Sequence record: PQ330092.1
DNA length: 64,000 nt
Strand: one strand, 5' to 3'
In this document: in pieces, positions 1-64,000 of the stretch
Position numbering within the stretch: position 1 is the first letter of the stretch
Layout: every line of letters starts with the position of its first letter
Notes under the pieces: generated by a model
The model's input: only the letters and a program-made list of their open reading frames with translations
The model's database searches: none
What the model was told of the DNA's origin: nothing
Made by a program: the position numbers and the translations under genes

Positions 1-2
1 AC

Positions 3-233
3 AATAACATTGGTGTGTATGCGATGAAGTGGGGTCAACCTGATTTGAAGCGTGAAATTCACATCCCTAAGTACAATTACAATGCATTTGACGAACAGTG
101 TTTTCAACTATCGTGTACTGACCCTGACTATGCTATCATTCAGTTCTATATGGAATTGCAGATAGCATTTAACAGTAATTTGTATATTAACTTATTGGCG
201 ATGAACATCGATGAAGTATTCAAAAACATTTAA
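3..233 (+). CDS. FQ-box family protein, 5'-truncated by window edge
   Basis: Frame open from window start; contains DEQCFQLS motif. Confidence 0.7.
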   Translation, partial: NNIGVYAMKWGQPDLKREIHIPKYNYNAFDEQCFQLSCTDPDYAIIQFYMELQIAFNSNLYINLLAMNIDEVFKNI

Positions 234-429
234 TCGAATTGAATACATGAGAACTGTGAGTGCAGTGTGGGACATATGGTTCACTACTAAACCAAAAATG
301 GATTACCATGACTTTAAGCTCTTGTTCTTCGTTGGCTCTAACAAACAGGATGTTGCAATGAAGGGTTATATTCAGCACTTACAGGAACTAATCCAGAAGA
401 GAATATATGAAAATAATAGACCAAAATGA
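211..429 (+). CDS. small hypothetical protein, paralog of next gene
   Basis: Overlapping co-directional ORF; DFKLLFFVGS..YIQHL resembles ELKVLMYLGT..YINSL in 407-598. Confidence 0.7.
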   Translation: MKYSKTFNRIEYMRTVSAVWDIWFTTKPKMDYHDFKLLFFVGSNKQDVAMKGYIQHLQELIQKRIYENNRPK

Positions 430-598
430 CATTGCTAAACTATTCAATATATATTCTACTAGAATGATGCAAACAGACTCATATAGTACTGAATTCAAAG
501 AGTTGAAAGTCCTGATGTACTTGGGAACCCAATATCAGGAACAAGTTATTTTGGAATATATTAATTCGCTGAAGAAGGATATCCGTTATGTACGATGA
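407..598 (+). CDS. small hypothetical protein, paralog of previous gene
   Basis: Tight packing; similarity to 211-429. Confidence 0.7.
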   Translation: MKIIDQNDIAKLFNIYSTRMMQTDSYSTEFKELKVLMYLGTQYQEQVILEYINSLKKDIRYVR

Positions 599-1148
599 TT
601 TAGATATTGCGTTTGAACGTATGGTAATTTTAATGCAATGTGCAGAAATGCATGAAACAATCCGTCGCACCAAAGGGATTGAATATACAAGTAAACTATT
701 CTCATACGAAAGTCGTCGAGGGATGGATCATTTTTACTGCACTGATTGTTCAAAGTTTTCAGTACTGAAATATTATCATCCTACTGTTTCCAATAATAGT
801 TTAATATCCACATATGACGGTGATCTGTTTAGTGTAATGTATGACACATTACATCCATCAATTTCAATCTATAAAGATTGCGATAGTAGTTTATCGTATA
901 TAATTGAAGATTACTTATCTCCTAATACTGAAGAGAATATTTTTCAGAACAGTGTGTTGCATGATGAATTAAGTATAAAATGCATCTATATGTTCAATAA
1001 GTTAAAAGAGTACGCCGATAATAATTACTTAATTGATAAGTTAGCAGTATTGTCTGTTTCCGTTTTTAATACAAATGACATTGATATGAAATACTATAAT
1101 GAGATTTGTAAAGTACATCATATGTATAAGGAATTACTATGTTATTAA
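588..1148 (+). CDS. FQ-box family hypothetical protein
   Basis: TEENIFQNSVLHD motif; tight gene packing. Confidence 0.75.
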   Translation: MYDDLDIAFERMVILMQCAEMHETIRRTKGIEYTSKLFSYESRRGMDHFYCTDCSKFSVLKYYHPTVSNNSLISTYDGDLFSVMYDTLHPSISIYKDCDSSLSYIIEDYLSPNTEENIFQNSVLHDELSIKCIYMFNKLKEYADNNYLIDKLAVLSVSVFNTNDIDMKYYNEICKVHHMYKELLCY

Positions 1149-1741
1149 ATGCAAATAAATGTTGTAGTGCAGATGTGCATTTGTTTTTTAAGAAATTAGT
1201 AAATGATATTATCTATATGCAAGAAATCATTTATCACAAAAGAATGGACTTAGAAAAAGCATTAGTTCAGTTCTCTTTTATGCTGGATGGGATTATTACT
1301 TTAGATGGTGATGGATTGCGTATAGCATTTGACGGTAATTCAAATAGGGTTTTCTATTGGATGAATAATAAATTATGTTCCTCAATTTGCCGCACTTTTT
1401 ATAACCCTATTTCGGACTTATATCAATTGGTGTATTCTAAAGGTGCAGTAGAAGCATCATATGGTGATAGTTATGCCCTAGGAAAGAGTATTCCATATAT
1501 GAATACATTTGATATTGAATTAGTCAGTACTGATGAAGATGCAATGTTCACAAATGATTTAACGATGGAACGTGAATCTGCAATGAGATATATTACAAAT
1601 TCTATGCATACATTCTTTCAACGAGTAGAATTTGATAATGTATATATAGCAAATGTAAATATTTTTATTGACCTGTGTCAGTACTTGAGAAGTGTTTGTG
1701 ATTTTGATGAAAGCTATTGTAAGCTTTATACTGAGGTATAA
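1139..1741 (+). CDS. hypothetical protein
   Basis: 200-aa ORF in packed cluster; FQ box not clear. Confidence 0.7.
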   Translation: MLLNANKCCSADVHLFFKKLVNDIIYMQEIIYHKRMDLEKALVQFSFMLDGIITLDGDGLRIAFDGNSNRVFYWMNNKLCSSICRTFYNPISDLYQLVYSKGAVEASYGDSYALGKSIPYMNTFDIELVSTDEDAMFTNDLTMERESAMRYITNSMHTFFQRVEFDNVYIANVNIFIDLCQYLRSVCDFDESYCKLYTEV

Positions 1742-1746
1742 AACAA

Positions 1747-2109
1747 ATGAACACATTAAGTATTACATACTATACAACTAAAAAATTAGTTACTTGTTTA
1801 ATATCATTGAAGACAAACCATGATGATATGTTTGATATGGCTGCATATGAATTAGAATTATCAGAAGATGGCTTCAAGAGCTATGAAGTATATAGCTATG
1901 TTCGTGAAGATGTAATTGACACTACACTAATGCAAGAGGATGAGTTATTCCAAGAAAGTTTAGTATGGGATAATAAGTACGATTGTAACTTTGATTTCTT
2001 ATGTTTAATCCAGAAAGAAATGAAAAGAATCTTTGATAATTATCCAGTGAAGAGATTGAGTACTGGACCGGAGCAGTACAGGAGAATTTTATTCCGTTAT
2101 GAAGACTGA
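1747..2109 (+). CDS. FQ-box family hypothetical protein
   Basis: QEDELFQESLVWD. Confidence 0.75.
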   Translation: MNTLSITYYTTKKLVTCLISLKTNHDDMFDMAAYELELSEDGFKSYEVYSYVREDVIDTTLMQEDELFQESLVWDNKYDCNFDFLCLIQKEMKRIFDNYPVKRLSTGPEQYRRILFRYED

Positions 2110-2434
2110 ATTAGTGAAAGTAATGTACGCTACTCATATTAAACTACTACTTGTGAAATTTGATTATAATAAAAAACATAATGATTTCTATACTTTAATT
2201 CGTGATGAAAATACATTCTCCTTGCGATGCAACAATATACCGTTGAAGATAAATGATTTTACTTCACTTGACGAGGGTGAATTATTTCAAGAATCATTAG
2301 TTTTTAATAGTAATATAAAAATTGATATAGAAGTTATTAAAAAATACCAGATTTTATTGAACAAAATTATGAATTGTTATCCATGTGAAATAGGTGGTCA
2401 TATGCAGTTCAAATCAAAAATGTATGAATTATGA
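2099..2434 (+). CDS. FQ-box family hypothetical protein
   Basis: DEGELFQESLVFN; close paralog of 1747-2109. Confidence 0.75.
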   Translation: MKTELVKVMYATHIKLLLVKFDYNKKHNDFYTLIRDENTFSLRCNNIPLKINDFTSLDEGELFQESLVFNSNIKIDIEVIKKYQILLNKIMNCYPCEIGGHMQFKSKMYEL

Positions 2435-2978
2435 GGTTTATATGTTAGATAAAAAAATGAACTCTGGAACCCAATATAATCATCTTAAGTTGGATACATT
2501 CGAATCAGCTATCAGTACAGCACAAGATATAATTGATATTATCAAGTTCATTAAAGAAGATAAGTTCAAATGTTTGAAAATACTAAATCGTTCAATGTAC
2601 CGTGATAAAAATATTCATGTATCAGTACGTAGACCGAAAGATCAAGAAAGTGGGAGAGATTTCTATAACAACAGTGAGCAGTTCGAATGTGAATATGATC
2701 CAGAATTCAGAGGCGGTTTCATGTGTTACAGTATAAAGGATACCTCACACATTGAGATACGTTCATCGAAAGGTGGCATACGTACATTAGAGTTCATTGA
2801 TATAGTTTTAAATCAGGAATACTACTTTCAACTATCATTATTGTTTCCTGCATACGATTTAGGAGTTCTATTCATGTATAAGTACTTTCATGAGCACTGG
2901 AATGAAGACTTCTATCTGGACTTAGAAGATTACCAATTAGTTTGGAAAGAAATGGTAGAACTTCGCAACCCATCTTGA
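2424..2978 (+). CDS. FQ-box family hypothetical protein
   Basis: NQEYYFQLSLLFP; start moved to internal ATG (uncertain). Confidence 0.75.
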   Translation: MNYEVYMLDKKMNSGTQYNHLKLDTFESAISTAQDIIDIIKFIKEDKFKCLKILNRSMYRDKNIHVSVRRPKDQESGRDFYNNSEQFECEYDPEFRGGFMCYSIKDTSHIEIRSSKGGIRTLEFIDIVLNQEYYFQLSLLFPAYDLGVLFMYKYFHEHWNEDFYLDLEDYQLVWKEMVELRNPS

Positions 2979-3004
2979 CACCCTCCGATTCTTTGTGATA
3001 TAAT
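2975..3004 (+). promoter_or_regulatory. sigma70-type early promoter
   Basis: TTGACA 2975-2980 and extended -10 TGaTATAAT 2996-3004. Confidence 0.8.
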
Positions 3005-3037
3005 CTCTTTATATTAATTGTAAAGGGTTATATCACA

Positions 3038-3514
3038 ATGTCCAAAGACCTATCATTTAGCAATGCACAAAAAATAGCAAAAGACATTATCAGGGTTTAT
3101 AAATTCCTTGCGAATGTTACTGAAGATTTTTCCGTGGGGGAACATAAAGTTATTAAACGAAATGGATACCTTTCATTTATGGATGGGTTACTCTATAGTT
3201 CAGATGAATCAACTTGTAGCATTAGAGTTCTTGATGAAGTACCAAGTGGTGATTTTATTTCATACCATTTTCCAAGTTCAGATAATTTCAAATACTACAA
3301 TCATCTTCTTATAAATGAAGCATTTAATACGATTGTAATTAACACTGAAGAAGAGTTCTTCCAGTACAGTACTGTGTATCCAGAGAGGATTGTTTTCAGT
3401 TCAGTGATTTTAACAGCCCTTAAAAATGAACTAAATTCCGATAGTGATCATTTCTACTTGGACCTGAACAATGTCGATTGTATTATTGAGTACATGGAGA
3501 AAAATGGTTTATGA
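3038..3514 (+). CDS. FQ-box family hypothetical protein
   Basis: TEEEFFQYSTVYP. Confidence 0.75.
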   Translation: MSKDLSFSNAQKIAKDIIRVYKFLANVTEDFSVGEHKVIKRNGYLSFMDGLLYSSDESTCSIRVLDEVPSGDFISYHFPSSDNFKYYNHLLINEAFNTIVINTEEEFFQYSTVYPERIVFSSVILTALKNELNSDSDHFYLDLNNVDCIIEYMEKNGL

Positions 3515-4005
3515 TTACTACAGAATATGATTACTATGGTGTTTTAGAATTTACAGAAAATATCTATCGCATTGCAAAGGAGTTCAGAAGTCCTAAGCCT
3601 TTTGGTGGTATGTTTCAATACGATGAGTTCAGTTCATCTAAAGGAAGACTAGCATTTACTAATGTTAGAGGTAATCAAATCTACGCGGAGTACTTTGATG
3701 ATAATGACTTTCATTACAAAACCGAATACATTTCATATTGCCCTGGGTCTGATTTGAAGATTAATATTGATACCTTTAGAGATTCAGTGCTTGTCCCTTA
3801 TAGTGAGTTAGTTTTCATGACAGAAGAAATGTACTTTCAAGAGTCTTGTATTCATGATGTAAAAGTACTTAATGCTATGTTATTTTATGGTGCACTACTT
3901 CATCATTACAAATACAAACAACGATTCTTTTTAGATTTAGTAGTATACTATAAATGCGTGGATTATTTGAATGCAAAATACGACAACAATTCAGTACATG
4001 ACTGA
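3511..4005 (+). CDS. FQ-box family hypothetical protein
   Basis: TEEMYFQESCIHD; ATGA overlap. Confidence 0.75.
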   Translation: MITTEYDYYGVLEFTENIYRIAKEFRSPKPFGGMFQYDEFSSSKGRLAFTNVRGNQIYAEYFDDNDFHYKTEYISYCPGSDLKINIDTFRDSVLVPYSELVFMTEEMYFQESCIHDVKVLNAMLFYGALLHHYKYKQRFFLDLVVYYKCVDYLNAKYDNNSVHD

Positions 4006-4333
4006 TGGTACTGAATACTTTGTTTCAAGATATGTAATCAACCACAACCATTATGTAACCTATATTCCAGAGTACAATCAATTTTATATCCAGATTTATC
4101 AAAATAATGGAAAGATAAATGATATATATTCAGAAATAAAAATCCCTGATTATAGTACTTTATCAGAAGAGGAATTGTTTCAGGAGAGCACTATCAGTAC
4201 TGAAGATGTGTACGAAATAATGGAATACCAAAAGGTACTTAAACATTTTCATGAAGCAAATGATATACAAATAGATATTGTTAAACCGTGGTGTTACAAT
4301 ACATATGAGGTAAATTATGTTAGAAATGATTAA
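3971..4333 (+). CDS. FQ-box family hypothetical protein
   Basis: SEEELFQESTIST; true start possibly 3998. Confidence 0.75.
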   Translation: MQNTTTIQYMTDGTEYFVSRYVINHNHYVTYIPEYNQFYIQIYQNNGKINDIYSEIKIPDYSTLSEEELFQESTISTEDVYEIMEYQKVLKHFHEANDIQIDIVKPWCYNTYEVNYVRND

Positions 4334-4730
4334 AATTATGCAACGCTGTCTTGTTGATCAACACGGGGTATATGGATATCGTTTAAGTGCTCCTATTGAC
4401 AAAAATAAAACAACCTATGTAAGCTATAATGCTGTACATGGATTTGATATATTCATTGATGCCAACAATAAAATCAAACAAGCTAAGGATGTGTCTATAA
4501 TGACCCCTGATGAGTTATTCCAGTACAGCTTAGTTCTTCCTACATGTATCGATTTACAACGTCTAGGAGCGATACAGAAGGTTTTACGCGAACATAAAGT
4601 ACAACCCAATAAAGTCACACACATTCCAGAAACAATCTTCAAAACCATAGAAGTAGAAACTCCTGATTATATGTTAAGTGATGATGAGTACTACGAGAAA
4701 CACTTCCCTGGTAAAGTTTGGAGAGACTAA
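4317..4730 (+). CDS. FQ-box family hypothetical protein
   Basis: TPDELFQYSLVLP. Confidence 0.75.
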   Translation: MLEMIKIMQRCLVDQHGVYGYRLSAPIDKNKTTYVSYNAVHGFDIFIDANNKIKQAKDVSIMTPDELFQYSLVLPTCIDLQRLGAIQKVLREHKVQPNKVTHIPETIFKTIEVETPDYMLSDDEYYEKHFPGKVWRD

Positions 4731-5221
4731 TGAACCGAAAGTACAGAGAAACTATGAAGTTCGCTAAGGAGTGTTTAGAAGTGTTTGAGTTCATCAATGC
4801 TCATAAAGATTTACTCCATAGATACATTGCAATCAGTGAGACAGATGACCATAGGTACATATGTTCTCGAATTCAAGATAAGATATATAAGATTGTGTTC
4901 TCGGAAACATACACAGATACATCTAATTCACTATATGATTTTGCACGTACTGATTACGTTTCATACAAATCTTGGTCTGATAGTATTAAAATTGTGCACA
5001 AGCAAAATACATTTTATTCTTTTCTTACGGACATTTCCGAAGAAAGTTACTTTCAAAACAGTTTAATTTATACAGAAAAAGAACTCAAAATGTTATTCAT
5101 AATGTCGTACTTTAAAAAGTACTGCAAATTTAATACATTATCTTTTGAGATTTCTGCAATGAAAGTATTCATTAAAAATGTAAAAGAATTAAAGAGGGCT
5201 TTTAATGTACATAGAAAATGA
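4718..5221 (+). CDS. FQ-box family hypothetical protein
   Basis: SEESYFQNSLIYT. Confidence 0.75.
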   Translation: MERLMNRKYRETMKFAKECLEVFEFINAHKDLLHRYIAISETDDHRYICSRIQDKIYKIVFSETYTDTSNSLYDFARTDYVSYKSWSDSIKIVHKQNTFYSFLTDISEESYFQNSLIYTEKELKMLFIMSYFKKYCKFNTLSFEISAMKVFIKNVKELKRAFNVHRK

Positions 5222-5747
5222 GAATGTAAAATGCATTACTGACATTTGTATAAAATTAATGAAAATTTTCATTAACCCAAAATACAAGACTCGTTCTTTA
5301 CGTCATAATATTGATGAGCATTGTACCATTAATATACTAGGTAGTATTCTTGATGTAAAATATGATGGTAAAATGTTATTCGGTATAAGAGAAGAGAAGA
5401 TAGATGATGCATTCTTTTCTTCTAAAGATAAATTTGAACCTTCTGATTATAAAGTGATTATTCGTGATGATAGCATCTATATTAGTAGTGATTATTCAAA
5501 TTACTTCGATAAAATATACACTGAAAACGTTGACTACCATTATGAAATGATTGATTTACCAGTAACAGACATTGATATGGAGAGAATCAAATTTTCATTA
5601 TCAGATAATGAGTACTTAGGTATACAAACATATTATTCACTACAAGGAAAGATTCCACCTGCTATGTATATAAGGATTGAGATTGGTAATGTATTCAATG
5701 ATAAGGTTATATCAATTGCTGATAAAATATTGGGGGTTGAATTATGA
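5205..5747 (+). CDS. hypothetical protein (degenerate FQ box?)
   Basis: SDNEYLGIQTYY at equivalent position. Confidence 0.7.
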   Translation: MYIENENVKCITDICIKLMKIFINPKYKTRSLRHNIDEHCTINILGSILDVKYDGKMLFGIREEKIDDAFFSSKDKFEPSDYKVIIRDDSIYISSDYSNYFDKIYTENVDYHYEMIDLPVTDIDMERIKFSLSDNEYLGIQTYYSLQGKIPPAMYIRIEIGNVFNDKVISIADKILGVEL

Positions 5748-6307
5748 ATATCAATGATTACCAATTTCATAGGCTTGAATTTCGTCATTGTGTTGCATTT
5801 GCAAAAACATTGATGTGCATCATTGACACTCTTTCATCCAAACAATTTCGTAAGGATAATGATTTATTTCTGAAAAAAGGTCGTGTGACATCATCCGATA
5901 TCTGTGTTGAACTATTTGTTGATATCAGTGTTGATACCGGAGACAGTACAAGGGTTGGTTGTATAGGTCATATTGGTACACATTGCTTCACATGGAATCC
6001 AAATACAAGTCAAGTACGAATTGATTATAGAAATTCACGTTGGGTTGATCTTAGTACTGAATCCGATTTAGAATCAGCTATGTTCCAGCTAAGTTTAATT
6101 CACAATCCTAATGAACTTCTTTACATTATTACTTTCAGTTATCTGTTACAAAACTACGATAAACCATCAGGGTTTTTCATAGAATCGGATATAGAAGAAA
6201 TTATGGAAGAGTTTCCTAGTTTAAAGGATATTCTGGTAGAAAAAGATTTCTATGAAGACTTCAGAGATTTATACGACATGCACTTGGAGTTATTTAAGAA
6301 TGGATAA
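5744..6307 (+). CDS. FQ-box family hypothetical protein
   Basis: LESAMFQLSLIHN. Confidence 0.75.
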   Translation: MNINDYQFHRLEFRHCVAFAKTLMCIIDTLSSKQFRKDNDLFLKKGRVTSSDICVELFVDISVDTGDSTRVGCIGHIGTHCFTWNPNTSQVRIDYRNSRWVDLSTESDLESAMFQLSLIHNPNELLYIITFSYLLQNYDKPSGFFIESDIEEIMEEFPSLKDILVEKDFYEDFRDLYDMHLELFKNG

Positions 6308-6818
6308 AGATGATATTCTAATTAGACTAATCAACAGTCTGTTAAATTTCGTGAATAGTGCCAGTGATACACACAATATAGGTGACATTGAATTCAAATC
6401 ATTTGGAATGTACGGTGAGGAAAAAACATATTATGCATCAATGAAATTCCAAGATTATTATGAAATGTTAGTTTCATTATCATACGAAGATGTGGACCCA
6501 AGATGGAGTTCCAGTATTTCACTATCGAGAATGGTAATTCGTAGTAAACATCGTTACATTTCGTCAAAGAATACTCCCAACTTGTTTGATATTGTTTTAA
6601 ATGAAAATACCAATCCTATATCTAAACATGATATCGTACCTTTAACTGATGAAGTACTTTTTCAATTGAGTACCATTTGTGATGAAGATGTGATATCATG
6701 TATGAAAATTTATGAGAAGGTTGGGAGTGATATTCCCATGAACTATTACCTAACGATAGATGGAACATACCTCAGAGATGAAGCTCTAGCGTACATTGAC
6801 AGTGTTTTACCAAAATAA
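6300..6818 (+). CDS. FQ-box family hypothetical protein
   Basis: TDEVLFQLSTICD; internal ATG chosen to minimise overlap. Confidence 0.75.
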   Translation: MDKDDILIRLINSLLNFVNSASDTHNIGDIEFKSFGMYGEEKTYYASMKFQDYYEMLVSLSYEDVDPRWSSSISLSRMVIRSKHRYISSKNTPNLFDIVLNENTNPISKHDIVPLTDEVLFQLSTICDEDVISCMKIYEKVGSDIPMNYYLTIDGTYLRDEALAYIDSVLPK

Positions 6819-6840
6819 AGACCCGTATTGGGTCTTTTTG
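6818..6840 (+). terminator. intrinsic terminator
   Basis: AAGACCC-gtatt-GGGTCTT plus T tract. Confidence 0.8.
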
Positions 6841-6850
6841 TGTTTACGTC

Positions 6851-6879
6851 TTTACAGTAGCATTCAGATGTGTTATAAT
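6851..6879 (+). promoter_or_regulatory. sigma70-type early promoter
   Basis: TTTACA-17 bp-TATAAT with TG extension. Confidence 0.75.
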
Positions 6880-6906
6880 CGCTTTTAATAGAGTACAGGA
6901 GAAGAT

Positions 6907-7473
6907 ATGAGTACTGAATTAATTAAAGAAGTTACCTTACTTCTGAAGCATTGTTTTAAGTTCATTCCTGATACTGGTTCACGCCAGTACATTAAAGTTA
7001 ATGAGAAATATAACATCAATATCCTTGTATCTGAAACTGCGAGCAGTTATGCTAACATTGAGTTGGATTCTGAAGAAAAATATACAGTATTACAAATCAT
7101 AGCAGATGTACAACGTAAACAAGATTATCGTTCTTCATTTTACAACGATTATCTGTGTGTTTGCTCAAACTTCAGTGAGAATAAAATTGTGTATAAGAAT
7201 TTATACACACATGAAGTGATTGATACATATAATTATAAAATTTCATCTGATGAATACAATGTGCTAATGTTCAACGCAAACCTTTTGTATGATGCCAGTA
7301 CTGTACGCTGTTTAGAGTTAGCATATAAAATTCCAAAGATCATGGAAAGAAAAGATTTGATTCACTTTAAAACTATTTTAAAATACAGTACAAAAGAATT
7401 AGAGGATTTAGTACAGGCTCTTAAGAATTTCATTAATGAACATGTACCTGTTAAATTCGAGGATGCACAATGA
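6907..7473 (+). CDS. hypothetical protein (degenerate FQ box?)
   Basis: AGGAG RBS; SDEYNVLMFNANLL. Confidence 0.7.
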   Translation: MSTELIKEVTLLLKHCFKFIPDTGSRQYIKVNEKYNINILVSETASSYANIELDSEEKYTVLQIIADVQRKQDYRSSFYNDYLCVCSNFSENKIVYKNLYTHEVIDTYNYKISSDEYNVLMFNANLLYDASTVRCLELAYKIPKIMERKDLIHFKTILKYSTKELEDLVQALKNFINEHVPVKFEDAQ

Positions 7474-8054
7474 ACCATATCAGAACTAAAATTTTGAGAC
7501 TCATGCATGACATTGCAGAACTTTCAGAGATTCATGACATTACAGAAATTGTTGAATTTGATGATTATCGACTGAAAATTGAAAACAAATCCAAACATCG
7601 TTTTGGATCAGTTCAGTTGGATGTATATAAAACTTATGAATTTTCTAAAAAAATTAAAAGTTCATGGGATACGATTACTATGTACATTCGCACATCCAGA
7701 AATCGTGAACGTATTGGTTCTATTTCTTCTAATATGGTATTTGCGAATGCATTACATGAAAAAATGAATAAAATTGTAGAATCTGATTTCAGTGAAGATG
7801 ATGGTTTTATTGGGTTGGATGTTCCACCAGAATTAGACCAAAGTGAAGATATTCGAGATGCATTCATTTTCCAGAAATCATTGTTGGACAATTACAAAGA
7901 ATTCGAGTACTTAATGCTTTGTTACGATACTGCAAAAGTTCTTGATTGTGGTGAACTAGTTATGTACAATGATTTTATCAATTACAAGACTGATGTTCTG
8001 AATACACTACTTCAAAATATAGAATCGGTTAAGGAAAAATATGAACGCTTATAG
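7470..8054 (+). CDS. FQ-box family hypothetical protein
   Basis: RDAFIFQKSLLDN. Confidence 0.75.
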   Translation: MNHIRTKILRLMHDIAELSEIHDITEIVEFDDYRLKIENKSKHRFGSVQLDVYKTYEFSKKIKSSWDTITMYIRTSRNRERIGSISSNMVFANALHEKMNKIVESDFSEDDGFIGLDVPPELDQSEDIRDAFIFQKSLLDNYKEFEYLMLCYDTAKVLDCGELVMYNDFINYKTDVLNTLLQNIESVKEKYERL

Positions 8055-8619
8055 TTATATGACAGAACGCCATCAGTTATTATATGATATCAGTACAAAA
8101 ATGTTATCAATTGTTAGTAGTGCAAAAGAAATTGAAAAACAATACCTCATCCGTGATGTAGCAATTTCATCTAAATGTTGGTCCAATGAATATTACGATC
8201 ACGGTATTCTTACTATTTCTGGGGCTAGAAATATTTGTATTGTAAAAAATAAAAATAAAAGTAATGAAGAGTGTGAGATTATAACCGATATACAAATTAA
8301 GGATGATGGAAGTTTTTCACACCACCCATTCCATATTAGTACTATTGGTGTTTTATATAATATTAAAGTACTATTCGGTGATGAAGAGTATGTGTTAAAA
8401 TCTATCAATCCAGAATCAAGTACAGTTGAAGAAGAACTGTTCCAGATGAGCACTGTTATACCTGAAGAGGTTCTTAGTACTGTTATTTTTTGTAGTTTAA
8501 TTTATCATGAATACAAAAAGTACCAGTTCGATTTCCACATGTTAGGAACATACATCTTCAATAATTTGAATGTAGATCGTTTAACAGCATTAAATGCAGC
8601 AATGGATAAGGTGCTATAA
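8041..8619 (+). CDS. FQ-box family hypothetical protein
   Basis: VEEELFQMSTVIP. Confidence 0.75.
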   Translation: MNAYSYMTERHQLLYDISTKMLSIVSSAKEIEKQYLIRDVAISSKCWSNEYYDHGILTISGARNICIVKNKNKSNEECEIITDIQIKDDGSFSHHPFHISTIGVLYNIKVLFGDEEYVLKSINPESSTVEEELFQMSTVIPEEVLSTVIFCSLIYHEYKKYQFDFHMLGTYIFNNLNVDRLTALNAAMDKVL

Positions 8620-9047
8620 TGACAAGAGATGATTGTTTGTACATATGGGATATAATTGAAACTACACTTTCAAATCCAGAAAATTATAAAACAAAAAAAA
8701 GACAACGACACAAAATATGGATAGATTTGTTCGTTGAGGGCATACACGCAGTGACTATTTGGGATTCACCGAGGGCATCATCATCTACTCTGTTGGACAA
8801 TGAATGCATTGATTGCATTAATTCCACTTTTCATCTCTACGGTACTACAATTTTTGGTACATTTCTGGATATTGAAAGTAAAGATGATATTGATTCACTT
8901 GCGTTACAATACCAAGTACTATATAATACTAAATTAATTTACGATTTAGTACTAGCTTCTTATGTGTATAAATTAATGATGAAATATAATCATATTTCTG
9001 TTTCAGTTTATACTAAGGATATTCTTTCATTAAGAGACAAAACATGA
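8619..9047 (+). CDS. hypothetical protein (degenerate FQ box?)
   Basis: IDSLALQYQVLYN; TAATG overlap. Confidence 0.7.
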   Translation: MTRDDCLYIWDIIETTLSNPENYKTKKRQRHKIWIDLFVEGIHAVTIWDSPRASSSTLLDNECIDCINSTFHLYGTTIFGTFLDIESKDDIDSLALQYQVLYNTKLIYDLVLASYVYKLMMKYNHISVSVYTKDILSLRDKT

Positions 9048-9553
9048 GTTTATTAAATGCACGCGAATTGGTTGAGATGTATGAGATTTTGTCTTCATAT
9101 AAAAATTCTCCAAAAGATGTAATTCTAAACAAAAAGTTCCATGTCAGTGTTGAACATATAACAAATATAGATATGATTTCTTTGGTGGAAAGTAATAAGT
9201 CAGGTCTGGAGCGTGATATCATGCGTTTGATTTATATTCCTAAACCATCATATACTAATGATAGTACTATTAGCAATGAGACATTCATGTATAGTCCTGG
9301 TACGGATTCTACTATAGTATCGCTGTCCAATAAATCAATGGATACTTTCCAATTCATCTATACCAGTACTGATAACATTGAAGAAATTGAATTTCAAAAC
9401 AATACATTAAGTCCATGTAGTAGTGTTATAACCTTTATGTCATATCTATGGTCAACTAAAACAAGTGCTGTTGTATATAGTTCAAATTATACACAAGATA
9501 GTATTGTTGAATCATATAAAGTTCTAAAGGAATACTATGAAAATAACAAATGA
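9044..9553 (+). CDS. FQ-box family hypothetical protein
   Basis: IEEIEFQNNTLSP. Confidence 0.7.
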   Translation: MSLLNARELVEMYEILSSYKNSPKDVILNKKFHVSVEHITNIDMISLVESNKSGLERDIMRLIYIPKPSYTNDSTISNETFMYSPGTDSTIVSLSNKSMDTFQFIYTSTDNIEEIEFQNNTLSPCSSVITFMSYLWSTKTSAVVYSSNYTQDSIVESYKVLKEYYENNK

Positions 9554-10118
9554 TTTTATTAAAAGTGTAGTACACCCTATGCTTAGTATTATGAAAAAAA
9601 TACAGAATCTACCGGAAGATAACGATTACAAGTTTAATCGTTTTGATTCAGATGTGTTTTGTATTGAAATTGAAATTAATAACAATCGCAATTTACATTT
9701 AAAATTCAAAGAATCTTCGAGTCCGTACTACAACTTTGATATGAATTTTAAAATAGATACTGACATTGAAGAAAACATAATATCAAATCATACTAGCAAA
9801 AATGGTTTTATGCATAGAACTACTATGTACAATAATAAAAATAGTATTATATCTAAATGGAATCAACAATTCACTAAAATTTGTGAAATTGAATATAATG
9901 ATTTTGGTGAAGAACATTACTTTCAGTTAAGTACAATTCATGAACTTCCACCATATGATTATGTTAAAACATGGTTTGATATTCATAATATAATTGATGA
10001 TGCAATCAAACTTCCATTTGGTGTGTCAATATCATATACTGCTCCTAAAACATTTGTTTTTACTGAAGATATGATTATGAAAAAGATATGGGCAATTATC
10101 CCACTTATGATGGATTAA
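9537..10118 (+). CDS. FQ-box family hypothetical protein
   Basis: GEEHYFQLSTIHE. Confidence 0.75.
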   Translation: MKITNDFIKSVVHPMLSIMKKIQNLPEDNDYKFNRFDSDVFCIEIEINNNRNLHLKFKESSSPYYNFDMNFKIDTDIEENIISNHTSKNGFMHRTTMYNNKNSIISKWNQQFTKICEIEYNDFGEEHYFQLSTIHELPPYDYVKTWFDIHNIIDDAIKLPFGVSISYTAPKTFVFTEDMIMKKIWAIIPLMMD

Positions 10119-10123
10119 ATTCG

Positions 10124-10161
10124 TACCAGGGGTTGACTCTGGTATTTTTGTATGATACATT
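10124..10161 (+). promoter_or_regulatory. terminator hairpin with embedded sigma70 promoter
   Basis: TACCAG/CTGGTA stem plus T5; TTGACT (10133-10138) in loop, 17 bp to TACATT. Confidence 0.6.
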
Positions 10162-10179
10162 GTCCTAAAGGAGAATTTT

Positions 10180-10731
10180 ATGAACTACAATCATGATCTT
10201 TTTACATTATGTGCATCCAAATGTGTTGATGGATGGACAGATAAAATCAATACCATAATTCATCGATATCTGGTCTTTAGTTCTCGTGCACGAAGTGAGG
10301 GGGCTATGGATTTCAAATATACACTATCTATTGATGGTGTAACTATCCATGCAGACGAAGAACGTCTGAGCATTAATTTGTATGATTCCTGTGTATTTGC
10401 TATTCACCAAAAGATGGGGAAAGGATGGGGTTGTAATAACATTAACTCAAAAGCTATCTTTTGGGTTGGTCACCACCAGACAGTACTTGATCCTTCAATC
10501 AAATCTAATCTTTTATCCGATAATATGGTTTATGATTTATTGTACTCCGAAGAACAACATTTTCAGTTAAGTACATTACATGATCTGGCACAGTACGAGG
10601 ATTGTTACAAAACATTAGAACTATGCCATTCCCTTGAACTTAAAGATAAATTGATACAAGTTTACCCTTCATTCTTTCATGAAGAAGTACAAAGTACACT
10701 AGATCATATTTTATATGGATACGATAAATGA
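10180..10731 (+). CDS. FQ-box family hypothetical protein
   Basis: AAGGAG RBS; SEEQHFQLSTLHD. Confidence 0.8.
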   Translation: MNYNHDLFTLCASKCVDGWTDKINTIIHRYLVFSSRARSEGAMDFKYTLSIDGVTIHADEERLSINLYDSCVFAIHQKMGKGWGCNNINSKAIFWVGHHQTVLDPSIKSNLLSDNMVYDLLYSEEQHFQLSTLHDLAQYEDCYKTLELCHSLELKDKLIQVYPSFFHEEVQSTLDHILYGYDK

Positions 10732-11330
10732 GAAAAAGTTATCAAGAAGCTATTGACTTAATTCGTGAAGTTATCAAGGTGGCTCCTGCTGCTATTGAGT
10801 TCAAGAAGTCCATATACAAGAAGTATGGGTCAATGTCGAGTATGTGCTTTCAAAAGAAACGTAGAGCATTCACTACCCAGTACTGGAATGATTCTATCAT
10901 CCTGAGTAATGAGACTCAGCGTATTTTAACACTAGAATCTGAACCTAATGAGTACGGGGAAGGGAACATTTGTGTACCTGATTATGATGAAATTAACTTC
11001 AACTGCGGTGATTTTGAAACAACATTATTACTTCATGAGGGTTATCCAGAAGGTGATGTATTAGCTGAGTACAATCCAAAAACTAAAATTCTCAAAAGAG
11101 GAATCCAGTTCACTATTAATAACAAAGATGATGTTCAAGCAGCACTGATGCAACTGAGTACAAGTGAACCTATCACTATTAGTGTAGAAGAGTTATGGGG
11201 AATTATTTCAGTACTCAATGAGTGCTACAAAGTAAAATCATTGCGTAAACACAGCATTATATTACATACCAATATGGCAAATATAAAATGTAAGCACATT
11301 CAAGAAATGGTGGTTCCAGATGGACTTTAA
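10728..11330 (+). CDS. FQ-box family hypothetical protein (variant)
   Basis: VQAALMQLSTSEP. Confidence 0.7.
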   Translation: MRKSYQEAIDLIREVIKVAPAAIEFKKSIYKKYGSMSSMCFQKKRRAFTTQYWNDSIILSNETQRILTLESEPNEYGEGNICVPDYDEINFNCGDFETTLLLHEGYPEGDVLAEYNPKTKILKRGIQFTINNKDDVQAALMQLSTSEPITISVEELWGIISVLNECYKVKSLRKHSIILHTNMANIKCKHIQEMVVPDGL

Positions 11331-11904
11331 AGAAATTGAAAGTAAATTAAAGTACTTCAAAGATATCAAACTTCTTTGGAAAAAGTATAAAGTTGATTAC
11401 AATTTCAGTGATGATGAGACAATAAAATACATTGAGATTAATATCAAAATCAAGTTCAAGAATAATAATTATGGTGAAGTAACCTTAAATCATACTGGTA
11501 TATCACTCAAGGACTATGATGGTACAACACTCGCATATTTTGACTTCACACCAGAACCAGGTGAAACACTACTTAGTGAGATAAATTCCTATGACATGGA
11601 AGTGTTCGGCGGGAATCCGTTACTGTTCCGACTTTCTGAAGAGTGGAGTGAAGAGTACTACACTTACAAAGATGGTGTAGTACTTGACATTCATGGAGAA
11701 GTTGTGAATGACTTGGAAGAACGTTTGTTCCAAGAATTGTGTGTTTCAAATACTTCATATGCATACAATCATATCCTTGACATGTTTGATTTATATAGTA
11801 AAATAGATGCTGAAATGAAGGCACATGGTATTCATTACCTTACAATTAACGACTATGCTCAACTCGAAACCGCTGTGAAAGCATTGACTAAAGTACTGAA
11901 ATAG
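11320..11904 (+). CDS. FQ-box family hypothetical protein
   Basis: LEERLFQELCVSN. Confidence 0.75.
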   Translation: MDFKEIESKLKYFKDIKLLWKKYKVDYNFSDDETIKYIEINIKIKFKNNNYGEVTLNHTGISLKDYDGTTLAYFDFTPEPGETLLSEINSYDMEVFGGNPLLFRLSEEWSEEYYTYKDGVVLDIHGEVVNDLEERLFQELCVSNTSYAYNHILDMFDLYSKIDAEMKAHGIHYLTINDYAQLETAVKALTKVLK

Positions 11905-11913
11905 GAATGAAAT

Positions 11914-12327
11914 ATGAAACTGTATCATGCGAGTACTGTAAAAATTGATAACTTTTATATCCCGTATGGTGGTCTTCATATGGGAGGTAAACACAGTGCT
12001 TTGGAAGCTGCATTACGCAAGCTGAGAAGCCCACTGAACGTAGTAGACGCATGTACAGTATACTTGCATACCTTAGAAGTTGATGTTGATAACGTGCTTC
12101 TGTGTGAAGATTTAGGCAGTGATGATGAGTGGCGTTCACTTATTGAGAATTGCACTGCTCAAGGTTATGATGCTGTTCAGTACAAAAATGATTACGAGCC
12201 AGACAATGTTCCTAGCTTTATGATTTGGGATGCATCTAAAGTTCGCATCATTGAAGTTGATGCTATGCATATGGATGAAGCTGAAATGATTATCGAAGAT
12301 TTTCTTGATGAATATGAAGGTGTATAA
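11914..12327 (+). CDS. putative ADP-ribosyltransferase-fold protein (ART-PolyVal-like)
   Basis: N-terminal KLYHAS, GLHMG..A and C-terminal GYDAVQYKNDYE..SFMIWD pattern typical of ART folds. Confidence 0.55.
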   Translation: MKLYHASTVKIDNFYIPYGGLHMGGKHSALEAALRKLRSPLNVVDACTVYLHTLEVDVDNVLLCEDLGSDDEWRSLIENCTAQGYDAVQYKNDYEPDNVPSFMIWDASKVRIIEVDAMHMDEAEMIIEDFLDEYEGV

Positions 12328-12863
12328 TGACTGACCCGATGGTAGCACTGGCACGTACTAAGTTACTATTAAAGATTGGTGAGATTTTTACGGTTCTTCT
12401 GTCCAATAATATTGATATTACTGAGCTAGATATTAAGCAACCGTGGGAAGTGACTATGTTCTCGGCGTTCCACCGATTGTCATATAAAGGTGAAAGTGTT
12501 CTTGATTTTAACCCTAAAGCAAAATTCATAGATTATGCTGCGTTGTACAGAGAGTTGCACCGAAATATTTATTCCGGTTGTATAACCAATAACTTCAAAG
12601 AAATTAAAGTTCAAACTGCATCACATGAGTTCAATGATTTACTTTATCCAGAATTTAATCTAACGGAAGAATTACTCTTTCAGTACTCGTTAATTCTCAC
12701 AAATCTCGAAACGCTAGAGTACTACAAAGAGTTAGTAGATATTTTTATGAATACACGACTTTCAAAAGATATTGTGATATTCTGGTATACAGAGCATGTT
12801 ACGGAGGAATTGCTTACTGAATTTCTTCTAAATATGACAGCTATAAAGGAGAAGTTATGTTAG
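12327..12863 (+). CDS. FQ-box family hypothetical protein
   Basis: TEELLFQYSLILT. Confidence 0.75.
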   Translation: MTDPMVALARTKLLLKIGEIFTVLLSNNIDITELDIKQPWEVTMFSAFHRLSYKGESVLDFNPKAKFIDYAALYRELHRNIYSGCITNNFKEIKVQTASHEFNDLLYPEFNLTEELLFQYSLILTNLETLEYYKELVDIFMNTRLSKDIVIFWYTEHVTEELLTEFLLNMTAIKEKLC

Positions 12864-13330
12864 ATATTTTAGGAAACATCGATACTGCAAATTATTTTAT
12901 CCAGGACGCACTGTTCAATACAGTTCAACAAGGATTAGAAGTTCGTCATAACGTTTACCAAGGTGATGGTTATTTCGTTGATATTGTTGAGGCACGAAAG
13001 AATACGTTTAATGTTAACATTACAACACTGGGTAGACAGAACATTGCACGAATTTTAGTAAGTAAAGATGAAATTGTATTGAGATACAGTGCTAAGTTTA
13101 TGTTGACTTATAAGAAAAAAACTGATATGTTCAGTACTAATTTATTTGATGAGCCATTTGACCTTGAAGATATTGAAGCTACTTTCTTTACTCAAAGTAC
13201 TATGGTAAAATACACTGATGTTCAATTTTCTGCTGATGTAATGTCGGAAACATTACAAATGATCAAGGTATTATTTTATGCATTTGAGCAATTTAGAGAA
13301 GAAAGAAACAAGGTTAACAACCACAGATGA
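12857..13330 (+). CDS. FQ-box family hypothetical protein (variant)
   Basis: IEATFFTQSTMVK. Confidence 0.7.
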   Translation: MLDILGNIDTANYFIQDALFNTVQQGLEVRHNVYQGDGYFVDIVEARKNTFNVNITTLGRQNIARILVSKDEIVLRYSAKFMLTYKKKTDMFSTNLFDEPFDLEDIEATFFTQSTMVKYTDVQFSADVMSETLQMIKVLFYAFEQFREERNKVNNHR

Positions 13331-13691
13331 ACTAATAGAGGCGATCACTAAGGAGTCAAAATATCACAAAGGGATTCGTCTATATTTTATAGATATTGGT
13401 TCAATGGAAGGCATATACATTTATGGTTCACAATCTTTATCTTATGATGTAATGCCAAAAAAACATGTAAAAATCTTTTTAGGTTCAGATAAAAAAACTT
13501 TCTTGACAATTAATGATAAAAACGTTATTATGAATTCGTTGGGTCATGATAAGGTGGAAATTGATCTAAACACACTGGAGGATATTGATTTTTTTCAATA
13601 CGAGTGTTTAGGTGTTGACTTACATGGCATTAGTAGCGATATGATAAAATCATTAATCAAATATTTCGAAGGTGTTCATAAATGTATCTAA
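13278..13691 (+). CDS. FQ-box family hypothetical protein
   Basis: EDIDFFQYECLGV; start uncertain. Confidence 0.7.
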   Translation: MHLSNLEKKETRLTTTDELIEAITKESKYHKGIRLYFIDIGSMEGIYIYGSQSLSYDVMPKKHVKIFLGSDKKTFLTINDKNVIMNSLGHDKVEIDLNTLEDIDFFQYECLGVDLHGISSDMIKSLIKYFEGVHKCI

Positions 13692-14179
13692 CTAAATCAA
13701 TGAAAAATTCATTTGATAAAATCAAGAGTTGTCTTGATGGGGAAAATATTACAAGTGTTACACAAACTGCTGACCAAATTCAAAGCAGTTCAAGTGATTG
13801 TACTGTTATTTTAGGTTTACATAGTCTACGTTTATCAATAGTAAATAATATTGACAACACTGCTATTGTAATCACACCATGCCATATTCAAAATGAGAAT
13901 GGTGTATATCTTCATCACATGGGAACAGTATTTCATATTTTCAATACAAACGAAAACATTGTTAAGGAATACAAATCTCTTAATATTGATTCAGGTGAAT
14001 TATTTCAAATGAGTACTTTGTACTCATGTAATTTTACAGATACTTCATGTATTTTGCCATTTTTCTTGGAAATTATTAAGAAAATGGAAAATTTAAAACG
14101 TGAATACAATAAAGAAATGGTTCCTGAAGCTATATTAAATATTACTAATGCTATAGAGAAGTATAATGCAGTGACTTAA
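13682..14179 (+). CDS. FQ-box family hypothetical protein
   Basis: DSGELFQMSTLYS. Confidence 0.75.
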   Translation: MYLTKSMKNSFDKIKSCLDGENITSVTQTADQIQSSSSDCTVILGLHSLRLSIVNNIDNTAIVITPCHIQNENGVYLHHMGTVFHIFNTNENIVKEYKSLNIDSGELFQMSTLYSCNFTDTSCILPFFLEIIKKMENLKREYNKEMVPEAILNITNAIEKYNAVT

Positions 14180-14221
14180 TAAAAACGCACATGGAGTGCA
14201 TTAGAAGATCAAGGATAGATC

Positions 14222-14695
14222 ATGGAGATTAAAACTGTTGAAAATGGGAAAATTGATGACATTTTAGAGTTGGACGCATTCAAAGTTCATGATATAATGT
14301 TTAATGTGAAGGACATTATTCAATGTCTATTTTTGTGTAGCAAGACAATGCATGATTTTTTTCACAACCCAAATACTAACGTTTTTATACTAACAATCAG
14401 TACTGAAAACTCGTTTATCATGGGTATGCCTATGAGTACAAATGAACAATATATTGATTGTGTTATTCGTAATAACGATAGTATTACGCCACAATCTGAA
14501 GTACGTAAAAAGAAAAACACCTACACAATCAAAGATGATAAAATTATGATGTGCTGTAGTAAAGGGTTTATATTAGATAATTTTATCGTAAAAGACAGTT
14601 ATCACGACTTTAAAGTATCTGAAAATCAATCCAATGTAGTTCTTTATGCGAGTGACATAGAAAGTCTAACAGTTAAAGATCCTAGTTTGGAGTAA
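14222..14695 (+). CDS. hypothetical protein
   Basis: 157-aa ORF with AAGGA RBS. Confidence 0.7.
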   Translation: MEIKTVENGKIDDILELDAFKVHDIMFNVKDIIQCLFLCSKTMHDFFHNPNTNVFILTISTENSFIMGMPMSTNEQYIDCVIRNNDSITPQSEVRKKKNTYTIKDDKIMMCCSKGFILDNFIVKDSYHDFKVSENQSNVVLYASDIESLTVKDPSLE

Positions 14696-14697
14696 TT

Positions 14698-14829
14698 ATG
14701 TCGAAGAAAGTTAACAATTTCGTACAGAAACATATGAATGAGTTTAATAAACCTCAGACACATGTGGATCGTAAAAAAGAAATGAAAAATGGTAAAGTAA
14801 AACACAAGTCGAGATTTATTCTCGACTAA
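14698..14829 (+). CDS. small basic protein (43 aa, not in ORF track)
   Basis: GGAG RBS; MSKKVNNFVQKHMNEFNKPQTHVDRKKEMKNGKVKHKSRFILD. Confidence 0.7.
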   Translation: MSKKVNNFVQKHMNEFNKPQTHVDRKKEMKNGKVKHKSRFILD

Positions 14830-14852
14830 TTTTTTGTCTAAATTTATGAGGA

Positions 14853-15710
14853 TTGTATATGTTAGATATTTCAGATTTTCTTAATTTTAAAAAGTATTCA
14901 GTACTTGAACATATCAACGAATTTCTGAATTCCCCAACACCATTTGGTATCAGTACATCAGATACATACGATGGATATAGAATCTTCCCATGCAATGACT
15001 TTCAAATTTCTGTCAAAAAAGGTACTTCAAAAGAAGTTGCAATTCGTGATGTAGTACTGTATAGCGATTCTTCTATTTCTTACTGTCATGATGTGAACAA
15101 TTTTGAATCTCTTTCAACACCTAATTGTTCATACTACAAATCCAATGACACAATGATGTACAAAGAAGAACACATCAATGGGGTTTCGTTTTATAAAACC
15201 GCCAGCGATAAATCATATACATCTAGAGATGATTTTGGAAAATATACATGCACTATGTATACGGATGATGAAAAATCAAATCGTATTCATTCATTCGAAT
15301 CCAAATTCAAAGAGAGTGAAGTTTCAAATATCACTATACAAGAAAAGGTTACCGAAGATGGTGTTGTGTATCGTAGTACTGCATTCTTCCGAATGAAAGA
15401 TATTGCAACTGGTCGCCCAATGATGTATAATATTGACATATTCATGAAAGGTGAATCATCGGAAGTGGTGATTAGTACTGGTTATCGTGCCAACTACACA
15501 TTTACAATGGAATCACCTGATGCATCGTTGGTACATCTATTCAACAATTTATATACTTTCCAATTCGAACTTGGTTTCGAAACAAATGAATATCAAATAT
15601 TTGAGATATTAAAAAGTAATATTATTAATAAATTGGAATATTACTTCAAGTTAGGCGGGAAGATGAACATAGTTAATACTATGTTACGCAACATAAAAGA
15701 AACAATGTAA
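14853..15710 (+). CDS. hypothetical protein
   Basis: 285-aa ORF; GAGGA RBS; weak LYTFQFEL box. Confidence 0.75.
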   Translation: MYMLDISDFLNFKKYSVLEHINEFLNSPTPFGISTSDTYDGYRIFPCNDFQISVKKGTSKEVAIRDVVLYSDSSISYCHDVNNFESLSTPNCSYYKSNDTMMYKEEHINGVSFYKTASDKSYTSRDDFGKYTCTMYTDDEKSNRIHSFESKFKESEVSNITIQEKVTEDGVVYRSTAFFRMKDIATGRPMMYNIDIFMKGESSEVVISTGYRANYTFTMESPDASLVHLFNNLYTFQFELGFETNEYQIFEILKSNIINKLEYYFKLGGKMNIVNTMLRNIKETM

Positions 15711-15726
15711 TTATGGAGGATTTGGT

Positions 15727-16020
15727 ATGGATACTAAATTCAAAATTATTTTTAAAACTAAGCCGTATATTCCACATACAGCAGAACGTTTTATACCACA
15801 TGGTGCTGAGGAAATTATTCACCAAGATGGTACTAAGTTATACCTTGTTCCTTGTTCTTATGAACGTGCAGTAGAAATGTTACTAATGAATGCTAGACTA
15901 TGCAAAAACAAGTACATTAGTTACCTATACAATGAACATATTTTAGATTTCAATGATGAAAATATGTTCATTCTAGCAATTGAGGATTTTGATAACTGGT
16001 ACAATATTATTAAAATCTAA
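15727..16020 (+). CDS. hypothetical protein
   Basis: GGAGG RBS; NDENMFILA box-like segment. Confidence 0.7.
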   Translation: MDTKFKIIFKTKPYIPHTAERFIPHGAEEIIHQDGTKLYLVPCSYERAVEMLLMNARLCKNKYISYLYNEHILDFNDENMFILAIEDFDNWYNIIKI

Positions 16021-16028
16021 TGAAAATA

Positions 16029-16074
16029 ATGTGAACATATTAGATTCTTGTGATATAATGTTCACATCTTTTTT
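16029..16074 (+). promoter_or_regulatory. 10-bp inverted repeat enclosing extended -10 promoter, followed by T tract
   Basis: ATGTGAACAT 16029-16038 / ATGTTCACAT 16058-16067; TGaTATAAT 16051-16059. Confidence 0.65.
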
Positions 16075-16091
16075 TGATAACGGAGATATAG

Positions 16092-16478
16092 ATGAATACA
16101 AGTTCAATCCTAAAAGCAATTGGTGGTGTTTTACTCATTGAAGTAAAAGGTGAACCAAAGCTATGCTGTTTAGAAGATATGAAGAATACAAAACACTTCA
16201 GTACTGGTCAGATTTTCAATGCCATTCGTATTCTAAATGACAAATCCATTGCTGATTATGGAAAAGTTTGGCCTGTATATCAAAATGCTGATGGTGATAT
16301 CAGTACTGATTGGAAAACAATTGAGGCGGTACGACAAAGTTGTGAGAGTGATTGGGACTTCATTGTTGAAGTTTGTGATCAACTACAAGAAGATGTTCCA
16401 GAAATTGTCGAACGAAAAGAAGTCCTAGCACGACTTGAAAAATTCCGTCACGGAACACTACAGTATGACACAATCTAA
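16092..16478 (+). CDS. hypothetical protein
   Basis: GGAG RBS, 128 aa. Confidence 0.75.
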   Translation: MNTSSILKAIGGVLLIEVKGEPKLCCLEDMKNTKHFSTGQIFNAIRILNDKSIADYGKVWPVYQNADGDISTDWKTIEAVRQSCESDWDFIVEVCDQLQEDVPEIVERKEVLARLEKFRHGTLQYDTI

Positions 16479-16527
16479 TCTGCTTATTAAAAATATCTAA
16501 TTAACATTATATAAAAGGAATTTAAAA

Positions 16528-16833
16528 ATGGAAGACAATGGAATGAAATTTGATATGTTTGAAGGTGTACCAGAGTTCGATTTCAACAAACTTGAAGAAG
16601 GTGAGGAATCAGAACTAGTCAGTGTTACACTTAAAGCAGATTCTAAGAAGAAATATTCATCAGCAGTACGTTCACGTTCACAAGAAGAATACGAAACATT
16701 TATTGAAAGTATTCATTATGAAACATTCCATCATGCAGATGGAACTCCATATGAAGTACGTGTAACAGTACTGAAGCCTGAAGTAAATCCAATGGAAAAT
16801 CTACGTCCTGTTTACTGCTGGGCAAGTCACTAA
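16528..16833 (+). CDS. acidic hypothetical protein
   Basis: AAGGA RBS; followed by terminator. Confidence 0.75.
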   Translation: MEDNGMKFDMFEGVPEFDFNKLEEGEESELVSVTLKADSKKKYSSAVRSRSQEEYETFIESIHYETFHHADGTPYEVRVTVLKPEVNPMENLRPVYCWASH

Positions 16834-16839
16834 TAAACC

Positions 16840-16873
16840 AAAGGACGGGATTTGTTATCTCGTCCTTTTTTTT
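16840..16873 (+). terminator. intrinsic terminator
   Basis: AAAGGACGGGA / TCTCGTCCTTT plus T tract. Confidence 0.8.
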
Positions 16874-16885
16874 GTCTGGAGATGT

Positions 16886-17740
16886 ATGAAACTTTATCTA
16901 ATCGTTGACTACAATAAGGATTATGCTGGTAACTTCACCGAAGATTCGGATGGATATTGCACATCGACTAATGTCAATGTACGTATCAGTAGTGCTCATG
17001 AACATGAATCTTGTAAAAATCTAAAAGATTTTATCACATACCGAGCATTTGAAAAGAACTTCTGCCGCAGTAGATATTCGAAGTTTGAGTACCCGTTAAT
17101 TGATGTTCCTGATGATTTAATGTTCCAGTTAATGCTAACTGGAGTTCAAGATTATGATTACATAGCATATAATCATATTACTAAGAAAATTTATATTGGT
17201 ACATCATCACATGACACTTCTATGTATGCATCATGCCCAGATGATCGATTGAATGATAGAAAATCATACTATAGTGGATCAGTTGGTTTAAATGATTCAT
17301 TAAATAAAAATTCATTCTTTGAGTATGTTTATGATTACCATCATGAGAAAAAAGAACGTGAAGATTACTGTATAGCAATTGATAGTACTAATGGGTATGA
17401 AGACGTGAAAGAAGCACTTATGCCGTACATTATTGAAAAGTACTACAAAGATTTTCAGTACTGTAGTAATTTTCTAATCAGAAATTCTATTATAATCGGT
17501 CGCCAATCCAATGCATACTCTAAGTATTACAATGATTCACCAGTAGCATCGGCAAATGAAATGTGTGATATTTTACAAATTCCACGTGAAGATATGGCAT
17601 TCATTTTTACGTCTTTTATTGAAGATGATGAATTGTACGTTAAAAATAAACACCGTTTAATGCCAAGTAAGATTGAAATTATTAGATGCGTAAGCGTTGA
17701 TATACTGACAAATTTTACTGAAAAAACAGAATATAACTGA
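16886..17740 (+). CDS. hypothetical protein with internal FQ box
   Basis: GGAG RBS; PDDLMFQLMLTG. Confidence 0.75.
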   Translation: MKLYLIVDYNKDYAGNFTEDSDGYCTSTNVNVRISSAHEHESCKNLKDFITYRAFEKNFCRSRYSKFEYPLIDVPDDLMFQLMLTGVQDYDYIAYNHITKKIYIGTSSHDTSMYASCPDDRLNDRKSYYSGSVGLNDSLNKNSFFEYVYDYHHEKKEREDYCIAIDSTNGYEDVKEALMPYIIEKYYKDFQYCSNFLIRNSIIIGRQSNAYSKYYNDSPVASANEMCDILQIPREDMAFIFTSFIEDDELYVKNKHRLMPSKIEIIRCVSVDILTNFTEKTEYN

Positions 17741-17757
17741 GACAAAGAATAAGTTAA

Positions 17758-17766
17758 TGATATAAT
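17758..17766 (+). promoter_or_regulatory. extended -10 promoter
   Basis: TGaTATAAT, same motif as other promoters in the window. Confidence 0.55.
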
Positions 17767-17769
17767 GTA

Positions 17770-17804
17770 AGGTGACAGCAGATGTTGTTGTCACCTTTTT
17801 TTTT
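17770..17804 (+). terminator. terminator-like hairpin
   Basis: AGGTGACAGCA-gatg-TTGTTGTCACCT plus long T tract. Confidence 0.7.
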
Positions 17805-18310
17805 AATCCTGAAAGGTTCCTATGAGGAAATGATTAAAAGCCTAATCCACTCGAAAATGTAGAGGGTAGATGAGTAGTCCTTTCAGTACGAACAGCAGAT
17901 GAAACCCGTTAGATGATGGCATAGTTTGAACCACTCACGGCAATGCGGCTGTATAAAGAACTCCAATAGGATAAAGAGAGTTCCTCGATAGACATATAAG
18001 GATCGCACCTTACCAATTATCTAAGGGAGATTTCATGAGAAATTTGCGGTCGGAATTATACAATATAGTTGCGTCCAAATTTTGTGAAATCAAATACAAG
18101 TACTGGTCATATGGTATTTGTATTATGTGTCGGGATGTTTAAGACCGACGACCGTTGCTACAAGAACCGCGATAGAGAGAAACAGAGCAACCCGCTTTCG
18201 TCTCGTAAGAGAATTCGTGATATGAACTATGTGAAGGCCACCAGCGTCAAACTTTTTTGTTCTTTCCCCTGCGGGGGGATGAAATATGCTCAAGCAAACC
18301 CCGTCAATAT
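17801..18310 (+). ncRNA. candidate large structured non-coding RNA
   Basis: About 500 nt with no credible ORF, higher GC than flanks, many helices incl. G-U pairs and a GUAA tetraloop (see findings). Confidence 0.55.
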
Positions 18311-18422
18311 TAATTAAAAGAAAATAGTACTTGTAGAATTAGACATGCGTAGCATGGTAATTCTACTGATGTTGATGGAATCAACGTCACGTATATTCAT
18401 TGATGTTTCCATAGGAATAATG

Positions 18423-18965
18423 ATGGCATTTATTAGAAAACAAAAAACTTTTACCTATAAGACTTTGGATTTTGTTGATTGTGAAAACCAATTACAAGAT
18501 GAAGATAACTTTACAGGATTTGTTGTTATTAAAGAAAAAGGATGCATTTCGTATATAAAGGAATTACAGAACGGCATTGAAGTTACTTCAGTCAAATTAC
18601 TTCCTACACAAAAACCAACAATATTAAAAGCACAGTATGGTAATTATTTCGAGGAAAGATATAGTAATAATTTAATAAGTGTTAAGGCTCATATTATAAA
18701 AGGAGAACTAGAAGGAGAATATAGAAAATACAACCCACAAGGAAAATGTGTTTGGGTTAAATACTTCAATTCAGGAAATGATGTAACATCTGAAATAATT
18801 GAGTTTTTAGGTTTAACATGTACCCCTGAAACTCTTCATGATTACAAATTTAATACTGAAGAAGAGTTTAATCTGATGATGCGTTATGGTTCACATTTTA
18901 AATTTTTATATGAATATAACATTGACAGTAGTACTTTTGATAAGATAGTACAGAACTGTCTCTAA
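18423..18965 (+). CDS. protein with MORN-like (YwqK-type) repeat segment
   Basis: GELEGEYRKYNPQGKCVWVKYFNSG; start set after AGGA RBS at 18413; C-terminal TEEEFNLMMRYG. Confidence 0.65.
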   Translation: MAFIRKQKTFTYKTLDFVDCENQLQDEDNFTGFVVIKEKGCISYIKELQNGIEVTSVKLLPTQKPTILKAQYGNYFEERYSNNLISVKAHIIKGELEGEYRKYNPQGKCVWVKYFNSGNDVTSEIIEFLGLTCTPETLHDYKFNTEEEFNLMMRYGSHFKFLYEYNIDSSTFDKIVQNCL

Positions 18966-18981
18966 CAAAAGGAATTATATA

Positions 18982-19503
18982 ATGTCGAAGAAGGATGCTT
19001 CGAAAAAACATTCAGTACATTTTAGTACTGGTAAAGATAACTGGACAACTCCAAAAGATTTCTTTGAAGAGTTAGATGAGTTATGGGGATTTACGCTTGA
19101 TGCTGCTTGTGTTGATGAGACTGCATTATGTGAGAATTATTTTACACCAAATGATGATTCTCTTTCACAGGATTGGGGAAAGAATATAGTTTGGTTGAAC
19201 CCTCCATATAGTGATTTGAAAACATGGTTATCTAAAGCAGTAGATGCGTATAATAAAGGGGCAACTGTATTAATTCTTGTACCATCAAGAACGGATACTA
19301 TAGCCTTTCAGGATTATGCTGCGAAAGTTTGTGATTGTATTTGTTTTATTAAGGGAAGGTTACGATTTGGTATCCCAGAAGAACCAGAGAAGAAAACAGA
19401 TTCAGCACCATTTCCTTCGTGTCTGATAGTACTAGATAAGTACTTAACCACTGCTAAAATCAATTATCTTAAATCTCTTGGATTGGTGATGAAGAATTTA
19501 TGA
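18982..19503 (+). CDS. dam: phage DNA N6-adenine methyltransferase (Dam-type family)
   Basis: W.TP..FF, FTLDAAC, SLSQDW, VWLNPPYS catalytic motif, LVPSRTDT. Confidence 0.9.
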   Translation: MSKKDASKKHSVHFSTGKDNWTTPKDFFEELDELWGFTLDAACVDETALCENYFTPNDDSLSQDWGKNIVWLNPPYSDLKTWLSKAVDAYNKGATVLILVPSRTDTIAFQDYAAKVCDCICFIKGRLRFGIPEEPEKKTDSAPFPSCLIVLDKYLTTAKINYLKSLGLVMKNL

Positions 19504-20033
19504 AAGAAACATGTATATTATCATTTATGAGATGTAACCCAGTCCACAATGGTCATGGTTTAGTTTTTGAAAAGGCCAAAACATTACAAGAACAGTACAA
19601 TGCAGATTTGAAAATATATCTAAGCACCAGTACTGATAATATAAAAAACCCGCTTCCTCCTGAATTAAAGATGTATTACACTGAGGGTTTCTATCCTTCG
19701 GTTCAAGAAAACATTTATACTGAAGATAATCTTTTTGATATAATGCGTGAATTAGATGGAAAATATTTAGATGTATTTTTTATATGTGGTTCAGACCGTA
19801 TTGATTCTTTTCAGAAAACACTTGACAGTTACAATGGGAAGTTGTATAATTTTTGTAATATAAAAGCAATTCAAGCAGGTATTGACCGCCAATCAAGTCA
19901 ATATAGCTCAACACAAATGCGTAACTTCGCAAAAAATGAAGATTTTGATAGTTTTCGTGAGTTTTTACCTGGAAATGACGAGGACTTAAAAATACAATTA
20001 TTTGAAGACGTTATAAAATACATGAGGAAATAA
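19500..20033 (+). CDS. HIGH-motif nucleotidyltransferase (cytidyltransferase-like)
   Basis: RCNPVHNGH, CGSDR, SSTQMR motifs. Confidence 0.8.
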   Translation: MKETCILSFMRCNPVHNGHGLVFEKAKTLQEQYNADLKIYLSTSTDNIKNPLPPELKMYYTEGFYPSVQENIYTEDNLFDIMRELDGKYLDVFFICGSDRIDSFQKTLDSYNGKLYNFCNIKAIQAGIDRQSSQYSSTQMRNFAKNEDFDSFREFLPGNDEDLKIQLFEDVIKYMRK

Positions 20034-20035
20034 TT

Positions 20036-20329
20036 ATGTCAGTACTGTTCAAAACCAATCCAGTACTTTGGGATCAAAATGAGCAATCAGGATTTCGTTC
20101 CATCCATGTTGAATACAAAGGTAATACTGTAGTTGCAATTATTGCTAACAAAACTCTTGGAAACTGGACTGCACAGGTTGTTCCTATGGGATATTCTTAC
20201 ACATCTGATGAGGTTCAATTCCTGGCTGAACTATATCGTCAAGTGCCGTTTATCATTAATGTACTAGAAGGTAATGATACATTAACCCATGAAGATGTGA
20301 TTAATTTTCTTGGAAACTTACATGTGTGA
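20036..20329 (+). CDS. hypothetical protein
   Basis: GAGG RBS, packed ORF. Confidence 0.7.
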   Translation: MSVLFKTNPVLWDQNEQSGFRSIHVEYKGNTVVAIIANKTLGNWTAQVVPMGYSYTSDEVQFLAELYRQVPFIINVLEGNDTLTHEDVINFLGNLHV

Positions 20330-20609
20330 TGAAATAAATCTTACAGGATATTTTTTACAAGAATCAATGATTAAATTTAGTGATAAATTTTCAGTACTGG
20401 ATGGTATCGAAATGTGGCATGTCAAACCACTGTTCCACACTTTCAGTAAAGAGCACAAAATGTTATTGACTGAAGCCAGTAAATCAAATAACATATGTGA
20501 AATCAAAATTGGTGTAAATGTCTATAAAGGGATGGTTATCTTTTTTGACAATAACAGCAACTACTTTTATATTGTTAAGGAGCATTACGTTGACAAATAC
20601 AAATACTAA
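20310..20609 (+). CDS. hypothetical protein
   Basis: Packed ORF; start may be 20322. Confidence 0.65.
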   Translation: METYMCDEINLTGYFLQESMIKFSDKFSVLDGIEMWHVKPLFHTFSKEHKMLLTEASKSNNICEIKIGVNVYKGMVIFFDNNSNYFYIVKEHYVDKYKY

Positions 20610-21204
20610 TACATATTTCCGTTATCTTCGCTTAGGTCTTTCCCTACGTCCGATCCGTGGAAAGTGCGATTCACTCGCTGACCTTGACTATGCATATGCA
20701 TTACATCATGAAGGTGTACAGTATGTATTGGGTGATTATGGTGAATTTGAAGAAACAAATGACAGTACTGGAATTAATGCTGGTGTAGAAAATCTTAACA
20801 ACATTGCTAACAGTTCTCGCCATGACATTGTGTTACAGATTCAAAACTTTATTGAGCAACACACAGGCAAACGTGTTTGGTGCTATGTCGGTACTGATGC
20901 ACAAATGTCAATTTCATTCGGTAACGATGAAGGATATGTTGCACAGCTTATTATGGATTTTGAATCTGAAGAGAAGTTTTTAGAATTCAAAGAAAAGATT
21001 ATTCAGTCACTTGTTGATATGGGTATCCCCGAAGATAAAATGCCAGAAGTCCAAAACATTGATGAATTTGTTTTGATTCCATCTGATGAGAAATATGATG
21101 CAATGTTTACTGCTCTTAATATTCCAGGAGTTATTGTGGAGTACTTTGATGATGGTGATGATAGTATCTATATCGATCTAGATGACGATGACGACGATGA
21201 ATAA
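20518..21204 (+). CDS. acidic hypothetical protein (start uncertain)
   Basis: Long ORF ending in DDDDDDE, followed by terminator; listed start overlaps upstream gene by about 90 nt. Confidence 0.65.
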   Translation: MSIKGWLSFLTITATTFILLRSITLTNTNTNTYFRYLRLGLSLRPIRGKCDSLADLDYAYALHHEGVQYVLGDYGEFEETNDSTGINAGVENLNNIANSSRHDIVLQIQNFIEQHTGKRVWCYVGTDAQMSISFGNDEGYVAQLIMDFESEEKFLEFKEKIIQSLVDMGIPEDKMPEVQNIDEFVLIPSDEKYDAMFTALNIPGVIVEYFDDGDDSIYIDLDDDDDDE

Positions 21205-21209
21205 TGCAT

Positions 21210-21237
21210 ATAGCCCGACATAAGTTCGGGCTATTTT
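21210..21237 (+). terminator. intrinsic terminator
   Basis: ATAGCCCGA / TCGGGCTAT plus T tract. Confidence 0.8.
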
Positions 21238-21250
21238 CGTAAGGGGAATT

Positions 21251-21526
21251 ATGAATTATAAAGTTCTACAATATACATACAGTGTTTTGTTTGATTTACA
21301 TCACAATGGAAGATATCTCAATACAATACGAGAAAACACATTCACTCATACTATCTGGATTAATCACTTAATAATGATACGTGAATATTTTGTTAATAGT
21401 GAGATAATCATTCGTGGTAAAAAACAGAAGATAGAACAAGTTAATAGTTTTGGTGGTAAATTAGTACTATCATTTATAGATAGTAATACTAATGAAAGAT
21501 ATAGTATAGATTTGGTGGATATATGA
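21251..21526 (+). CDS. small TYK/YIG family protein
   Basis: MNYKVLQYTYSVLFDL N-terminus shared with neighbours. Confidence 0.75.
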   Translation: MNYKVLQYTYSVLFDLHHNGRYLNTIRENTFTHTIWINHLIMIREYFVNSEIIIRGKKQKIEQVNSFGGKLVLSFIDSNTNERYSIDLVDI

Positions 21527-21789
21527 ATTATAAAGATTTCCTACTAACATACAAGATTATTCGAGATTTAGCACACGACAATGATAGCCCTAGTCTAGAA
21601 GACACATGCACTCAAATGATTCATACGATTCGTGGTAAGATTAAAAAAAAATTCAGTACTGTTATTATTGGTGATGACCATGCAGAATTTTCTGATATAA
21701 TCATTAGACGTGATGGTAAAGTTGAGGTTCAGTACTACACTGATTTTGGATTTACCAGTATTCCGTTGGAGATATTCCCTTGGGATTAA
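21523..21789 (+). CDS. small TYK/YIG family protein
   Basis: MNYKDFLLTYKIIRDL. Confidence 0.75.
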   Translation: MNYKDFLLTYKIIRDLAHDNDSPSLEDTCTQMIHTIRGKIKKKFSTVIIGDDHAEFSDIIIRRDGKVEVQYYTDFGFTSIPLEIFPWD

Positions 21790-22091
21790 ATTTAAATGAT
21801 ATACAATTCACTTATAAGATCCTATATGATTTGTATGATGTATACCTTGTTAGTAACAACATAGGTTCACATAACCGATCCAAAGAACAACCATTTATTG
21901 ATTTATATATTGAGTACTTAGATTCAGTAGGTGAATATATAAAAAAGAATTACAGTACTTTTATCGATGGAAATGATATATTCGAGTTCTCTGGAGTTAA
22001 ATCATACAATGGGATTATCCATGTTGAATTTCTTGAAATAACCGATAGGGGATTTATCGAGATTAAAGTTGTGAAGTTGGTGAATTTATAA
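21780..22091 (+). CDS. small TYK/YIG family protein
   Basis: LNDIQFTYKILYDL. Confidence 0.75.
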   Translation: MGLNLNDIQFTYKILYDLYDVYLVSNNIGSHNRSKEQPFIDLYIEYLDSVGEYIKKNYSTFIDGNDIFEFSGVKSYNGIIHVEFLEITDRGFIEIKVVKLVNL

Positions 22092-22101
22092 GAGGTTACA
22101 T

Positions 22102-22413
22102 ATGTTATTAAATGATATACAATTCACATACAAATTTTTGTATATCCAATACGCTACGGTTGATGCTGGAGAATATCTCTACAGTGAAATCTATCGTTCG
22201 GTATGGATAAAGTTTTTGGATGAATTACATGAATATTACCATGATTTGTGTATAGTTCGTGATAATAAAATATACAAATTCCGCGATATTGTTAGTCATA
22301 GCGGTAAGCTACGATTGGAATTAAGTACTGATAGTGATGTTGATTGGATTGGTGTAAATTTACTGGAATTGAAGAATGAAAAACAACTTAAAGGAAATAC
22401 AAGTATTTTATAA
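22102..22413 (+). CDS. small TYK/YIG family protein
   Basis: LNDIQFTYKFLY. Confidence 0.75.
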   Translation: MLLNDIQFTYKFLYIQYATVDAGEYLYSEIYRSVWIKFLDELHEYYHDLCIVRDNKIYKFRDIVSHSGKLRLELSTDSDVDWIGVNLLELKNEKQLKGNTSIL

Positions 22414-22660
22414 ATTCTTATACTTATCATATGTAAAAGATGAGTACTATGAAAGTGTGTATTATTTTTTATGGCAACATTACCGTACTATAGTAAGAGA
22501 TTTATATATAGGAAAATCTATCATATCCAATGGTGAAAAATGTATCTGTACGGATGTAGTTAGTTTTAATGGTTCTTTAACACTGTGTTTCAGATGCGAT
22601 AATAATAGTGGGTCATTTTCATTAAACGTATATCAGTTAGAAGGAATAAATTTTGAATAA
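22376..22660 (+). CDS. small TYK/YIG family protein
   Basis: LKEIQVFYKFLY, DLYIGKSI. Confidence 0.75.
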   Translation: MKNNLKEIQVFYKFLYLSYVKDEYYESVYYFLWQHYRTIVRDLYIGKSIISNGEKCICTDVVSFNGSLTLCFRCDNNSGSFSLNVYQLEGINFE

Positions 22661-22853
22661 ATGTCCATATTGTAACAGTACTCAATTAGCTCGTTTCCGT
22701 TTAGATTCAGACTGGGCGACTGGTGCTGGTGATTTCTTCCCTATTAATGATGATGCGGAATACACCGAAGAACAGCACAAAGATTTTGATAAATCATGGC
22801 GACCTGACATTGAGTGCATTTATTGCCTTAATTGTGAGCGTGTTCATGACTAA
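22653..22853 (+). CDS. small zinc-ribbon protein
   Basis: CPYC ... CIYCLNC. Confidence 0.65.
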   Translation: MNKCPYCNSTQLARFRLDSDWATGAGDFFPINDDAEYTEEQHKDFDKSWRPDIECIYCLNCERVHD

Positions 22854-23109
22854 AGCTGAACTAATAGTTCATACATATAAAATGATATCAAGTACTGAGT
22901 TATCATATAGTGCAGATAATCCAGTACTGGATTATTTTGTTGAATTATTGAAAGAGCATTATATTGGTAAATCACTGAATATTAATAATATTAATTTCAC
23001 TATAACGGATGTGGGACCAGGAAAAAACGTACTAATTGTATGTATTACTTCAACTGGTAACCCATTATACCCAATATCAGTAATTTTTGAGGTATTAGGT
23101 GATTTATGA
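22846..23109 (+). CDS. small TYK/YIG family protein
   Basis: IVHTYKMI, EHYIGKSL; internal ATG. Confidence 0.7.
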   Translation: MTKAELIVHTYKMISSTELSYSADNPVLDYFVELLKEHYIGKSLNINNINFTITDVGPGKNVLIVCITSTGNPLYPISVIFEVLGDL

Positions 23110-23396
23110 ATATCATATTAATACAAAAAACATATGCTCTACTGATGAAAGAATATACTAATACTTATGATGAAAAGTGCAGTGCAAATCATAATATGTA
23201 TGAATTCATTACTCAAGAGTACAGGGATTATATATATGCTGTGTTAGTGGGTAGATATTTCAGTACTAGAAAATACCCAAAACTTCAAATAGTTGATGTT
23301 TCTTTTTATTTCAATGGTCATATTACTATTCATAGTTTAGACCAAGATTCAACAACGTACTTAAACTTTTCATTTGATGAGGTAACATTTTTATGA
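23106..23396 (+). CDS. small TYK/YIG family protein
   Basis: LIQKTYALL, AVLVGRYF. Confidence 0.7.
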   Translation: MNIILIQKTYALLMKEYTNTYDEKCSANHNMYEFITQEYRDYIYAVLVGRYFSTRKYPKLQIVDVSFYFNGHITIHSLDQDSTTYLNFSFDEVTFL

Positions 23397-23569
23397 GAAC
23401 AGTATTTTTTATCTGGAGTCTTTTTTCATTGGCAGTACTGACAGTATGTGGGATTTGTTTCCTTTCATCAATTAATACTTGGTATATCAATTTACTATTT
23501 CCATTTGTCGGTGTTGGTTTAGGGTTTACTTTGCATAGTGTATGTAAGGATTACAATGAGAACAAATGA
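23393..23569 (+). CDS. small membrane protein (58 aa, not in ORF track)
   Basis: ATGA overlap; two hydrophobic segments. Confidence 0.6.
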   Translation: MRTVFFIWSLFSLAVLTVCGICFLSSINTWYINLLFPFVGVGLGFTLHSVCKDYNENK

Positions 23570-23833
23570 AGTACTTATTGCTGAAACAATGAAGATGATT
23601 TACAATATCACGTCAGCACAGAATATGCCCTATCCAACTAAGTCTTTATTGAGGACTGTGTATCTGGGATAGTACAGGAGTACTACAAATCCAAGCACCG
23701 AAGCATTATTAGTGTTTATCGTGATTATGAAAGGATTCGTATTTTATTCTGGAACAAGAATCGAGTACGTTCTGAATGTGACCTAGTGGACTTTAAATTA
23801 GAGAATCTTTATTGCTATAAACAGGGACAATAG
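23556..23833 (+). pseudogene. frameshifted member of the small-protein family (or sequencing error)
   Basis: MRTNEVLIAETMKMIY.. stops at 23672; -1 frame from 23642 (VFIEDCVSGIVQEYY..) runs to TAG 23833. Confidence 0.5.
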
Positions 23834-23842
23834 TTTAATTCA

Positions 23843-23851
23843 TGATATAAT
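23843..23851 (+). promoter_or_regulatory. extended -10 promoter
   Basis: TGaTATAAT upstream of GGAG RBS. Confidence 0.6.
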
Positions 23852-23882
23852 AATGGGTAAGGAACAATAATTAACACAAGGA

Positions 23883-24620
23883 GTGTGTGAAATGCTTGAC
23901 CATATCCGTTTCGCTACAGAGATGGCGAATGAATTAAACATGGCAAATTTCCAAATGTTAACATCAGTAATGGCTGAACATGCATGTGCTTATTCTGTAA
24001 GTGGTGTGCAGTGTGGTCAGGAGAATATGTTAGCAGATGTTTATAGTGAAGTGCAAAGTAAGCAATATAGTGTAAAGACATATAAGGATAAGTTTGTTAG
24101 TCTTTATATGAACGAAGATATTGCCGAAGACCGTAAATTCACTGATTTTATTATTGAACGCCGAGTATCAGGTGTATCTAATCCTAATGCATCAAGCGAG
24201 GAAGTTTTTGCAGAAGTACTGAAAGATATATACGAAAATGAATTAAAAAGTAAGAATCATTACAATGTACGTGAAACTAACACAGTGCTCTTGGGATATG
24301 ATGAAGACGAAGAATACTATTATTTTCGTATGACTGAAGTTCCTTTTGAATACAAATCTCCATATACAACTACAGTGAAAGAATTTACTGAAAAAAGTAA
24401 AAACTTCATGAAGCATGAAGGAAATCGTTGTAGTATAAATGGTTATGACGAAAATGGCATTCACATTTATGAATGGGTTCACCCAAATTGTCAGACATAC
24501 ACTCGTTGCTTGAAAAAACGTTATAATTTAGAAGAGCATGAATCATTCTATTTTAAAGTTAAGAAGCAAGGTTACACTCGCCCCGCCGATTCTGAATTGA
24601 TGGGTATGATATATTTCTAA
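23883..24620 (+). CDS. hypothetical protein
   Basis: 245-aa ORF, AAGGAG RBS. Confidence 0.75.
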   Translation: MCEMLDHIRFATEMANELNMANFQMLTSVMAEHACAYSVSGVQCGQENMLADVYSEVQSKQYSVKTYKDKFVSLYMNEDIAEDRKFTDFIIERRVSGVSNPNASSEEVFAEVLKDIYENELKSKNHYNVRETNTVLLGYDEDEEYYYFRMTEVPFEYKSPYTTTVKEFTEKSKNFMKHEGNRCSINGYDENGIHIYEWVHPNCQTYTRCLKKRYNLEEHESFYFKVKKQGYTRPADSELMGMIYF

Positions 24621-24630
24621 GGAAACTTCT

Positions 24631-24912
24631 ATGGATTTTTATCTACACACATGGACATACGAACAATATATTACATTATATCTTGAAATTATTAACACAG
24701 AACCTAGGTGTGGTTGTTGGTTCGCAGATATCATAAAAGAGTATGCTGACGAGTTCGAGTTTGTGTATCTTGGGTCTGATATATTTGTAAAAAGTGTAGG
24801 TAAAACCGGACGAATCACTGATATAGATTACGACACTGTTAGTGTGAATTTCTATGTTGATTTTCCTGATGCTGGCGTTGATGGTGTATATTGTCTTTAT
24901 GAAATAATTTAA
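24631..24912 (+). CDS. small TYK/YIG family protein
   Basis: TWTYEQY, VYLGSDIFVKSVGKTGRITDI. Confidence 0.7.
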   Translation: MDFYLHTWTYEQYITLYLEIINTEPRCGCWFADIIKEYADEFEFVYLGSDIFVKSVGKTGRITDIDYDTVSVNFYVDFPDAGVDGVYCLYEII

Positions 24913-24918
24913 ATTCTT

Positions 24919-24943
24919 AGGCCAGCGTTTGCTGGTCTTTTTT
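24919..24943 (+). terminator. intrinsic terminator
   Basis: AGGCCAGC-gttt-GCTGGTCT plus T tract. Confidence 0.75.
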
Positions 24944-24956
24944 CGCAGGTACAAAG

Positions 24957-25259
24957 ATGTTCAGTATAGATTTAATTAACAGTACTATCAAAATGTTGGC
25001 TGATTTGGTGAGACAATCCAATGGAACTTTATATCCATCAATGTATAAAATGTTTGACCGATACATCAAGGATTGTAACATATCATTATATGGACTTGCT
25101 GTTGATATAGACGATTACTATGGAATTAATACTTCATATAAAACAGGAATTTTAATTGGTATTAATATAAAGATGGGGTATTTACCTTATTACTGTATAG
25201 GATTACCAGATAATACTTTTGTAGAATATCCAGCCAGTACTATTAAATTAAGAGGATAA
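24957..25259 (+). CDS. small hypothetical protein (family-like)
   Basis: LINSTIKMLADL, SLYGLAV..TGILIGI. Confidence 0.65.
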   Translation: MFSIDLINSTIKMLADLVRQSNGTLYPSMYKMFDRYIKDCNISLYGLAVDIDDYYGINTSYKTGILIGINIKMGYLPYYCIGLPDNTFVEYPASTIKLRG

Positions 25260-25266
25260 AACTAAA

Positions 25267-25845
25267 ATGAATGTATTAGATTTAAGTACTAAGCTGATTA
25301 GTATGCGTAATGAGTGGTACGATTGGTTTTATAATGGTACTGATATGGATTTTTCAAAATATCCATTTATGGAATCAGGATGTGATGCAAGATACCGCTG
25401 GTTGAGCAAAGATTGTTCTGGTTTACATATTCTAGTTGACGATAGTGGTCAGGGAATTATAAAAGATTTACTTCAAGTTGAACAACTCGTCCATGATAAT
25501 TGGTGTGATAACGATCCATACCTTGGAAATATGATTTATGTAAGTGAAGATGATTGCATATTCGTTATCCAGCGTCATGGTAATTCTATGTTTTATGTAG
25601 CAGATAGCAGTACTCCAGAAGGTGCAGCAGCCGATGGACTTATGCCTAAGATTGATATATTGGAATTTGGATTACCTGAGCACTTCCAGATTAGTACTTT
25701 ATACGATATTCCACCACTTGAGTTCTTTGAAGAATTTAAATTGTACTACAATGATCTTCAAAAATTGAGTACTGATCGACGCATTGAAATAACTGTTAAG
25801 TACATGGACGGAACGAAATTAACTGATACGGGGATAGAATTTTGA
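25267..25845 (+). CDS. FQ-box family hypothetical protein
   Basis: LPEHFQISTLYD. Confidence 0.75.
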   Translation: MNVLDLSTKLISMRNEWYDWFYNGTDMDFSKYPFMESGCDARYRWLSKDCSGLHILVDDSGQGIIKDLLQVEQLVHDNWCDNDPYLGNMIYVSEDDCIFVIQRHGNSMFYVADSSTPEGAAADGLMPKIDILEFGLPEHFQISTLYDIPPLEFFEEFKLYYNDLQKLSTDRRIEITVKYMDGTKLTDTGIEF

Positions 25846-26531
25846 TTAAAGATTTAGATAGAATTTTATATGTACTAAGGGGTGTAATTACATTACATCC
25901 ACAAATCAATCGAATTGAAAGTACATTTCAGTTGGAGTCAAGAGAAACTCCATATTCACATATATCAAATGTAGTTGGTTCACTCAGTACTGAAGACTCG
26001 TCTTACGATATTTGTGTATGTGAAGTACAACCAAGTTCGGATCTTGGATTTGCTATTTTTGATAAAAATCAAAATCTCATTAGTATGTTTCAGTGCAATA
26101 ATCCTTTTTGGAAAACATGCCTGTATCCAGAGTGGGCTATGCTTGATCCAACCAAGAGTACCATTAAAGTTTATGACTCTAAAAATGATGAAGTCGTTAT
26201 TGATTTAGATGAGTCAATGTCAGAGGAAGAACACTTTCAGCTAATGATGATGCGTGCTATGCCTGAATACAATGCAATGATTAACACTGTGCAATACATT
26301 AAGGATACCATGCCAGCGTTGCGTACACATGAGTTTTGTCATCCGGTATTGTATGAACATCTAGATTTAGACTTCAGTACTATTAAATTTAAAGATAGTG
26401 TTAAAAAATATATTCAAGAGAATGTTAAATTTGATTTTATTAGTACTATGAACAATAATCCAAAAACTAATTTTAGGCATCAGTACAATGAATCTTTGTC
26501 TAATGGACGTGATACCAGTTGGTGGAAATAA
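25842..26531 (+). CDS. FQ-box family hypothetical protein
   Basis: SEEEHFQLMMMRA; TTG start. Confidence 0.7.
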   Translation: MIKDLDRILYVLRGVITLHPQINRIESTFQLESRETPYSHISNVVGSLSTEDSSYDICVCEVQPSSDLGFAIFDKNQNLISMFQCNNPFWKTCLYPEWAMLDPTKSTIKVYDSKNDEVVIDLDESMSEEEHFQLMMMRAMPEYNAMINTVQYIKDTMPALRTHEFCHPVLYEHLDLDFSTIKFKDSVKKYIQENVKFDFISTMNNNPKTNFRHQYNESLSNGRDTSWWK

Positions 26532-26532
26532 T

Positions 26533-26796
26533 ATGAATATTCAAGATAGATTACAATTACTGTACACACTTGAACAGGCTGCTTATGATCTTGTTCGAAA
26601 AATCTCAGATGAACTACCTAAAGGAACTAAAGTTCGTGTACGTGAGATGAATTATTTTTCTGGAGTAATTGAAGAACAAGTACTAACAGTGAATAAAGTA
26701 ACATACTATGAATCTGAGTTGTCTATTCAGTGTGAATCTGATGATGGATTAATATCATATTATGGAACTGATGTAGATATAGAGGTAATAAAATGA
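26533..26796 (+). CDS. small hypothetical protein (family-like)
   Basis: ELPKGTKVRVR..LTVNKV pattern; internal ATG. Confidence 0.7.
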   Translation: MNIQDRLQLLYTLEQAAYDLVRKISDELPKGTKVRVREMNYFSGVIEEQVLTVNKVTYYESELSIQCESDDGLISYYGTDVDIEVIK

Positions 26797-27935
26797 CCCT
26801 TTTGCAAATATATGAAGATTTAATGCACTTATGTAATACAAACGATGCATTCTTTTATGTGGATCATAAAAGTCCTGCTGGTGGCACGTATCGTGTATTC
26901 AGTTATCGTCTAGCATCATACACTGATTTCATGCAACCAAATGCGTTGGAAACCCGTGGCTCTATGTGGGAAATTGATGAAGAAGGTGACATGATACGTT
27001 GTGCAGCACGTACAATGAAAAAGTTCTTCAATGCTTACGAGAATCCTGCTACAATGTTCCCTGCTAACACCACATGCGATGACATTGCGGTAGTGATGCC
27101 TAAGTTGGATGGCTCGATCATCAGTACTTATCGTGATAATGATGGTGAGATTCGTTGTAAATCACATACTGCATTGTATTCTGACCATGCGATTAACAGC
27201 ACTCGACTTATTAACGAGAACCAGAATTTGTATCAGTACATCGACGAAGCGGAACGTTTAGGTTACACAGTTAATATGGAGTATACAAGCCCAGAGTACC
27301 GAATTGTATTACCATATCAGGTAGAACAACTGTTTGTACTGAACGTTCGTCATCGTGTGAGTGGTGAGTTGCTTTGTGGTAAAGCACTACGTGATAAGTT
27401 TCCATGTCTTGCACAGTACAGTACTAATATGACTGGAAAAGATATTCATCACACTTTTCCGGTACGAAATACCTTCCGTGAAAGCGTGGAGGAAGTTCAT
27501 AAAATGCTTGATATTGAGGGTTTTGTGTGCATCCTAAATAATGGGACAATGTGTAAAATAAAGACTGACTGGTACAGTTCATTACATCTTACAAAAGATA
27601 GTATTATTATTGATTCTCATTTATATGAAGCAGTATTAAATGGTTCAAGTGATGATTTAAAACAATTGTTCAGTACTGATGAATATGCTATGCAAAAGAT
27701 ATTAAGAATGGAACAATTGGTATTTTCGTGCTATAATGCATTACAAGATGAAGTAGAAAGCTTCGTCAAGGAACACAAGCACTTGGAGCGAAAGGAATTC
27801 GCAATGAAGGTTCAGGAGTGTTTAACTAATGAACTGAATCGTCAGGGCTTGGCCTTTGCAATGTATAACAATAAGAAAGTTGATTACAAAGAGACTCTTA
27901 TAAAATACATGAAAATTGTACTAAAGGATTTTTAG
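26793..27935 (+). CDS. rnlA: RNA ligase 1 (T4 RnlA-like)
   Basis: FSYRLASY..F, ALETRG, KKFFN..E, adenylation motif KLDGS, T4 Rnl1-like size. Confidence 0.9.
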   Translation: MTLLQIYEDLMHLCNTNDAFFYVDHKSPAGGTYRVFSYRLASYTDFMQPNALETRGSMWEIDEEGDMIRCAARTMKKFFNAYENPATMFPANTTCDDIAVVMPKLDGSIISTYRDNDGEIRCKSHTALYSDHAINSTRLINENQNLYQYIDEAERLGYTVNMEYTSPEYRIVLPYQVEQLFVLNVRHRVSGELLCGKALRDKFPCLAQYSTNMTGKDIHHTFPVRNTFRESVEEVHKMLDIEGFVCILNNGTMCKIKTDWYSSLHLTKDSIIIDSHLYEAVLNGSSDDLKQLFSTDEYAMQKILRMEQLVFSCYNALQDEVESFVKEHKHLERKEFAMKVQECLTNELNRQGLAFAMYNNKKVDYKETLIKYMKIVLKDF

Positions 27936-27962
27936 TACTATCTAGCCTAAGCACAAGGAGAA

Positions 27963-28220
27963 GTGATGGCTAAACCTAAGTATAAAAATGACGGTTCCCT
28001 TTCTCCGACTGAGTTCAGGAAAATACAAGAAGAAATCGATGAATTACAGCACAAACGCTCAATGAAAGGTGTGAAGATAAGTAAGAAACGAATCGAGAAT
28101 ACCTTCGGATGTAGTAGTACTGAATACAAGAAGAAAAGGAAACCAAAAGGTGTTAAGCCGAGAATACATGATGTAACTCGCTATACATCGAAACGTGAAA
28201 ATAAATTCGACCCACTATAA
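27963..28220 (+). CDS. Lys/Arg-rich hypothetical protein
   Basis: AAGGAG RBS; very basic. Confidence 0.7.
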   Translation: MMAKPKYKNDGSLSPTEFRKIQEEIDELQHKRSMKGVKISKKRIENTFGCSSTEYKKKRKPKGVKPRIHDVTRYTSKRENKFDPL

Positions 28221-28229
28221 GGAGTTCAT

Positions 28230-28466
28230 ATGAAAGTTGAAGTTCAGCATAGTATTGTTCAGGATATGTCAGTAGTTAAATTTCTTTCCTTGAAAGATTA
28301 TTTCAGATGTATCAAGTTCCTAGAAGAATCTCAATTACAGTGGACCCCATTAAAGTACAGTTCATCCAATGATACTGCTAGTATTCGTTGTGATGAATCT
28401 GTACTTGTGAAAATCTCCAAGCGATTTGGGATTGGGAAATACAATGATAAACAATGCACAAAGTAA
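28230..28466 (+). CDS. hypothetical protein
   Basis: AAGGAG RBS. Confidence 0.7.
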   Translation: MKVEVQHSIVQDMSVVKFLSLKDYFRCIKFLEESQLQWTPLKYSSSNDTASIRCDESVLVKISKRFGIGKYNDKQCTK

Positions 28467-28755
28467 TTTACTATATATAAAGTCAGTAGAAGCTGAAATT
28501 AAAAATTCAGTACAAACTATCGTCGATGAAATGATTGACAAATACAAGAGCAATCTTATTGGAAAGAAAGTCAGATGTTGGGATTACACATTCAAACACT
28601 GGTACGATTCCGAGATTGTGAAAGTTGATGTGAATACTGATAGTAATGGTCTAATTAATGGTATTGCGTATATTGGTGTTTTAATACGCAAGGGAACACC
28701 ACAGGAATGGCTAACTTATCATAATATAGAGCATGTTAAATTTTTAGAGGATTAA
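28444..28755 (+). CDS. small YIG family protein
   Basis: YKSNLIGKKVRCW..EIVKV. Confidence 0.65.
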   Translation: MINNAQSNLLYIKSVEAEIKNSVQTIVDEMIDKYKSNLIGKKVRCWDYTFKHWYDSEIVKVDVNTDSNGLINGIAYIGVLIRKGTPQEWLTYHNIEHVKFLED

Positions 28756-28758
28756 AGG

Positions 28759-29691
28759 ATGCCAACTATCACACTAACAGTTGGATTGCCTGGGTGTGGT
28801 AAAACTACATGGGCAGTGCAAGAGATTAAAAACGCCAAATCCAAGACTATCAACATCAACCGTGATGATATTCGTGAATCTATGGCTGGGTCACATGATG
28901 CTTACAAATTCAACGATGCTAATGAGCAGTACGTAACTAATTTACAGTTCAGTGCAGCAAATTCAGCAGCAGAGAATGGTTGGAACATCATCATATCCGA
29001 TACGAACCTTAAACAACATTTCCGTAATCTATGGAAAGTATGGGCTAAAGATAATGGCTATGATTACAAAGAAAAGAACTTCTATGATGATTTTGTACCT
29101 AATGAAGACCGTGGTGCAGATGTTCATGAATTCTTTAAGATTAAAGAGTTCGTAAAACTTTGCAAGAAATATAATCTCCAGCGTGAGCGTTCAGTACAAG
29201 ATAATATCATTGACACTATGGCAGATACGTACTATTATAGTAAAGCATTGCACATTGGTTACTATGGTAATTCACGAGAAGCTGCTATTATCGTTGATAT
29301 CGACGGTACTCTTGCTCATAAATGGGGTCGTAATCCTTACGATGAAAGTACTGTTCTTCAGGATACACCTGATGAAGAAGTTATTTTGTCTATTATCGCT
29401 GAAGCAGTTTTTCATAAACGCAAGATTATCGTCATGAGTGGGCGTACTGAAGGGTGTCGTGCTGATACCGAACAGTGGCTTAAGAATTGGGGTGTTCCTT
29501 ACGATGCATTGTTTATGCGAGATATCGATGATAAACGTCCTGATGATGTTGTAAAATTCGACCTGTACATGAAAAATGTGGTTGATCATTACGATGTTAA
29601 AAAGGTATATGATGACCGCGATCAAGTTGTATTCATGTGGCGTAAACTACTTGGGTTGAAAGTTTTCCAAGTGGCTGAAGGAAATTTCTAA
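28759..29691 (+). CDS. pseT: polynucleotide 5'-kinase / 3'-phosphatase
   Basis: GLPGCGKTT P-loop, NRDDIR, HAD motif DIDGTLA, YDDRDQVV. Confidence 0.92.
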   Translation: MPTITLTVGLPGCGKTTWAVQEIKNAKSKTININRDDIRESMAGSHDAYKFNDANEQYVTNLQFSAANSAAENGWNIIISDTNLKQHFRNLWKVWAKDNGYDYKEKNFYDDFVPNEDRGADVHEFFKIKEFVKLCKKYNLQRERSVQDNIIDTMADTYYYSKALHIGYYGNSREAAIIVDIDGTLAHKWGRNPYDESTVLQDTPDEEVILSIIAEAVFHKRKIIVMSGRTEGCRADTEQWLKNWGVPYDALFMRDIDDKRPDDVVKFDLYMKNVVDHYDVKKVYDDRDQVVFMWRKLLGLKVFQVAEGNF

Positions 29692-29694
29692 TAC

Positions 29695-29722
29695 AAAAGG
29701 GATCATATATTGGTCCCTTTTT
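29695..29722 (+). terminator. intrinsic terminator
   Basis: AAAAGGGATC / GGTCCCTTTTT. Confidence 0.75.
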
Positions 29723-29916
29723 CTTTTAAGGTACATTATAGTGAATGTAACAACACAGATGTTATTACGAAAAGACTACTTAGAAAATATAGAACGATAC
29801 TATAGATTGTCTTTGTATGAAAATAAGCATAAAAATTATAGTTTTGATAAACTACTAAATTCCAGTACTGATGATTATCTATTTTCATCAATGTTTTATG
29901 TGAGAGGTTTATTATA

Positions 29917-30177
29917 ATGGATAAATTTCACACAGATATAACACAGATAGGTAATCTTATCAATAGTCTAATTACTGATTTAGAAGAAAAGTACTTAGGT
30001 CGAAATGTATACGTAGAAATGTATGAAACATATGGTGTTATTGATATGATTTATTACAGTGCATTGAAGTGTGAAATACGTTTAACAATATGTTTGTTTG
30101 AAAAAAATACATTCAACAGAAGTACTGCAATTCGCCAAGTTGGAGTTGATGATATAGAATTATACGAGGAACAATAA
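29917..30177 (+). CDS. small YIG family protein
   Basis: LEEKYLGRNVYVEMYETYGVIDMI. Confidence 0.7.
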   Translation: MDKFHTDITQIGNLINSLITDLEEKYLGRNVYVEMYETYGVIDMIYYSALKCEIRLTICLFEKNTFNRSTAIRQVGVDDIELYEEQ

Positions 30178-30428
30178 TGTTTGAGCAGGACTTAGAGATA
30201 TTCAAAAGTCATATTGATTACTTGACTATATTAGAAAATGATTTAACTACAAAGTACAAAGGCATTCGTGTTCTGTGCTGGTATGATGATTGGGATTATA
30301 AACGTGAACTCACGATTGATCGAATTTATTTCAGTGACGGTGTACTAAATGTACATGGTGTAAATGATTTTGGTCATTCATATACATATTCTAATAATGC
30401 TAAATTTAAAAGGATCTACAATGAATGA
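30177..30428 (+). CDS. small YIG family protein
   Basis: LTTKYKGIRV..LTIDRI. Confidence 0.7.
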   Translation: MFEQDLEIFKSHIDYLTILENDLTTKYKGIRVLCWYDDWDYKRELTIDRIYFSDGVLNVHGVNDFGHSYTYSNNAKFKRIYNE

Positions 30429-30723
30429 ATATTATCATAATTTATTCGATTACATAAAACTAATAGATGATCTTTCTTTTGAATTTCTCAGTACTGAAAA
30501 AGTTCTTGAACCTCTCTATTATGATTGTATTAGTTCACTATGTTTAGATGAAAAAGAGATATTAGCAAACAACTTACCATCCACGGTCTGTACAATCAAT
30601 GGTTCCAAGGCATTAGTGTGCGAGGTTAATTTTCATAAATCACTTAATACAATTGTTTACAAGTTCGATAACACTTGGGTAAATCATGTAACCAGTAATA
30701 TTAAATCTGTGAGATTTTTATGA
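30421..30723 (+). CDS. small hypothetical protein
   Basis: Packed ORF; internal ATG. Confidence 0.65.
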   Translation: MNEYYHNLFDYIKLIDDLSFEFLSTEKVLEPLYYDCISSLCLDEKEILANNLPSTVCTINGSKALVCEVNFHKSLNTIVYKFDNTWVNHVTSNIKSVRFL

Positions 30724-31016
30724 ATATAAAAAAATTATTTGAACAAGTAAATTTATTGTACTGGTGTTCAGACGGTTCAGATAAGGAATATAGTGAAGTT
30801 TATTTAGAACTGTTTAGAACTGAAATTCATCAAATTCGAAGATACCTAATTGATAACAAAACTAAAGTACAAGTAAGATACCATAACGGTACTTTAAAGA
30901 ATGGTGTAATTATTGGATTGATAGTTACACGAATGTCTAATAATATTAAAGTTGCAGTTAGATTAATGACTGATGATGGTGTCTACACAATAGAAGCTAG
31001 TGAGATTATATATTAA
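30720..31016 (+). CDS. small hypothetical protein (family-like)
   Basis: KVQVRY..KNGVIIGLIV. Confidence 0.65.
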   Translation: MNIKKLFEQVNLLYWCSDGSDKEYSEVYLELFRTEIHQIRRYLIDNKTKVQVRYHNGTLKNGVIIGLIVTRMSNNIKVAVRLMTDDGVYTIEASEIIY

Positions 31017-31322
31017 ATGGATATACAAACATTCAATAAACTTAAGTACTATGATGATGGTTTTGCATTAATAATTAACGAACTTGATGGAATACCATAC
31101 GAATATCATAATCAAGTAATGAAGATAATAAAATGTATATGTGAAGAATTAAAAAGTATATTTAAAAATGAATATGTTTATGATTTAGGTAATAGTAGCA
31201 AAAAACTATACATAAAGAAATTCTGGGGAACGCATTGCGGTTTGATGGTCGATTTAGGTTTAAGTTTAGACGATAATTCTGAATCATGTTCATTATATAT
31301 AGATGAAATGCGAATATCATGA
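31017..31322 (+). CDS. small hypothetical protein
   Basis: Abuts previous gene. Confidence 0.65.
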   Translation: MDIQTFNKLKYYDDGFALIINELDGIPYEYHNQVMKIIKCICEELKSIFKNEYVYDLGNSSKKLYIKKFWGTHCGLMVDLGLSLDDNSESCSLYIDEMRIS

Positions 31323-31379
31323 GACGTATCAGAATTCGGTGATATAATTTGATTACATCACCAATAGGGAGAAGTTGAA

Positions 31380-31706
31380 GTGAATGGTTCGTTTTTAACA
31401 ATATTAGAAAAGACAACCGAGATGCTTTCTAGCTCGTTAATGCAGATTTTCAGTACTAATAATTTATACAATACCCAGGTGTTAGATTCAATTAATAATA
31501 ACTATGTGGTAAGTATATCTGATGAAATATGTCCATTTAACGCGTATTCAATTTATAGTGTAGAAGAGTTTCATATATCCGAGATTCGATGTGGTTTTGG
31601 TGCTTGGTTAGTTCTAAATGAACGTTCAGGGTTGTCTTTATACATCGAAGAAGTTAGTAAATTTATATACAAAGGAGTAGAATATGTTAACCCCAATTAT
31701 TCTTAG
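31380..31706 (+). CDS. hypothetical protein
   Basis: GTG start after GGGAG. Confidence 0.6.
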   Translation: MNGSFLTILEKTTEMLSSSLMQIFSTNNLYNTQVLDSINNNYVVSISDEICPFNAYSIYSVEEFHISEIRCGFGAWLVLNERSGLSLYIEEVSKFIYKGVEYVNPNYS

Positions 31707-32313
31707 CAGTGCATATGTAATCGGTATTATTATTTCTGGTATGCTTGCATATAACTATAACAGAAGTGTTCTAGGTTATGTAGTACTTGGTACAGTACTA
31801 AGTCCAGTGATTGCCATTGGTCTTCTTGTTATGCTAGGTGAGAAAAATACAAGCTTCTTTATTACTAAAGAACTTGATAAAATCACTCCAGCACCAGAAA
31901 CAGTTATTCCAGAAGTTAAAGAAGAAGTTAAAGAAGTTGAAGTTCAAATGCAAGTTAAAGTGTATAATACACTTGAAGAAACTGATCCTAAAGTTGTAGT
32001 GAATGTAGTTCCAGTAGTTGAAGATGTGAAACCAAAAGCTCCTAAAGTACAGAAAAATACTAAAACTGCAAAGAAAGCTCGTTACACTAAAGGTAAGAAC
32101 AAAGGTAAATCTAAGGATGAACCAAAACTAGATGTTCATGACCATACTGCACAAATTGCAACGGCAGCGACCGCAGCAGCAATCGTAACATCACCAATCT
32201 ACAACAATGATGATTACAGTGATTATAGCCGTCACAGCAGTTCTTCCTCTGATTCTTGTTCCTATGATAGCTCTAGTTCTGATTCAAGTTCATCGTCTGG
32301 AAGTTGTGATTAA
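31684..32313 (+). CDS. membrane-anchored protein with Ser/Asp-rich tail
   Basis: Two N-terminal hydrophobic helices, Lys-rich linker, SSSSSDSC tail; AAGGAG RBS. Confidence 0.75.
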   Translation: MLTPIILSSAYVIGIIISGMLAYNYNRSVLGYVVLGTVLSPVIAIGLLVMLGEKNTSFFITKELDKITPAPETVIPEVKEEVKEVEVQMQVKVYNTLEETDPKVVVNVVPVVEDVKPKAPKVQKNTKTAKKARYTKGKNKGKSKDEPKLDVHDHTAQIATAATAAAIVTSPIYNNDDYSDYSRHSSSSSDSCSYDSSSSDSSSSSGSCD

Positions 32314-32642
32314 TGTCAATGAAACCACTAATTCAACATAATATTTTTTATAGGTCATTATTCAAAATTCAAGATGATTTTTATCAGACGTTGAGTAATG
32401 ATCTTATAGGTAAAACTGTACGATATTCGGAACAATACATCAAACGTATGACAAGTCAGTATATTGACCCTGAATACGAATACGACATTGAACACATTAA
32501 TCCCAATACTAGAATGAAAATCATTGAGATATTTAAGAATGGGAGAACTATAGGTGCTGAAATTGAGTACTTGAATTGTGATTGTTACATAGATACAGAG
32601 TTGAGTTTGGATTATCTTGTTTTAGTGGATGATGAGGAATAA
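32313..32642 (+). CDS. small YIG family protein
   Basis: NDLIGKTVRY..MKIIEI. Confidence 0.7.
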   Translation: MSMKPLIQHNIFYRSLFKIQDDFYQTLSNDLIGKTVRYSEQYIKRMTSQYIDPEYEYDIEHINPNTRMKIIEIFKNGRTIGAEIEYLNCDCYIDTELSLDYLVLVDDEE

Positions 32643-32644
32643 TT

Positions 32645-32860
32645 ATGATAACATTTTTTGCAATATATGGATTTGTAGCATTTGTTACATTTATAACCAA
32701 CTTTCTAGTACTCAATTGGGGTTGTTTTAAAGATGAAATCATGATTATCATGAATCTCCAAACAGCAGCACTGATGGCTATTATTTGGCCTATAACGTTA
32801 GTATATATTTTTATTTCACTTACCCAAGATATTATTAACAAATATAAGAGAAAGAAATAA
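32645..32860 (+). CDS. small membrane protein
   Basis: Two hydrophobic helices, WP motif. Confidence 0.7.
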   Translation: MITFFAIYGFVAFVTFITNFLVLNWGCFKDEIMIIMNLQTAALMAIIWPITLVYIFISLTQDIINKYKRKK

Positions 32861-33111
32861 TGTTCAACACTGACTTATCACATTTGCGATATCTTATGTC
32901 TTTGGCTGATGATTTTATAAATGATCTGAAGCCAAAATATATTGGTCAAGAAGTACGATTAATAAACTCCAGAGGGTATGGAAAGTATATTATTACTGAT
33001 ATGTATATTAGTGGTGGTGAATGGCGTTTTAAAATTAATACTTATCTTAAAGATGGTTCTTTTGCTGGAACACAAGTTACTAAACACACTAATATTATAT
33101 GGTTGGAGTAA
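32860..33111 (+). CDS. small YIG family protein
   Basis: LKPKYIGQEVRL..YIITDM. Confidence 0.7.
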   Translation: MFNTDLSHLRYLMSLADDFINDLKPKYIGQEVRLINSRGYGKYIITDMYISGGEWRFKINTYLKDGSFAGTQVTKHTNIIWLE

Positions 33112-33113
33112 TA

Positions 33114-33857
33114 ATGAAACACTTCTTAGAAGTAACCGTACCTGATGATAAAGATTTATACATTGTAGGTGATTTGCATGGTAATGGAAAACTATGGGAT
33201 GCTACAGTGAAAGAATTTGGTATTACACACAATGATTATGTTTTCAGTGTAGGTGATATTATCGACCGTGGAGAACAAAATTCAAAGCTCCTTTTTGAAT
33301 TTTTGTTCGGAGAAAATCGTTACATGATTGCGGGTAATCATGAGATGATGTGCGTTGATTCGGAAACACTTCGAGATTGGTATCATTGCTGGATAAGTAA
33401 TGGTGGTGATAAATTCCTTGATGAAGTTGGAGGAACAGGCATTCAATTCTTTCGTCAGTACTTAAAGGATCTCCCTATGATTATCCAAATCAATCACCGA
33501 GGATTGAAGATTGGGTTAGTTCATGCTGGAGTTCCGTTGGAATATACAACATGGGAACGATTTGTTAATGGGACAAAATCACTTAGTGCTGATATAATTG
33601 ATAAGTGCTTGTGGGATAGAAAAACATTCGATTATTGTAGAACTAATAATACATATTATGCACCTAAGTTAGATGGAGTGCATTGTGTCTTTAGTGGACA
33701 TACAGCAGTTACAGATCCACTAATTTACGGTAATCGCATTTGGATTGATAGTCAGTTCTTGACGGGTGACTTAACTCTCGCTACTCCACAAAGTGGTGGA
33801 ATGAGATACTTACGTAAAGAAAAAGATGAGTACTCATTCAATCGTTTCAAAAGGTAA
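33114..33857 (+). CDS. serine/threonine protein phosphatase (NinI/PphA-like metallophosphoesterase)
   Basis: GDLHG, GDIIDRG, GNHE, HAG, GHT motifs. Confidence 0.88.
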   Translation: MKHFLEVTVPDDKDLYIVGDLHGNGKLWDATVKEFGITHNDYVFSVGDIIDRGEQNSKLLFEFLFGENRYMIAGNHEMMCVDSETLRDWYHCWISNGGDKFLDEVGGTGIQFFRQYLKDLPMIIQINHRGLKIGLVHAGVPLEYTTWERFVNGTKSLSADIIDKCLWDRKTFDYCRTNNTYYAPKLDGVHCVFSGHTAVTDPLIYGNRIWIDSQFLTGDLTLATPQSGGMRYLRKEKDEYSFNRFKR

Positions 33858-33862
33858 TAATT

Positions 33863-34132
33863 ATGCATGATGTAGTTAAAAAATATTTGAATGATAGATA
33901 TATTATGAAAAAATCTATTAATTCTATCCTAAAAGATCATGCAAATCAAATACGTGAGATTCTATCAAATAAACTTATTGGTTGTTCAGTTGAGTTCAAC
34001 TACAAAAAGAATGTCGTGAAGGTTGGAGTTATTAAACGTGTAGTTGCTGTTTATGACCAAAATGTATATGTTGAAATTGAATATGATGGTAAATTATCAC
34101 AATTAAGTACTGAAGATTTAACATTTTTATAA
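33863..34132 (+). CDS. small YIG family protein
   Basis: NKLIGCSVEF..VGVIKRV. Confidence 0.7.
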   Translation: MHDVVKKYLNDRYIMKKSINSILKDHANQIREILSNKLIGCSVEFNYKKNVVKVGVIKRVVAVYDQNVYVEIEYDGKLSQLSTEDLTFL

Positions 34133-34142
34133 GGAAATAGAA

Positions 34143-34370
34143 ATGAAAGTAATTCAAGTTATGGTAGAAAAATACCAAACTGAAGATGGTCGCATTTTTG
34201 ATTCAGCTAAACAAGCTGAACATCATGAACGTATTATTTCAGGTGCACGTAAAGTGTGTCCTACATGTAATGGAACACAACAAGTGCCATCTGAAGACTA
34301 TCGCAGCTATTATGCATGTCCACGCTGTGATGGTAAAGGGTTTTTAGAAAAACAAGAGGTATGGAAATGA
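34143..34370 (+). CDS. DnaJ-type zinc-finger small protein
   Basis: CPTCNGT ... CPRCDGKG. Confidence 0.7.
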   Translation: MKVIQVMVEKYQTEDGRIFDSAKQAEHHERIISGARKVCPTCNGTQQVPSEDYRSYYACPRCDGKGFLEKQEVWK

Positions 34371-34780
34371 AATTGTATTGCTTAACTAATATGTACTGCC
34401 AAGGTGTCCAAGCTGGTATTCAAGCATTCCATGCTGGTGTTAAACTAATTAAAGAATATGAAGGTACTGCTTTCAGTACTATTATTGATGAATGGTACTA
34501 TGAACACGAAACTATTGTAGTACTAAATGCTGGTGGACATGATAAGTTAAATTCTTATTATAACAACCTTAGCAAACAGGGAAAAGTTCCGTTTGCCAAA
34601 TTCAATGAAGCTGGATTGAATGATGCTATTACCTGTGTAGCAGTACTGTGTACGTCTGAAATGATTGAAGACATGGCTGTTATGCGTATGAATCTTCCTG
34701 CTGGTGATCAACTAATGCAAGTAAAATATGGTGCATTGTTTGACACATTAAAAGCAATCAGCACAATGAGGACAATTTGA
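34361..34780 (+). CDS. peptidyl-tRNA hydrolase PTH2-like protein
   Basis: GVQAGIQAFHA..W..HETIVVLN, F.E.GLN..ITCVAV pattern. Confidence 0.6.
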   Translation: MEMKLYCLTNMYCQGVQAGIQAFHAGVKLIKEYEGTAFSTIIDEWYYEHETIVVLNAGGHDKLNSYYNNLSKQGKVPFAKFNEAGLNDAITCVAVLCTSEMIEDMAVMRMNLPAGDQLMQVKYGALFDTLKAISTMRTI

Positions 34781-35979
34781 TGGATTTTCCAGAGAAGTTA
34801 TTTGTTGCACGTTCCTATGTAAACCACAACCAAGTTGATGGTTTTATTATCGATGCAACAAAATCACATACAAAAGCGTTTGAAACAAAGAAAGAGAGAG
34901 CAGAGTACTGGGCAAAGAAGAACAATCTTCCATCGTTATATATTGACAACGTTCCAACTACGGGATTTTGTGTAGTTGATAAATTAACAACTCATGCACG
35001 AGAAACATATTTCACGATCCGTCACCCAGAAGGATTTGAATTTATGATTAGTGCAAAAAACATGAATGATTTAATTATCAATAACGATATAATCAAAGGT
35101 GTTTTTGTAGACCCAATGTTTTTCAACAATAACTTAGAATTAATTAATGGTAAAACAAAAACGTTTGCTAAGTTAGTTGAAAAAGAAAATAAAAAAGAAC
35201 AACAAAAAGAAACTGTAGCAGGTCTTAAAGTTGGTGATGGTTTCACTTATCTTAAAGAAGATTACTATTACTGCGGTAAAGTACATGCAATTTGTATAAA
35301 GAAAACTAAAGAATTTGCATATCCAGACAAAAGTTCAGTTTATCATTTACTTTTTAACAGTACTCGTGGAACTTATGCATTGAATCAACGTTTGGATAAT
35401 TACAATCTTGAACCTCGTGCACTCTTGAATAAGAAGACTACGGCAGATGAAGAAATTAAACTTGCTAATGATTTTTGGCAAAGCTATAGAACAAACAGAC
35501 ATAACCCATTAGGTGAATCTAACATTCCAGTACTGGTACACAATAAATCATTTAAAGCAAAAGACCTAAAAATTAAATATGAAGAAATAAATGTTGATGA
35601 TCTTATGAATAATGGACGTTTCAACGAGAACGTACCATTTATGACTAAAGATAATGAACAAACATATCGCGTATTTTTTGGTGTAAGTAATAATACAACG
35701 CGTAGTTATTATGGGCGTAGTGGAGATTATAATATCCATTATAATGATAAATTTGAACGCTTTAGTGCATATCCAGTTCAAATTGATGATAATGGGATTA
35801 TGGTAATGGATGTTGATATTAATGAACACTCATCATTTAGTACATGGAATGGCTATCGTTCCCCATTCTTCCCACCAAATGAACGCAAAACATCAAGTAC
35901 TCGTTACTACCAAGACAAACCATGCCACGTTCAATTATCAATTAGTAATCCACTTTACATTGGAAAGTATTATCTATAA
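34777..35979 (+). CDS. hypothetical protein (400 aa)
   Basis: Long ORF, TTG/ATG start overlapping upstream stop. Confidence 0.8.
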   Translation: MMDFPEKLFVARSYVNHNQVDGFIIDATKSHTKAFETKKERAEYWAKKNNLPSLYIDNVPTTGFCVVDKLTTHARETYFTIRHPEGFEFMISAKNMNDLIINNDIIKGVFVDPMFFNNNLELINGKTKTFAKLVEKENKKEQQKETVAGLKVGDGFTYLKEDYYYCGKVHAICIKKTKEFAYPDKSSVYHLLFNSTRGTYALNQRLDNYNLEPRALLNKKTTADEEIKLANDFWQSYRTNRHNPLGESNIPVLVHNKSFKAKDLKIKYEEINVDDLMNNGRFNENVPFMTKDNEQTYRVFFGVSNNTTRSYYGRSGDYNIHYNDKFERFSAYPVQIDDNGIMVMDVDINEHSSFSTWNGYRSPFFPPNERKTSSTRYYQDKPCHVQLSISNPLYIGKYYL

Positions 35980-35990
35980 AGGAATATACA

Positions 35991-37409
35991 ATGAGCATTT
36001 TAGCAATTCTAGAAAGCATTAAAAATACTAGCAGTACACTAGGCAAAAAAGCTATTCTTGAACAAAATAAAGATAATGTAACTTTACAAAAAGTACTGAA
36101 ATATACTCTAGACCCTTCTATCGTTAGTGGCTATAAGAAGCTCCCTGCCGCTGATGACGTATATCAACGTATGACGTTAGATGAAGCAATTGATAAGCTA
36201 GAATGCATTTACAAGCGTGATGTGACAGGAAATGCGGGGCGTGATTTCATTGCTTCAGTACTGGGTTCAGTATCAGAAGATGATCAAGAAGTTCTCCGTA
36301 AAATGCTTACTAAAAACCTTGATTGTGGTATTCAAGAAAAGAACTGCAATGATGTATTTGGTAAAGGCTTTATTAAAGACGAACCATATATGCGTTGTTC
36401 TTTGATTGACAAAAAGACTGCAAAGAACATTAACTTCAAAGATTATGGTTATGCTATATCAGAAGTGAAAATGGATGGTCAGTACTTGAACCACGTTGTC
36501 ATTAATGGTTCATTAACTTCTACATCCCGTAATGGTAAACTATACGACTTCCTGGGTTGTCGAGATGGTGAGATGGCAGGTCTTGCTCACATCATCCAAA
36601 GTAAAGATGAACGTTTTAGTAGTGGTGTAGTCTTTATGGGTGAAGGTGTAGTACTGGACAATGATGGGGAAACAATTCTCCCACGCACTACTGGCAACGG
36701 TATAATTCAGAAAGCTGGAAAAGATAGCATCAGTCAGAATGAAGCAATGCGTACTGTATTCGTTCTATGGGATGTTGTTCCATATGATGCATTTTGTGAA
36801 GGTGTATGGGATGTAAAACGTAAAGAACGTCGCGAGATCTTAGTAGATGCAATTAACGAACTCAATAGTGATTTTGTTCGTATGGTTGGATTCCGTAAAG
36901 TTCTAAACATCAAAGAAGCATTTGAGTACAATAGTGAACTAATGAACGAAGGTGAAGAGGGTTCAGTACTGAAATGTGAAGATGGTATCTGGAAATCTCA
37001 CACTTCTCCGAAGCAGTTGAAAATGAAATTGAAAATGCAACTAGACTTGCGTATTGTTGGTTTCAATGAAGGTGAAGGTAAACGTAAAGGAAGCCTAGGT
37101 TCTTTACAACTGGAAAGTGCTTGTGGTTCATTGAAAGTTAATGTGGGTACTGGTATCAAAGAGAAAGATGCTGAATGGACATTTAAAACCATTTGGGAAA
37201 GAATGCAAGAACTTATTGGTAAAGTGGTTACAGTTGAGTGTAATGACATTGTATTCGAGAAGCGTACTGGTGAGCCATCACTGTTCTTACCAGTGTTTAT
37301 TGAATTTAGATTTGACAAAAACACTTGTGACGACTATACTCGTATTTTAGAAATTCGTGATAGTGCTGTTGAGGTGTTCTCAAACAGTATCATTGAATCA
37401 CTTGGCTAA
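35991..37409 (+). CDS. lig: ATP-dependent DNA ligase (T4 gp30-like)
   Basis: SEVKMDG motif I, GEGVV, EGSVLK, LKMK, GSLGS, C-terminal LFLPVFIEFRFDK. Confidence 0.92.
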   Translation: MSILAILESIKNTSSTLGKKAILEQNKDNVTLQKVLKYTLDPSIVSGYKKLPAADDVYQRMTLDEAIDKLECIYKRDVTGNAGRDFIASVLGSVSEDDQEVLRKMLTKNLDCGIQEKNCNDVFGKGFIKDEPYMRCSLIDKKTAKNINFKDYGYAISEVKMDGQYLNHVVINGSLTSTSRNGKLYDFLGCRDGEMAGLAHIIQSKDERFSSGVVFMGEGVVLDNDGETILPRTTGNGIIQKAGKDSISQNEAMRTVFVLWDVVPYDAFCEGVWDVKRKERREILVDAINELNSDFVRMVGFRKVLNIKEAFEYNSELMNEGEEGSVLKCEDGIWKSHTSPKQLKMKLKMQLDLRIVGFNEGEGKRKGSLGSLQLESACGSLKVNVGTGIKEKDAEWTFKTIWERMQELIGKVVTVECNDIVFEKRTGEPSLFLPVFIEFRFDKNTCDDYTRILEIRDSAVEVFSNSIIESLG

Positions 37410-37428
37410 ACACTTATAGGAGGTAATT

Positions 37429-38220
37429 ATGAAATTTGTTGTAACGTCTGACGTACACGGTGGTACTGATTACCTCCATAGTGGTGATTACAGTGATACA
37501 GTACTGATTATTGCTGGGGATTTTGATGAAGTTAAACGTAGTCGTTATCGTACTGGCATTGAATCCCTGTGTAAACAGTTTAAGAATGTAGTACTGGTTC
37601 CTGGCAATCATGAATATTATGGTTCCAATATCCACAAAACGCATAAAGTACTGTCCGATATGCAAGATGAGATTCCAAATTTCATCTTTTTGCAAAACAA
37701 ATTTGTATGGCTGGATGGAGTACTGCTTGTTGGTAGTACTCTGTGGACAGACTTCGATAAAGGTAATTCTTTGACGAAGTTTGATGCTTGTCAGAAGATG
37801 AACGATTACAAACATATCCGTCATGGAACAACATCAGAGCCTTGGCGTAAGAAACTGACACCAGATGATACTGAGTTTATGCATCACAAAGATAAACAAT
37901 TTATCAAAAATTCTATTGACACAGTTCGCTTTATGCATGATAATGATTTCAAGGTCATCGTGGTTACCCATCACGCACCAAGTTATCAAAGTGTTTCACC
38001 AAAATATAAAAATGATTCACTGAATGGTTGTTACTGTTCCGATATGGATCAGTACATTGAAGATTTGGGTGCTGATGTTTGGATTCATGGTCATGTTCAT
38101 AGTAGCTTTGACTACCACATTGGTAAGACACGTATCATTTGTAATCCACGAGGCTATGAATCATACAGTGGAGCTTGTGAGAATTTTGATTACAATCCTA
38201 AATTTGTATTTGAAATTTAA
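37429..38220 (+). CDS. calcineurin-like metallophosphoesterase
   Basis: SDVH, AGD, PGNHEYY, THHAP, WIHGHVH, NPRGY. Confidence 0.85.
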   Translation: MKFVVTSDVHGGTDYLHSGDYSDTVLIIAGDFDEVKRSRYRTGIESLCKQFKNVVLVPGNHEYYGSNIHKTHKVLSDMQDEIPNFIFLQNKFVWLDGVLLVGSTLWTDFDKGNSLTKFDACQKMNDYKHIRHGTTSEPWRKKLTPDDTEFMHHKDKQFIKNSIDTVRFMHDNDFKVIVVTHHAPSYQSVSPKYKNDSLNGCYCSDMDQYIEDLGADVWIHGHVHSSFDYHIGKTRIICNPRGYESYSGACENFDYNPKFVFEI

Positions 38221-38232
38221 TGAGAGGATATT

Positions 38233-38616
38233 GTGTCATTAATTTATTTTGAACTACCAGAATATACCAATTATCCAAGCCGAGTTATTTGCTCAGTTTA
38301 TAGTAATGCATATCATCACTTGTTAGTGAATAGTAATAAAGCTGTGCATTATTATCGAAATAAAGAACCACGTACATTAAAGAATCGTTATGGGTTTGAC
38401 CCAACTAACACTGAAGTTGAACTCTGTGATCTGTTCGGGGAAGTAATGGTGGTGTTGAAACGAGATATTCATCTTTTCCATACATACAAACTTAATCAGT
38501 ACTTTATGGAAACACTGTCTATACGTTCCCATGCTCCGATGATTAAAGTTGATTTGAATTATGTTGATGATAAATTGAAATATGATTTCATTAATTCACT
38601 TGTTTATTTGGAGTAA
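38233..38616 (+). CDS. hypothetical protein
   Basis: GTG start after GAGGA. Confidence 0.7.
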   Translation: MSLIYFELPEYTNYPSRVICSVYSNAYHHLLVNSNKAVHYYRNKEPRTLKNRYGFDPTNTEVELCDLFGEVMVVLKRDIHLFHTYKLNQYFMETLSIRSHAPMIKVDLNYVDDKLKYDFINSLVYLE

Positions 38617-38617
38617 T

Positions 38618-39022
38618 ATGAATATACGTTCAGTACGAATATTTTCATTTGTTGATATGAATAAAAAACACTCTTATGTGTTTGAAAATGTCAATAAGTT
38701 AAATCCTCATACGGCAAAAATGATTGAAACCATGAAGAACTTGAGTTTACATATAGAAGTTTACTATCTTCATGACGATTCTGTTTATGTATATGATGAT
38801 GGATGGTATGACGGTGTGTTTTATGATGACATTAGCACTACTGCTGATTACTACTTTCTAGTGAGTAATCCACTATTCAGTACTAAAACTTTGTTTGACA
38901 TTACCGATACAAGCGTGTATGATACAAGTCATGTTGAGTTACTTAAGTTTGATCCAGTATTATTCAACAAAGAGACGGCGTATTGGATGACTGATTTCTT
39001 TTCAAATATTCCAGTAAAATAG
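38618..39022 (+). CDS. hypothetical protein
   Basis: GGAG RBS; internal ATG. Confidence 0.7.
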   Translation: MNIRSVRIFSFVDMNKKHSYVFENVNKLNPHTAKMIETMKNLSLHIEVYYLHDDSVYVYDDGWYDGVFYDDISTTADYYFLVSNPLFSTKTLFDITDTSVYDTSHVELLKFDPVLFNKETAYWMTDFFSNIPVK

Positions 39023-39024
39023 TT

Positions 39025-39052
39025 TGGACATTTTAAATCTTAGTGATATAAT
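39025..39052 (+). promoter_or_regulatory. sigma70-type promoter
   Basis: TGGACA ... TGaTATAAT. Confidence 0.65.
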
Positions 39053-39086
39053 ACTCACAACAACGAAATAATAGAGGAAATTAATA

Positions 39087-39782
39087 ATGGTTGAACAATT
39101 CATGTTTGGTGGTTATGCTAATGGCGAAGTACGTAACATTTCTATTCCTTACGTAGTTGAGAAAGTTAATGGTTCAGAACGTACATATGATCTAGCATCT
39201 CGTATGATGCAAGACCGTATCATTTTCCTTGATACTGATTTCAATGATCAAATGGCACATATCATCAAACAACAATTGGTATGGTTAGACTCACAAGGTG
39301 ATTCCCCTATTACATTCTACATTAGTTCACCGGGTGGTTCAGTACACGCAGGTTTGGGTATTGCAGACGTTGCTAAGTCTTGTATTTCCCCAATTCGCAC
39401 TGTAGTTATGGGTTATGCAGCATCAATGGGTTGCTATACACAATCTGTTATTGGGACTAAAGGTTTCCGTTTAGGTGGTAAACGCTCATACTTCATGTGT
39501 CACCAAGTAAGTTCTGGTACACAAGGTCTAATTACAGACCAGAAGATTTCCCTACAACATTCTGATGCACTGAATACATTGTTGACCAAAGAAATTGCAG
39601 AAGCTGTAGGTGTATCACATGAACAATTACTAAAAGATGCTGACCGCGATTTGTGGTTAAATGCAGAAGAAGCACTTGAATATGGTGAACATGGTTTCAT
39701 TGATGGCATTATTCTTGGACCACGTAACGAAGAAGGCAAGTACTTAGTTAAGCGTCGCGGCGGTGTAGAAGAGTGGGTGTAA
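39087..39782 (+). CDS. clpP: ATP-dependent Clp protease proteolytic subunit
   Basis: DLASRMMQDRIIFL, YISSPGGSV, catalytic AASMG (Ser), CHQ (His), DRDLWL (Asp). Confidence 0.9.
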   Translation: MVEQFMFGGYANGEVRNISIPYVVEKVNGSERTYDLASRMMQDRIIFLDTDFNDQMAHIIKQQLVWLDSQGDSPITFYISSPGGSVHAGLGIADVAKSCISPIRTVVMGYAASMGCYTQSVIGTKGFRLGGKRSYFMCHQVSSGTQGLITDQKISLQHSDALNTLLTKEIAEAVGVSHEQLLKDADRDLWLNAEEALEYGEHGFIDGIILGPRNEEGKYLVKRRGGVEEWV

Positions 39783-39830
39783 GATAGATTGTGATGCCTC
39801 AATATGGGGCATCATCTTTGTGGAGATTAT

Positions 39831-40121
39831 ATGAAAGTACTAGTACGTAATAATACGGAAGTAGCAAATGTATTAGAAGATTCCGATTTTATTAATGTTG
39901 CGTTCGATCAAATTAGTGCAGTAGCACTTGAATTAAAAAATGTAGATGAATCTGAGCGTGTGCTGAATGGTTTTGCAATTGTACTTGAATTAATGAAGGA
40001 AGTACTANNNNNNNNNNNNNNNNNNNNNGTTGATGCGGTTCAACATGCAGAAGCTGTGCGTAAAGAACACGGTACATTCTCTGACAAAAAATACATTCAA
40101 ACTGATGAGGTAAAAGAATAA
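39831..40121 (+). CDS. hypothetical protein (contains N gap)
   Basis: GGAG RBS before ATG 39831. Confidence 0.65.
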   Translation: MKVLVRNNTEVANVLEDSDFINVAFDQISAVALELKNVDESERVLNGFAIVLELMKEVLXXXXXXXVDAVQHAEAVRKEHGTFSDKKYIQTDEVKE

Positions 40122-40122
40122 T

Positions 40123-40569
40123 ATGTCCAATGCACAATATAAAGATGGTTATGACGCATACAAAGCAAAAGTAGTTCTAAGTGCTGAACAGCTAAAAATG
40201 CAGCATCCATTATATCGTCAGGGCTATCGTGCAGCACAAGCAGAAGCAATGAAGAAAAATAATGTAACTTTCCCTACTACACTATATGATATTCCAAAAC
40301 GTCCACACATTTTTAAAGCTGAATGGACTGATATTATGGCAGCGACAAAGCGTCCACGCTTTGCTAAATTACACACCGATGAAGGTCGCTGGTTGCTAAT
40401 GGGGATTATGAAAGCAGTTGAGAATCAATCTCATAAGATTGTTCGTTATAAAGATGTTGTTNNNNNNNNNNNNNNNNNNNNNNNCCTTGTACTTCAATAT
40501 GGTTATGATGAAGGTGTTCTAACTGTTTCTGATTGTGAAAAATATCAGTACACCCCATATCAAAAATAA
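40123..40569 (+). CDS. hypothetical protein (contains N gap)
   Basis: Packed ORF, followed by terminator. Confidence 0.65.
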   Translation: MSNAQYKDGYDAYKAKVVLSAEQLKMQHPLYRQGYRAAQAEAMKKNNVTFPTTLYDIPKRPHIFKAEWTDIMAATKRPRFAKLHTDEGRWLLMGIMKAVENQSHKIVRYKDVVXXXXXXXXLVLQYGYDEGVLTVSDCEKYQYTPYQK

Positions 40570-40579
40570 TATTGTGAAA

Positions 40580-40608
40580 AGGAATCCTATCATTGGATTC
40601 CTATTTTT
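40580..40608 (+). terminator. intrinsic terminator
   Basis: GGAATCC / GGATTCC plus T tract. Confidence 0.7.
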
Positions 40609-40689
40609 ATTGCTGTATATCAATTTTCCATTGATCATATTTTGATCTATATGAGCTAAATACCCAAGGAATCATTGTTACTAGGGTAG

Positions 40690-41244
40690 GTGAATATGCA
40701 GCAATATAATTTAACTGAAGAACAAAGTGATATTTTTTACCATCATNNNNNNNNNNNNNNNNNNNNNNNTTTAAAAATTAATTCTGAAGCAATTGATATA
40801 TTGAAGAAATGGTATAGTTGTTATAATAAAAACAAAAAGTGGTATTGGTTTAATAGAAATATAAAATCATTTCTAAAAACAATCACACACACTGATAGTA
40901 TTGAGTTAATACATAGTTCTATTGGATATAGTTACTTAACTAAACACAACAGTACTATGATGTTATCAGGGTTTAAAGTTGAAAGAATTTCCAAGTTAAC
41001 AGGTTTGTCATTAGAAACAATTCTATATGATATTGAGAAAATTTGGAAAACTATAGAATTAATGCATAAAAATATGTCATTCATATATAGAAATNNNNNN
41101 NNNNNNNNNNNNNNNAGACAATATCATAATAAACCGTATGTATTGGATGAAAAGTACTATAATCATATGGAAGTTTGTTCTAAACTCGTTGATGATTGGA
41201 ATCTAGAGGGACATAATGAAATACACACACCTAAGTATAGATGA
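40690..41244 (+). CDS. hypothetical protein (contains N gaps)
   Basis: Long ORF across short gaps. Confidence 0.6.
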   Translation: MNMQQYNLTEEQSDIFYHHXXXXXXXXLKINSEAIDILKKWYSCYNKNKKWYWFNRNIKSFLKTITHTDSIELIHSSIGYSYLTKHNSTMMLSGFKVERISKLTGLSLETILYDIEKIWKTIELMHKNMSFIYRNXXXXXXXRQYHNKPYVLDEKYYNHMEVCSKLVDDWNLEGHNEIHTPKYR

Positions 41245-41740
41245 TACTAATATCTGGTTAGATAACATAATCAAGACATTAGAATTAATTAAACTTACAT
41301 TACAAAAAACTACTGATATTGAAATTAAAATTAAACAAGAAATATTAAACTATTATCATAGAAACAAATATAGCACGTTTATCTCTAAATTAATTTATGG
41401 ATTATATGATATTGAAGATATTTGCATCGGTTACAGTACTGGTATTTGCTTCACAGTTAATGGTTTAAAAAATGATTTAAATTTCAGACTTTCCGATGAA
41501 GAGCAAGATTTTCGTAGATTTTGTGATAATATTATGGATACAGATAAAATTACATTTGTTATTGAATTAAATCAAACGTGGTCTACATATGCAGATAAAC
41601 CATTTGAAATTAATGAAACAGATGTGTTAAACTATATTCGAGTTATGAAAATTCATGATTTGTGTAAAAACGCATTGTTAAGTATTGGAGCTTATAATGA
41701 AACATACGACTTGGTTGAAGATAGCAGAAGTAGTTGCTGA
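41216..41740 (+). CDS. hypothetical protein
   Basis: GAGGG RBS, 174 aa. Confidence 0.65.
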   Translation: MKYTHLSIDDTNIWLDNIIKTLELIKLTLQKTTDIEIKIKQEILNYYHRNKYSTFISKLIYGLYDIEDICIGYSTGICFTVNGLKNDLNFRLSDEEQDFRRFCDNIMDTDKITFVIELNQTWSTYADKPFEINETDVLNYIRVMKIHDLCKNALLSIGAYNETYDLVEDSRSSC

Positions 41741-42176
41741 GGAAAGTAAATGTATTTCACAANNNNNNNNNNNNNNNNNNNNNNNNNNNNNNNNNNNNNN
41801 NNNNNNNNNNNNNNNNNNNNNNNNNNNNNNNNNNNNNNNNNNNNNNNNNNNNNNNNNNNNNNNNNNNNNNNNNNNNNNNNNNNNNNNNNNNNNNNNNNNN
41901 NNNNNNNNNNNNNNNNNNNNNNNNNNNNNNNNNNNNNNNNNNNNNNNNNNNNNNNNNNNNNNNNNNNNNNNNNNNNNNNNNNNNNNNNNNNNNNNNNNNN
42001 NNNNNNNNNNNNNNNNNNNNNNNNNNNNNNNNNNNNNNNNNNNNNNNNNNNNNNNNNNNNNNNNNNNNNNNNNNNNNNNNNNNNNNNNNNNNNNNNNNNN
42101 NNNNNNNNNNNNNNNNNNNNNNNNNNNNNNNNNAATTATTGTTAATTGCATTTATGATAAGGGTCTTGATAAATGA
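41697..42176 (+). CDS. cd: dCMP deaminase (mostly in N gap)
   Basis: N-terminus MKHTTWLKIAEVVAEESKC resembles T4 dCMP deaminase start; catalytic motifs hidden by gap. Confidence 0.55.
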   Translation: MKHTTWLKIAEVVAEESKCISQXXXXXXXXXXXXXXXXXXXXXXXXXXXXXXXXXXXXXXXXXXXXXXXXXXXXXXXXXXXXXXXXXXXXXXXXXXXXXXXXXXXXXXXXXXXXXXXXXXXXXXXXXXXXXXXXXXXXXXXXXXXXIIVNCIYDKGLDK

Positions 42177-42430
42177 CAGTAATAATTATTATTGCTTTTC
42201 TAATAACAGTGTTTTTCATTTTTATGTTATATATAGTTGCTATGGATGAACCTAATACTTCTTTTCGAAATTATGAAGTTCGTTTTTCTGCACAAAATAA
42301 TAAGTACTATATTGTAAACTGTATACACCGTAGTGAGAAAAGGGTAACAAGTAGATTTGGANNNNNNNNNNNNNNNNNNNNNNNAGTAGAAGCTGATATG
42401 ATTTGTCAGAAGCTTAATACTGTAGAATAA
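42173..42430 (+). CDS. membrane-anchored hypothetical protein
   Basis: N-terminal TM helix; ATGA overlap. Confidence 0.65.
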   Translation: MTVIIIIAFLITVFFIFMLYIVAMDEPNTSFRNYEVRFSAQNNKYYIVNCIHRSEKRVTSRFGXXXXXXXXVEADMICQKLNTVE

Positions 42431-42456
42431 AAAAGGAGCCGTATGGCTCCTTTTTT
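42429..42456. terminator. bidirectional terminator
   Basis: AAAAAAGGAGCC-gtat-GGCTCCTTTTTT between convergent genes. Confidence 0.85.
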
Positions 42457-42457
42457 G

Positions 42458-42835
42458 TTAACCAGGGAGGTTACAATAATACAAATCCCAAGGGTGATAT
42501 TTCATCGCACCAGTACTCAATTTAATTTTATGAAACTGGAATGATTCGGCAAATGCACTATCGTCAATCTTAATACAAAAAGTGTTTTTGGCTAGAGTTG
42601 GTGCAATTTCCAATGCTGTTTTAGATGCATCTAATCTAATTTTATCTTTATCATAACTAGTGATAGTTACAAAACGATAAACATTAAAATCAGTATCAAT
42701 GAGATCGTAAACACAACTAGAACGTTGATTAAAGATGTTCAAGTTATATTTCAATTCACCGTTTATATTAGCTGCGGTTACACAAAACCCGCCGATATTG
42801 AATGGTAGTTTACCTTGTGCTGCGATAGCTTTCAT
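42458..42835 (-). CDS. hypothetical protein, sole minus-strand gene
   Basis: AAGGA RBS on minus strand; ends at bidirectional terminator; no + ORF here. Confidence 0.75.
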   Translation of the reverse strand: MKAIAAQGKLPFNIGGFCVTAANINGELKYNLNIFNQRSSCVYDLIDTDFNVYRFVTITSYDKDKIRLDASKTALEIAPTLAKNTFCIKIDDSAFAESFQFHKIKLSTGAMKYHPWDLYYCNLPG

Positions 42836-42905
42836 ATTTTATTTCCTTTTTTAAATATAAGTATGAAATATATTTGTTTTTTACATCAGATGCACCATGA
42901 ACTAG

Positions 42906-42934
42906 TTGACAAAACATCAGTGGTATGATATGAT
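42906..42934 (+). promoter_or_regulatory. sigma70-type promoter
   Basis: TTGACA-17 bp-TATGAT with TG extension. Confidence 0.7.
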
Positions 42935-42996
42935 CTGTTATAAACTGTACACCTTAAGTTTTATTTTTAAAAATTTGAGTTAAGTACAGAAAAAGT

Positions 42997-43025
42997 TTGA
43001 CTTAAGTGTTTAAGTACTATATTAT
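42997..43025 (+). promoter_or_regulatory. second sigma70-type promoter
   Basis: TTGACT-17 bp-TATTAT. Confidence 0.5.
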
Positions 43026-43060
43026 TTATATCTTCCTAAACAAAATTGAGGACTTGTTAT

Positions 43061-43669
43061 ATGAAAAGACTATGGCTTGAAGTGATACAAGCAGCGATGT
43101 TTCTATTGTTAATAAATTTTCCAGCCAGTGCTGGTATTGAAAGTAAAAATGTGATAAAGTATAATCCTGAAACCCGAAATGTATATTTCATATCAGATAT
43201 TACAGATGGGTCACTCAAGAGAATGATAGAGTTGTATGATAAAGAACACTATGATACCATCACAATTACATCTCCTGGTGGTGATTTTGATGCAGGTATT
43301 CGAATGGCAAACTTTGTTAGAGACAATGGGATAAATTTAATTGTTTCTAGGTATTGCAATTCAGCATGTACTGTGGTATTCTTTAGTGTATCTCCCGAAA
43401 AGCGATATATGACAAATCGCTCAGTACTGGGTCTTCATAACATTTCGATTAAAAGTAATGTTACTGATGGTGATAATTCATTTGTGTCTGTAAGACAGCT
43501 ATCAACTTTTACCGAAGAAATGGCAACAAAGGTAGGTTTCCTTTTTTCACTATATGCAGCAAATGGAATCCCACCAGAAGTTCTATTTAGAGTTAGTCGT
43601 TCTCGTGGTGAAGATGTTGTAATATTAACAAAACCAGAACTGGTTTTTTACGGTTCAGTCAAACAATAA
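43061..43669 (+). CDS. exported ClpP/crotonase-fold protein (COG3904-like)
   Basis: Signal-peptide-like N-terminus ending ASA; ITITSPGGDF..G, CNSACT, LGLH. Confidence 0.65.
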   Translation: MKRLWLEVIQAAMFLLLINFPASAGIESKNVIKYNPETRNVYFISDITDGSLKRMIELYDKEHYDTITITSPGGDFDAGIRMANFVRDNGINLIVSRYCNSACTVVFFSVSPEKRYMTNRSVLGLHNISIKSNVTDGDNSFVSVRQLSTFTEEMATKVGFLFSLYAANGIPPEVLFRVSRSRGEDVVILTKPELVFYGSVKQ

Positions 43670-43739
43670 AAATAATTAAAATAACAGGATGATTATGATG
43701 TACTTCCTTTGTTATTAATTATATTGAGATTATATAACT

Positions 43740-44000
43740 ATGACAAACATCCAAAACTTGACATCTATTATTTTTTATGCTACTGTAGTAATGTATGCTA
43801 CAGTTATTTTTCTAACAGTTTTCATTTACAAAGATTATCGTAATGGCTTTATTGATCCAACTACAATGAAGTTCAATTCAAAATTCGAAGCAATAATTTA
43901 TTATGTACTATCAACTTCATACTTGGTGTGCCTAATGTTGTTAGGAGCACTAATTTATATCTTATACACAACATTATTTGCAATTGGAGCTATTTTATGA
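43740..44000 (+). CDS. membrane protein
   Basis: Two TM-like helices. Confidence 0.7.
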   Translation: MTNIQNLTSIIFYATVVMYATVIFLTVFIYKDYRNGFIDPTTMKFNSKFEAIIYYVLSTSYLVCLMLLGALIYILYTTLFAIGAIL

Positions 44001-44590
44001 CCTGTATTATTGCACACACTGACGGAGTAAGTTCTTTTATTGCTGGGGATAAGTTAGGAAGCAATGGATTTACAAAAACTGTTCAAACTGAGCCAAAGGT
44101 ATTCGAGAAAGAATTTATCAAGTTACATGATGATGGACTAACTAGAACTAAAGAAGTAATGGCATTGGGTTATACTACATCATTTCGTATGGGTCAGTTG
44201 TTAAATTATAACCTTAATTTACCTGAACAAGATGCTAGTCAAACATTTTCACAATATTTGGTTCTTAAAGTTATTCCAATTATTCGTCAAATGTTTAAAG
44301 AAGAATGGGGTGCACGAGATGCATCACAAGATGTAGGTGGTGGACAATTTATCATTCTCCACAATCATACAATCNNNNNNNNNNNNNNNNNNNNNNNNNN
44401 NNNNNNNNNNNNNNNNNNNNNNNNNNNNNNNNNNNNNNNNNNNNNNNNNNNNNNNNNNNNNNNNNNNNNNNNNNNNNNNNNNNNNNNNNNNNNNNNNNNN
44501 NNNNNNNNNNNNNNNNNNNNNNNNNNNNNNNNNNNNNNNNNNNNNNNNNNNNNNNNCGTAAGCGAAGAGTTTGATGTTTTAAAATATTAA
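43997..44590 (+). CDS. HslV-like Ntn-hydrolase peptidase (contains N gap)
   Basis: MTCIIA..AGDKLGS, PKVF, GYTTSFRMGQLL; Thr at position 2. Confidence 0.6.
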   Translation: MTCIIAHTDGVSSFIAGDKLGSNGFTKTVQTEPKVFEKEFIKLHDDGLTRTKEVMALGYTTSFRMGQLLNYNLNLPEQDASQTFSQYLVLKVIPIIRQMFKEEWGARDASQDVGGGQFIILHNHTIXXXXXXXXXXXXXXXXXXXXXXXXXXXXXXXXXXXXXXXXXXXXXXXXXXXXXXXXXXXXXVSEEFDVLKY

Positions 44591-44617
44591 AAGTACTAAT
44601 ATTATAAGAGAGAATAG

Positions 44618-44812
44618 ATGATGGCATACACAATTTATGAATGGGTTTTGAGTTTTTTTATAGTTTTTTCTATTGTTGTAATTTATAACAATGCTAAATG
44701 CTTATATAGGGACTTGAAATCCAATGGTTATCACAAAGATAATAATTTTATGTATGCCTATCATATTGGAATCATTCTGTTATTATCAATATATTTAATT
44801 GTTTTTTTATAA
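44618..44812 (+). CDS. small membrane protein
   Basis: Two hydrophobic helices. Confidence 0.65.
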   Translation: MMAYTIYEWVLSFFIVFSIVVIYNNAKCLYRDLKSNGYHKDNNFMYAYHIGIILLLSIYLIVFL

Positions 44813-44815
44813 GGA

Positions 44816-45574
44816 TTGAATATGATATCAGAAAAATTTATAAGCAATGAAGGTAAAAAGCGATTACTGATTATATCAGGTGCAGGACTTTCTGTTGAAA
44901 GTGGTATGGAACCTTTTCGATTTGATGATGGTTTGTGGGATACATTTAAAATTAATGATGTATGTAACATTGCTAGTTTAACTACGAAATATCACGTTGT
45001 TCATTCCTTCTATAATACATTACGTGTAAAATTGGGACAATGCGAACCCAATGCAATGCATTATTTTATAAAATCGTTAGAAGATCAATATGGTGATTGC
45101 TTCCTTCATATGACTTCTAACATGGACGATCTTTATACTCGTATTGGTGGTCATGAGCTTAAACTTCATGGAAACTTGTGCGAAGTTATTGAAAATTATA
45201 GTATCAATTCCGATGATTATAATGTTATTAACTGCGGATACGAACCATACATACCAAAACATGATGTTTTTGCTAAACCAAATGTAGTAATGATTGGAGA
45301 ATATCATCGTTATGTTGATGGTATTCGCTTACCAATTTACGAAGAACGAAATAATGTGTTGAAATCTCTTAATGAAAATGATACAGTTATTGTAATTGGT
45401 AGTAGCGATACAGTACTGGTATGGTCGAGATTAGCAGCAGCATTACCATGTTATAGTGTTAATGTTAACATTCGTAAAAATGATAATGATTTTTTGTTTA
45501 ATGAAAAAGTTATCAAGCCAGCAACCAAAGCAATACCTCAACTAGAGACTATAATTAAGGAACGTATGAAATGA
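44816..45574 (+). CDS. Sir2 family NAD-dependent deacylase
   Basis: SGAGLSVESG..PFR..DGLW, TSNMDDL, LHGNL, KPNVV, IGSS, VN. Confidence 0.85.
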   Translation: MNMISEKFISNEGKKRLLIISGAGLSVESGMEPFRFDDGLWDTFKINDVCNIASLTTKYHVVHSFYNTLRVKLGQCEPNAMHYFIKSLEDQYGDCFLHMTSNMDDLYTRIGGHELKLHGNLCEVIENYSINSDDYNVINCGYEPYIPKHDVFAKPNVVMIGEYHRYVDGIRLPIYEERNNVLKSLNENDTVIVIGSSDTVLVWSRLAAALPCYSVNVNIRKNDNDFLFNEKVIKPATKAIPQLETIIKERMK

Positions 45575-46122
45575 GTGTTAAAGAAGTTCCCTTTGGTGAA
45601 TATGGCACACGTGCAAATTTTGTATTTTGTTATTTCTTTGCAAGAAAATGCAACCCTTACAAAAACTATGAGTTGAATGATATACCAGAAGTAAATCTGG
45701 TATTACTGCAATTACGATGGGATGGTCTTCTTGGTGGATGTGGTGGAACCGTAGAAAGTACTGATATCTCACTAGAAGATGCGTTGCGTCGTGAAGTTCA
45801 AGAAGAAATGGATTACAATATTTTTGTTTCCCATCTTCGACCACTCAAAACTTTTGAAATTTACCCAGGTGCAAACAGTCATAGTTTTAGCTATGAAGTG
45901 AGCTATGACGAGTTGAAACACATTAGAGATGGATACACTAATGCTAAACATGCAAGTGCAGAAGTGGCTGGTGTAAATTTATGTCATATTTCTCGTTATT
46001 CTAAGGGACAAAATCGAGAAGCGGGATATAATAATCTTATGACACAGAACTTCATCGGTACAGCAAAACAAGAATTGGAGTATCTGGTTCAAAAAGAAAA
46101 CTTACTAATTAGTTATCTATAG
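45571..46122 (+). CDS. Nudix hydrolase, NUDT16-like
   Basis: LQLRWDG..GGTVE..SLEDALRREVQEE Nudix box; EVAGV and NFIGTAKQEL recall NUDT16. Confidence 0.75.
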   Translation: MSVKEVPFGEYGTRANFVFCYFFARKCNPYKNYELNDIPEVNLVLLQLRWDGLLGGCGGTVESTDISLEDALRREVQEEMDYNIFVSHLRPLKTFEIYPGANSHSFSYEVSYDELKHIRDGYTNAKHASAEVAGVNLCHISRYSKGQNREAGYNNLMTQNFIGTAKQELEYLVQKENLLISYL

Positions 46123-46131
46123 GAGTTTAAC

Positions 46132-46452
46132 ATGTCTTACTCAATGTTTTTGGATGATATTCGTGATGCAAATCTATATTATCCAAACCAAGATATGGTG
46201 GTATGTCGTGACTTTAAAAGTGCATGTGAATATGTTATTGAAAATGGAATTCCAGCATTTGTATCATTCGACCATGACTTGGGTGATGTGAGCGAAGACG
46301 AAAAGACTGGATATTCTTTTGCTAAGTTTCTTATTGATTATATGTTTGATAATAATATTAAAGAACCGTTTGAGTACTTTGTTCACAGTAGTAATCCTGT
46401 TGGTAAAATTAATATTGAAACATACTTAAACAATGGATTTAACGCATTATGA
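46132..46452 (+). CDS. cyclic-phosphate processing receiver domain protein (cREC)
   Basis: FLDDIR, FVSFDHDLGD, TGY..AKFL, HSSNPVG. Confidence 0.75.
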   Translation: MSYSMFLDDIRDANLYYPNQDMVVCRDFKSACEYVIENGIPAFVSFDHDLGDVSEDEKTGYSFAKFLIDYMFDNNIKEPFEYFVHSSNPVGKINIETYLNNGFNAL

Positions 46453-46751
46453 TTCAAACACACATCAAAAGTCTTATTTGTACTGTTCTGTTAGGTGCAG
46501 GAGTTCTTTGGTTCGGACAGTATCACGAGAACACTAAGCGTACCAACATTCACTACAATACCGCAGAAGTTGTTAGTTTAGGACAATGTAGCGAGTCCAA
46601 ATGTTCATTTATGTATAAAACCCAAAATGGTGAAGTACGTAATGGACTATCAAGAGAACCAGTTTCAATTGGTCAACTTGTTTACCAGGAGTGCTGGGAA
46701 GAAAAGGTTCGAGGTTCACGTTGCTATGTTGAATACGAACCAAATATGTAA
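46449..46751 (+). CDS. membrane-anchored exported protein
   Basis: N-terminal TM helix; 4 Cys in ectodomain. Confidence 0.7.
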   Translation: MIQTHIKSLICTVLLGAGVLWFGQYHENTKRTNIHYNTAEVVSLGQCSESKCSFMYKTQNGEVRNGLSREPVSIGQLVYQECWEEKVRGSRCYVEYEPNM

Positions 46752-46811
46752 TAATCCGAGTCAATAACATTAGTCGAGTACAAGGATGTACTCATAACTC
46801 AAGGATGTTTT

Positions 46812-48251
46812 ATGAAAAAATATACAATTGACACAAACGTACTACTATCTGACCCTAATGCATCTATTGCTTTTGATGGTGCTGCAATCATTCTACCATT
46901 TACAGTACTGGAAGAATTGGATTCAATTAAGAGTCGTAATGTAGATGTTTCACGCGATGCTCGTGTTGCTATTCGTAACATTGAAGCAATTATTGCAGAT
47001 GCATCACATGATGAGATTAGTAGTACTGGTGTTAATATTGCTGATGTTCATACCAATATGAATCCTGATAGCAAATTGTTTGTTATTACAAACGAAGAAG
47101 CTGAAGCACTAATTCGTACTAAAGGTTCAGAAGAGAAAGTTCAAACCCTTCTCAAAAGCACAGTACCTGATGATAAAATCATTCTGGTAGCTTTAGCAAC
47201 AGAATCAGTACTGGTAACTCGTGATATCAACATGCGTATCAAAGCACTAAGTTATGGTGTCGAGGTACAAGATTATCGCCATGATATTGTTATTGGTGAT
47301 AGTGATTTGATTCACATTGGTCAACACCATTTGGAAATTAATTTTTGGGAAGTATATAGCAACTTAACCAATACTAATATTCAATCCGAACAAGTTGGTC
47401 GTCGTTTGTATCATTACATTTCTAAAAGCTTGATTGAACATTTGCTTCCACAAAATCTATGCATCGGTGATTATCTATATGATGATGCAGACGTATTATT
47501 TGTGTACGAAGGTCAATCAGCAATTGAGGAAGATGATGGAACACTAACACCAGAAGATATTTTGGTATTCCAAGATATTGGACAATCAGTAGCTTTACGT
47601 GCTAAAGTATGGGATATTAAAGCAAAGAATATCCAACAAGCACTCGCCATCAACAGTATTCTCGATCCTGATGTACATCTAACAGTACTGCTAGGTTCTG
47701 CTGGTACTGGTAAAACACTAATTACGATTGCTACTGCATTAGAATTAGTACTGGAAAAACGTAAATACGACCGAATCATCTTCTCTAAAACTCAAGACTC
47801 ACAGTTTGAAGATATTGGTTTCTTGCCAGGTTCAGAAGCAGAAAAAGTGATTCCATTCTGTGGAGCCGCAATTGACGCGTTAGAGTTTCTTCATAAAGAT
47901 GATGCTAACCCACAAGGTAGTATTGAAGAGATTATGAAACGTAATGTTATTCAATTTAAAGCACTAAACTTTGTACGTGGACGTTCATTCACCAACACTA
48001 TTCTAGTAGTTGATGAATTCCAAAACATTACACCTGCACAAGCCAAAACAATCTTGACACGAGCAGGATTAAACTGTAAAGTAGTAATTATGGGTAACTT
48101 GAGTCAGATTGACAGTAAGTTTATTAGTCCTGTTAACAGTGGTTTGACATATGTAACTGAGAAGTTCAAAGATTGGGCAGGTTGTCGTGTCATCGAACTT
48201 GAAGGTGTTGTTCGCTCACCACTAGCTGAATTTGCTGAAGAAAATATGTAA
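46812..48251 (+). CDS. phoH: PIN-domain PhoH family protein (PhoH2-like)
   Basis: IDTNVLL, VLEELD, DDKI, TRDINMR PIN motifs; GSAGTGKT P-loop, GFLPG, RGRSF, DEFQN, GNLSQID. Confidence 0.9.
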   Translation: MKKYTIDTNVLLSDPNASIAFDGAAIILPFTVLEELDSIKSRNVDVSRDARVAIRNIEAIIADASHDEISSTGVNIADVHTNMNPDSKLFVITNEEAEALIRTKGSEEKVQTLLKSTVPDDKIILVALATESVLVTRDINMRIKALSYGVEVQDYRHDIVIGDSDLIHIGQHHLEINFWEVYSNLTNTNIQSEQVGRRLYHYISKSLIEHLLPQNLCIGDYLYDDADVLFVYEGQSAIEEDDGTLTPEDILVFQDIGQSVALRAKVWDIKAKNIQQALAINSILDPDVHLTVLLGSAGTGKTLITIATALELVLEKRKYDRIIFSKTQDSQFEDIGFLPGSEAEKVIPFCGAAIDALEFLHKDDANPQGSIEEIMKRNVIQFKALNFVRGRSFTNTILVVDEFQNITPAQAKTILTRAGLNCKVVIMGNLSQIDSKFISPVNSGLTYVTEKFKDWAGCRVIELEGVVRSPLAEFAEENM

Positions 48252-48255
48252 TATT

Positions 48256-48288
48256 GTATGGGACATATCGTCCCATACATGATATAAT
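48256..48288 (+). promoter_or_regulatory. hairpin plus extended -10 promoter
   Basis: GTATGGGAC / GTCCCATAC stem, then TGaTATAAT 48280-48288. Confidence 0.6.
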
Positions 48289-48319
48289 GTTGTTATCATA
48301 ATACAGAAGGAGATATAAA

Positions 48320-48508
48320 ATGGCTAAACAACCTAAGAAAAAAGAACCAGTAGCAAAAGTTAAGAAAGAGAAAGTTATTCAATCTAAAGAACAACGTATG
48401 TACGAACAACGTAAGAGTGAAACCCTATCCGGTCTACAAGCTCTACGCAAGCAAGGTGTACTAACTCGTGCACAGTACCGTGAACTAGTAGCTCAGAAAG
48501 GTTTTTGA
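48320..48508 (+). CDS. small basic protein
   Basis: AAGGAG RBS; Lys-rich. Confidence 0.75.
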   Translation: MAKQPKKKEPVAKVKKEKVIQSKEQRMYEQRKSETLSGLQALRKQGVLTRAQYRELVAQKGF

Positions 48509-48612
48509 TTCATTTGAAGACATATTGTGGAGTTCTTAATAAATACTTTTATAAGAATAATAATACTTTTTATTAAATTAAAAAGAACTCCATGTGTTAT
48601 TTCAGTTTTTCG

Positions 48613-48638
48613 TCCCTGTCTTTTGGCAGGGATTTTTT
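48613..48638 (+). terminator. intrinsic terminator
   Basis: TCCCTGTC-tttt-GGCAGGGA plus T tract. Confidence 0.75.
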
Positions 48639-48734
48639 ATATCTATATCTTGACAAAAGGAACAAATCATGAGAACATGTATTAAAGGAAGAATGACTTT
48701 CCATTAGGTTATTTTAACTTAAAGGAGATTTCAT

Positions 48735-49292
48735 ATGTTTTTTGACCAAACATTTACGTTGTATCACGATTCTGGTAAAGTTGAGATTATTGATAATCTG
48801 TTAGAGTACATTGCGGAACATGACGGTATAGACCGTTTCCACAGTAAGATGAAATTCGATTTAGCTGAATTCAACAAAAAGAATCGTGAAACATTTTGGA
48901 AGAACCGTTTCTATTACGAAATGTATCCAGAAAAGTTCGTAGGTTATTATCTTTGTACTGAAAAAGGATTACTTGTATCTCCTGATTTACTTATGGGTGA
49001 ATACATGATACTCTATAATGAGTACTGGGAACATAAACGTAAAGCTCGTGATACGGAATGGCGACATAAGCGTTCGTATATGTACAAACATAACCACTCC
49101 CGATACAAGCGTCCTAAGACTCAACAAGAGCGTCGTATGGCTTGTGCAGTGCTGAAGGATGAGGGGGAACCTGAAATACGTGGAAGACGTAAGATGCGTT
49201 CATTGCCATCGTATTGGGACGATATCAGAACAAGACACAGTACTGGCTGGAAATACAGTACTAAACGTAAACATCAATACAAAGGGAGCTAA
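48735..49292 (+). CDS. basic hypothetical protein
   Basis: AAGGAG RBS; RPKTQQERR..LPSYWDD..WK..KRKHQY. Confidence 0.8.
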   Translation: MFFDQTFTLYHDSGKVEIIDNLLEYIAEHDGIDRFHSKMKFDLAEFNKKNRETFWKNRFYYEMYPEKFVGYYLCTEKGLLVSPDLLMGEYMILYNEYWEHKRKARDTEWRHKRSYMYKHNHSRYKRPKTQQERRMACAVLKDEGEPEIRGRRKMRSLPSYWDDIRTRHSTGWKYSTKRKHQYKGS

Positions 49293-49310
49293 TGCTCCCT
49301 AATTTTATAG

Positions 49311-49649
49311 GTGAACTTTATGAACAAAATTGACGTTACTGTAGTGATTGGTTATATTGAAATTGAACCGTGTAGCATTGATACCTTTATTGACACTCTT
49401 AATAAGTATCGTGCTGAATATAACGGTCACATTAGTCTTTCACCAGACGGTGGTTACGGCGGTTTTCATGGATACAATGTAATTTGGACCAGAGAAGAAA
49501 CTGACGAAGAATATAATACACGAATTGAAGCTGAATCTAAAAGATGTGAAGAAATTGAACGTCAAGAAATGAAACACTTAATGAACAAGAAATCATTAAG
49601 TACCGAAGAGAAATCTAAACTGCTAAAATACATCAAGGATTACATGTAA
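49311..49649 (+). CDS. hypothetical protein
   Basis: Packed ORF; REETDEEYNTRI. Confidence 0.65.
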   Translation: MNFMNKIDVTVVIGYIEIEPCSIDTFIDTLNKYRAEYNGHISLSPDGGYGGFHGYNVIWTREETDEEYNTRIEAESKRCEEIERQEMKHLMNKKSLSTEEKSKLLKYIKDYM

Positions 49650-50299
49650 TGAAAAATGTAACTCAAGAAAAGATTCTGTACCTTGCAAAGTACAATGGTG
49701 GTTTCAATATCATTAGCCGTGAGTACAGTGGTAATTTGGCTAAGTTGATTGACAGTTTGTTAGAATTTGATTTCATTAAATGGGAAACTAATGAACTTTG
49801 GTACGAATATGCTGGTCAGAAATGGGAAAGTGATTATGATAATGCAATACATTCATACACTATCACCAAAGCAGGTGAAGTTCGATTAGCCATTATGCGT
49901 TGTGCATATACTTACAAAAATCATAAAGGTGAAGAAAAACATATTCGCAGAAATGAAGAGCTATTACTTCTCATGGAAGCAGCAAAAGTTACAATGCATG
50001 ATTTGTTCCACCACCCACGTTGGTATGAAAATCTAACAAAAGCAGAGTACAAAGCTTTACGTTACATTGATGAACAAAACAACAACCCAGTTGAAGTTGA
50101 TGATGTTAGTGATGACGAACTAAGCCTCAAAAATGTATTTGAAAGTACCAGTACTGAAAGTATTACAGACATTTCTGTACAGATGGCACTAAAAGCAATG
50201 GAACTTTTCAAGACACAATATGAAGGACACAGTGCTGAAGAAGTAGAGCGTGAGTTCATTACACGCGTACAGATTGCATTGTTCCAATCGAAAAAGTAG
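49649..50299 (+). CDS. hypothetical protein
   Basis: TAATG overlap; 216 aa. Confidence 0.75.
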   Translation: MKNVTQEKILYLAKYNGGFNIISREYSGNLAKLIDSLLEFDFIKWETNELWYEYAGQKWESDYDNAIHSYTITKAGEVRLAIMRCAYTYKNHKGEEKHIRRNEELLLLMEAAKVTMHDLFHHPRWYENLTKAEYKALRYIDEQNNNPVEVDDVSDDELSLKNVFESTSTESITDISVQMALKAMELFKTQYEGHSAEEVEREFITRVQIALFQSKK

Positions 50300-50305
50300 G
50301 ATGAT

Positions 50306-50485
50306 ATGAAATTTTTACTTGTACTAATCGCAGTTCTTATGGTATTATCTTGTTCAGTTAGTAATGGTTCATACATTTACGTATCAGTATTTGAAGAAGC
50401 TCCCGACAACTGTGTATTAACTCACACTGGAATTGTGTTAGTTAATGGTAAACCATCAATCGAGTACTTATGTATAGGTGATTAA
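50306..50485 (+). CDS. small exported or lipoprotein-like protein (59 aa, not in ORF track)
   Basis: AGGA RBS; MK plus hydrophobic stretch, LSC. Confidence 0.55.
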   Translation: MKFLLVLIAVLMVLSCSVSNGSYIYVSVFEEAPDNCVLTHTGIVLVNGKPSIEYLCIGD

Positions 50486-50488
50486 ATT

Positions 50489-50719
50489 ATGAAATTATTA
50501 TATATTTTTATTATTTCTTCTATTGTATTTCTGAGTGGATGTGCTCCTAAAGTTGATGAGATGGATGCTGAAATCATCCGTCAAGGTTTAACAAAACTAA
50601 ATCACCAAGGAACACTATACGCATGTCATACTATGCGTCATGGGCAAGATCTTAATCTCATGTGCAGGAAGATTGTGAATCGCAAACGTCTTAATACTGT
50701 TCCGAAGGATGCACAATGA
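50489..50719 (+). CDS. putative lipoprotein
   Basis: Lipobox LSGC after hydrophobic signal. Confidence 0.7.
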   Translation: MKLLYIFIISSIVFLSGCAPKVDEMDAEIIRQGLTKLNHQGTLYACHTMRHGQDLNLMCRKIVNRKRLNTVPKDAQ

Positions 50720-50886
50720 AAGAAGTAATTGACTACAAATGTAAAAATTGTGGCAAAGATAAGGGTAAGCATTCAGTACAAGGGATGGCTTGCCCGAATC
50801 CAGGTCGTGGTAATTTCAGAGGGTTCAGTACTGAAAAGTCTTACGAACCGGATCATACCAAACCTGTAATGGGTTATAAATTATGA
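50716..50886 (+). CDS. small Cys-containing protein (56 aa, not in ORF track)
   Basis: ATGA overlaps at both ends; CKNC..H..CP. Confidence 0.6.
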   Translation: MKEVIDYKCKNCGKDKGKHSVQGMACPNPGRGNFRGFSTEKSYEPDHTKPVMGYKL

Positions 50887-51242
50887 GTGATTATGTAGCA
50901 TTTCTTCATCGCTTTGGAGAAGCTAAAGAAAAACATATTATCCGTATGCCATTATATGGTGAAAAAGACTGGTACAAAAGTACTATCAGTGTAGGTGCAT
51001 TTCGTGACCGTGAAGCTGGATTCTTTCTGGGTAAGAAACATGAACGAGAGGTACTTTGCTCACTGTGGCGTTTGGATGAATGGGATAGTGAGAACGTAAG
51101 AACTGCTGAATCAATGCTGGCTATTGTTGGTATTGCGAACTACCAGCATCCATATGACCTATTACCTACATTTGAACATGCTTCTTTGTTTGACTTTTAC
51201 AAAGCAGTAGGGTATGATTATAAAAAGAAACGTTACATTTAA
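50883..51242 (+). CDS. hypothetical protein
   Basis: Packed ORF. Confidence 0.75.
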   Translation: MSDYVAFLHRFGEAKEKHIIRMPLYGEKDWYKSTISVGAFRDREAGFFLGKKHEREVLCSLWRLDEWDSENVRTAESMLAIVGIANYQHPYDLLPTFEHASLFDFYKAVGYDYKKKRYI

Positions 51243-51275
51243 TATCAGTACTGTCATAATGGCAGTACTTTTTAA

Positions 51276-51902
51276 TTGGAGATTACTATGACTACATCGG
51301 AAAAGTACTGGTGGATTTTGGCTCATCCTAAATTCATAAACAAAGATATGGTTCCAGCTAGGATTGATATAGAACCTCATGATGTGTGTCCAATGACAAA
51401 TCGAATTGAAGATTTCAAAGCATTGAATACAAAGACTCAATTTTGGGTAGAATTTCTTTCACCAATGTATATTGAGCAAGACGACGAATGGGTACAAGCA
51501 CATGATTATCAATTGGATTGTGGTGGTGATACGTATGAAGAGGCGATTGAAAAATTATACAAAAATGTGCTAAACACATATGGTAATTACACCCAACAAG
51601 AAGCAGATAACACATTTAATAAGATCCATGCATTCAAATCTACTCCATCAATTTTTAATCCCACTAAAACTGTTTGGGAGGAACGACACAGTTGGAGTTC
51701 ATGTGTAATCGATGAAGAAACCAAAGAAAAAATCATCGATGATATAAAAAATTTAAAAAATACGATAGAAGCCTTGCGTGAATTCATAATGTCTTGTACA
51801 ATAGAACAACAGAAAGAGGCAAAGATACATTTGGAGAGTGAAGAATGTAAACTTTGGGTTCTAGAGAAATCTATTGAAAAGGGTATAGACTTAGACTTAT
51901 GA
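51276..51902 (+). CDS. hypothetical protein
   Basis: Packed ORF; start likely at MTTSEK. Confidence 0.75.
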   Translation: MEITMTTSEKYWWILAHPKFINKDMVPARIDIEPHDVCPMTNRIEDFKALNTKTQFWVEFLSPMYIEQDDEWVQAHDYQLDCGGDTYEEAIEKLYKNVLNTYGNYTQQEADNTFNKIHAFKSTPSIFNPTKTVWEERHSWSSCVIDEETKEKIIDDIKNLKNTIEALREFIMSCTIEQQKEAKIHLESEECKLWVLEKSIEKGIDLDL

Positions 51903-52267
51903 ATAGTAAATTGGAGAAACTAATCGAAGAATTACGCCAGATGCCACCTATTGAACAAGTAGGAAATTACAAACGGTATCGTGTTATTGCTCGTGCACTT
52001 GATAAAAAAGGTAGAGTACTGGCAACTCGCACAAATTCTTATACACAGACTCACCCAGTACAGAAGGGTTTCGCCATTCGTGCTGGGCGACCGCAAGGTG
52101 AGTTTCTTCATGCTGAAATTTCATGTTTACTGGCTGCTCGTACTGATGTTCATACTTTACTGATTGCACGGATAAGTAAAGATGGAATTCCTGTTCCGGC
52201 TAAACCATGTGAAATTTGCTCATTAGCAATAAAAGAATATGGGGTGAAAGAGATTATCCACACATGA
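51899..52267 (+). CDS. cytidine/deoxycytidylate deaminase-like zinc protein
   Basis: HAE and PCEIC zinc motifs. Confidence 0.75.
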   Translation: MNSKLEKLIEELRQMPPIEQVGNYKRYRVIARALDKKGRVLATRTNSYTQTHPVQKGFAIRAGRPQGEFLHAEISCLLAARTDVHTLLIARISKDGIPVPAKPCEICSLAIKEYGVKEIIHT

Positions 52268-52485
52268 AAATTGAAAGATATGCTAAGCATACTGTTGGGT
52301 GTGTAAATGATATATTCTATTATTATATTTTTGCACCTGAACTACGTTTTCAAATCACAACATACAATGATGGCAGATTTAAAGATACAAACTTCCTCAT
52401 AACCGACTTAGCAAAGTATGCGAATACAGAACATTTTAATCATTTAGTATTTGTGTACTGTATACCAAACCCAAATAAAAAGTAG
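52264..52485 (+). CDS. hypothetical protein
   Basis: ATGA overlap. Confidence 0.6.
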   Translation: MKIERYAKHTVGCVNDIFYYYIFAPELRFQITTYNDGRFKDTNFLITDLAKYANTEHFNHLVFVYCIPNPNKK

Positions 52486-52495
52486 GAGATTAAAA

Positions 52496-52855
52496 ATGGC
52501 TAAAACAATTTCTTTAAAAAATGAAAATGTAGGACAACGCAAAGATGGTTTCTTTGGTTTTTCTTGGACAACATTATTCTTTGGACCGTTCCCTGCATTG
52601 TTTCGTGGTGACTTTATTACGTTCATCGGTGCATTTGTAATTTACTTCATCCTCAACGCAGTGTCATTTTGGATTGTGGGTACAATTGCAATGGTTGTAT
52701 GGGCATTTCTTTATAATAAGTACTACACCGTGAATCTCATCAAGAATGGGTATAAATTCAATGGCACACATGAAGAAAATGCTGAAGCTGCAATGGCTTT
52801 GCAAATTGATTTGAATAAAAACAACACAGTTGATAAAAATAAAGATCCTGAATAA
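52496..52855 (+). CDS. membrane protein (HrgC/DUF2628-like)
   Basis: AGGAG RBS; GFFGFSWTTLFFG.FPALFRGD, YNKYY..LIKNGY. Confidence 0.65.
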   Translation: MAKTISLKNENVGQRKDGFFGFSWTTLFFGPFPALFRGDFITFIGAFVIYFILNAVSFWIVGTIAMVVWAFLYNKYYTVNLIKNGYKFNGTHEENAEAAMALQIDLNKNNTVDKNKDPE

Positions 52856-53074
52856 ATGGAAAAATACGATATAATTTACGATTATTATGGTAAGGCTTAT
52901 ATGAAGTGTGGGCGTTATGTTGAACTCTCTAATAGAGAATCAATAGATCCCCACACTCTTATAACAATTCATAATTCGTACTATAAAAAAGTTACAATAG
53001 CTAATTTTGCAACATACGTAAATAATCCTTTATTTCCTTACATTATTCAGTACTACTGTAGAGTTATCAAATAA
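52856..53074 (+). CDS. hypothetical protein
   Basis: Abuts previous gene. Confidence 0.6.
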   Translation: MEKYDIIYDYYGKAYMKCGRYVELSNRESIDPHTLITIHNSYYKKVTIANFATYVNNPLFPYIIQYYCRVIK

Positions 53075-53085
53075 GGTAAAAAGAA

Positions 53086-53496
53086 ATGTTAGCTGATGAA
53101 TTTATGTCACTAAGTATCAAGATATTTGATATACTAGGTGATGAAACAGATTTCAATCTAAGCGACAAAGATATTCCATTGGAAGATGGTGGATACTTTT
53201 TTGCGATTGGAACTACGTATAATCTGGATCTTTCAAAGCCTATCAGTGATGATAGTGATTATAATGCAACAACATATTTTGATTTCCAGCTTGATGGACA
53301 TAAAGAGCGTTTACTAACGTACAGACGTAAAGGTAGTTTCAATAGAACCGAGATTACAATAATGGATTTTGAAAAACGCATTGAACTAGCTAAGAAACAT
53401 CCATTCATCAGTACTCATACATTTAATAGACTAATCGATCTATTAGATAATTATCCATATACAATCCGAGGGTCGTTACGTTTAAATGCAGAATGA
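53086..53496 (+). CDS. hypothetical protein
   Basis: AAGG RBS. Confidence 0.7.
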   Translation: MLADEFMSLSIKIFDILGDETDFNLSDKDIPLEDGGYFFAIGTTYNLDLSKPISDDSDYNATTYFDFQLDGHKERLLTYRRKGSFNRTEITIMDFEKRIELAKKHPFISTHTFNRLIDLLDNYPYTIRGSLRLNAE

Positions 53497-53671
53497 AATC
53501 TTCAAAAAAGAATACGATGGTGAAAGTCTCTATGATATTCAAAGAGACGTACATGAAGCATTCGATTCAAGATTTAACCCATTAGCTGAACAAATCCCAC
53601 AAGATGAGTTTGGTTTTCAGGAAGGCACTTTCACAGTGACTATTACATGGAGTCCAGATGAGACTAGCTAA
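53486..53671 (+). CDS. small hypothetical protein
   Basis: Packed ORF. Confidence 0.7.
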   Translation: MQNEIFKKEYDGESLYDIQRDVHEAFDSRFNPLAEQIPQDEFGFQEGTFTVTITWSPDETS

Positions 53672-53774
53672 ACTTGTAATAGGTTGTAGTGCACTTGCTG
53701 CATATATGCTTTTTTCCGCACCAACCAATGTATTACTGTTAATTTGGGCAGTTGTTATATTAGCAGTACTTTAA
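53658..53774 (+). CDS. small membrane peptide (38 aa, not in ORF track)
   Basis: GGAG RBS; hydrophobic; ends at terminator. Confidence 0.5.
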   Translation: MRLAKLVIGCSALAAYMLFSAPTNVLLLIWAVVILAVL

Positions 53775-53795
53775 AGCACCCTAGTGGTGCTTTTT
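53773..53795 (+). terminator. intrinsic terminator
   Basis: AAAGCACC-ctagt-GGTGCTTTTT. Confidence 0.8.
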
Positions 53796-53933
53796 CTATT
53801 TGTGCAAATAAAAACCAATGTGACTTTTCCTTGATATAGGTCAAGAGAAATAACCTGTTCTGACGCTATAATGTTGTCTGGTGATATTAAATATCTTCAC
53901 CCCCAGATGATTTCAAAATACAAGGAATGTACA

Positions 53934-55739
53934 ATGCAATTAGATAAATTATATACTGACGTAACGAATTTCCTCAATCAGAGCAATACTGATCTTACCA
54001 ACGAAAATGCGAACAAAGATGCGAAATGCGTCAATACACACAGGGATTTACTTGCAGGTATCCTATCTAAGCATTATTCACAAGATGTTATTCCAAATGA
54101 GCTAATGCAGTGGCATAATGATGGTTATGGTCATATTCATGATTTAGACTACTATATCAGCCCATTAACCAACTGTTGCTTAGTTAACTACCCAGATATG
54201 CTAAAAAATGGATTTACCATTGGTTGTGCCAAAATTGAAGAACCAAAGAGTTTTAGTGTAGCATGTACAGTACTGACACAAATTGTTCAGGCTGTTGCTA
54301 GTTCCCAGTATGGTGGACAATCGTTGGCTCATATTGACGTTGGTCTTGAACCTTACGTTCAAAAGTCATGGGATAAGCTGTTAGAAAAACAAAAGAAATA
54401 TAATCTAAGTGATGAATTCATTGAAGAAGAACTACGAAAAGAAGTATACGATGGCTGTCAAACATTACTTTACCAAACTAATTCAATGATTAGTACTAAT
54501 GGTCAAGCTGCATTTATTTCTCTTAGTTTAGGTCTTAATACTTCTAAATTTGGTAAATTAATTACTGAACAGTACTTAAAAGTTCATGAGAATGGTTTAG
54601 GTAAAGATAAGATTACTCCAGTGTTTCCTAAAGTTATTTTCTTTCTACAAGATGGTATAAACATGAATGCAAATGATAGCAATTATGACCTCAAACAGTT
54701 AGCTATGCGTTGTGCATCAAAAAGAATCTATCCAGATTTTGTTTCAGTACCATTAAATCACAAAGTGACTGGAAGTAGTAGTACTGCTGTAACACCGATG
54801 GGCTGTCGTTCATTCTTAGGAAAATGGGAAGATTCAAATGGAAATGAACAATACAACGGTCGTTTCAATTTAGGCGTAGTTTCTATCAATTTACCTCTAA
54901 TTGCTCTTGAGAGTGCTTCTGATGGAGAGTTTTTTGATAAGATAGACGAGCACATGAATATTGCATATCGTGCTCAGATGAACCGTGTGGAGCGTTTAAA
55001 AGGCACTAAAGCGAAGCAGAATCCAATTTTGTTCATGGAAGGTGCATTAGCACGTTTAGGTGCAGAAGAAACCATTGACAAGCTATTTTACAATGGTTAT
55101 GCTAGTATTAGTATTGGTTATGTTGGTCTTGTTGAATGTTCAGAAATCCTCACTGGTTCTATCAGTAAGGAGTTTTGTATGTCAGTACTGAATTATATGA
55201 AAGTAAAATGTGATGAGTTCAAAAAAGAAAGTAATATTGCTTTTAGTCTATATGGAACTCCAGCAGAGTCGCTTTGTTATAAATTTGCACGTTGCATTGA
55301 AGCAAAATATCCTTCAGTACTAAAACGTGATTACATCACAAATTCCTTCCATCAACCAGTATGGGTAGAAAGTTCTCCATTTGATAAATGGAGTTATGAA
55401 GAAGGGTTTGCTTACCTAAGTAACGGTGGAAACATCAGTTATGTTGAATCTCCAAACTTAGCAAACAACATTCAAGCACTTGAAACATTAGTTAACTATG
55501 CGTACACTAAGATACCATATTTTGGTATTAACCAACCAGTTGACCATTGTTATGAATGTGGCTTCCAGGGTGAGTTCAGTGTAGATAAACATGGTTTCCA
55601 CTGTCCTGTATGTGATAATCGTAATGAGAAGACAATCTCAGTGATTCGTCGTGTTTCTGGGTACTTGGGTAATCCTTCTTCGCGTGGCTTCAATAAAGGC
55701 AAGCAACAAGAGTGTTGTGAGCGTATTCAGCACAAATAA
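53934..55739 (+). CDS. nrdD: anaerobic ribonucleoside-triphosphate reductase (class III)
   Basis: NENANKD start, HIHDLDY, NCCL, MGCRSFL, GRFNLGVVSINL, CYEC..CPVC, RRVSGYL glycyl-radical loop. Confidence 0.95.
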   Translation: MQLDKLYTDVTNFLNQSNTDLTNENANKDAKCVNTHRDLLAGILSKHYSQDVIPNELMQWHNDGYGHIHDLDYYISPLTNCCLVNYPDMLKNGFTIGCAKIEEPKSFSVACTVLTQIVQAVASSQYGGQSLAHIDVGLEPYVQKSWDKLLEKQKKYNLSDEFIEEELRKEVYDGCQTLLYQTNSMISTNGQAAFISLSLGLNTSKFGKLITEQYLKVHENGLGKDKITPVFPKVIFFLQDGINMNANDSNYDLKQLAMRCASKRIYPDFVSVPLNHKVTGSSSTAVTPMGCRSFLGKWEDSNGNEQYNGRFNLGVVSINLPLIALESASDGEFFDKIDEHMNIAYRAQMNRVERLKGTKAKQNPILFMEGALARLGAEETIDKLFYNGYASISIGYVGLVECSEILTGSISKEFCMSVLNYMKVKCDEFKKESNIAFSLYGTPAESLCYKFARCIEAKYPSVLKRDYITNSFHQPVWVESSPFDKWSYEEGFAYLSNGGNISYVESPNLANNIQALETLVNYAYTKIPYFGINQPVDHCYECGFQGEFSVDKHGFHCPVCDNRNEKTISVIRRVSGYLGNPSSRGFNKGKQQECCERIQHK

Positions 55740-55747
55740 GGTAAATT

Positions 55748-56080
55748 ATGGATTTAAAGCCAATTGTGGTTAACAAATACAAAGAACCGTATGATGTGTA
55801 TATTGGACGTGGGTCTAAATGGGGAAACCCATTTACCCATATTAAAGATAAACAAACCAAAGCCGAGTTCATTGTTAGTACAAGAGAAGAATCAATTGAA
55901 AAATTCAGAGAATACATTATTGAACGTATTTCTTGTGGAGAAGTTAAGATTGATGAATTACTTGAACTCGCAGGGAAACGCCTTGGTTGTTTCTGTAAAC
56001 CAAAATCATGTCACGGCGATGTTCTTGTCGAAATAGTGAGTGCAATATTAGATGAATTACCAGACGATAATCAAGGATGA
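55748..56080 (+). CDS. DUF4326-like protein
   Basis: YDVYIGRGSKWGNPF, LGCFCKPKSCHGDVL. Confidence 0.75.
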   Translation: MDLKPIVVNKYKEPYDVYIGRGSKWGNPFTHIKDKQTKAEFIVSTREESIEKFREYIIERISCGEVKIDELLELAGKRLGCFCKPKSCHGDVLVEIVSAILDELPDDNQG

Positions 56081-56522
56081 TTTAGTAAATGGAGAGGGCG
56101 TTCGCTGCTCTTTATTTGTTAGTGGGTGTTCGCACGGATGTGATGGTTGCTTCAATGAAGAAGCATGGGATTACAGAAGTGGTCAATTGTTCAGTACTGA
56201 AACAGTTGTGATTATACTAAAGGAACTAAAAAAACCATATGTTAGTGGTTTGTCACTTCTAGGCGGCGATCCATTAATGAAAAAGAATATAGATGAAGTT
56301 TTAAATCTATGTAAAGTAGTTAAAGAAACTTATCCTAGTAAAACTATTTGGTGCTGGAGTGGGTATACTTTAGATGAGATTATGAAAAATCATGCTAAAG
56401 ATATACTTCAGTACTTAGATGTATTAGTTGATGGTAAGTTTATTGAGTCCGAAAAGAATTTAAAATTACCTTTCCGTGGTTCAAATAATCAAAGAATACT
56501 ATATAAAAATAAAGATTTTTAG
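56052..56522 (+). CDS. nrdG: anaerobic RNR activating protein
   Basis: D.VNGEGVRCSLFVSGC.H.C.GCFN radical-SAM motif, LGGDP, FRGSNNQR. Confidence 0.95.
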   Translation: MNYQTIIKDDLVNGEGVRCSLFVSGCSHGCDGCFNEEAWDYRSGQLFSTETVVIILKELKKPYVSGLSLLGGDPLMKKNIDEVLNLCKVVKETYPSKTIWCWSGYTLDEIMKNHAKDILQYLDVLVDGKFIESEKNLKLPFRGSNNQRILYKNKDF

Positions 56523-56525
56523 CAT

Positions 56526-56548
56526 AAGCACCCGTTGGGTGCTTTTTT
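56526..56548 (+). terminator. intrinsic terminator
   Basis: AAGCACCC-gtt-GGGTGCTT plus T tract. Confidence 0.8.
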
Positions 56549-56556
56549 ATTATGTA

Positions 56557-56564
56557 TATAAATA
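56557..56564 (+). promoter_or_regulatory. T4-type late promoter
   Basis: TATAAATA right after terminator, upstream of virion-type genes. Confidence 0.65.
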
Positions 56565-56598
56565 CATTAACTAATATCTAATTTATAAGGGATATATA

Positions 56599-59295
56599 AT
56601 GTCAAAGAAAATATATGGTGGCTTAGATGTCACACATAATGTGACAGTTAATGGTAAAAGAACAATTCAAGGAATAAATGAACAAGTTTTTGATTCCAAC
56701 GGTAACTTGGAATTAGATACTTATTCCAGAGATGAAGTACTAGATATAGTAAGTATGATGCCAATCTCCCATTATGGTTCACAAAACTATCTACCTGCGG
56801 GTGTTTCTGGGGATTTCAATGGTGCATCAGAAAACCAGTCACAACGTAGAAATAAAATTTTATTAGAAAACGATGGTACACTAGTACTTTTACGTAGTGG
56901 GACAAACGGTAGTGTTGAGGGATTATTTTATTCATATTTGGCTAACGCATTATCAGTTGATGACATGAGCCGTACAATTAACACTAGTCGTCAATACAAG
57001 CCTGGGTTTTTTGGTTCAAATAGAGTTGCGATTGGTTTATATAATACTGATCCAAATATTTTACTCGGTAGATATATTGATACTTCTAACAGTACTAATG
57101 GTTTGTTCATATCAATTACCAATGGTACATTAGATGATAAATTGCATACTGGTTTTTTCGTTAACCAAGCAGATATATCACCTGAAGGTGGTATTGAATA
57201 TGCTATGATGGCAGAAGATGGTTCTATATATGTTTTTAACGTACTTAATGAAAATAACCAACTACAATTAGTTGTTGTTAAAGTTGTTTATAATATAAGC
57301 AATGGTACTTATACTGCAACTCGAATTACTGGATGGACTACTAAAACATTTTATAACACGACATATTCTGCACAAAATAATATGGTTATTACTAATCAGG
57401 TAACATCAACAAATATTGCTGATAAACCTTATGTGTATGTTCCACAAAATCTACGTGGTATTGGGATTTACATGACATCAATTGATTTATATGTTGCACA
57501 GCAGCCAGGAACGCAGAATTTCCGCTTTAGAATGAACGGGGATGCTTGGTTTACAATGGCAACATATAATACACGTCCACAGCATAGTTACAGTTTTGTG
57601 TTCAATATGAGTACTAAACAATGTACATTAGATGCGGGTAACGATATTGGTTCATATCAAGCACCATTAGTTATAACTAATACTGGTTCGGCATTAGTTC
57701 CTACTGGTAACGTTTTAAATAACGATCCATTGTATAACCATGCAAATGCAAGAAACATTTATAGTTCATATTTTTATTTAAATTCAGGTGAAGCATTTTG
57801 TACTGCATGTCCAAACTTAGCAGAACCATTACTTATGCAAAAAGCTAAGTTTCCTATTCAAATAGTTTATAGTATGCTGAATGTCCGTGCTGTACTTTCT
57901 ACTGACTTCAAAGGTGGTATAGTTCGCCCGTCTTTTGGTTCAGCGGTTGGTTCATTTATTAATGGTGTAGAATTACTACCAGATAACAGTACTAAACAAT
58001 ATTCACGTGCATCAGGTAGTGGTGGATTTAGACCATCATATGCAGTTCATAAAAGTACTCCTAATTTTACATTTAAATCATTATCTTTAGGAACAATACA
58101 AGGTTATGAACCTACAGTTGAACGTGCTAATGTTGATGATAATGCAAATAATAGAATTTTTATTAGTAGTATTTCTGGGTCAACTGTCACAACCAATGGT
58201 GGTATTTTTATGGTTGGGCAACGTTATTCACAATCATTATCCTATGATAAAAACTTAAATGGCACAGGAATTATAAGCGTTACACAATCAGTACTGGACA
58301 ATTTTAGAAATACTGAATATGCCAAAGTTCTAAGTGATTGGAATTTATCAGCACAAGCATACCGTGATATGACACTATTTGTTCCACAACAAACAGACAT
58401 TCCAGCTTTTGTTATGTTGAGTACAATTACTAATGATTATAGAAACTATATTAGAATTGCTGAAGTTAATGTCAATACTAGAGTTGGTAATATTACATCT
58501 ATTACATTTAAGCGTTTAGTACTTGAGAATACGTATGGTGATAACTTTACACCAACTGGGAATGGTTCGATTGCATCTTCTTCTGTTGGTTTGACAATAT
58601 ATGATGGTGGTTCATTCTACTTCATTGGTGGTTCTGACCCATTATCACATCCAACAATAGGTAATACTGCAACTCATCAATTTAGAGCATATGTAACTAA
58701 ATCAACTGCACAATTTACAAGTTTTATAATTACTGGATCTCATGCCAGTTATGAACAAGGAAGTCAACCAGCAGCATTACCTGGTATTGGTTTTGGAATT
58801 TTTGAACCAATTGATTACTCAAATAAAATGACATTCAAAAAATATGGAACAACGATTGCAGACTATAATAACTGGACTGCACAAGGTAGCCCAATTAACG
58901 TAGTATCCCAGGACGTTGCTCAAGGGTTTATTGTATATTTTACAGAGGAAACACCAGTTATTCTTTCAGGTAAGTCATTTTCACTACCAGTTTCAAATAT
59001 TGATTTGAGAACTATTAAGTCTAATCCAGCAAATACAACATTTTATGTATATGTTAAATTGGAACAAGGATTGGCAAACTATTACATAACTACTGATGTT
59101 ATTTCTGAAACAGGAACAACTGCATATAATATTTTTTGGATAGGTACAATTCAAACTAATGCAATTCAAATCGAAACAATTAATATACAAAAACGTTCCC
59201 GTTTAGATATATTTGGTGCTTCACTTGAATCAGCAGGTTCATCGTTCCCAGTTAGCTACGGTCTACCATCACAAACAGGAACCATAAACTGGTAA
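56599..59295 (+). CDS. large virion structural protein (paralog 1)
   Basis: 898 aa, Gly/Ser/Thr/Asn-rich beta-type sequence, late promoter; shares N- and C-terminal blocks with next two genes. Confidence 0.65.
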   Translation: MSKKIYGGLDVTHNVTVNGKRTIQGINEQVFDSNGNLELDTYSRDEVLDIVSMMPISHYGSQNYLPAGVSGDFNGASENQSQRRNKILLENDGTLVLLRSGTNGSVEGLFYSYLANALSVDDMSRTINTSRQYKPGFFGSNRVAIGLYNTDPNILLGRYIDTSNSTNGLFISITNGTLDDKLHTGFFVNQADISPEGGIEYAMMAEDGSIYVFNVLNENNQLQLVVVKVVYNISNGTYTATRITGWTTKTFYNTTYSAQNNMVITNQVTSTNIADKPYVYVPQNLRGIGIYMTSIDLYVAQQPGTQNFRFRMNGDAWFTMATYNTRPQHSYSFVFNMSTKQCTLDAGNDIGSYQAPLVITNTGSALVPTGNVLNNDPLYNHANARNIYSSYFYLNSGEAFCTACPNLAEPLLMQKAKFPIQIVYSMLNVRAVLSTDFKGGIVRPSFGSAVGSFINGVELLPDNSTKQYSRASGSGGFRPSYAVHKSTPNFTFKSLSLGTIQGYEPTVERANVDDNANNRIFISSISGSTVTTNGGIFMVGQRYSQSLSYDKNLNGTGIISVTQSVLDNFRNTEYAKVLSDWNLSAQAYRDMTLFVPQQTDIPAFVMLSTITNDYRNYIRIAEVNVNTRVGNITSITFKRLVLENTYGDNFTPTGNGSIASSSVGLTIYDGGSFYFIGGSDPLSHPTIGNTATHQFRAYVTKSTAQFTSFIITGSHASYEQGSQPAALPGIGFGIFEPIDYSNKMTFKKYGTTIADYNNWTAQGSPINVVSQDVAQGFIVYFTEETPVILSGKSFSLPVSNIDLRTIKSNPANTTFYVYVKLEQGLANYYITTDVISETGTTAYNIFWIGTIQTNAIQIETINIQKRSRLDIFGASLESAGSSFPVSYGLPSQTGTINW

Positions 59296-59306
59296 AGGAT
59301 TACATA

Positions 59307-59894
59307 ATGGCATATAAAATAAGAGCAGACCTTAAGGCAATGCAACAAGTTACAGTTCAGGGTAAAAGTACTGGTCTTGGTGTATTAGGTAATAATATGA
59401 CTTATTACCCAACAAATTCAAATGGGGAATGTACATTCCCCTCTATTACCAAAGATGAAGTTAACTTTATTGTCAATGGATTACCACTTACACAATACGG
59501 AGAATTGTATGATGACGCTAGTCTAAATATTACTTCATCAGGCTATAGTCTTACATTTAACAGACAGATACCATCATTTATTGGTGGTTATCTTTATAAA
59601 TTTCCAGCAGTTTCTATTTTTGCTTCAACTGTTTCATCTGGAACACAAACACAATACGTATATGCAACGTTAGTTCTCGGTGAACCAATTTATAAAATAT
59701 CACCAACACAAATACAAGAATCTGAAATTATAATGTTTATTGGAACACTGACCGTTGGTACAAGTGGTATTACAAATATAAACATTAATAAAGTATCCAG
59801 ATTTAGTACATATAGACCTAGTGTTACACAAAAAGGTTCTTCATTCCCAGTCAGTACTGGAAAACCATCAGAAACTGGTACAATTGGTTGGTAA
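59307..59894 (+). CDS. short virion structural protein (paralog 2)
   Basis: Shares PLTQYG.L N-block and KVSRF..Y..S..QKGSSFPVS.G.PS..GT..W C-block. Confidence 0.65.
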   Translation: MAYKIRADLKAMQQVTVQGKSTGLGVLGNNMTYYPTNSNGECTFPSITKDEVNFIVNGLPLTQYGELYDDASLNITSSGYSLTFNRQIPSFIGGYLYKFPAVSIFASTVSSGTQTQYVYATLVLGEPIYKISPTQIQESEIIMFIGTLTVGTSGITNININKVSRFSTYRPSVTQKGSSFPVSTGKPSETGTIGW

Positions 59895-59910
59895 ATTAAG
59901 GAAAAGAAAG

Positions 59911-62640
59911 ATGTCATCAAAACGAATTATAGGAAGTGCCGAGATCCTTGGGAACTTGGCAATTGGACAAAGGTACGCTATGCGTACTTTTAATGGAACC
60001 TCACCGAATGCCAATACTGGAATTGTTCAATATCCAATATATAAGCGTTCAGAAGTTCAAAGTATTTTAGATATGTTGCCTATATCACGTGTAGGAGAAA
60101 TGGATTACTTACCATTAAACGTAAGTGGGTCGTATGAAGGTGCTACACCTATGTCAAGTGACCAAGTAGTTCAGCCAACAATTATTGAAGATGATGGAAC
60201 CGCCGTTGTTCTGCGTAGCGGAACCAATGGTAGTACTAAAGGTTTTTATTATTCATTTATACGAGAAATCAGAAATATAACTATGATTTCACAAGAAAGT
60301 GTTATTTCAACCAATTCAATGTATAAACCTTCAATTATGAGTAGTACTGAAAATATTAAGTATTTTATTGGCTCTAATGGTTATGAGATGCTTGGATGTT
60401 TAAGTACTGAAGATAATTATATTTTTACTATAACCAATGGCACATTTAACGAAATATCACATATTCATGCTAAAGTGCCAAGTACTTCTTTTGGTAATGA
60501 TATGCCAATATATACACATATTGTTGGGACAAAGGTTTATATTTGGTGTAAAGATAAAAGTGTTTCTAATTTAGGATTAGCACTTTCAATTTATACAGTA
60601 GAGCTAAGTGATGTGAAAGCAAGCTCAATGGCATCATTAACAAAAGTTACTGGGTTATCAGGTCAAACTGTTCGAAACACAAGTTATTCTGCATCTAATA
60701 ACATAAGAGTGTTCGATAAATTATATAGTGTTGGTACTAGCTCGGATTCATTATTCGAAGTTACATCACCAGTATCACGTGTAGAATTTTCAGACTATAC
60801 AGACTTTAACATTCAAGCCAACGTTAGTCCTGATTTATCAAAAATACGTGTAACTTTATATCCAACACATCGAATGGTTACACCTTTGTATATTTCAACA
60901 GTTTATGGTACTGGAATCAGTTTTGTTTATAATATAAACTCAAAATCTATGTCACTAGATGGTAGTGCTCGTGCACCTGCAACTGTTTCATATAATAATG
61001 GATTTCAAGTTTCTAACCCATTTGAAATTAATATGGTCAACTTCACAGGGACAACTGCTGCTGGTGTATTAGGAAACGCAGGTGGTTTATGTCAAACTAA
61101 AGATGGTTTGGTATTTGCATCTAAATTTAGATGGAGTTCAACTGAATTTTATGGTCTACAACGATATAAGGTTAGTGGTACACCGTTTGATTCATGGGTT
61201 GCCAGTACTAGAACCGCAAGTAACGTTATAAATGCAAACGTTTTACCAGTTTTTGGTAGTGCTGTTGGTGCAAACCTTTTAGGTGTACGTTTCATCGATA
61301 ATAGAAAAATATTATTAGCATGTTCTGGTACGTATGATGATGTAACATATAATTATAATAATACTGTTTTTTCTGAAATAGGTTCACAACCAACATATCA
61401 ATATAACTCAGTTCAAAATAATACTACATTAAATGGTTTTGCACCACAATCTAATCGTAAACAAATAGGCGATGATTTTACATACACTGCTATGATTTCT
61501 CTTGTTGATACCGATGGTAGTGTTAGATGCTATGGAACATCATTCATTGAAGGTGTATATAAAACAAGTGGTGGATTATTAAATCCAGATACTTTAGAAT
61601 TTGATGAAACATATACAATAGAACCAACGGTATTAGAATCATTAAAACAAGATATTTTTGCTAATATAGGAAACTCTGGCATTGTTGGTACACTATCTGG
61701 ACAAATTGTATTATATTATGTACCTGATAATACTTTTTCTAAATCCATCGCAGTAGTTTCAGCATATAATCTTAACAATAACCAAGGTTATGCAATCTAT
61801 GCCGAAGTTGATGTTGTATTATCTGGAACTAACATAACTTCAGCTACATTGGTGAGTACTAGATATGAGACACTTAGTTCTGTTACAGGAATTATTACTG
61901 AAGCATATATGAAACGTTGTACTGGTCTAACAGTTGCAAAATATTCAGGATTTGGTTACATTGGTGTTGATGCTGTTCATCAATTTTCACAACCAGGTAA
62001 TGCACAATTTAAGATGATGATAGCTAAAACAGTAGATGGTGTCATAACATCAAATCGTTTTTTATCATCTAGTTACATCCAACTTGGTGCAGCATATCAA
62101 CATGGTGTTATTCCTGGTGTTGGTTTTGGATATTACAATTTTCAAGATTCTGACTATCAAACCAAATCTGTATTCAGCGTTTTTGGTACAACATCTGCTG
62201 AAATGGATGGTTTAATTAGCGGAAATGGTAGCGTTAAAGAAAAGATTGTGGTAGTATCACAAGACGTTGCACAAGGATTCTCAGTGTACTTTACACGTGA
62301 AGTTCCGGTGTTTTTAGGTGGAATTTTCGACAGACTACCTATACAAAGTGTTGATTTAAGTACTGTAAAAAGTAACCCAGCTAATACTACGTTCTATTTG
62401 TATATACAAATGAACAGGAATACTAAGAAAGCGTCATATGTTATTAGTACTGAAACAATTGATGAATCTTTAACTAGCACTTACATTGGTAAGATAGTTA
62501 CTGGAACTTCAGGAATAACTTCAATTGATACAGAAAAAGTAACTCGTTTTTTGACATATCGTCCAAGTACAACGAAACGTGGTTCAGCGATACCTGCCAG
62601 TACTGGTGTACCATCAGGTCCAGGTACACGTTGGAAATAA
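59911..62640 (+). CDS. large virion structural protein (paralog 3)
   Basis: AAGGA RBS; IIEDDGTAVVLRSGTNGS and VVSQDVAQGF.VYFT.E.PV blocks near-identical to paralog 1. Confidence 0.65.
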   Translation: MSSKRIIGSAEILGNLAIGQRYAMRTFNGTSPNANTGIVQYPIYKRSEVQSILDMLPISRVGEMDYLPLNVSGSYEGATPMSSDQVVQPTIIEDDGTAVVLRSGTNGSTKGFYYSFIREIRNITMISQESVISTNSMYKPSIMSSTENIKYFIGSNGYEMLGCLSTEDNYIFTITNGTFNEISHIHAKVPSTSFGNDMPIYTHIVGTKVYIWCKDKSVSNLGLALSIYTVELSDVKASSMASLTKVTGLSGQTVRNTSYSASNNIRVFDKLYSVGTSSDSLFEVTSPVSRVEFSDYTDFNIQANVSPDLSKIRVTLYPTHRMVTPLYISTVYGTGISFVYNINSKSMSLDGSARAPATVSYNNGFQVSNPFEINMVNFTGTTAAGVLGNAGGLCQTKDGLVFASKFRWSSTEFYGLQRYKVSGTPFDSWVASTRTASNVINANVLPVFGSAVGANLLGVRFIDNRKILLACSGTYDDVTYNYNNTVFSEIGSQPTYQYNSVQNNTTLNGFAPQSNRKQIGDDFTYTAMISLVDTDGSVRCYGTSFIEGVYKTSGGLLNPDTLEFDETYTIEPTVLESLKQDIFANIGNSGIVGTLSGQIVLYYVPDNTFSKSIAVVSAYNLNNNQGYAIYAEVDVVLSGTNITSATLVSTRYETLSSVTGIITEAYMKRCTGLTVAKYSGFGYIGVDAVHQFSQPGNAQFKMMIAKTVDGVITSNRFLSSSYIQLGAAYQHGVIPGVGFGYYNFQDSDYQTKSVFSVFGTTSAEMDGLISGNGSVKEKIVVVSQDVAQGFSVYFTREVPVFLGGIFDRLPIQSVDLSTVKSNPANTTFYLYIQMNRNTKKASYVISTETIDESLTSTYIGKIVTGTSGITSIDTEKVTRFLTYRPSTTKRGSAIPASTGVPSGPGTRWK

Positions 62641-62644
62641 ATTT

Positions 62645-62685
62645 AAAGCTCGTCTATTGACGGGCTTTTCTTTTATGTGTATAAT
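62645..62685 (+). promoter_or_regulatory. terminator hairpin overlapping sigma70 promoter
   Basis: AAAGCTCGTC / GACGGGCTTT stem plus T tract; TTGACG 62657-62662, 17 bp, TATAAT 62680-62685. Confidence 0.7.
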
Positions 62686-62707
62686 TGAATAAAAATAGGA
62701 GGAAATT

Positions 62708-63274
62708 ATGGTCAAAACTTTATTACCACCACCAAAACGTCACAAAATCAAAGAAATGAAAGAACAACGTACATTAAAGATGTACAACAATTTAGTTAAG
62801 TTACTGTGTAAAAGTCCATCGCTCAAAGCAGAGTTTAAAACTGATGATGACCGTAAAGCACTAATTGAGATGAAATATATGCTCAGTAAAATGTCCTTTT
62901 ACAAATTTGTAAAAGAATACGCATCTGACCCATTTAGTCCTCGTTGGAGAGCCAAACCAAGAGAGTATTTTTACGGTGGTTCATATACAGATCGCATTCA
63001 AGACACAGTGATGGGAGTTGAATTTGAAATCGATTATGAGCCGAATGGTGAGGAAATCTTGCAGATTGAGAAACGTTTACCAAGTGAAGAAGAAATTTAT
63101 GTTTATGCAAGAAAACTTTCAACTTACAGTTCAAGAATTACTCTAGGCAATTTAGATTCATTAATTATTTTCTATACACGTGTTGGTGTAGATAAGATGG
63201 TAACTAAACTCAATGAACTTTCATTACAACAAAAACAGATTAATGCATACAAAGACATTACTGATTTATACTAA
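62708..63274 (+). CDS. hypothetical protein, tandem paralog family
   Basis: GGAGG RBS; TDDDRKALIEMKYMLSK. Confidence 0.75.
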   Translation: MVKTLLPPPKRHKIKEMKEQRTLKMYNNLVKLLCKSPSLKAEFKTDDDRKALIEMKYMLSKMSFYKFVKEYASDPFSPRWRAKPREYFYGGSYTDRIQDTVMGVEFEIDYEPNGEEILQIEKRLPSEEEIYVYARKLSTYSSRITLGNLDSLIIFYTRVGVDKMVTKLNELSLQQKQINAYKDITDLY

Positions 63275-63280
63275 TGAGGA

Positions 63281-63802
63281 ATGGATATGTTTTTTGGATC
63301 AGTTGGAAAACAAAACAGTACTTTAATTTGGCATGAAATTATCTTTAAAATTATATCTAAAAGCTACTCACTAAAGGATATTATCACCACAGATAATGAT
63401 AGACGTATCCTGTTAGATGCAAAATATAAATTGAGCAAACACCCTTTACTTTCTTTAATCATTGATTACGTTAATGATTATGAATCTAGTCGTTGGAAGT
63501 GGGAAGACGGCGGTTTATTTCGTGGAAAAACATTCTACGGTGCGGAACGATATGTTTTCAGTGATGCATCAAATGGCGTTAAGTTTGTTATTAGAAACTT
63601 TAACTCCAAAGAAAATGATTATCTTGAAAGTGGAGTGAAAGTATATATCGATAATAATAGCAATGTCCTAACATATGACGAATCACTAATTATGTTACAA
63701 ATAATGCGTGGTGTTGAAGGTGTAAGAAACAACCTTACTAAATTGAAAATCCAGCAAAATGATATACATAATAGACAGAAAATTAAGGGTTTATATAAAT
63801 GA
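63281..63802 (+). CDS. hypothetical protein, tandem paralog family
   Basis: TDNDRRILLDAKYKLSK. Confidence 0.75.
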   Translation: MDMFFGSVGKQNSTLIWHEIIFKIISKSYSLKDIITTDNDRRILLDAKYKLSKHPLLSLIIDYVNDYESSRWKWEDGGLFRGKTFYGAERYVFSDASNGVKFVIRNFNSKENDYLESGVKVYIDNNSNVLTYDESLIMLQIMRGVEGVRNNLTKLKIQQNDIHNRQKIKGLYK

Positions 63803-64000
63803 TTTCATTTTTCAAAAAGAAACAAAAAGTTGATGAAACAGGATTAGAATCGTTTCTATGGACTCTTATCATCAAAAAAAGTCCATTGATAAAAGAATAT
63901 GCTATCAATGATGCTAATAGAAAAACTATTATTGAATACAAATACGAATTATCAAAATGTGATCCAATCGTTTATCACTTTGCGAAGTACTGTTCAAAAA
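63799..64000 (+). CDS. hypothetical protein, tandem paralog family, 3'-truncated
   Basis: ATGA overlap; NDANRKTIIEYKYELSK. Confidence 0.7.
   Translation, partial: MISFFKKKQKVDETGLESFLWTLIIKKSPLIKEYAINDANRKTIIEYKYELSKCDPIVYHFAKYCSK

What the first reader, a model, noticed from the sequence alone, without database searches (positions are those of the whole stretch)
3..14179. Tandem array of more than 20 dissimilar early genes sharing one short 'EExxFQxS' box: a possible modular adaptor system
Seen: at least 20 consecutive or near-consecutive 110-200 aa ORFs look unrelated in their N-terminal parts. Each carries the same short segment, usually in the C-terminal third. Examples: DEQCFQLS, EENIFQNS, EDELFQES, EGELFQES, QEYYFQLS, EEEFFQYS, EEMYFQES, EEELFQES, PDELFQYS, EESYFQNS, ESAMFQLS, DEVLFQLS, DAFIFQKS, EEELFQMS, EEHYFQLS, EEQHFQLS, EERLFQEL, EELLFQYS, SGELFQMS. 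The array is cut into units by terminators and near-consensus sigma70 promoters (2975, 6851, 10133), so it is probably expressed early. Inference: a variable domain plus a conserved docking box is the logic of F-box/SOCS-box adaptors. These proteins may each bind a different host target and dock on one shared hub. Candidate hubs are the phage ClpP or HslV-like peptidase in this window, RNA polymerase, the sliding clamp, or a packaging/injection signal. I do not recognise a described function for this box.
Basis: partly seen in the sequence, partly recalled or inferred. Interest (0 to 1): 0.85.

Follow-up and report, generated by a model that had tools for sequence, protein, structure and literature searches.

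The report
Huge paralog family in jumbo phage
The shared 'EExxFQxS' box is real, but it marks one fast-diverging family of small acidic proteins (over 50 copies per genome, function unknown) in E. coli jumbo phage JP4 and its relatives, not a set of unrelated domains carrying a docking tag.

Summary
The window is Escherichia phage JP4 (Asteriusvirus, 121Q/RaK2-like jumbo phage). Twenty-one + strand ORFs in 3..14179 carry h-[ST]-E-E-x-[YLF]-F-Q-x-S-[LT]-[VIL]-[YHFW]-[DN]: 12 strict hits against 0.012 expected. Synonymous codons vary freely, so selection acts on the protein.

The array is larger than reported. It starts about 14 kb upstream of the window, a second array lies at 44-66 kb, and JP4 has 57 six-frame matches. 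RaK2 has 33, Munch 21, GAP32 5, CBB 4 and PA5oct 0.

The N-terminal parts look unrelated only pairwise. A profile built without window genes aligns window members over most of its length. An AlphaFold model (pTM 0.73) gives one alpha/beta domain with the box as a short helix (pLDDT about 94). That model matches independent BFVD models of 12-21%-identical paralogs over their full length (TM 0.53-0.66).

There is no Pfam, PDB or literature match. Orthologs are under purifying selection (dN/dS 0.04-0.32) and are absent from two virion proteomes. Sigma70-like promoters sit in the rare intergenic gaps.

Best reading: a lineage-specific expansion of early, non-structural host-interaction proteins. 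A shared hub was not tested by any binding prediction and nothing found here supports it.

The parts
3..233 (+). C-terminal part of a family member cut by the window edge (JP4_CDS0456, 178 aa in full); box DEQCFQLS
211..598 (+). Two small ORFs (211-429, 407-598) of a different paralogous family (box LGTxYQE..YI..L). They are interspersed in the array and are not FQxS members.
588..1148 (+). Member, 186 aa, box EENIFQNS
   Evidence: independent profile E 5.7e-8
1139..1741 (+). 200-aa ORF. Doubtful, strongly eroded member (TDEDAMFTNDL falls on the box columns, E 0.4).
1747..2109 (+). Short member, 120 aa, lacks the N-terminal helix; box EDELFQES
2099..2434 (+). Short member, 111 aa; box EGELFQES. 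phAPEC6 carries an extra, distinct member at this position.
2442..2978 (+). Member, 178 aa; box QEYYFQLSLLF
2975..3004 (+). Sigma70-type promoter-like site, 12/12 with extended TG, in the 59-nt gap before 3038
3038..3514 (+). Member, 158 aa; box EEEFFQYS. This is the modelled protein (pTM 0.73): H7-25, a beta region 31-87, box helix 104-111, H116-131, E138-142, H143-155.
3511..4005 (+). Member, 164 aa; box EEMYFQES
3971..4333 (+). Short member, 120 aa; box EEELFQES
4317..4730 (+). Short member, 137 aa; box PDELFQYS
4730..5221 (+). Member, 163 aa; box EESYFQNS. Aligns to positions 1-144 of the 149-position independent profile.
5205..5747 (+). 180-aa ORF, probable member with an eroded box (per-sequence E 0.002)
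5744..6307 (+). Member, 187 aa; box ESAMFQLS
6300..6818 (+). Member, 172 aa; box DEVLFQLS
6817..6879 (+). Intrinsic terminator-like hairpin (6817-6837), then a promoter-like site (6851-6879, 11/12 with TG), in the 88-nt gap
6907..7473 (+). 188-aa ORF, member with an eroded box (DEYNVLMFNANLLYD aligned on the box; E 4e-4)
7470..8054 (+). Member, 194 aa; box DAFIFQKS
8041..8619 (+). Member, 192 aa; box EEELFQMS
8619..9047 (+). 142-aa ORF, member with an eroded box (DSLALQYQVLYN aligned on the box; E 3e-4)
9044..9553 (+). Member, 169 aa; box EEIEFQNN
9537..10118 (+). Member, 193 aa; box EEHYFQLS. Second model is of low confidence (pLDDT 55) but shows the same order of elements.
10123..10161 (+). 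Terminator-like hairpin (10123-10145) overlapping a weaker promoter-like site (TTGACT N17 TACATT, 9/12 with TG)
10180..10731 (+). Member, 183 aa; box EEQHFQLS
10728..11330 (+). Member, 200 aa; variant box AALMQLST
11320..11904 (+). Member, 194 aa; variant box EERLFQEL
11914..12327 (+). Non-member insert, 137 aa. Its ortholog in phage ph0011 is annotated 'putative ADP-ribosyl transferase'. No Pfam hit here.
12327..12863 (+). Member, 178 aa; box EELLFQYS
12857..13330 (+). 157-aa member with an eroded box (EATFFTQST; E 1e-5)
13278..13691 (+). Member, 137 aa; variant box DIDFFQYE
13682..14179 (+). Member, 165 aa; box SGELFQMS. Last gene of the array.
25267..26531 (+). Two outlying members (25267-25845 with LPEHFQISTLYD; 25842-26531 with SEEEHFQLMM)

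Best explanation
The array is a lineage-specific, tandemly duplicated multigene family. It has more than 50 copies in JP4, about 7% of the genome. It encodes one kind of small (about 105-205 aa), mostly acidic, soluble, non-virion alpha/beta protein.

The box is not a tag grafted onto unrelated domains. It is the best-conserved segment of a single diverged domain. Its first half (hydrophobic, S/T, E, E, x, hydrophobic) reads as a helix-start signal. Its second half (F-Q-x-S-[LT]-[VIL]-aromatic-[DN]) continues from that short helix into the turn that links the variable beta-sheet half to the conserved C-terminal helix-strand-helix half. The N-terminal helix of the long members is predicted with similarly high confidence. 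Short members lack this helix.

The genes sit in translationally coupled cassettes of 6-8 genes behind sigma70-type promoters. They are therefore most likely made early by host RNA polymerase.

Inferred function: a diversified repertoire of intracellular binders or inhibitors of host or defence proteins (host takeover or counter-defence). The variable sheet and loops would carry the specificity and the box would hold the fold or a common functional site. Repertoires would turn over by duplication, loss and recombination between related phages.

Shown: family membership, extent, protein-level and purifying selection, shared fold, absence from virions, and lineage restriction. Inferred: early timing, cytoplasmic binder function, and the structural role of the box.
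For: Identity: the window is 100% identical to JP4 183611-197810.

Family size:
- An iterated HMM finds 41 members plus 3 box-bearing ORFs added by hand in JP4 169.5-197.8 kb.
- There are 57 six-frame matches genome-wide, including a second array.
- Relatives: RaK2 33, Munch 21, GAP32 5, CBB 4, PA5oct 0.
- Only 41 cluster representatives match among 1.84 billion proteins. All but one that were mapped are the window's own genes or kin of JP4 genes; the exception, P0011 (567 aa, 9 stretches), was set aside as a probable repeat artefact.

One fold:
- AF2 model with pTM 0.73 and box-helix pLDDT about 94.
- The second member shows the same order of elements, at low confidence.
- BFVD models of paralogs at 12-21% identity align over their full length with TM 0.53-0.66.
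- A profile with no window genes aligns up to positions 1-144 of 149.
- PHROG cross-hits are full-length.
- A leave-one-out profile of the N-terminal part places 11 of 34 members at or above the level of all but 4 of 200 shuffles.

Box anatomy: information is highest at E-4, E-3, F0, Q+1, S+3, +4 and +5. Positions -2 and +2 are variable. Positions -6 and -1 are hydrophobic and -5 is S/T, which fits a helix cap and staple.

Selection: dN/dS between JP4 and ph0011 is 0.04-0.32 for every gene. By part it is 0.25 (N), 0.13 (box) and 0.23 (C).

Tandem growth: similarity decays with rank distance. phAPEC6 has an extra member.

Organisation: 47 of 59 junctions overlap or are 12 nt or less apart. Five of the nine gaps of 35 nt or more hold a promoter-like site scoring at least 10/12, and a sixth (10133) scores 9/12 with an extended TG.

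Other properties: members are absent from virion MS of phAPEC6 (gp404c-434c) and RaK2 (gp378, gp412-427). Median pI is 5.0 and no transmembrane-like stretch is seen, apart from one ORF with a doubtful start.
Against: - No expression, interaction or phenotype data exist for any member, so the binder/counter-defence function is inference by analogy.
- The beta region of the good model is of low confidence (pLDDT 46-67). The second model is poor (pLDDT 55).
- hhalign of shallow N-part sub-family profiles found no pair above 36% probability. Only 10 of 946 N-part pairs are detectable pairwise. Full-length homology therefore rests on profiles and predicted structures for a subset of members, not all.
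- I had no model coordinates, so burial of F, Q and S was not measured.
- Five conserved polar positions (E, E, Q, S, D/N) are more than a purely structural helix start needs. They could form a common binding or catalytic site.
Confidence: 0.6

Rival explanations
1. The box is an exposed docking element that tethers each member, and whatever it has bound, to one shared hub: phage ClpP or host ClpX, the sliding clamp, or RNA polymerase. The logic is that of F-box or SOCS-box adaptors.
For: The box is far better conserved than its flanks across genera. It reads the same in RaK2 and in distant representatives. Five conserved polar positions would suit a common interface. The segment Q-x-S-[LT]-[VIL]-[YHFW] loosely resembles bacterial clamp-binding motifs QL[SD]LF / QLxLxL, as I recall them; one example is QLSLLF in 2442-2978. 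ClpP is encoded in the window.
Against: The N-terminal parts are not independent domains. The box is predicted as a helix within the domain rather than a free peptide. The two variable positions, -2 and +2, are four residues apart, which on a helix would put them on one face. Several members have eroded boxes yet are kept under purifying selection. ClpP is present in all relatives, including PA5oct, which has no family members, so there is no co-variation. No HslV-like gene was found. No binding was tested.
Confidence: 0.12
2. The box is a shared active site or small-molecule binding site. The family would be a set of enzymes or 'sponges' acting on related substrates, for example nucleotide signals of defence systems.
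For: Q is invariant, and E, E, S and D/N are near-invariant, within 12 residues. The proteins are small, soluble and acidic. Known phage signal sponges are small proteins (my own knowledge, not tested here).
Confidence: 0.12
3. The box is a proteolytic processing site. E-E-x-Y-F-Q resembles the TEV/NIa site ENLYFQ|S and the 3C site LEVLFQ|GP. Cleavage would release the C-terminal 50 aa.
For: Taking Q as P1, P6 is E in 56/75, P2 is F in 74/75 and P3 is Y in 24/75.
Against: No NIa, 3C or trypsin-like peptidase was detectable in the JP4 record with PF00863, PF00548 or PF13365. The PF00548 control rang nowhere, so that search is weak. The site is modelled as a helix in a folded core. P1' is variable and conservation continues to P6', which is unlike a cleavage site.
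Confidence: 0.02
4. The box is a packaging or injection signal, like the capsid-targeting sequence of T4 internal proteins.
For: A variable protein set shares one short segment, which is the logic of the T4 IP locus (my own knowledge).
Against: Orthologs gp404c-434c are not among the 62 phAPEC6 virion proteins. RaK2 gp378 and gp412-427 are not among its 54. The box is internal and is not followed by a prohead-protease site.
Confidence: 0.02

Closest known systems
Lineage-specific paralog expansions in jumbo phages, for example the zinc-ribbon protein with about 35 copies in Bacillus phage G (Iyer et al. [quoted passage not shown]
   Same: Many tandem copies of one small protein of unknown function, restricted to one phage lineage. 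Copy number differs widely between relatives.
   Different: This is a different protein with no zinc ribbon. The copy number is higher: 57 six-frame matches in JP4. The papers I read do not describe this family or its box.
F-box / SOCS-box / poxvirus PRANC adaptor families
   Same: Large, diversified families that share one conserved segment toward the C-terminus.
   Different: In those families an autonomous 40-50 aa box domain is fused to unrelated binding domains and docks on Skp1 or Elongin. Here a 14-residue segment lies inside a single shared fold, and no hub is known.
T4 internal proteins (IPI-III) with a shared capsid-targeting sequence in a hyperplastic locus (my own knowledge)
   Same: A variable set of small proteins shares a short conserved segment. 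The locus content varies among related phages.
   Different: In T4 the sequence is N-terminal, cleaved, and the proteins are virion-packaged. Here the box is internal and the proteins are absent from virion proteomes.
PHROG families phrog_12674, 9317, 13866, 32681, 28549, 34017, 22855, 38467, 34636 and 35972 (all 'unknown function')
   Same: These are the same proteins. Some members cross-hit other PHROGs over their full length.
   Different: PHROGs splits the family into many unlinked groups and records no function or motif.

Membership tests
F-box/SOCS-box-type modular adaptors | Unrelated, separately folding target-binding domains fused to the box | tested here: not met
   Paralogs at 12-21% identity share the full-length predicted fold (TM 0.53-0.66 over 163-191 columns). 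The independent profile aligns up to positions 1-144 of 149. This was shown for a subset of members, not all.
F-box/SOCS-box-type modular adaptors | The box is an autonomous module that binds a dedicated hub protein | not tested
   No hub was identified and no complex prediction or binding assay was run. The box is a 14-residue helix-turn inside the domain.
F-box/SOCS-box-type modular adaptors | The hub co-occurs with the family | tested here: inconclusive
   ClpP is present in RaK2, GAP32, CBB, Munch and PA5oct. Family copy number in these runs from 0 to 33, and is 57 in JP4. There is no co-variation, but this does not exclude a hub.
NIa/TEV or 3C protease cleavage site | A cognate chymotrypsin-fold protease is encoded or available | tested here: not met
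   PF00863, PF13365 and PF00548 found nothing in the JP4 record. The PF00548 control was silent, so that search is weak.
NIa/TEV or 3C protease cleavage site | The site lies in an exposed, extended linker with small P1' (S/G) | tested here: not met
   The site is modelled as a helix with pLDDT about 94. The P1' position is Y, L, Q, N, E or M in most members.
Bacterial beta-clamp-binding motif (QL[SD]LF / QLxLxL) | Match to the motif consensus | tested here: inconclusive
   Q is present in 75/75, S at position 3 in 63/75, L at position 4 in 35/75, and V/I/L at position 5. Position 2 is L in only 15/75. The consensus is recalled from memory.
Bacterial beta-clamp-binding motif (QL[SD]LF / QLxLxL) | The motif lies in a disordered or terminal segment and binds DnaN | not tested
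   The predicted context is folded. Binding was not predicted or assayed.
Lineage-specific multigene expansions of jumbo phages | Many paralogs, mostly in tandem, in one genome | tested here: met
   57 matches in JP4. Neighbours are more alike than distant copies.
Lineage-specific multigene expansions of jumbo phages | Restricted to one lineage, with variable copy number | tested here: met
   41 cluster representatives match among 1.84 billion proteins. Counts in relatives run from 0 to 57. tblastn hits are all to phages over 320 kb.
T4-type internal (injected) proteins | Presence in the virion | tested here: not met
   Members are absent from published virion proteomes of phAPEC6 and RaK2.
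SUKH/immunity-protein-like arrays | SUKH or another known immunity fold | tested here: inconclusive

The most novel reading that the evidence does not exclude
The invariant E-E..F-Q.S..D surface may be a common interface. Through it, more than 50 diversified early proteins would each deliver a different host or defence protein to one phage or host machine, such as a protease, clamp or RNA polymerase. That would be a phage-encoded combinatorial adaptor repertoire. Independently of this, the family would be the largest paralogous expansion so far noted in a phage genome, and it has a fold with no solved relative.
Probability: 0.12. Interest if true: 0.85.

Novelty: new member of a known kind. 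Interest (0 to 1): 0.5.

Why it matters
About 7% of the coding capacity of a well-studied group of E. coli, Klebsiella and Salmonella jumbo phages goes to one undescribed protein family. These include 121Q, PBECO4, phAPEC6 and RaK2, and several are phage-therapy candidates. The family is kept under purifying selection, yet its repertoire turns over between close relatives. That pattern is expected of host-takeover or counter-defence genes. The family therefore offers a concrete, testable set of more than 50 natural variants of one small fold for finding host targets. Recognising it as one family also merges at least ten 'unknown' PHROGs and corrects the impression that these genomes hold hundreds of unrelated ORFans.

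Tried and rejected
- Pairwise and shallow profile-profile comparison of N-terminal parts. phmmer detected 10 of 946 pairs. hhalign gave no pair above 36% probability, the same as reversed controls. These methods are too insensitive, and the conclusion rests on deeper profiles and structure.
- Fold searches of the model against PDB (Foldseek and VIA-wide) and the ESM Atlas found no credible match. The profile search against PDB sequences found nothing. Pfam, NCBIfam and PADLOC found nothing. The ESM Atlas feature search gave no usable hit.
- The second AF2 model (9537-10115) was of low confidence. I used it only for the order of secondary-structure elements.
- RNA evidence. Wastewater metatranscriptome contigs hold fragments of related arrays, but contigs cannot show transcription and DNA carry-over is possible. 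No conclusion was drawn.
- TEV/3C-site idea. No cognate protease was found.
- ClpP as hub by co-occurrence was uninformative. An HslV-like gene was not found.
- Complex prediction was not run. I do not claim a binding pair. Priors for ClpP or DnaN were a few percent, and a pass would not have been decisive.
- Literature. The papers on JP4, Sharanji, phAPEC6, CBB and RaK2 and the 224-jumbo-phage survey do not mention the family or the box.

Full report
**Identity and context.** Window 1-14200 is 100% identical to Escherichia phage JP4 (PQ330092.1) 183611-197810. It is 97-98% identical to 121Q, PBECO4, phAPEC6, slurp01 and other Asteriusvirus genomes, and 84-86% identical to a second group that includes ph0011. 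Every gene under the finding is annotated 'hypothetical protein'. Elsewhere the window encodes Rnl1, PNKP, DNA ligase, two metallophosphoesterases, ClpP (39087-39779), Sir2, PIN-PhoH and NrdD.

**The observation.** The strict pattern [ED][ED]xxFQxS occurs 12 times in the + strand ORFs of 1..14200. Residue shuffles give a mean of 0.012 and a maximum of 1. FQxS occurs 18 times against 0.55 expected. The remaining 50 kb has no strict hit.

The signal is in the protein, not the DNA. Phe uses TTC 22 times and TTT 21 times. Gln uses CAG 24 and CAA 20. Ser uses AGY 22 times and TCN 13 times.

Over 75 members the box extends to 14 residues: hydrophobic(-6), S/T(-5), E(-4), E(-3), x(-2), Y/L/F(-1), F(0), Q(+1), x(+2), S(+3), L/T(+4), V/I/L(+5), Y/H/F/W(+6), D/N(+7). 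It lies 54 +/- 9 residues from the C-terminus and 107 +/- 26 from the N-terminus. The proteins are acidic, with a median pI of 5.0. They show no transmembrane-like stretch, apart from one ORF whose called start is doubtful.

**Extent.**
- The window edge cuts the array. Members continue upstream to about JP4 169.5 kb.
- A six-frame profile search of the whole JP4 record gives 57 matches at E<=0.01. These include a second array at 43.8-66 kb and single copies at 80.8, 209.7, 247.9 and 264.3 kb.
- Inside the finding, four ORFs without a canonical box (5205, 6907, 8619, 12857) align to a profile with their eroded box in register, with per-sequence E of 1e-5 to 2e-3. ORF 1139 is doubtful. ORFs 11914-12327 and 14222-14695 are not members. 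Two outlying members lie at 25267-26531.
- Related genera carry the family in very different numbers: RaK2 33, Salmonella phage Munch 21, GAP32 5, CBB 4, PA5oct 0. The RaK2 copies have the same box.
- An exhaustive HMMER search of 1.84 billion cluster representatives found only 41 proteins. Nearly all map to JP4 genes or their kin. One hit (P0011, 567 aa, 9 stretches) was set aside as a probable repeat artefact. Two have no blastp match in JP4: P0026 maps to Munch-like phages, and P0036 has no match in the phage collection and keeps the box. tblastn hits of one member are all to phages over 320 kb.

**Are the N-terminal parts unrelated?**
- At the pairwise level they mostly look unrelated. Only 10 of 946 N-part pairs are detectable, and shallow profile-profile comparison adds almost nothing.
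- Deeper evidence shows one domain. A leave-one-out profile of N-parts places 11 of 34 members at or above the level of all but 4 of 200 shuffles.
- A profile trained only on non-window sequences aligns window proteins over most of its 149 positions. Examples are 3038-3514 over 1-135, 4730-5221 over 1-144 and 7470-8054 over 15-142.
- PHROG cross-hits are full-length.
- AlphaFold2 on a 51-sequence family alignment gives, for 3038-3514, a single alpha/beta domain with pTM 0.73. Its elements are an N-terminal helix 7-25, a beta meander 31-87 of low confidence, the box as helix 104-111 in the best-predicted part of the model (pLDDT about 94), helix 116-131, strand 138-142 and helix 143-155.
- A second member modelled poorly (pLDDT 55) but shows the same order of elements.
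- The good model matches independently predicted BFVD structures of uncharacterised proteins from 121Q, SP27, RaK2, GAP32, Yersinia fHe-Yen9 phages and Serratia phage BF. Identity is 12-21%. For the better matches the alignment runs 163-191 columns with TM 0.53-0.66 and probability 1.0.
It is shown for many members, not all. Short members (105-137 aa) simply lack the N-terminal helix.

**What the box is.** The first half (hydrophobic, S/T, E, E, x, hydrophobic) has the form of a helix N-cap with a hydrophobic staple. This is established helix-capping knowledge, applied here by inference. The two variable positions (-2 and +2) are four residues apart and so would fall on one helix face. The conserved -1, 0, +3 and +4 would fall on the opposite face. 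That pattern suggests a packed helix rather than a free docking peptide.

I could not measure burial, because no coordinates were available. Five conserved polar residues leave room for a common functional site.

**Selection and dynamics.**
- Between JP4 and ph0011, every gene has dN/dS between 0.04 and 0.32. Pooled by part, the values are 0.25 (N-parts), 0.13 (box +/- 8) and 0.23 (C-parts). These are real, constrained genes, including the eroded-box ones.
- Divergence is mosaic. Amino-acid identity runs from 53% to 97% in neighbouring genes.
- phAPEC6 has an extra member that JP4 lacks.
- Similarity decays with distance along the array.
- Together these indicate tandem duplication, loss and recombinational exchange.

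**Expression and location.** Of 59 gene junctions, 47 overlap or are 12 nt or less apart, with a median of -4. Nine gaps are 35 nt or longer. Five of them hold a sigma70-like site scoring at least 10/12, and a sixth (10133) scores 9/12 with an extended TG. The best sites are 12/12 at 2975 and 11/12 at 6851, and 6851 and 10133 follow or overlap terminator hairpins at 6817 and 10123.

Early transcription by host polymerase is therefore plausible but not shown. Public RNA libraries gave only contig fragments that cannot prove transcription.

Orthologs are absent from the phAPEC6 virion proteome, and RaK2 members are absent from the RaK2 virion proteome.

**Alternatives.**
- The resemblance to TEV and 3C sites is striking on paper. 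There is no cognate protease, however, and the structural context does not fit.
- The resemblance to clamp-binding motifs is loose and was not tested.
- ClpP is a core gene of the whole clade, including PA5oct, which lacks the family. Co-occurrence therefore says nothing.
- No HslV-like gene was found.

**Verdict.** The modular-adaptor interpretation is not supported in its architecture and remains untested in its hub claim. The best reading is a very large, lineage-specific family of early, non-structural, single-domain proteins whose conserved box is the core or functional centre of the fold. These proteins probably serve as a diversified host-interaction or counter-defence repertoire.

Noticed in passing
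JP4 163117-169474 (L002:38118-44475); window 211-429 and 407-598: A second tandem paralogous family of about 29 genes encoding 52-86 aa proteins. They share the box 'LGTNYQExYVxxYIxxLxxxIxxK'. It lies directly upstream of the FQxS array, and two copies are interspersed in the window.
   Followed up: partly
window 11914-12327 (+): A 137-aa non-family gene sits inside the array. Its ortholog in phage ph0011 is annotated 'putative ADP-ribosyl transferase'. This stretch, with part of the next gene, is the only part of the query shared with phage A4, which suggests a mobile insert. It has no Pfam hit.
   Followed up: partly
JP4 125.3-143 kb vs 145.4-163 kb (L002): A direct repeat of about 20 kb in which the annotated gene sizes and products recur at a constant offset, including the DksA-like and acetyltransferase genes. 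It is probably the terminal repeat written twice, or an assembly artefact. It holds no FQxS members.
   Followed up: no
window 26793-29691: An RNA-repair pair: T4-type RNA ligase 1 (26793-27935) and polynucleotide kinase-phosphatase (28759-29691). DNA ligase lies at 35991-37409.
   Followed up: no
window 39087-39779, 44816-45574, 46812-48251: ClpP protease, a Sir2-family protein and a PIN-PhoH fusion. ClpP is conserved in RaK2, GAP32, CBB, Munch and PA5oct. RaK2 has up to three ClpP-like matches.
   Followed up: partly
L003:2099-2476 (phAPEC6 gp428c): phAPEC6 carries an additional, distinct family member (125 aa, GEEEMFQYSTVF) where JP4 has none. This is a copy-number difference between phages that are about 97% identical.
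   Followed up: partly
window 588-1148, 3038-3514, 7470-8054 vs L011: Mosaic divergence between JP4 and ph0011. These genes are only 53-57% identical in protein with dS>1, while neighbours are 85-97% identical. This suggests allelic replacement by recombination.
   Followed up: partly
window 40008-44556: Seven runs of N (664 bases in all) in the low-GC stretch.
   Followed up: no

Follow-up and report, generated by a model that had tools for sequence, protein, structure and literature searches.

The palindrome AGTACT is highly iterated in the genomes of Rak2-like jumbo phages

The AGTACT array in a 64-kb window of phage JP4

The window analysed here is a stretch of 64,000 nucleotides (PQ330092.1) from Escherichia phage JP4, a Rak2-like jumbo myovirus of the genus Asteriusvirus. 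It corresponds to positions 183611–247610 of the JP4 record, which it matches letter for letter and with the same offset on both sides of a masked zone; the runs of N therefore keep length and their flanks are collinear. A further run of N was found at 44375–44556, and the region 39891–44689 was left out of the comparisons. Nine sites lie in unmasked letters there and the 664 N could hide about two more, but no conclusion depends on them. The window has 116 annotated genes and a G + C content of 33.0%, rather than the roughly 31% given in an earlier note on the sequence. No Rfam family was found in it.

The palindrome AGTACT occurs 188 times between positions 485 and 63991, the first copy starting at 485 and the last at 63986, with a mean spacing of 340 bp and a largest gap of 1,274 bp. 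There are 50 copies in the first 17.5 kb, close to the 48 or so counted by hand in the earlier note, which took about 6 to be expected. The observation made in that note, a strong over-representation of AGTACT along the whole stretch, is confirmed. The number expected from base composition is 21, and a dinucleotide shuffle gives 17.3 ± 4.4 with a maximum of 30. Inside the annotated genes, 172 copies are observed against 22.4 when codon order is shuffled and 43.2 ± 5.9 when synonymous codons are shuffled. The note had named as its refuting condition a ratio near 1 under a shuffle preserving codons and dinucleotides; a shuffle keeping protein sequence, codon usage and dinucleotide counts gives 52.3 ± 6.2 with a maximum of 63, and all three frames are 3–4-fold over expectation. 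A compositional artefact is thus rejected by four null models.

The frames given in the note for the copies at 485 (Ser-Thr), 761 (Val-Leu) and 1680 (Gln-Tyr) fit the annotated frames. Within genes, 171 copies are found in all three frames (84, 37 and 50), and 8 more lie in spacers or at gene edges. The motif also distorts dipeptide use. The site at 485–490 is read as AGT ACT (Ser-Thr), and this codon pair makes up 85 of 140 Ser-Thr dipeptides where 20.5 are expected; Ser-Thr and Val-Leu dipeptides are themselves over-used 1.7- and 1.5-fold, respectively. The motif prefers C before it (83 of 188 in the window) and G after it (84 of 188), and the full octamer CAGTACTG occurs 44 times, for example at 760–767, where it is read as xxA GTA CTx (Val-Leu). 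In the genome of phage 121Q the octamer is 44-fold over expectation. The flank preference is symmetric and independent on each side, with C at 44% before and G at 47% after and no information further out, which fits two identical half-site contacts. G is the least frequent base before the site and C the least frequent after it.

Among the genes of the window, that at 18982–19503 (+ strand) encodes a predicted Dam-like phage N6-adenine DNA methyltransferase of 173 residues (TIGR01712, E = 1.6e-26; phrog_111). Orthologues are found in RaK2 (63%), GAP32 (42%) and Yen9-04 (45%), and none in PA5oct; it is the only methyltransferase tested that is present in all four genera examined and absent from PA5oct, a distribution matching that of the motif. 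Family searches with fourteen proteins of the window and five conserved early proteins otherwise returned only families of unknown function, apart from a cytidylyltransferase-like neighbour.

Distribution, selection and spacing of the sites

AGTACT is 8–12-fold enriched in every Rak2-like genus tested, with 903–1,011 copies per genome in four genera; in 121Q (348 kb) there are 903 against about 100 expected. It is not enriched in the distant relative PA5oct, which has 15 copies, or in five unrelated phages that infect enterobacteria (T4, T5, rV5, Goslar and Deimos-Minion), which have 15–54. Escherichia coli K-12 has 400 copies in 4.64 Mb, one per 11.6 kb. The enrichment runs against the treatment of other restriction-type palindromes in these phages, since 24 of the 64 hexamer palindromes are absent from the 121Q genome.

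The sites are under purifying selection and are conserved about twice as well as control hexamers. Between JP4 and 121Q, 92.2% of sites are unchanged compared with 82.1% of all hexamers, with 14 sites private to JP4 and 12 to 121Q. Sites arise and vanish by single substitutions, and there is no excess of C-to-T decay at the site, so it is not 5-methylcytosine. Across nine genomes, 60 of 99 site columns are private to one genome, yet the density is kept. The sites are also more evenly spaced than chance, the index of dispersion being 0.57–0.90 in 121Q, RaK2 and GAP32 compared with 0.80–1.33 for control words. Of the nine pairs of one-mismatch neighbours, eight are at 1.2–2.2-fold and only AGGACT/AGTCCT falls below 1, at 0.59, so that no neighbouring word is strongly depleted.

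We found no mention of the motif in full-text literature searches or in the papers describing JP4, phAPEC6, CBB, PA5oct, RaK2, Sharanji and fEgEco12; the one occurrence of "ScaI" in the RaK2 paper refers to a culture medium.

Promoter-associated sites and the one-stranded variant AGTACA

About a tenth of the sites occupy fixed places in sigma70-type early promoters in three genera. Sites start exactly 7 and 27–28 bases before TATAAT in 121Q, RaK2 and GAP32, with 9–18 cases each against about 1 expected and on one strand only, although these fixed positions could partly reflect duplication of promoter cassettes within each genome. In 121Q, 18 sites lie at −7 and 18 at −27, 39 of 76 promoter-like sequences carry a site, and 84 of 159 sites in the early zone are intergenic. 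No such arrangement holds for the roughly 90% of sites that lie inside genes, where there is no flank information beyond one base. The terminal repeat that carries the early promoters is 2–3 times denser in sites. Within the window, two sites 17 bp apart (51247–51269, + strand) lie in the spacer upstream of the gene starting at 51288, and the first abuts a CATAAT −10-like hexamer, an arrangement resembling that of the early promoters. At 8915–8927 (+ strand), AGTACT is followed after one base by TATAAT, the −7 arrangement, but here inside a gene.

Next to the terminal repeat, an 8-kb block replaces AGTACT by AGTACA on one strand, with the same outer flanks. It has 41–48 AGTACA on the top strand, an 8-fold enrichment, and zero GTACT, whilst the 4–5-kb block before it has 0–1 AGTAC on the top strand and 6–11 on the bottom. 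This is conserved in three Asteriusviruses at 77–95% identity, and all genes there share one orientation. The 8-kb block matches only Asteriusvirus genomes and is free of AGTACT in all three examined, which argues against a recent foreign origin; no such blocks occur in RaK2 or GAP32. The AGTACA block ends about 4.6 kb upstream of the window and its tail extends into positions 1–16000, where AGTAC not followed by T occurs 39 times on the top strand and 15 times on the bottom. In the whole window AGTACA occurs 65 times and TGTACT 30 times. In the bulk genome the one-stranded forms are balanced and only 1.5–1.8-fold enriched, compared with 9-fold for the palindrome. A signal at the RNA or codon level is rejected, as the flanks are symmetric, all frames and spacers carry sites, and the two polar blocks have opposite motif polarity although their genes share one orientation.

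Possible readers of the signal

The interpretation offered in the earlier note is partly supported. Its core inference, a selected cis-signal at the DNA level running against the usual avoidance of palindromes by phages, is borne out by the null models, the selection on sites, their even spread and their retention across genera. Of the functions it listed, the data do not choose between a site for a phage DNA-binding or condensing protein and a mark for modification or self/non-self discrimination, a sink for a host protein is disfavoured, and a recombination hotspot has no support. The link to promoters, the clade distribution and the one-stranded block were missed in the note.

We consider AGTACT, with its optimum CAGTACTG, to be a selected signal in double-stranded DNA, specific to the Rak2-like jumbo phages and read by a factor that these phages encode, either a dimeric binding protein or the Dam-like methyltransferase. 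Our analysis establishes the enrichment, its symmetry, the selection, the even spacing, the clade specificity and the promoter placement; that the reader is a binding protein, that it is encoded by the phage, what binding achieves, and any methylation of the motif are inferred. We tentatively favour a homodimeric DNA-binding protein that would bind each site. About 1,000 evenly spread sites would then give the phage chromosome a protein mark about 30 times denser than on host DNA, and the copies placed against the −35 and −10 elements would let the same protein control early transcription. No such protein was found, however. A conserved basic early protein family (121Q 137914–138207 and 149998–150393) gave a model with a pLDDT of 74.8 but no known fold match; the best Foldseek E-value was 0.04 and an exhaustive structural aligner reached Z of at most 3.6, with weak look-alikes among the DNA-binding lobes of homing endonucleases, far below significance, and a homodimer prediction gave no verdict and is evidence neither way. 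About 1,000 tight roadblocks inside genes would also have to be tolerated by replication and transcription, and the AGTACA block is awkward for a simple symmetric dimer.

A methyl mark would explain most of the same data, although we think it the less likely account. In this view the Dam-like enzyme, as candidate writer, or another phage enzyme would methylate AGTACT, and the array would serve as GATC does in E. coli or as proposed for cyanobacterial HIP1, in strand or self discrimination, in the timing of early promoters on incoming versus newly made DNA, or in protection from ScaI-type enzymes. AGTACT is a type II restriction site (ScaI), and as the phage otherwise purges such sites, keeping 900–1,000 copies implies that they are safe. 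The even spacing and a density of one per 350 bp recall GATC, and the promoter-embedded sites fit methylation-sensitive promoters such as those of IS10 and Mu mom. However, characterised members of this enzyme family methylate GATC, methylation alone gives no reason for enrichment, and AGTACA would not be a substrate of a hexamer-specific enzyme. A polar signal read on one strand by a tracking enzyme, like Chi, KOPS or a primase site, is unlikely. The palindrome would then simply be the cheapest way to have the signal on both strands, with only one direction wanted next to the terminal repeat. The skew of the two blocks and its extension into the window would agree with this, but the weak bulk enrichment of the one-stranded forms and the lack of such blocks in RaK2 and GAP32 do not, and AGTACA keeps the G after it, which a purely one-strand CAGTAC reader does not explain.

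Still less likely is a neutral by-product of biased mutation or repair, for example a very-short-patch-like repair converting near-matches into AGTACT, as has been proposed for HIP1. The origin of sites by single substitutions and their presence in all frames and spacers would allow it. Against it, the near-matches lack the expected depletion, counts are under-dispersed rather than Poisson, sites are conserved better than controls, and two blocks of 5 and 8 kb stay free of the site through more than 20% divergence, where we estimate that the gain rate elsewhere (about 13 per 59 kb per 3.9% divergence) would have produced many. A decoy for a host protein of Enterobacterales, to which all hosts of the clade belong, is very unlikely. 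The site of the nucleoid-occlusion factor SlmA, GTGAGTACTCAC, contains AGTACT, but it occurs 0 times in 121Q and GTNAGTACTNAC twice; the looser pattern GT.AG..CT.AC has 4 matches in 348 kb, 2 of them with the AGTACT core. G before AGTACT and C after it are the least frequent flanking bases, and unrelated phages of the same hosts lack the enrichment.

A more speculative and, on present evidence, doubtful possibility is that Rak2-like phages write self-identity into their base sequence, the array being read by a clade-specific protein or methyl system that would tell phage from host DNA by the 30-fold density contrast. This would stand in for the base hypermodification of T4 or the protein nucleus of phiKZ-like phages. 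The same sites would gate the early promoters on the first-entering terminal repeat, and AGTACA next to that repeat would steer a directional DNA transaction such as injection, origin firing or repeat duplication.

Large phages usually protect their DNA by modified bases, by site avoidance or by a protein shell. This clade uses extreme site avoidance yet invests in about 1,000 copies of one restriction-type palindrome, even at the cost of amino-acid choice, implying a genome-wide DNA transaction that has not been described. Identification of the reader could give a new sequence-specific DNA-binding or methylation system, explain early-gene control in a poorly understood group of therapeutic-candidate phages, and offer a tractable model for highly iterated palindromes, whose function in cyanobacteria is still open. 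The motif is a one-line classifier for the clade in metagenomes, and ScaI should cut these genomes into about 370-bp pieces unless the sites are modified.

Among the closest parallels is HIP1, GCGATCGC, of cyanobacteria (PMC6604393, PMC6105098), likewise a short palindrome far above expectation at roughly one per 0.3–1 kb, present in genes in all frames and in spacers, kept across a clade whilst single sites turn over, of unsettled function and with a suspected link to methyltransferases. AGTACT is an analogue and not a member, being a different, A + T-rich word of six to eight bases in a virus rather than a cell, which coexists with extreme avoidance of other palindromes, is built into early promoters and has a one-stranded variant block. 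GATC, with Dam, MutH and SeqA, is a palindrome of similar density serving as a methyl mark both genome-wide and inside some promoters, and a Dam-like enzyme travels with the motif here, but GATC is near its chance frequency in E. coli whereas AGTACT is 9–12-fold enriched. The genome-coating proteins SPO1 TF1 and phi29 p6 are abundant, prefer the DNA of their own phage, bind along the genome and act on early promoters, matching the dense array and the promoter placement; TF1, however, selects hydroxymethyluracil DNA and p6 reads bendability, not a sequence word, and no homologue was identified in this phage. The word is identical to ScaI/Eco255I-type restriction sites, which phages normally lose, and no cognate endonuclease gene was identified. 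Chi, KOPS and the uptake sequences (DUS/USS) are also over-represented, evenly spread words kept by weak selection on number rather than on place, but they are asymmetric and strand-skewed, whereas AGTACT is a palindrome and only the AGTACA block near the terminal repeat is polar.

AGTACT in the JP4 window and its anatomy

The window is identical to positions 183611-247610 of Escherichia phage JP4 (PQ330092.1), an Asteriusvirus and one of the Rak2-like jumbo myoviruses of 350-370 kb. The nearest whole genome available for comparison was that of phage 121Q (348,532 bp), which was analysed in full. The offset between the window and the JP4 record is the same on both sides of the N runs, so these are masks that keep length rather than breaks. 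One of them, at window 44375-44556, was missing from the earlier note, and the region 39891-44689 was left out of all comparisons.

The over-representation of AGTACT described in the earlier note is confirmed. The hexamer occurs 188 times in the window, against 17.3 ± 4.4 in dinucleotide shuffles and 21 from base composition. Inside the 116 annotated genes there are 172 copies, whereas shuffling codon order gives 22 and shuffling synonymous codons gives 43. A shuffle that keeps the protein, the codon usage and every dinucleotide count gives 52.3 ± 6.2, with all three frames 3-4-fold above it; this null is conservative, since the motif itself inflates the usage of AGT, ACT, GTA and TAC. A ratio near 1 under a shuffle of this kind, set beforehand as the condition that would refute the observation, was therefore not found. 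The motif even shapes proteins, in that Ser-Thr is 1.7-fold and Val-Leu 1.5-fold over-used, and AGT-ACT encodes 85 of 140 Ser-Thr pairs against 20.5 expected.

In 121Q there are 903 copies against about 100 expected. The only extra information lies one base out on each side, with C before (44%) and G after (47%), and the two sides are independent. The octamer CAGTACTG is 44-fold over expectation, the signature of a symmetric reader of double-stranded DNA. Eight of the nine one-mismatch neighbour pairs are mildly enriched, as decay products would be; the exception, AGGACT/AGTCCT, stands at 0.59. The density of sites is the same in short and long genes and along the length of genes.

Distribution and selection

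Orthologous 22-kb pieces of JNE01, Munch, A4, Hallingskeid, pEa_SNUABM_12, CBB, GAP32, fHe-Yen9-04 and RaK2 all show 8-12-fold enrichment. Over whole records, AGTACT was counted 937 times in RaK2, 1,011 times in GAP32 and 1,008 times in fHe-Yen9-04, but only 15 times in the distant relative PA5oct. The counts were 29 in T4, 23 in T5, 16 in rV5, 15 in Goslar and 54 in Deimos-Minion, and 400 in the 4.64 Mb of E. coli K-12. The trait belongs to the phage clade and not to the hosts, and gives a 30-fold density contrast with host DNA.

The same genomes avoid other palindromes to an extreme degree. Of the 64 hexamer palindromes, 27 are absent from the window and 24 from 121Q (for example CCATGG, 0 against 47 expected), and GCGC, also absent from 121Q, occurs 0 times against 178 expected. 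The DNA of fEgEco12 is cut by ten ordinary enzymes exactly as predicted in silico (PMC13070987), and the DNA is therefore not globally hypermodified. In 121Q the E. coli Chi octamer GCTGGTGG is found 18 times forward and 11 times reverse, against 1.5 and 1.0 expected, although part of this may be due to codon effects.

JP4 and 121Q differ at 3.9% of positions. Of the AGTACT sites 92.2% are unchanged, against 82.1% of all hexamers and 80.9% of hexamers of the same composition, and the private sites are balanced (14 against 12) and all differ by point changes. Six of the 14 JP4-only sites read AGTTCT in 121Q and AGTTCA is 4.4-fold enriched in the site-free blocks of 121Q described below; this may be a second tolerated variant of the word. 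In three orthologous genes across nine genomes, 60 of 99 site columns are private to one genome, yet each genome keeps 12-23 sites where we estimate about 2 by chance, and conservation is twice that of phase-matched hexamers. Counts are under-dispersed in the bulk of three genera, with an index of dispersion of 0.57-0.90 against 0.80-1.33 for control words, and in the window the coefficient of variation of the spacing is 0.77 against 0.99. It is therefore number and coverage that are selected, not particular places.

Early promoters and a one-stranded variant

The densest zone in 121Q (133-155.5 kb, up to 8 sites per kb) is an array of tiny genes behind sigma70-like promoters, and half of its sites are intergenic. 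Sites start exactly 7 and 27 bases before TATAAT, with 18 cases each against 1.15 expected, on one strand only, and the same two positions recur in RaK2 and GAP32. Many promoters of the early zone read AAAAGTACTTGCAA, then about ten bases, then AGTACT, one base and TATAAT. This zone is the direct terminal repeat. The JP4 record holds it twice in tandem with a period of 20,114 bp (positions 1-2906 and 20115-23020 of L040, a stretch of the JP4 record), so that its 370,741 bp overstates the unique genome; PhageTerm gave repeats of 20.7-21.0 kb in Sharanji and fEgEco12.

An unexpected variant lies directly after the repeat, at 155.5-169.4 kb in 121Q and at L040:22884-38962 (JP4 162.9-179.0 kb), just upstream of the window. 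A block of 4-5 kb with no AGTACT, 0-1 AGTAC on the top strand and 6-11 TGTACT (AGTAC on the bottom strand) is followed by a 2-kb island with 16 AGTACT, and then by an 8-kb block with no AGTACT and no GTACT at all but 41-48 AGTACA on the top strand, which lie in all three frames and carry the usual C and G flanks. This layout is conserved in 121Q, JP4 and Ecwhy_1, whereas RaK2 and GAP32 lack such blocks. All genes in both blocks point the same way, so the flip is not tied to transcription. The top-strand excess of AGTACA runs into the first 16 kb of the window.

Candidate mechanisms

The interpretation offered in the earlier note, a selected cis-signal with several alternative functions, is supported in part: its core, a selected cis-signal at the DNA level, is supported. 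A uniform mutational or repair drive is unlikely, since no neighbour is strongly depleted, the spacing is under-dispersed and the site-free blocks persist. A sink for a host factor, one of the functions that the note had proposed, is also unlikely, because unrelated phages that infect enterobacteria are not enriched and the SlmA site is absent. Two readings remain close. The one that we tentatively rank first, because of the symmetric half-site flanks and the operator-like promoter positions, is a phage-encoded dimeric binding protein. The other is a methyl mark: the Dam-like methyltransferase in the window (18982-19503) is the only one of three tested that is present in all four genera and absent from PA5oct. 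The enrichment, its symmetry, the selection on it, its even spacing, its clade specificity and its placement in promoters are shown by the sequence comparisons, whereas binding by such a protein, or methylation of the motif by this enzyme, is inferred.

No reader was found. A 480-bp stretch at window 17833-18313 (length approximate) lacks a convincing gene, lies after a terminator and matches no Rfam family; it has three more copies at 70-73% identity elsewhere in 121Q (near 90.3, 247.5 and 326.7 kb). Of 136 genes shared by the four genera but not PA5oct, five lie in the terminal repeat. Among them is a paralogous pair of basic early proteins of 97 and 131 aa (phrog_8127), at 17914-18207 of L009 and 9998-10393 of L010, two pieces of the 121Q genome. 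The pair gave a moderate structural model whose predicted fold had no significant structural match. Each of the two sits behind a promoter with two AGTACT sites.

Follow-up and report, generated by a model that had tools for sequence, protein, structure and literature searches.

We found that the intergenic stretch at 17741-18422 of a 64,000-nucleotide window of sequence record PQ330092.1 very likely contains a gene for a large, pseudoknotted non-coding RNA, which belongs to no RNA family that we could identify. This RNA is kept in 3-5 copies by Rak2-like jumbo phages, and is also found in integrase-bearing defence islands in the chromosomes of their enterobacterial hosts. Hence, it probably matters in the conflict between phages and their hosts or satellites, although its function is unknown. 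The gene, on the + strand, is inferred to span 17767-18389, with a core of about 0.5 kb and a unit of about 0.62 kb when its two 3' hairpins are included. A prior sequence-only reading had proposed a large ornate ncRNA, possibly of a new class, at 17801-18310, and our analysis supports that interpretation. However, that reading did not recognize that the RNA is multi-copy, that it contains three pseudoknots, that the unit extends to about 18389, or that bacterial chromosomal islands also carry it.

The region 17741-18422 is 100% identical to Escherichia phage JP4 (370.7 kb) and 97% identical to 121Q and PBECO4, of the genus Asteriusvirus of Rak2-like jumbo phages. The upstream ORF (phrog_15199) stops at 17740, whereas the next protein gene (phrog_16210, of unknown function; 18423-18965, + strand), which is not part of the RNA, begins at 18423 in the JP4 annotation, with its PHROG family aligning from there, and is followed by a Dam methylase. 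The latter was the only product recognized when the neighboring genes of the window were searched against Pfam and PHROG. The GC content is 0.38-0.455 across 17800-18300, in contrast to 0.27-0.33 in the flanks. The same gap lies at the same syntenic place in Munch, XbC2, BF, CBB and RaK2, with no consistent CDS annotated in it. BLAST searches recovered the element, several times per genome, in 71 phage records, all Rak2-like, from phages of Escherichia, Salmonella, Klebsiella, Erwinia, Yersinia, Serratia, Pectobacterium, Cronobacter and Xanthomonas. Homologues were also identified at 56 IMG/VR loci.

The folding energy of the single sequence is not significantly better than that of shuffled controls (z -1.24 on the + strand and -0.53 on the - strand), and the case for the structure consequently rests on covariation. 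In a MAFFT alignment of 29 copies, the RNAalifold consensus has compensatory changes in 46 of 71 pairs. A covariance model of the 3' core (R1, 144 positions), which scores 105 bits in the window, aligned 56 distinct sequences with 99.4% of cells paired, against 75.2% in shuffles (0 of 500 reach the observed value) and 37-46% when partners are slid by 1-3 columns; 21 of 27 pairs in this model show changes on both sides. We also counted pairings over the whole structure (90 pairs defined in window coordinates) on an unfitted MAFFT alignment of 57 sequences. Here 93.1% of cells are canonical, as against 75.2% when shuffled (maximum 76.1%) and 37-44% when slid, and 67 pairs show double changes. 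In this alignment 396 G-U cells were observed against 127 A-C cells, indicating that the fold is on the + strand.

The fold thus supported comprises about 16 helices locked by three pseudoknots. A hairpin followed by U7 (17769-17804) is both the terminator of the upstream gene and the first structure of the RNA transcript. The 5' domain (17809-17889) contains the pseudoknot PK1 (17809-16 with 17879-86), the Pa hairpin (17817-29), the Pb hairpin (17847-66, loop GAAAAUGUA), a near-invariant AGAUGAG (17868-74, with A/U at its third base) and Pc (17874-76/17887-89), with double changes in 7 of 8 pairs of PK1, 5 of 5 of Pb and 2 of 3 of Pc. The central domain (17892-18029) contains P2 (17892-96/17948-52), P3 (17906-09/17937-40 plus 17912-13/17935-36), P3b (17917-19/17931-33), P4 (17958-63/17978-83), a conserved GAUAGACAUA (17987-96), P5 (17997-18001/18008-12) and an invariant UAAGGGAG (18022-29). 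This is followed by P6 (18029-18091), a long variable hairpin carrying a UUUUGG..AC-AAUAUAG..-GUCCAAAA module with loop AAUAUAGAUCC; depending on the paralogue this module sits in P6, in P11 or in both (columns 340-395 and 521-560 of our alignment A3), and thus behaves like a transplantable peripheral element. The 3' core (18093-18225) consists of P7 (18093-18124), whose loop (18107-12) pairs with 18220-25 to form PK3, P8 (18128-50), PK2 (18154-58 with 18187-91), P9 (18168-72/18215-19), P10 (18175-79/18195-99) and P11 (18201-12). All 7 modelled pairs of PK3 covary, and one pair of PK2 is CG in 14 and UA in 15 sequences. The 3' tail (18242-18307) bears motif 1, CAGCGUCAA (18242-50), a U6 run (18253-58), the P12 hairpin (18264-78) with an invariant G-run, and motif 2, CCCCGUCAA (18299-307). 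Finally, the hairpins D1 (18333-66) and D2 (18367-89) form a module conserved after the core in both phage and island copies.

Nearly all helices listed in the sequence-only reading are retained in this structure. Covariation confirmed ACAGC/GCTGT (P2), CCGT/ACGG (P3), GAACTC/GAGTTC (P4), GTCGG/CCGAC (P8), GTTGC/GCAAC (PK2), TCTC/GAGA (P11) and the 18029-18091 hairpin (P6), whereas CCCC/GGGG (P12) pairs but shows no covariation. CAAATAC/GTATTTG is a register variant of P7 (family register 18093-99/18118-24). In contrast, the proposed pairing of TTTTAATC with GATTAAAA is not conserved, and the 5' strand 17809-16 instead pairs with 17879-86 in PK1. That reading also missed PK1, Pb, P5, P9, P10, PK3, the promoter, and D1 and D2.

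Each copy is equipped with its own promoter. In the window, a -35-like GAGACA (17739-44) and an extended -10 TGATATAAT (17758-66) lie between the stop codon of the upstream gene and its terminator hairpin (17737-17804), such that the terminator is the first thing transcribed; this layout is kept in all orthologues of this copy (copy A). A comparable arrangement of a GGAAC/GGGACA/GAGACA box, a spacer of about 16 nt and TGnTATAAT lies at a similar distance upstream of every phage and every island copy. TGATATAAT boxes recur every 2-4 kb, almost all on the + strand of the window (2996, 14290, 16051, 17758, 19736, 21693, 23843 and others; 17 found against 10 expected), and are probably the standard host-RNAP promoter of the phage. 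In CBB, BF, Yen9-04 and XbC2 the copy near 174 kb lies on the + strand between minus-strand genes and ends at a strong bidirectional terminator about 150 nt after the core. Contigs from four RNA libraries (wastewater metatranscriptomes and others) cover 17797-18353 in 4 of 4 runs and also include fragments of the paralogues, whereas 17612-17762 and 18518-18819 have no coverage in any run, and 18367-18517 is covered in only one. Contigs cannot establish a discrete transcript or its ends, strand or level, and some DNA may be present in such libraries. Four of five paralogue types also have no terminator before the next gene, so that the RNA may be made as the 5' part of an mRNA.

The copy number is 4 in JP4 (76.6, 201.7 [the copy studied here], 256.0 and 334.8 kb) and in 121Q, 5 each in Munch, XbC2, BF, CBB (32, 94, 174, 258 and 336 kb) and fHe-Yen9-04, and 3, plus one weak hit, in RaK2. 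All copies within a genome are co-oriented. The paralogues are about 70% identical to each other and cluster mainly by genomic position across genera, and therefore predate the genera. Some lineage-specific homogenization has nevertheless occurred in the E. coli phages, in RaK2 and in the CBB 32 kb copy, which, despite its copy-A position, clusters with the 335k-type paralogues, suggestive of gene conversion. In five-copy genomes the copies are spaced 44-86 kb apart, and the probability of so large a minimum gap is 0.001-0.02 per genome, though these genomes are syntenic and hence not independent. The genes adjacent to the five paralogues are unrelated to each other.

The family also extends to bacterial chromosomes, where it occurs as a single copy. 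Of 5,426 complete E. coli genomes, two carry one intact, full-length copy with its own promoter (R1 score 125.7 bits). In LR-29-1, the one examined, this copy (8930-9571 of the fetched locus, L266) lies in an island of about 10 kb beside ffs, which contains an IS3-split integrase, a 303-aa protein, the RNA, a 257-aa protein and an mSLOG/DUF4326-DUF488-DuOB module. Interestingly, the phage window itself encodes, at 55736-56053, a DUF4326-like domain 41% identical to the mSLOG-DUF4326 protein of this module. The three true hits of a pattern scan of GTDB, an isolate (Enterobacteriaceae RIT714) and two MAGs, belong to a related type. In the most complete of these loci (L154) the order is integrase, RNA (+), cI-like S24 repressor (-), cro-like HTH_35 (+) and a 286-aa protein; a second (L249) lacks the cI/cro pair, and the third (L178) shares only the repressor. 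The 286-aa family is widespread in Enterobacter, Klebsiella, Atlantibacter and Raoultella, and all 6 loci fetched through three of its clusters hold the RNA, convergent with the repressor gene, with cargo including Kiwa, a PLD-family protein and SMC-like/DUF6602 proteins. No rep or primase gene is recognizable in these islands, PHROG and PADLOC searches of their core genes returned only the cI-like and cro-like repressors and weak hits, and tblastn found no homologues of the 257/286-aa protein in Rak2-like phages. Direct repeats of TATCGATCG upstream of the 257/286-aa gene (9975-10025 in L266; 7215-7305 in L249) might be iterons, but more likely form an operator region, because the region is shared with L249, where no cI/cro pair intervenes. 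Island copies keep every helix, the two 3' motifs, D1 and D2 (R1 scores 92-126 bits). Seven of eight island RNAs form their own deep clade, whereas the E. coli copy nests inside the phage 174k clade, and is thus either a second, recent acquisition or a replacement by recombination.

Searches with the covariance models of Rfam 15 (4227 families, including ROOL, GOLLD, OLE, raiA, HEARO, 6S, tmRNA and RNase P) gave no hits at the gathering threshold in the 64-kb window, and at E of 10 or less returned only noise in the region and in 20 homologous loci, with no recurrent family. ARAGORN found no tRNA or tmRNA in the window, resemblances to RNase P noticed by eye failed against the alignment, and our literature searches found no description of this RNA. 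Large RNAs with elaborate tertiary folds are rare, and almost every one studied has revealed new biochemistry; the present one has unusually strong covariation support and is present in every member of a therapeutically used group of jumbo phages (PBECO4, 121Q, RaK2, K64-1, GAP32, CBB). That it is a real and new structured-RNA gene is very likely.

As to its mode of action, we tentatively favor a free-standing folded RNA or RNP acting in trans, though we place this at somewhat less than even likelihood. The two 3' motifs change in parallel: CGUCAG/CGUCAG occurs in 50 sequences, CGUCAA/CGUCAA in 22, UGUCA/UGUCA in 4 and CUUCA/CUUCA in 3, with no column showing the complementary change. This points to two equivalent CGUCAR sites read by one factor, which, together with the invariant single-stranded segments, would form the site of an RNP scaffold or decoy, although no partner protein was identified. 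Under this view, the role of the RNA would be central enough to the phage for the islands to have copied it, at least twice if the E. coli copy is indeed a separate acquisition, either to exploit the phage or to interfere with it. On the other hand, the even spacing, co-orientation and retention of each paralogue at its syntenic position fit a position-dependent role in cis better than a diffusible RNA. These features are accounted for by the main rival, a possible though less likely transcription-primed replication origin, wherein the RNA forms a persistent RNA-DNA hybrid near its G-run and 3' motifs and primes leading-strand synthesis, as ColE1 RNA II and T4 oriF/oriG do. Phages would then carry several origins, and islands without a rep gene would carry one so as to be replicated during infection. 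Consistent with this, the promoter is obligatory, co-orientation holds even for the copy inside a minus-strand block, the length is close to that of RNA II, the G6 run is invariant while its C partner drifts, and integrase-plus-defence islands are known to be amplified and packaged by a jumbo phage (PMC12595487). However, three pseudoknots and many invariant unpaired bases over about 600 nt are more than known primer RNAs need, and no DUE, iterons or DnaA boxes are conserved. A more speculative possibility is that the locus is the molecular handle linking Rak2-like jumbo phages to a widespread family of integrase-plus-defence islands, as an RNA-primed origin or as an RNA or RNP recognized by the phage machinery, with the islands carrying a copy so that they are replicated or mobilized by the phage, or so that they sabotage it. 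This would be the first RNA-based helper-satellite or defence-decoy link.

The remaining alternatives appear much less likely. A DNA-level or single-strand signal for packaging, hijack or priming, with incidental transcription, would fit the co-oriented element being shared by phages and candidate satellite islands, as satellites usually copy the cis sites of a helper, but not the promoter at a fixed distance, the abundant G-U cells, the pseudoknots or the RNA-library contigs; moreover, five pac-like sites per genome would be odd. A cis-acting leader, such as a riboswitch, attenuator, processive antiterminator of the HK022 put type or mRNA-stabilizing 5' UTR, is suggested by the position just downstream of a promoter, by terminator-like hairpins plus a U-run inside many copies, and by four of five paralogue types running into co-directional genes without a terminator. 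Yet, the 174k type and the island copies have no co-directional gene downstream, the downstream genes are unrelated between paralogues, and with promoters every 2-4 kb no long operon needs antitermination. A self-processing ribozyme or degenerate self-splicing intron is likewise improbable, despite the size and pseudoknotted complexity, GUC-containing twin motifs and an AGAUGAG-stem-GAA segment superficially resembling a hammerhead. In the latter segment A6 is U in about a third of copies, the G12-A14 positions vary and the GAA is not conserved. The element is not inside a gene, the upstream gene ending with a stop codon and a terminator; its helix order differs from the P3-P9 of group I introns; no group II domain V hairpin or 5' GUGYG appears in the alignment; and no skipping joint in the contigs fits a splice. 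Least likely of all is coding capacity, either as the 82-aa ORF (18069-18317) or as the four minus-strand CDSs annotated in JP4 (17842-17934, 18010-18099, 18123-18293 and 18314-18412). The longest ORFs differ in strand, frame, position and length among 36 copies, 1-nt indels occur in the conserved 3' tail, and the 82-aa ORF exists only in the JP4/121Q orthologue and has no PHROG family although every neighboring gene has one. The 30-56-aa minus-strand hypothetical proteins, also annotated in several related records, are not conserved and are probably annotation artefacts.

Among known systems, the ROOL and GOLLD RNAs are likewise 0.5-0.8 kb in length, rich in helices and pseudoknots, carried by phages or prophages, endowed with their own transcription units and of unknown function. 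However, the present RNA matches neither Rfam model, is not next to tRNA genes, is multi-copy per genome and belongs to Enterobacterales jumbo phages. The ColE1 RNA II and T4 oriF-oriG origin transcripts resemble it as promoter-driven RNAs of about 0.55 kb with a G-rich segment, whose fold could control hybrid formation, and T4 is known to have several origins per genome; but there is no homology, the fold here is far more conserved, and no RNase H site or antisense RNA I was found. The distantly related jumbo phage PA5oct has four abundant ORF-free transcripts of 0.24-0.62 kb defined by RNA-seq, ncRNA001-004, all on the + strand (PMC7318152). These are not homologous, as R1 finds nothing in the PA5oct genome and an nhmmer profile finds nothing in the ncRNA002 region. 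The phi29 pRNA is also a phage-encoded structured RNA that uses loop-strand pairings and is needed for a virion process, but it is 174 nt long, single-copy and without homology, and a packaging role is not indicated here. Finally, a 2025 study showed that integrase-plus-defence islands lacking transfer genes can be packaged specifically by a jumbo phage, JPTI55, by an unknown recognition mechanism (PMC12595487). That system is in Pseudomonas, with no shared RNA or recognition signal reported, but the host islands carrying the present RNA, like I55, have an integrase, defence cargo and no transfer genes, and the RNA may show how jumbo-phage satellites recognize their helpers.
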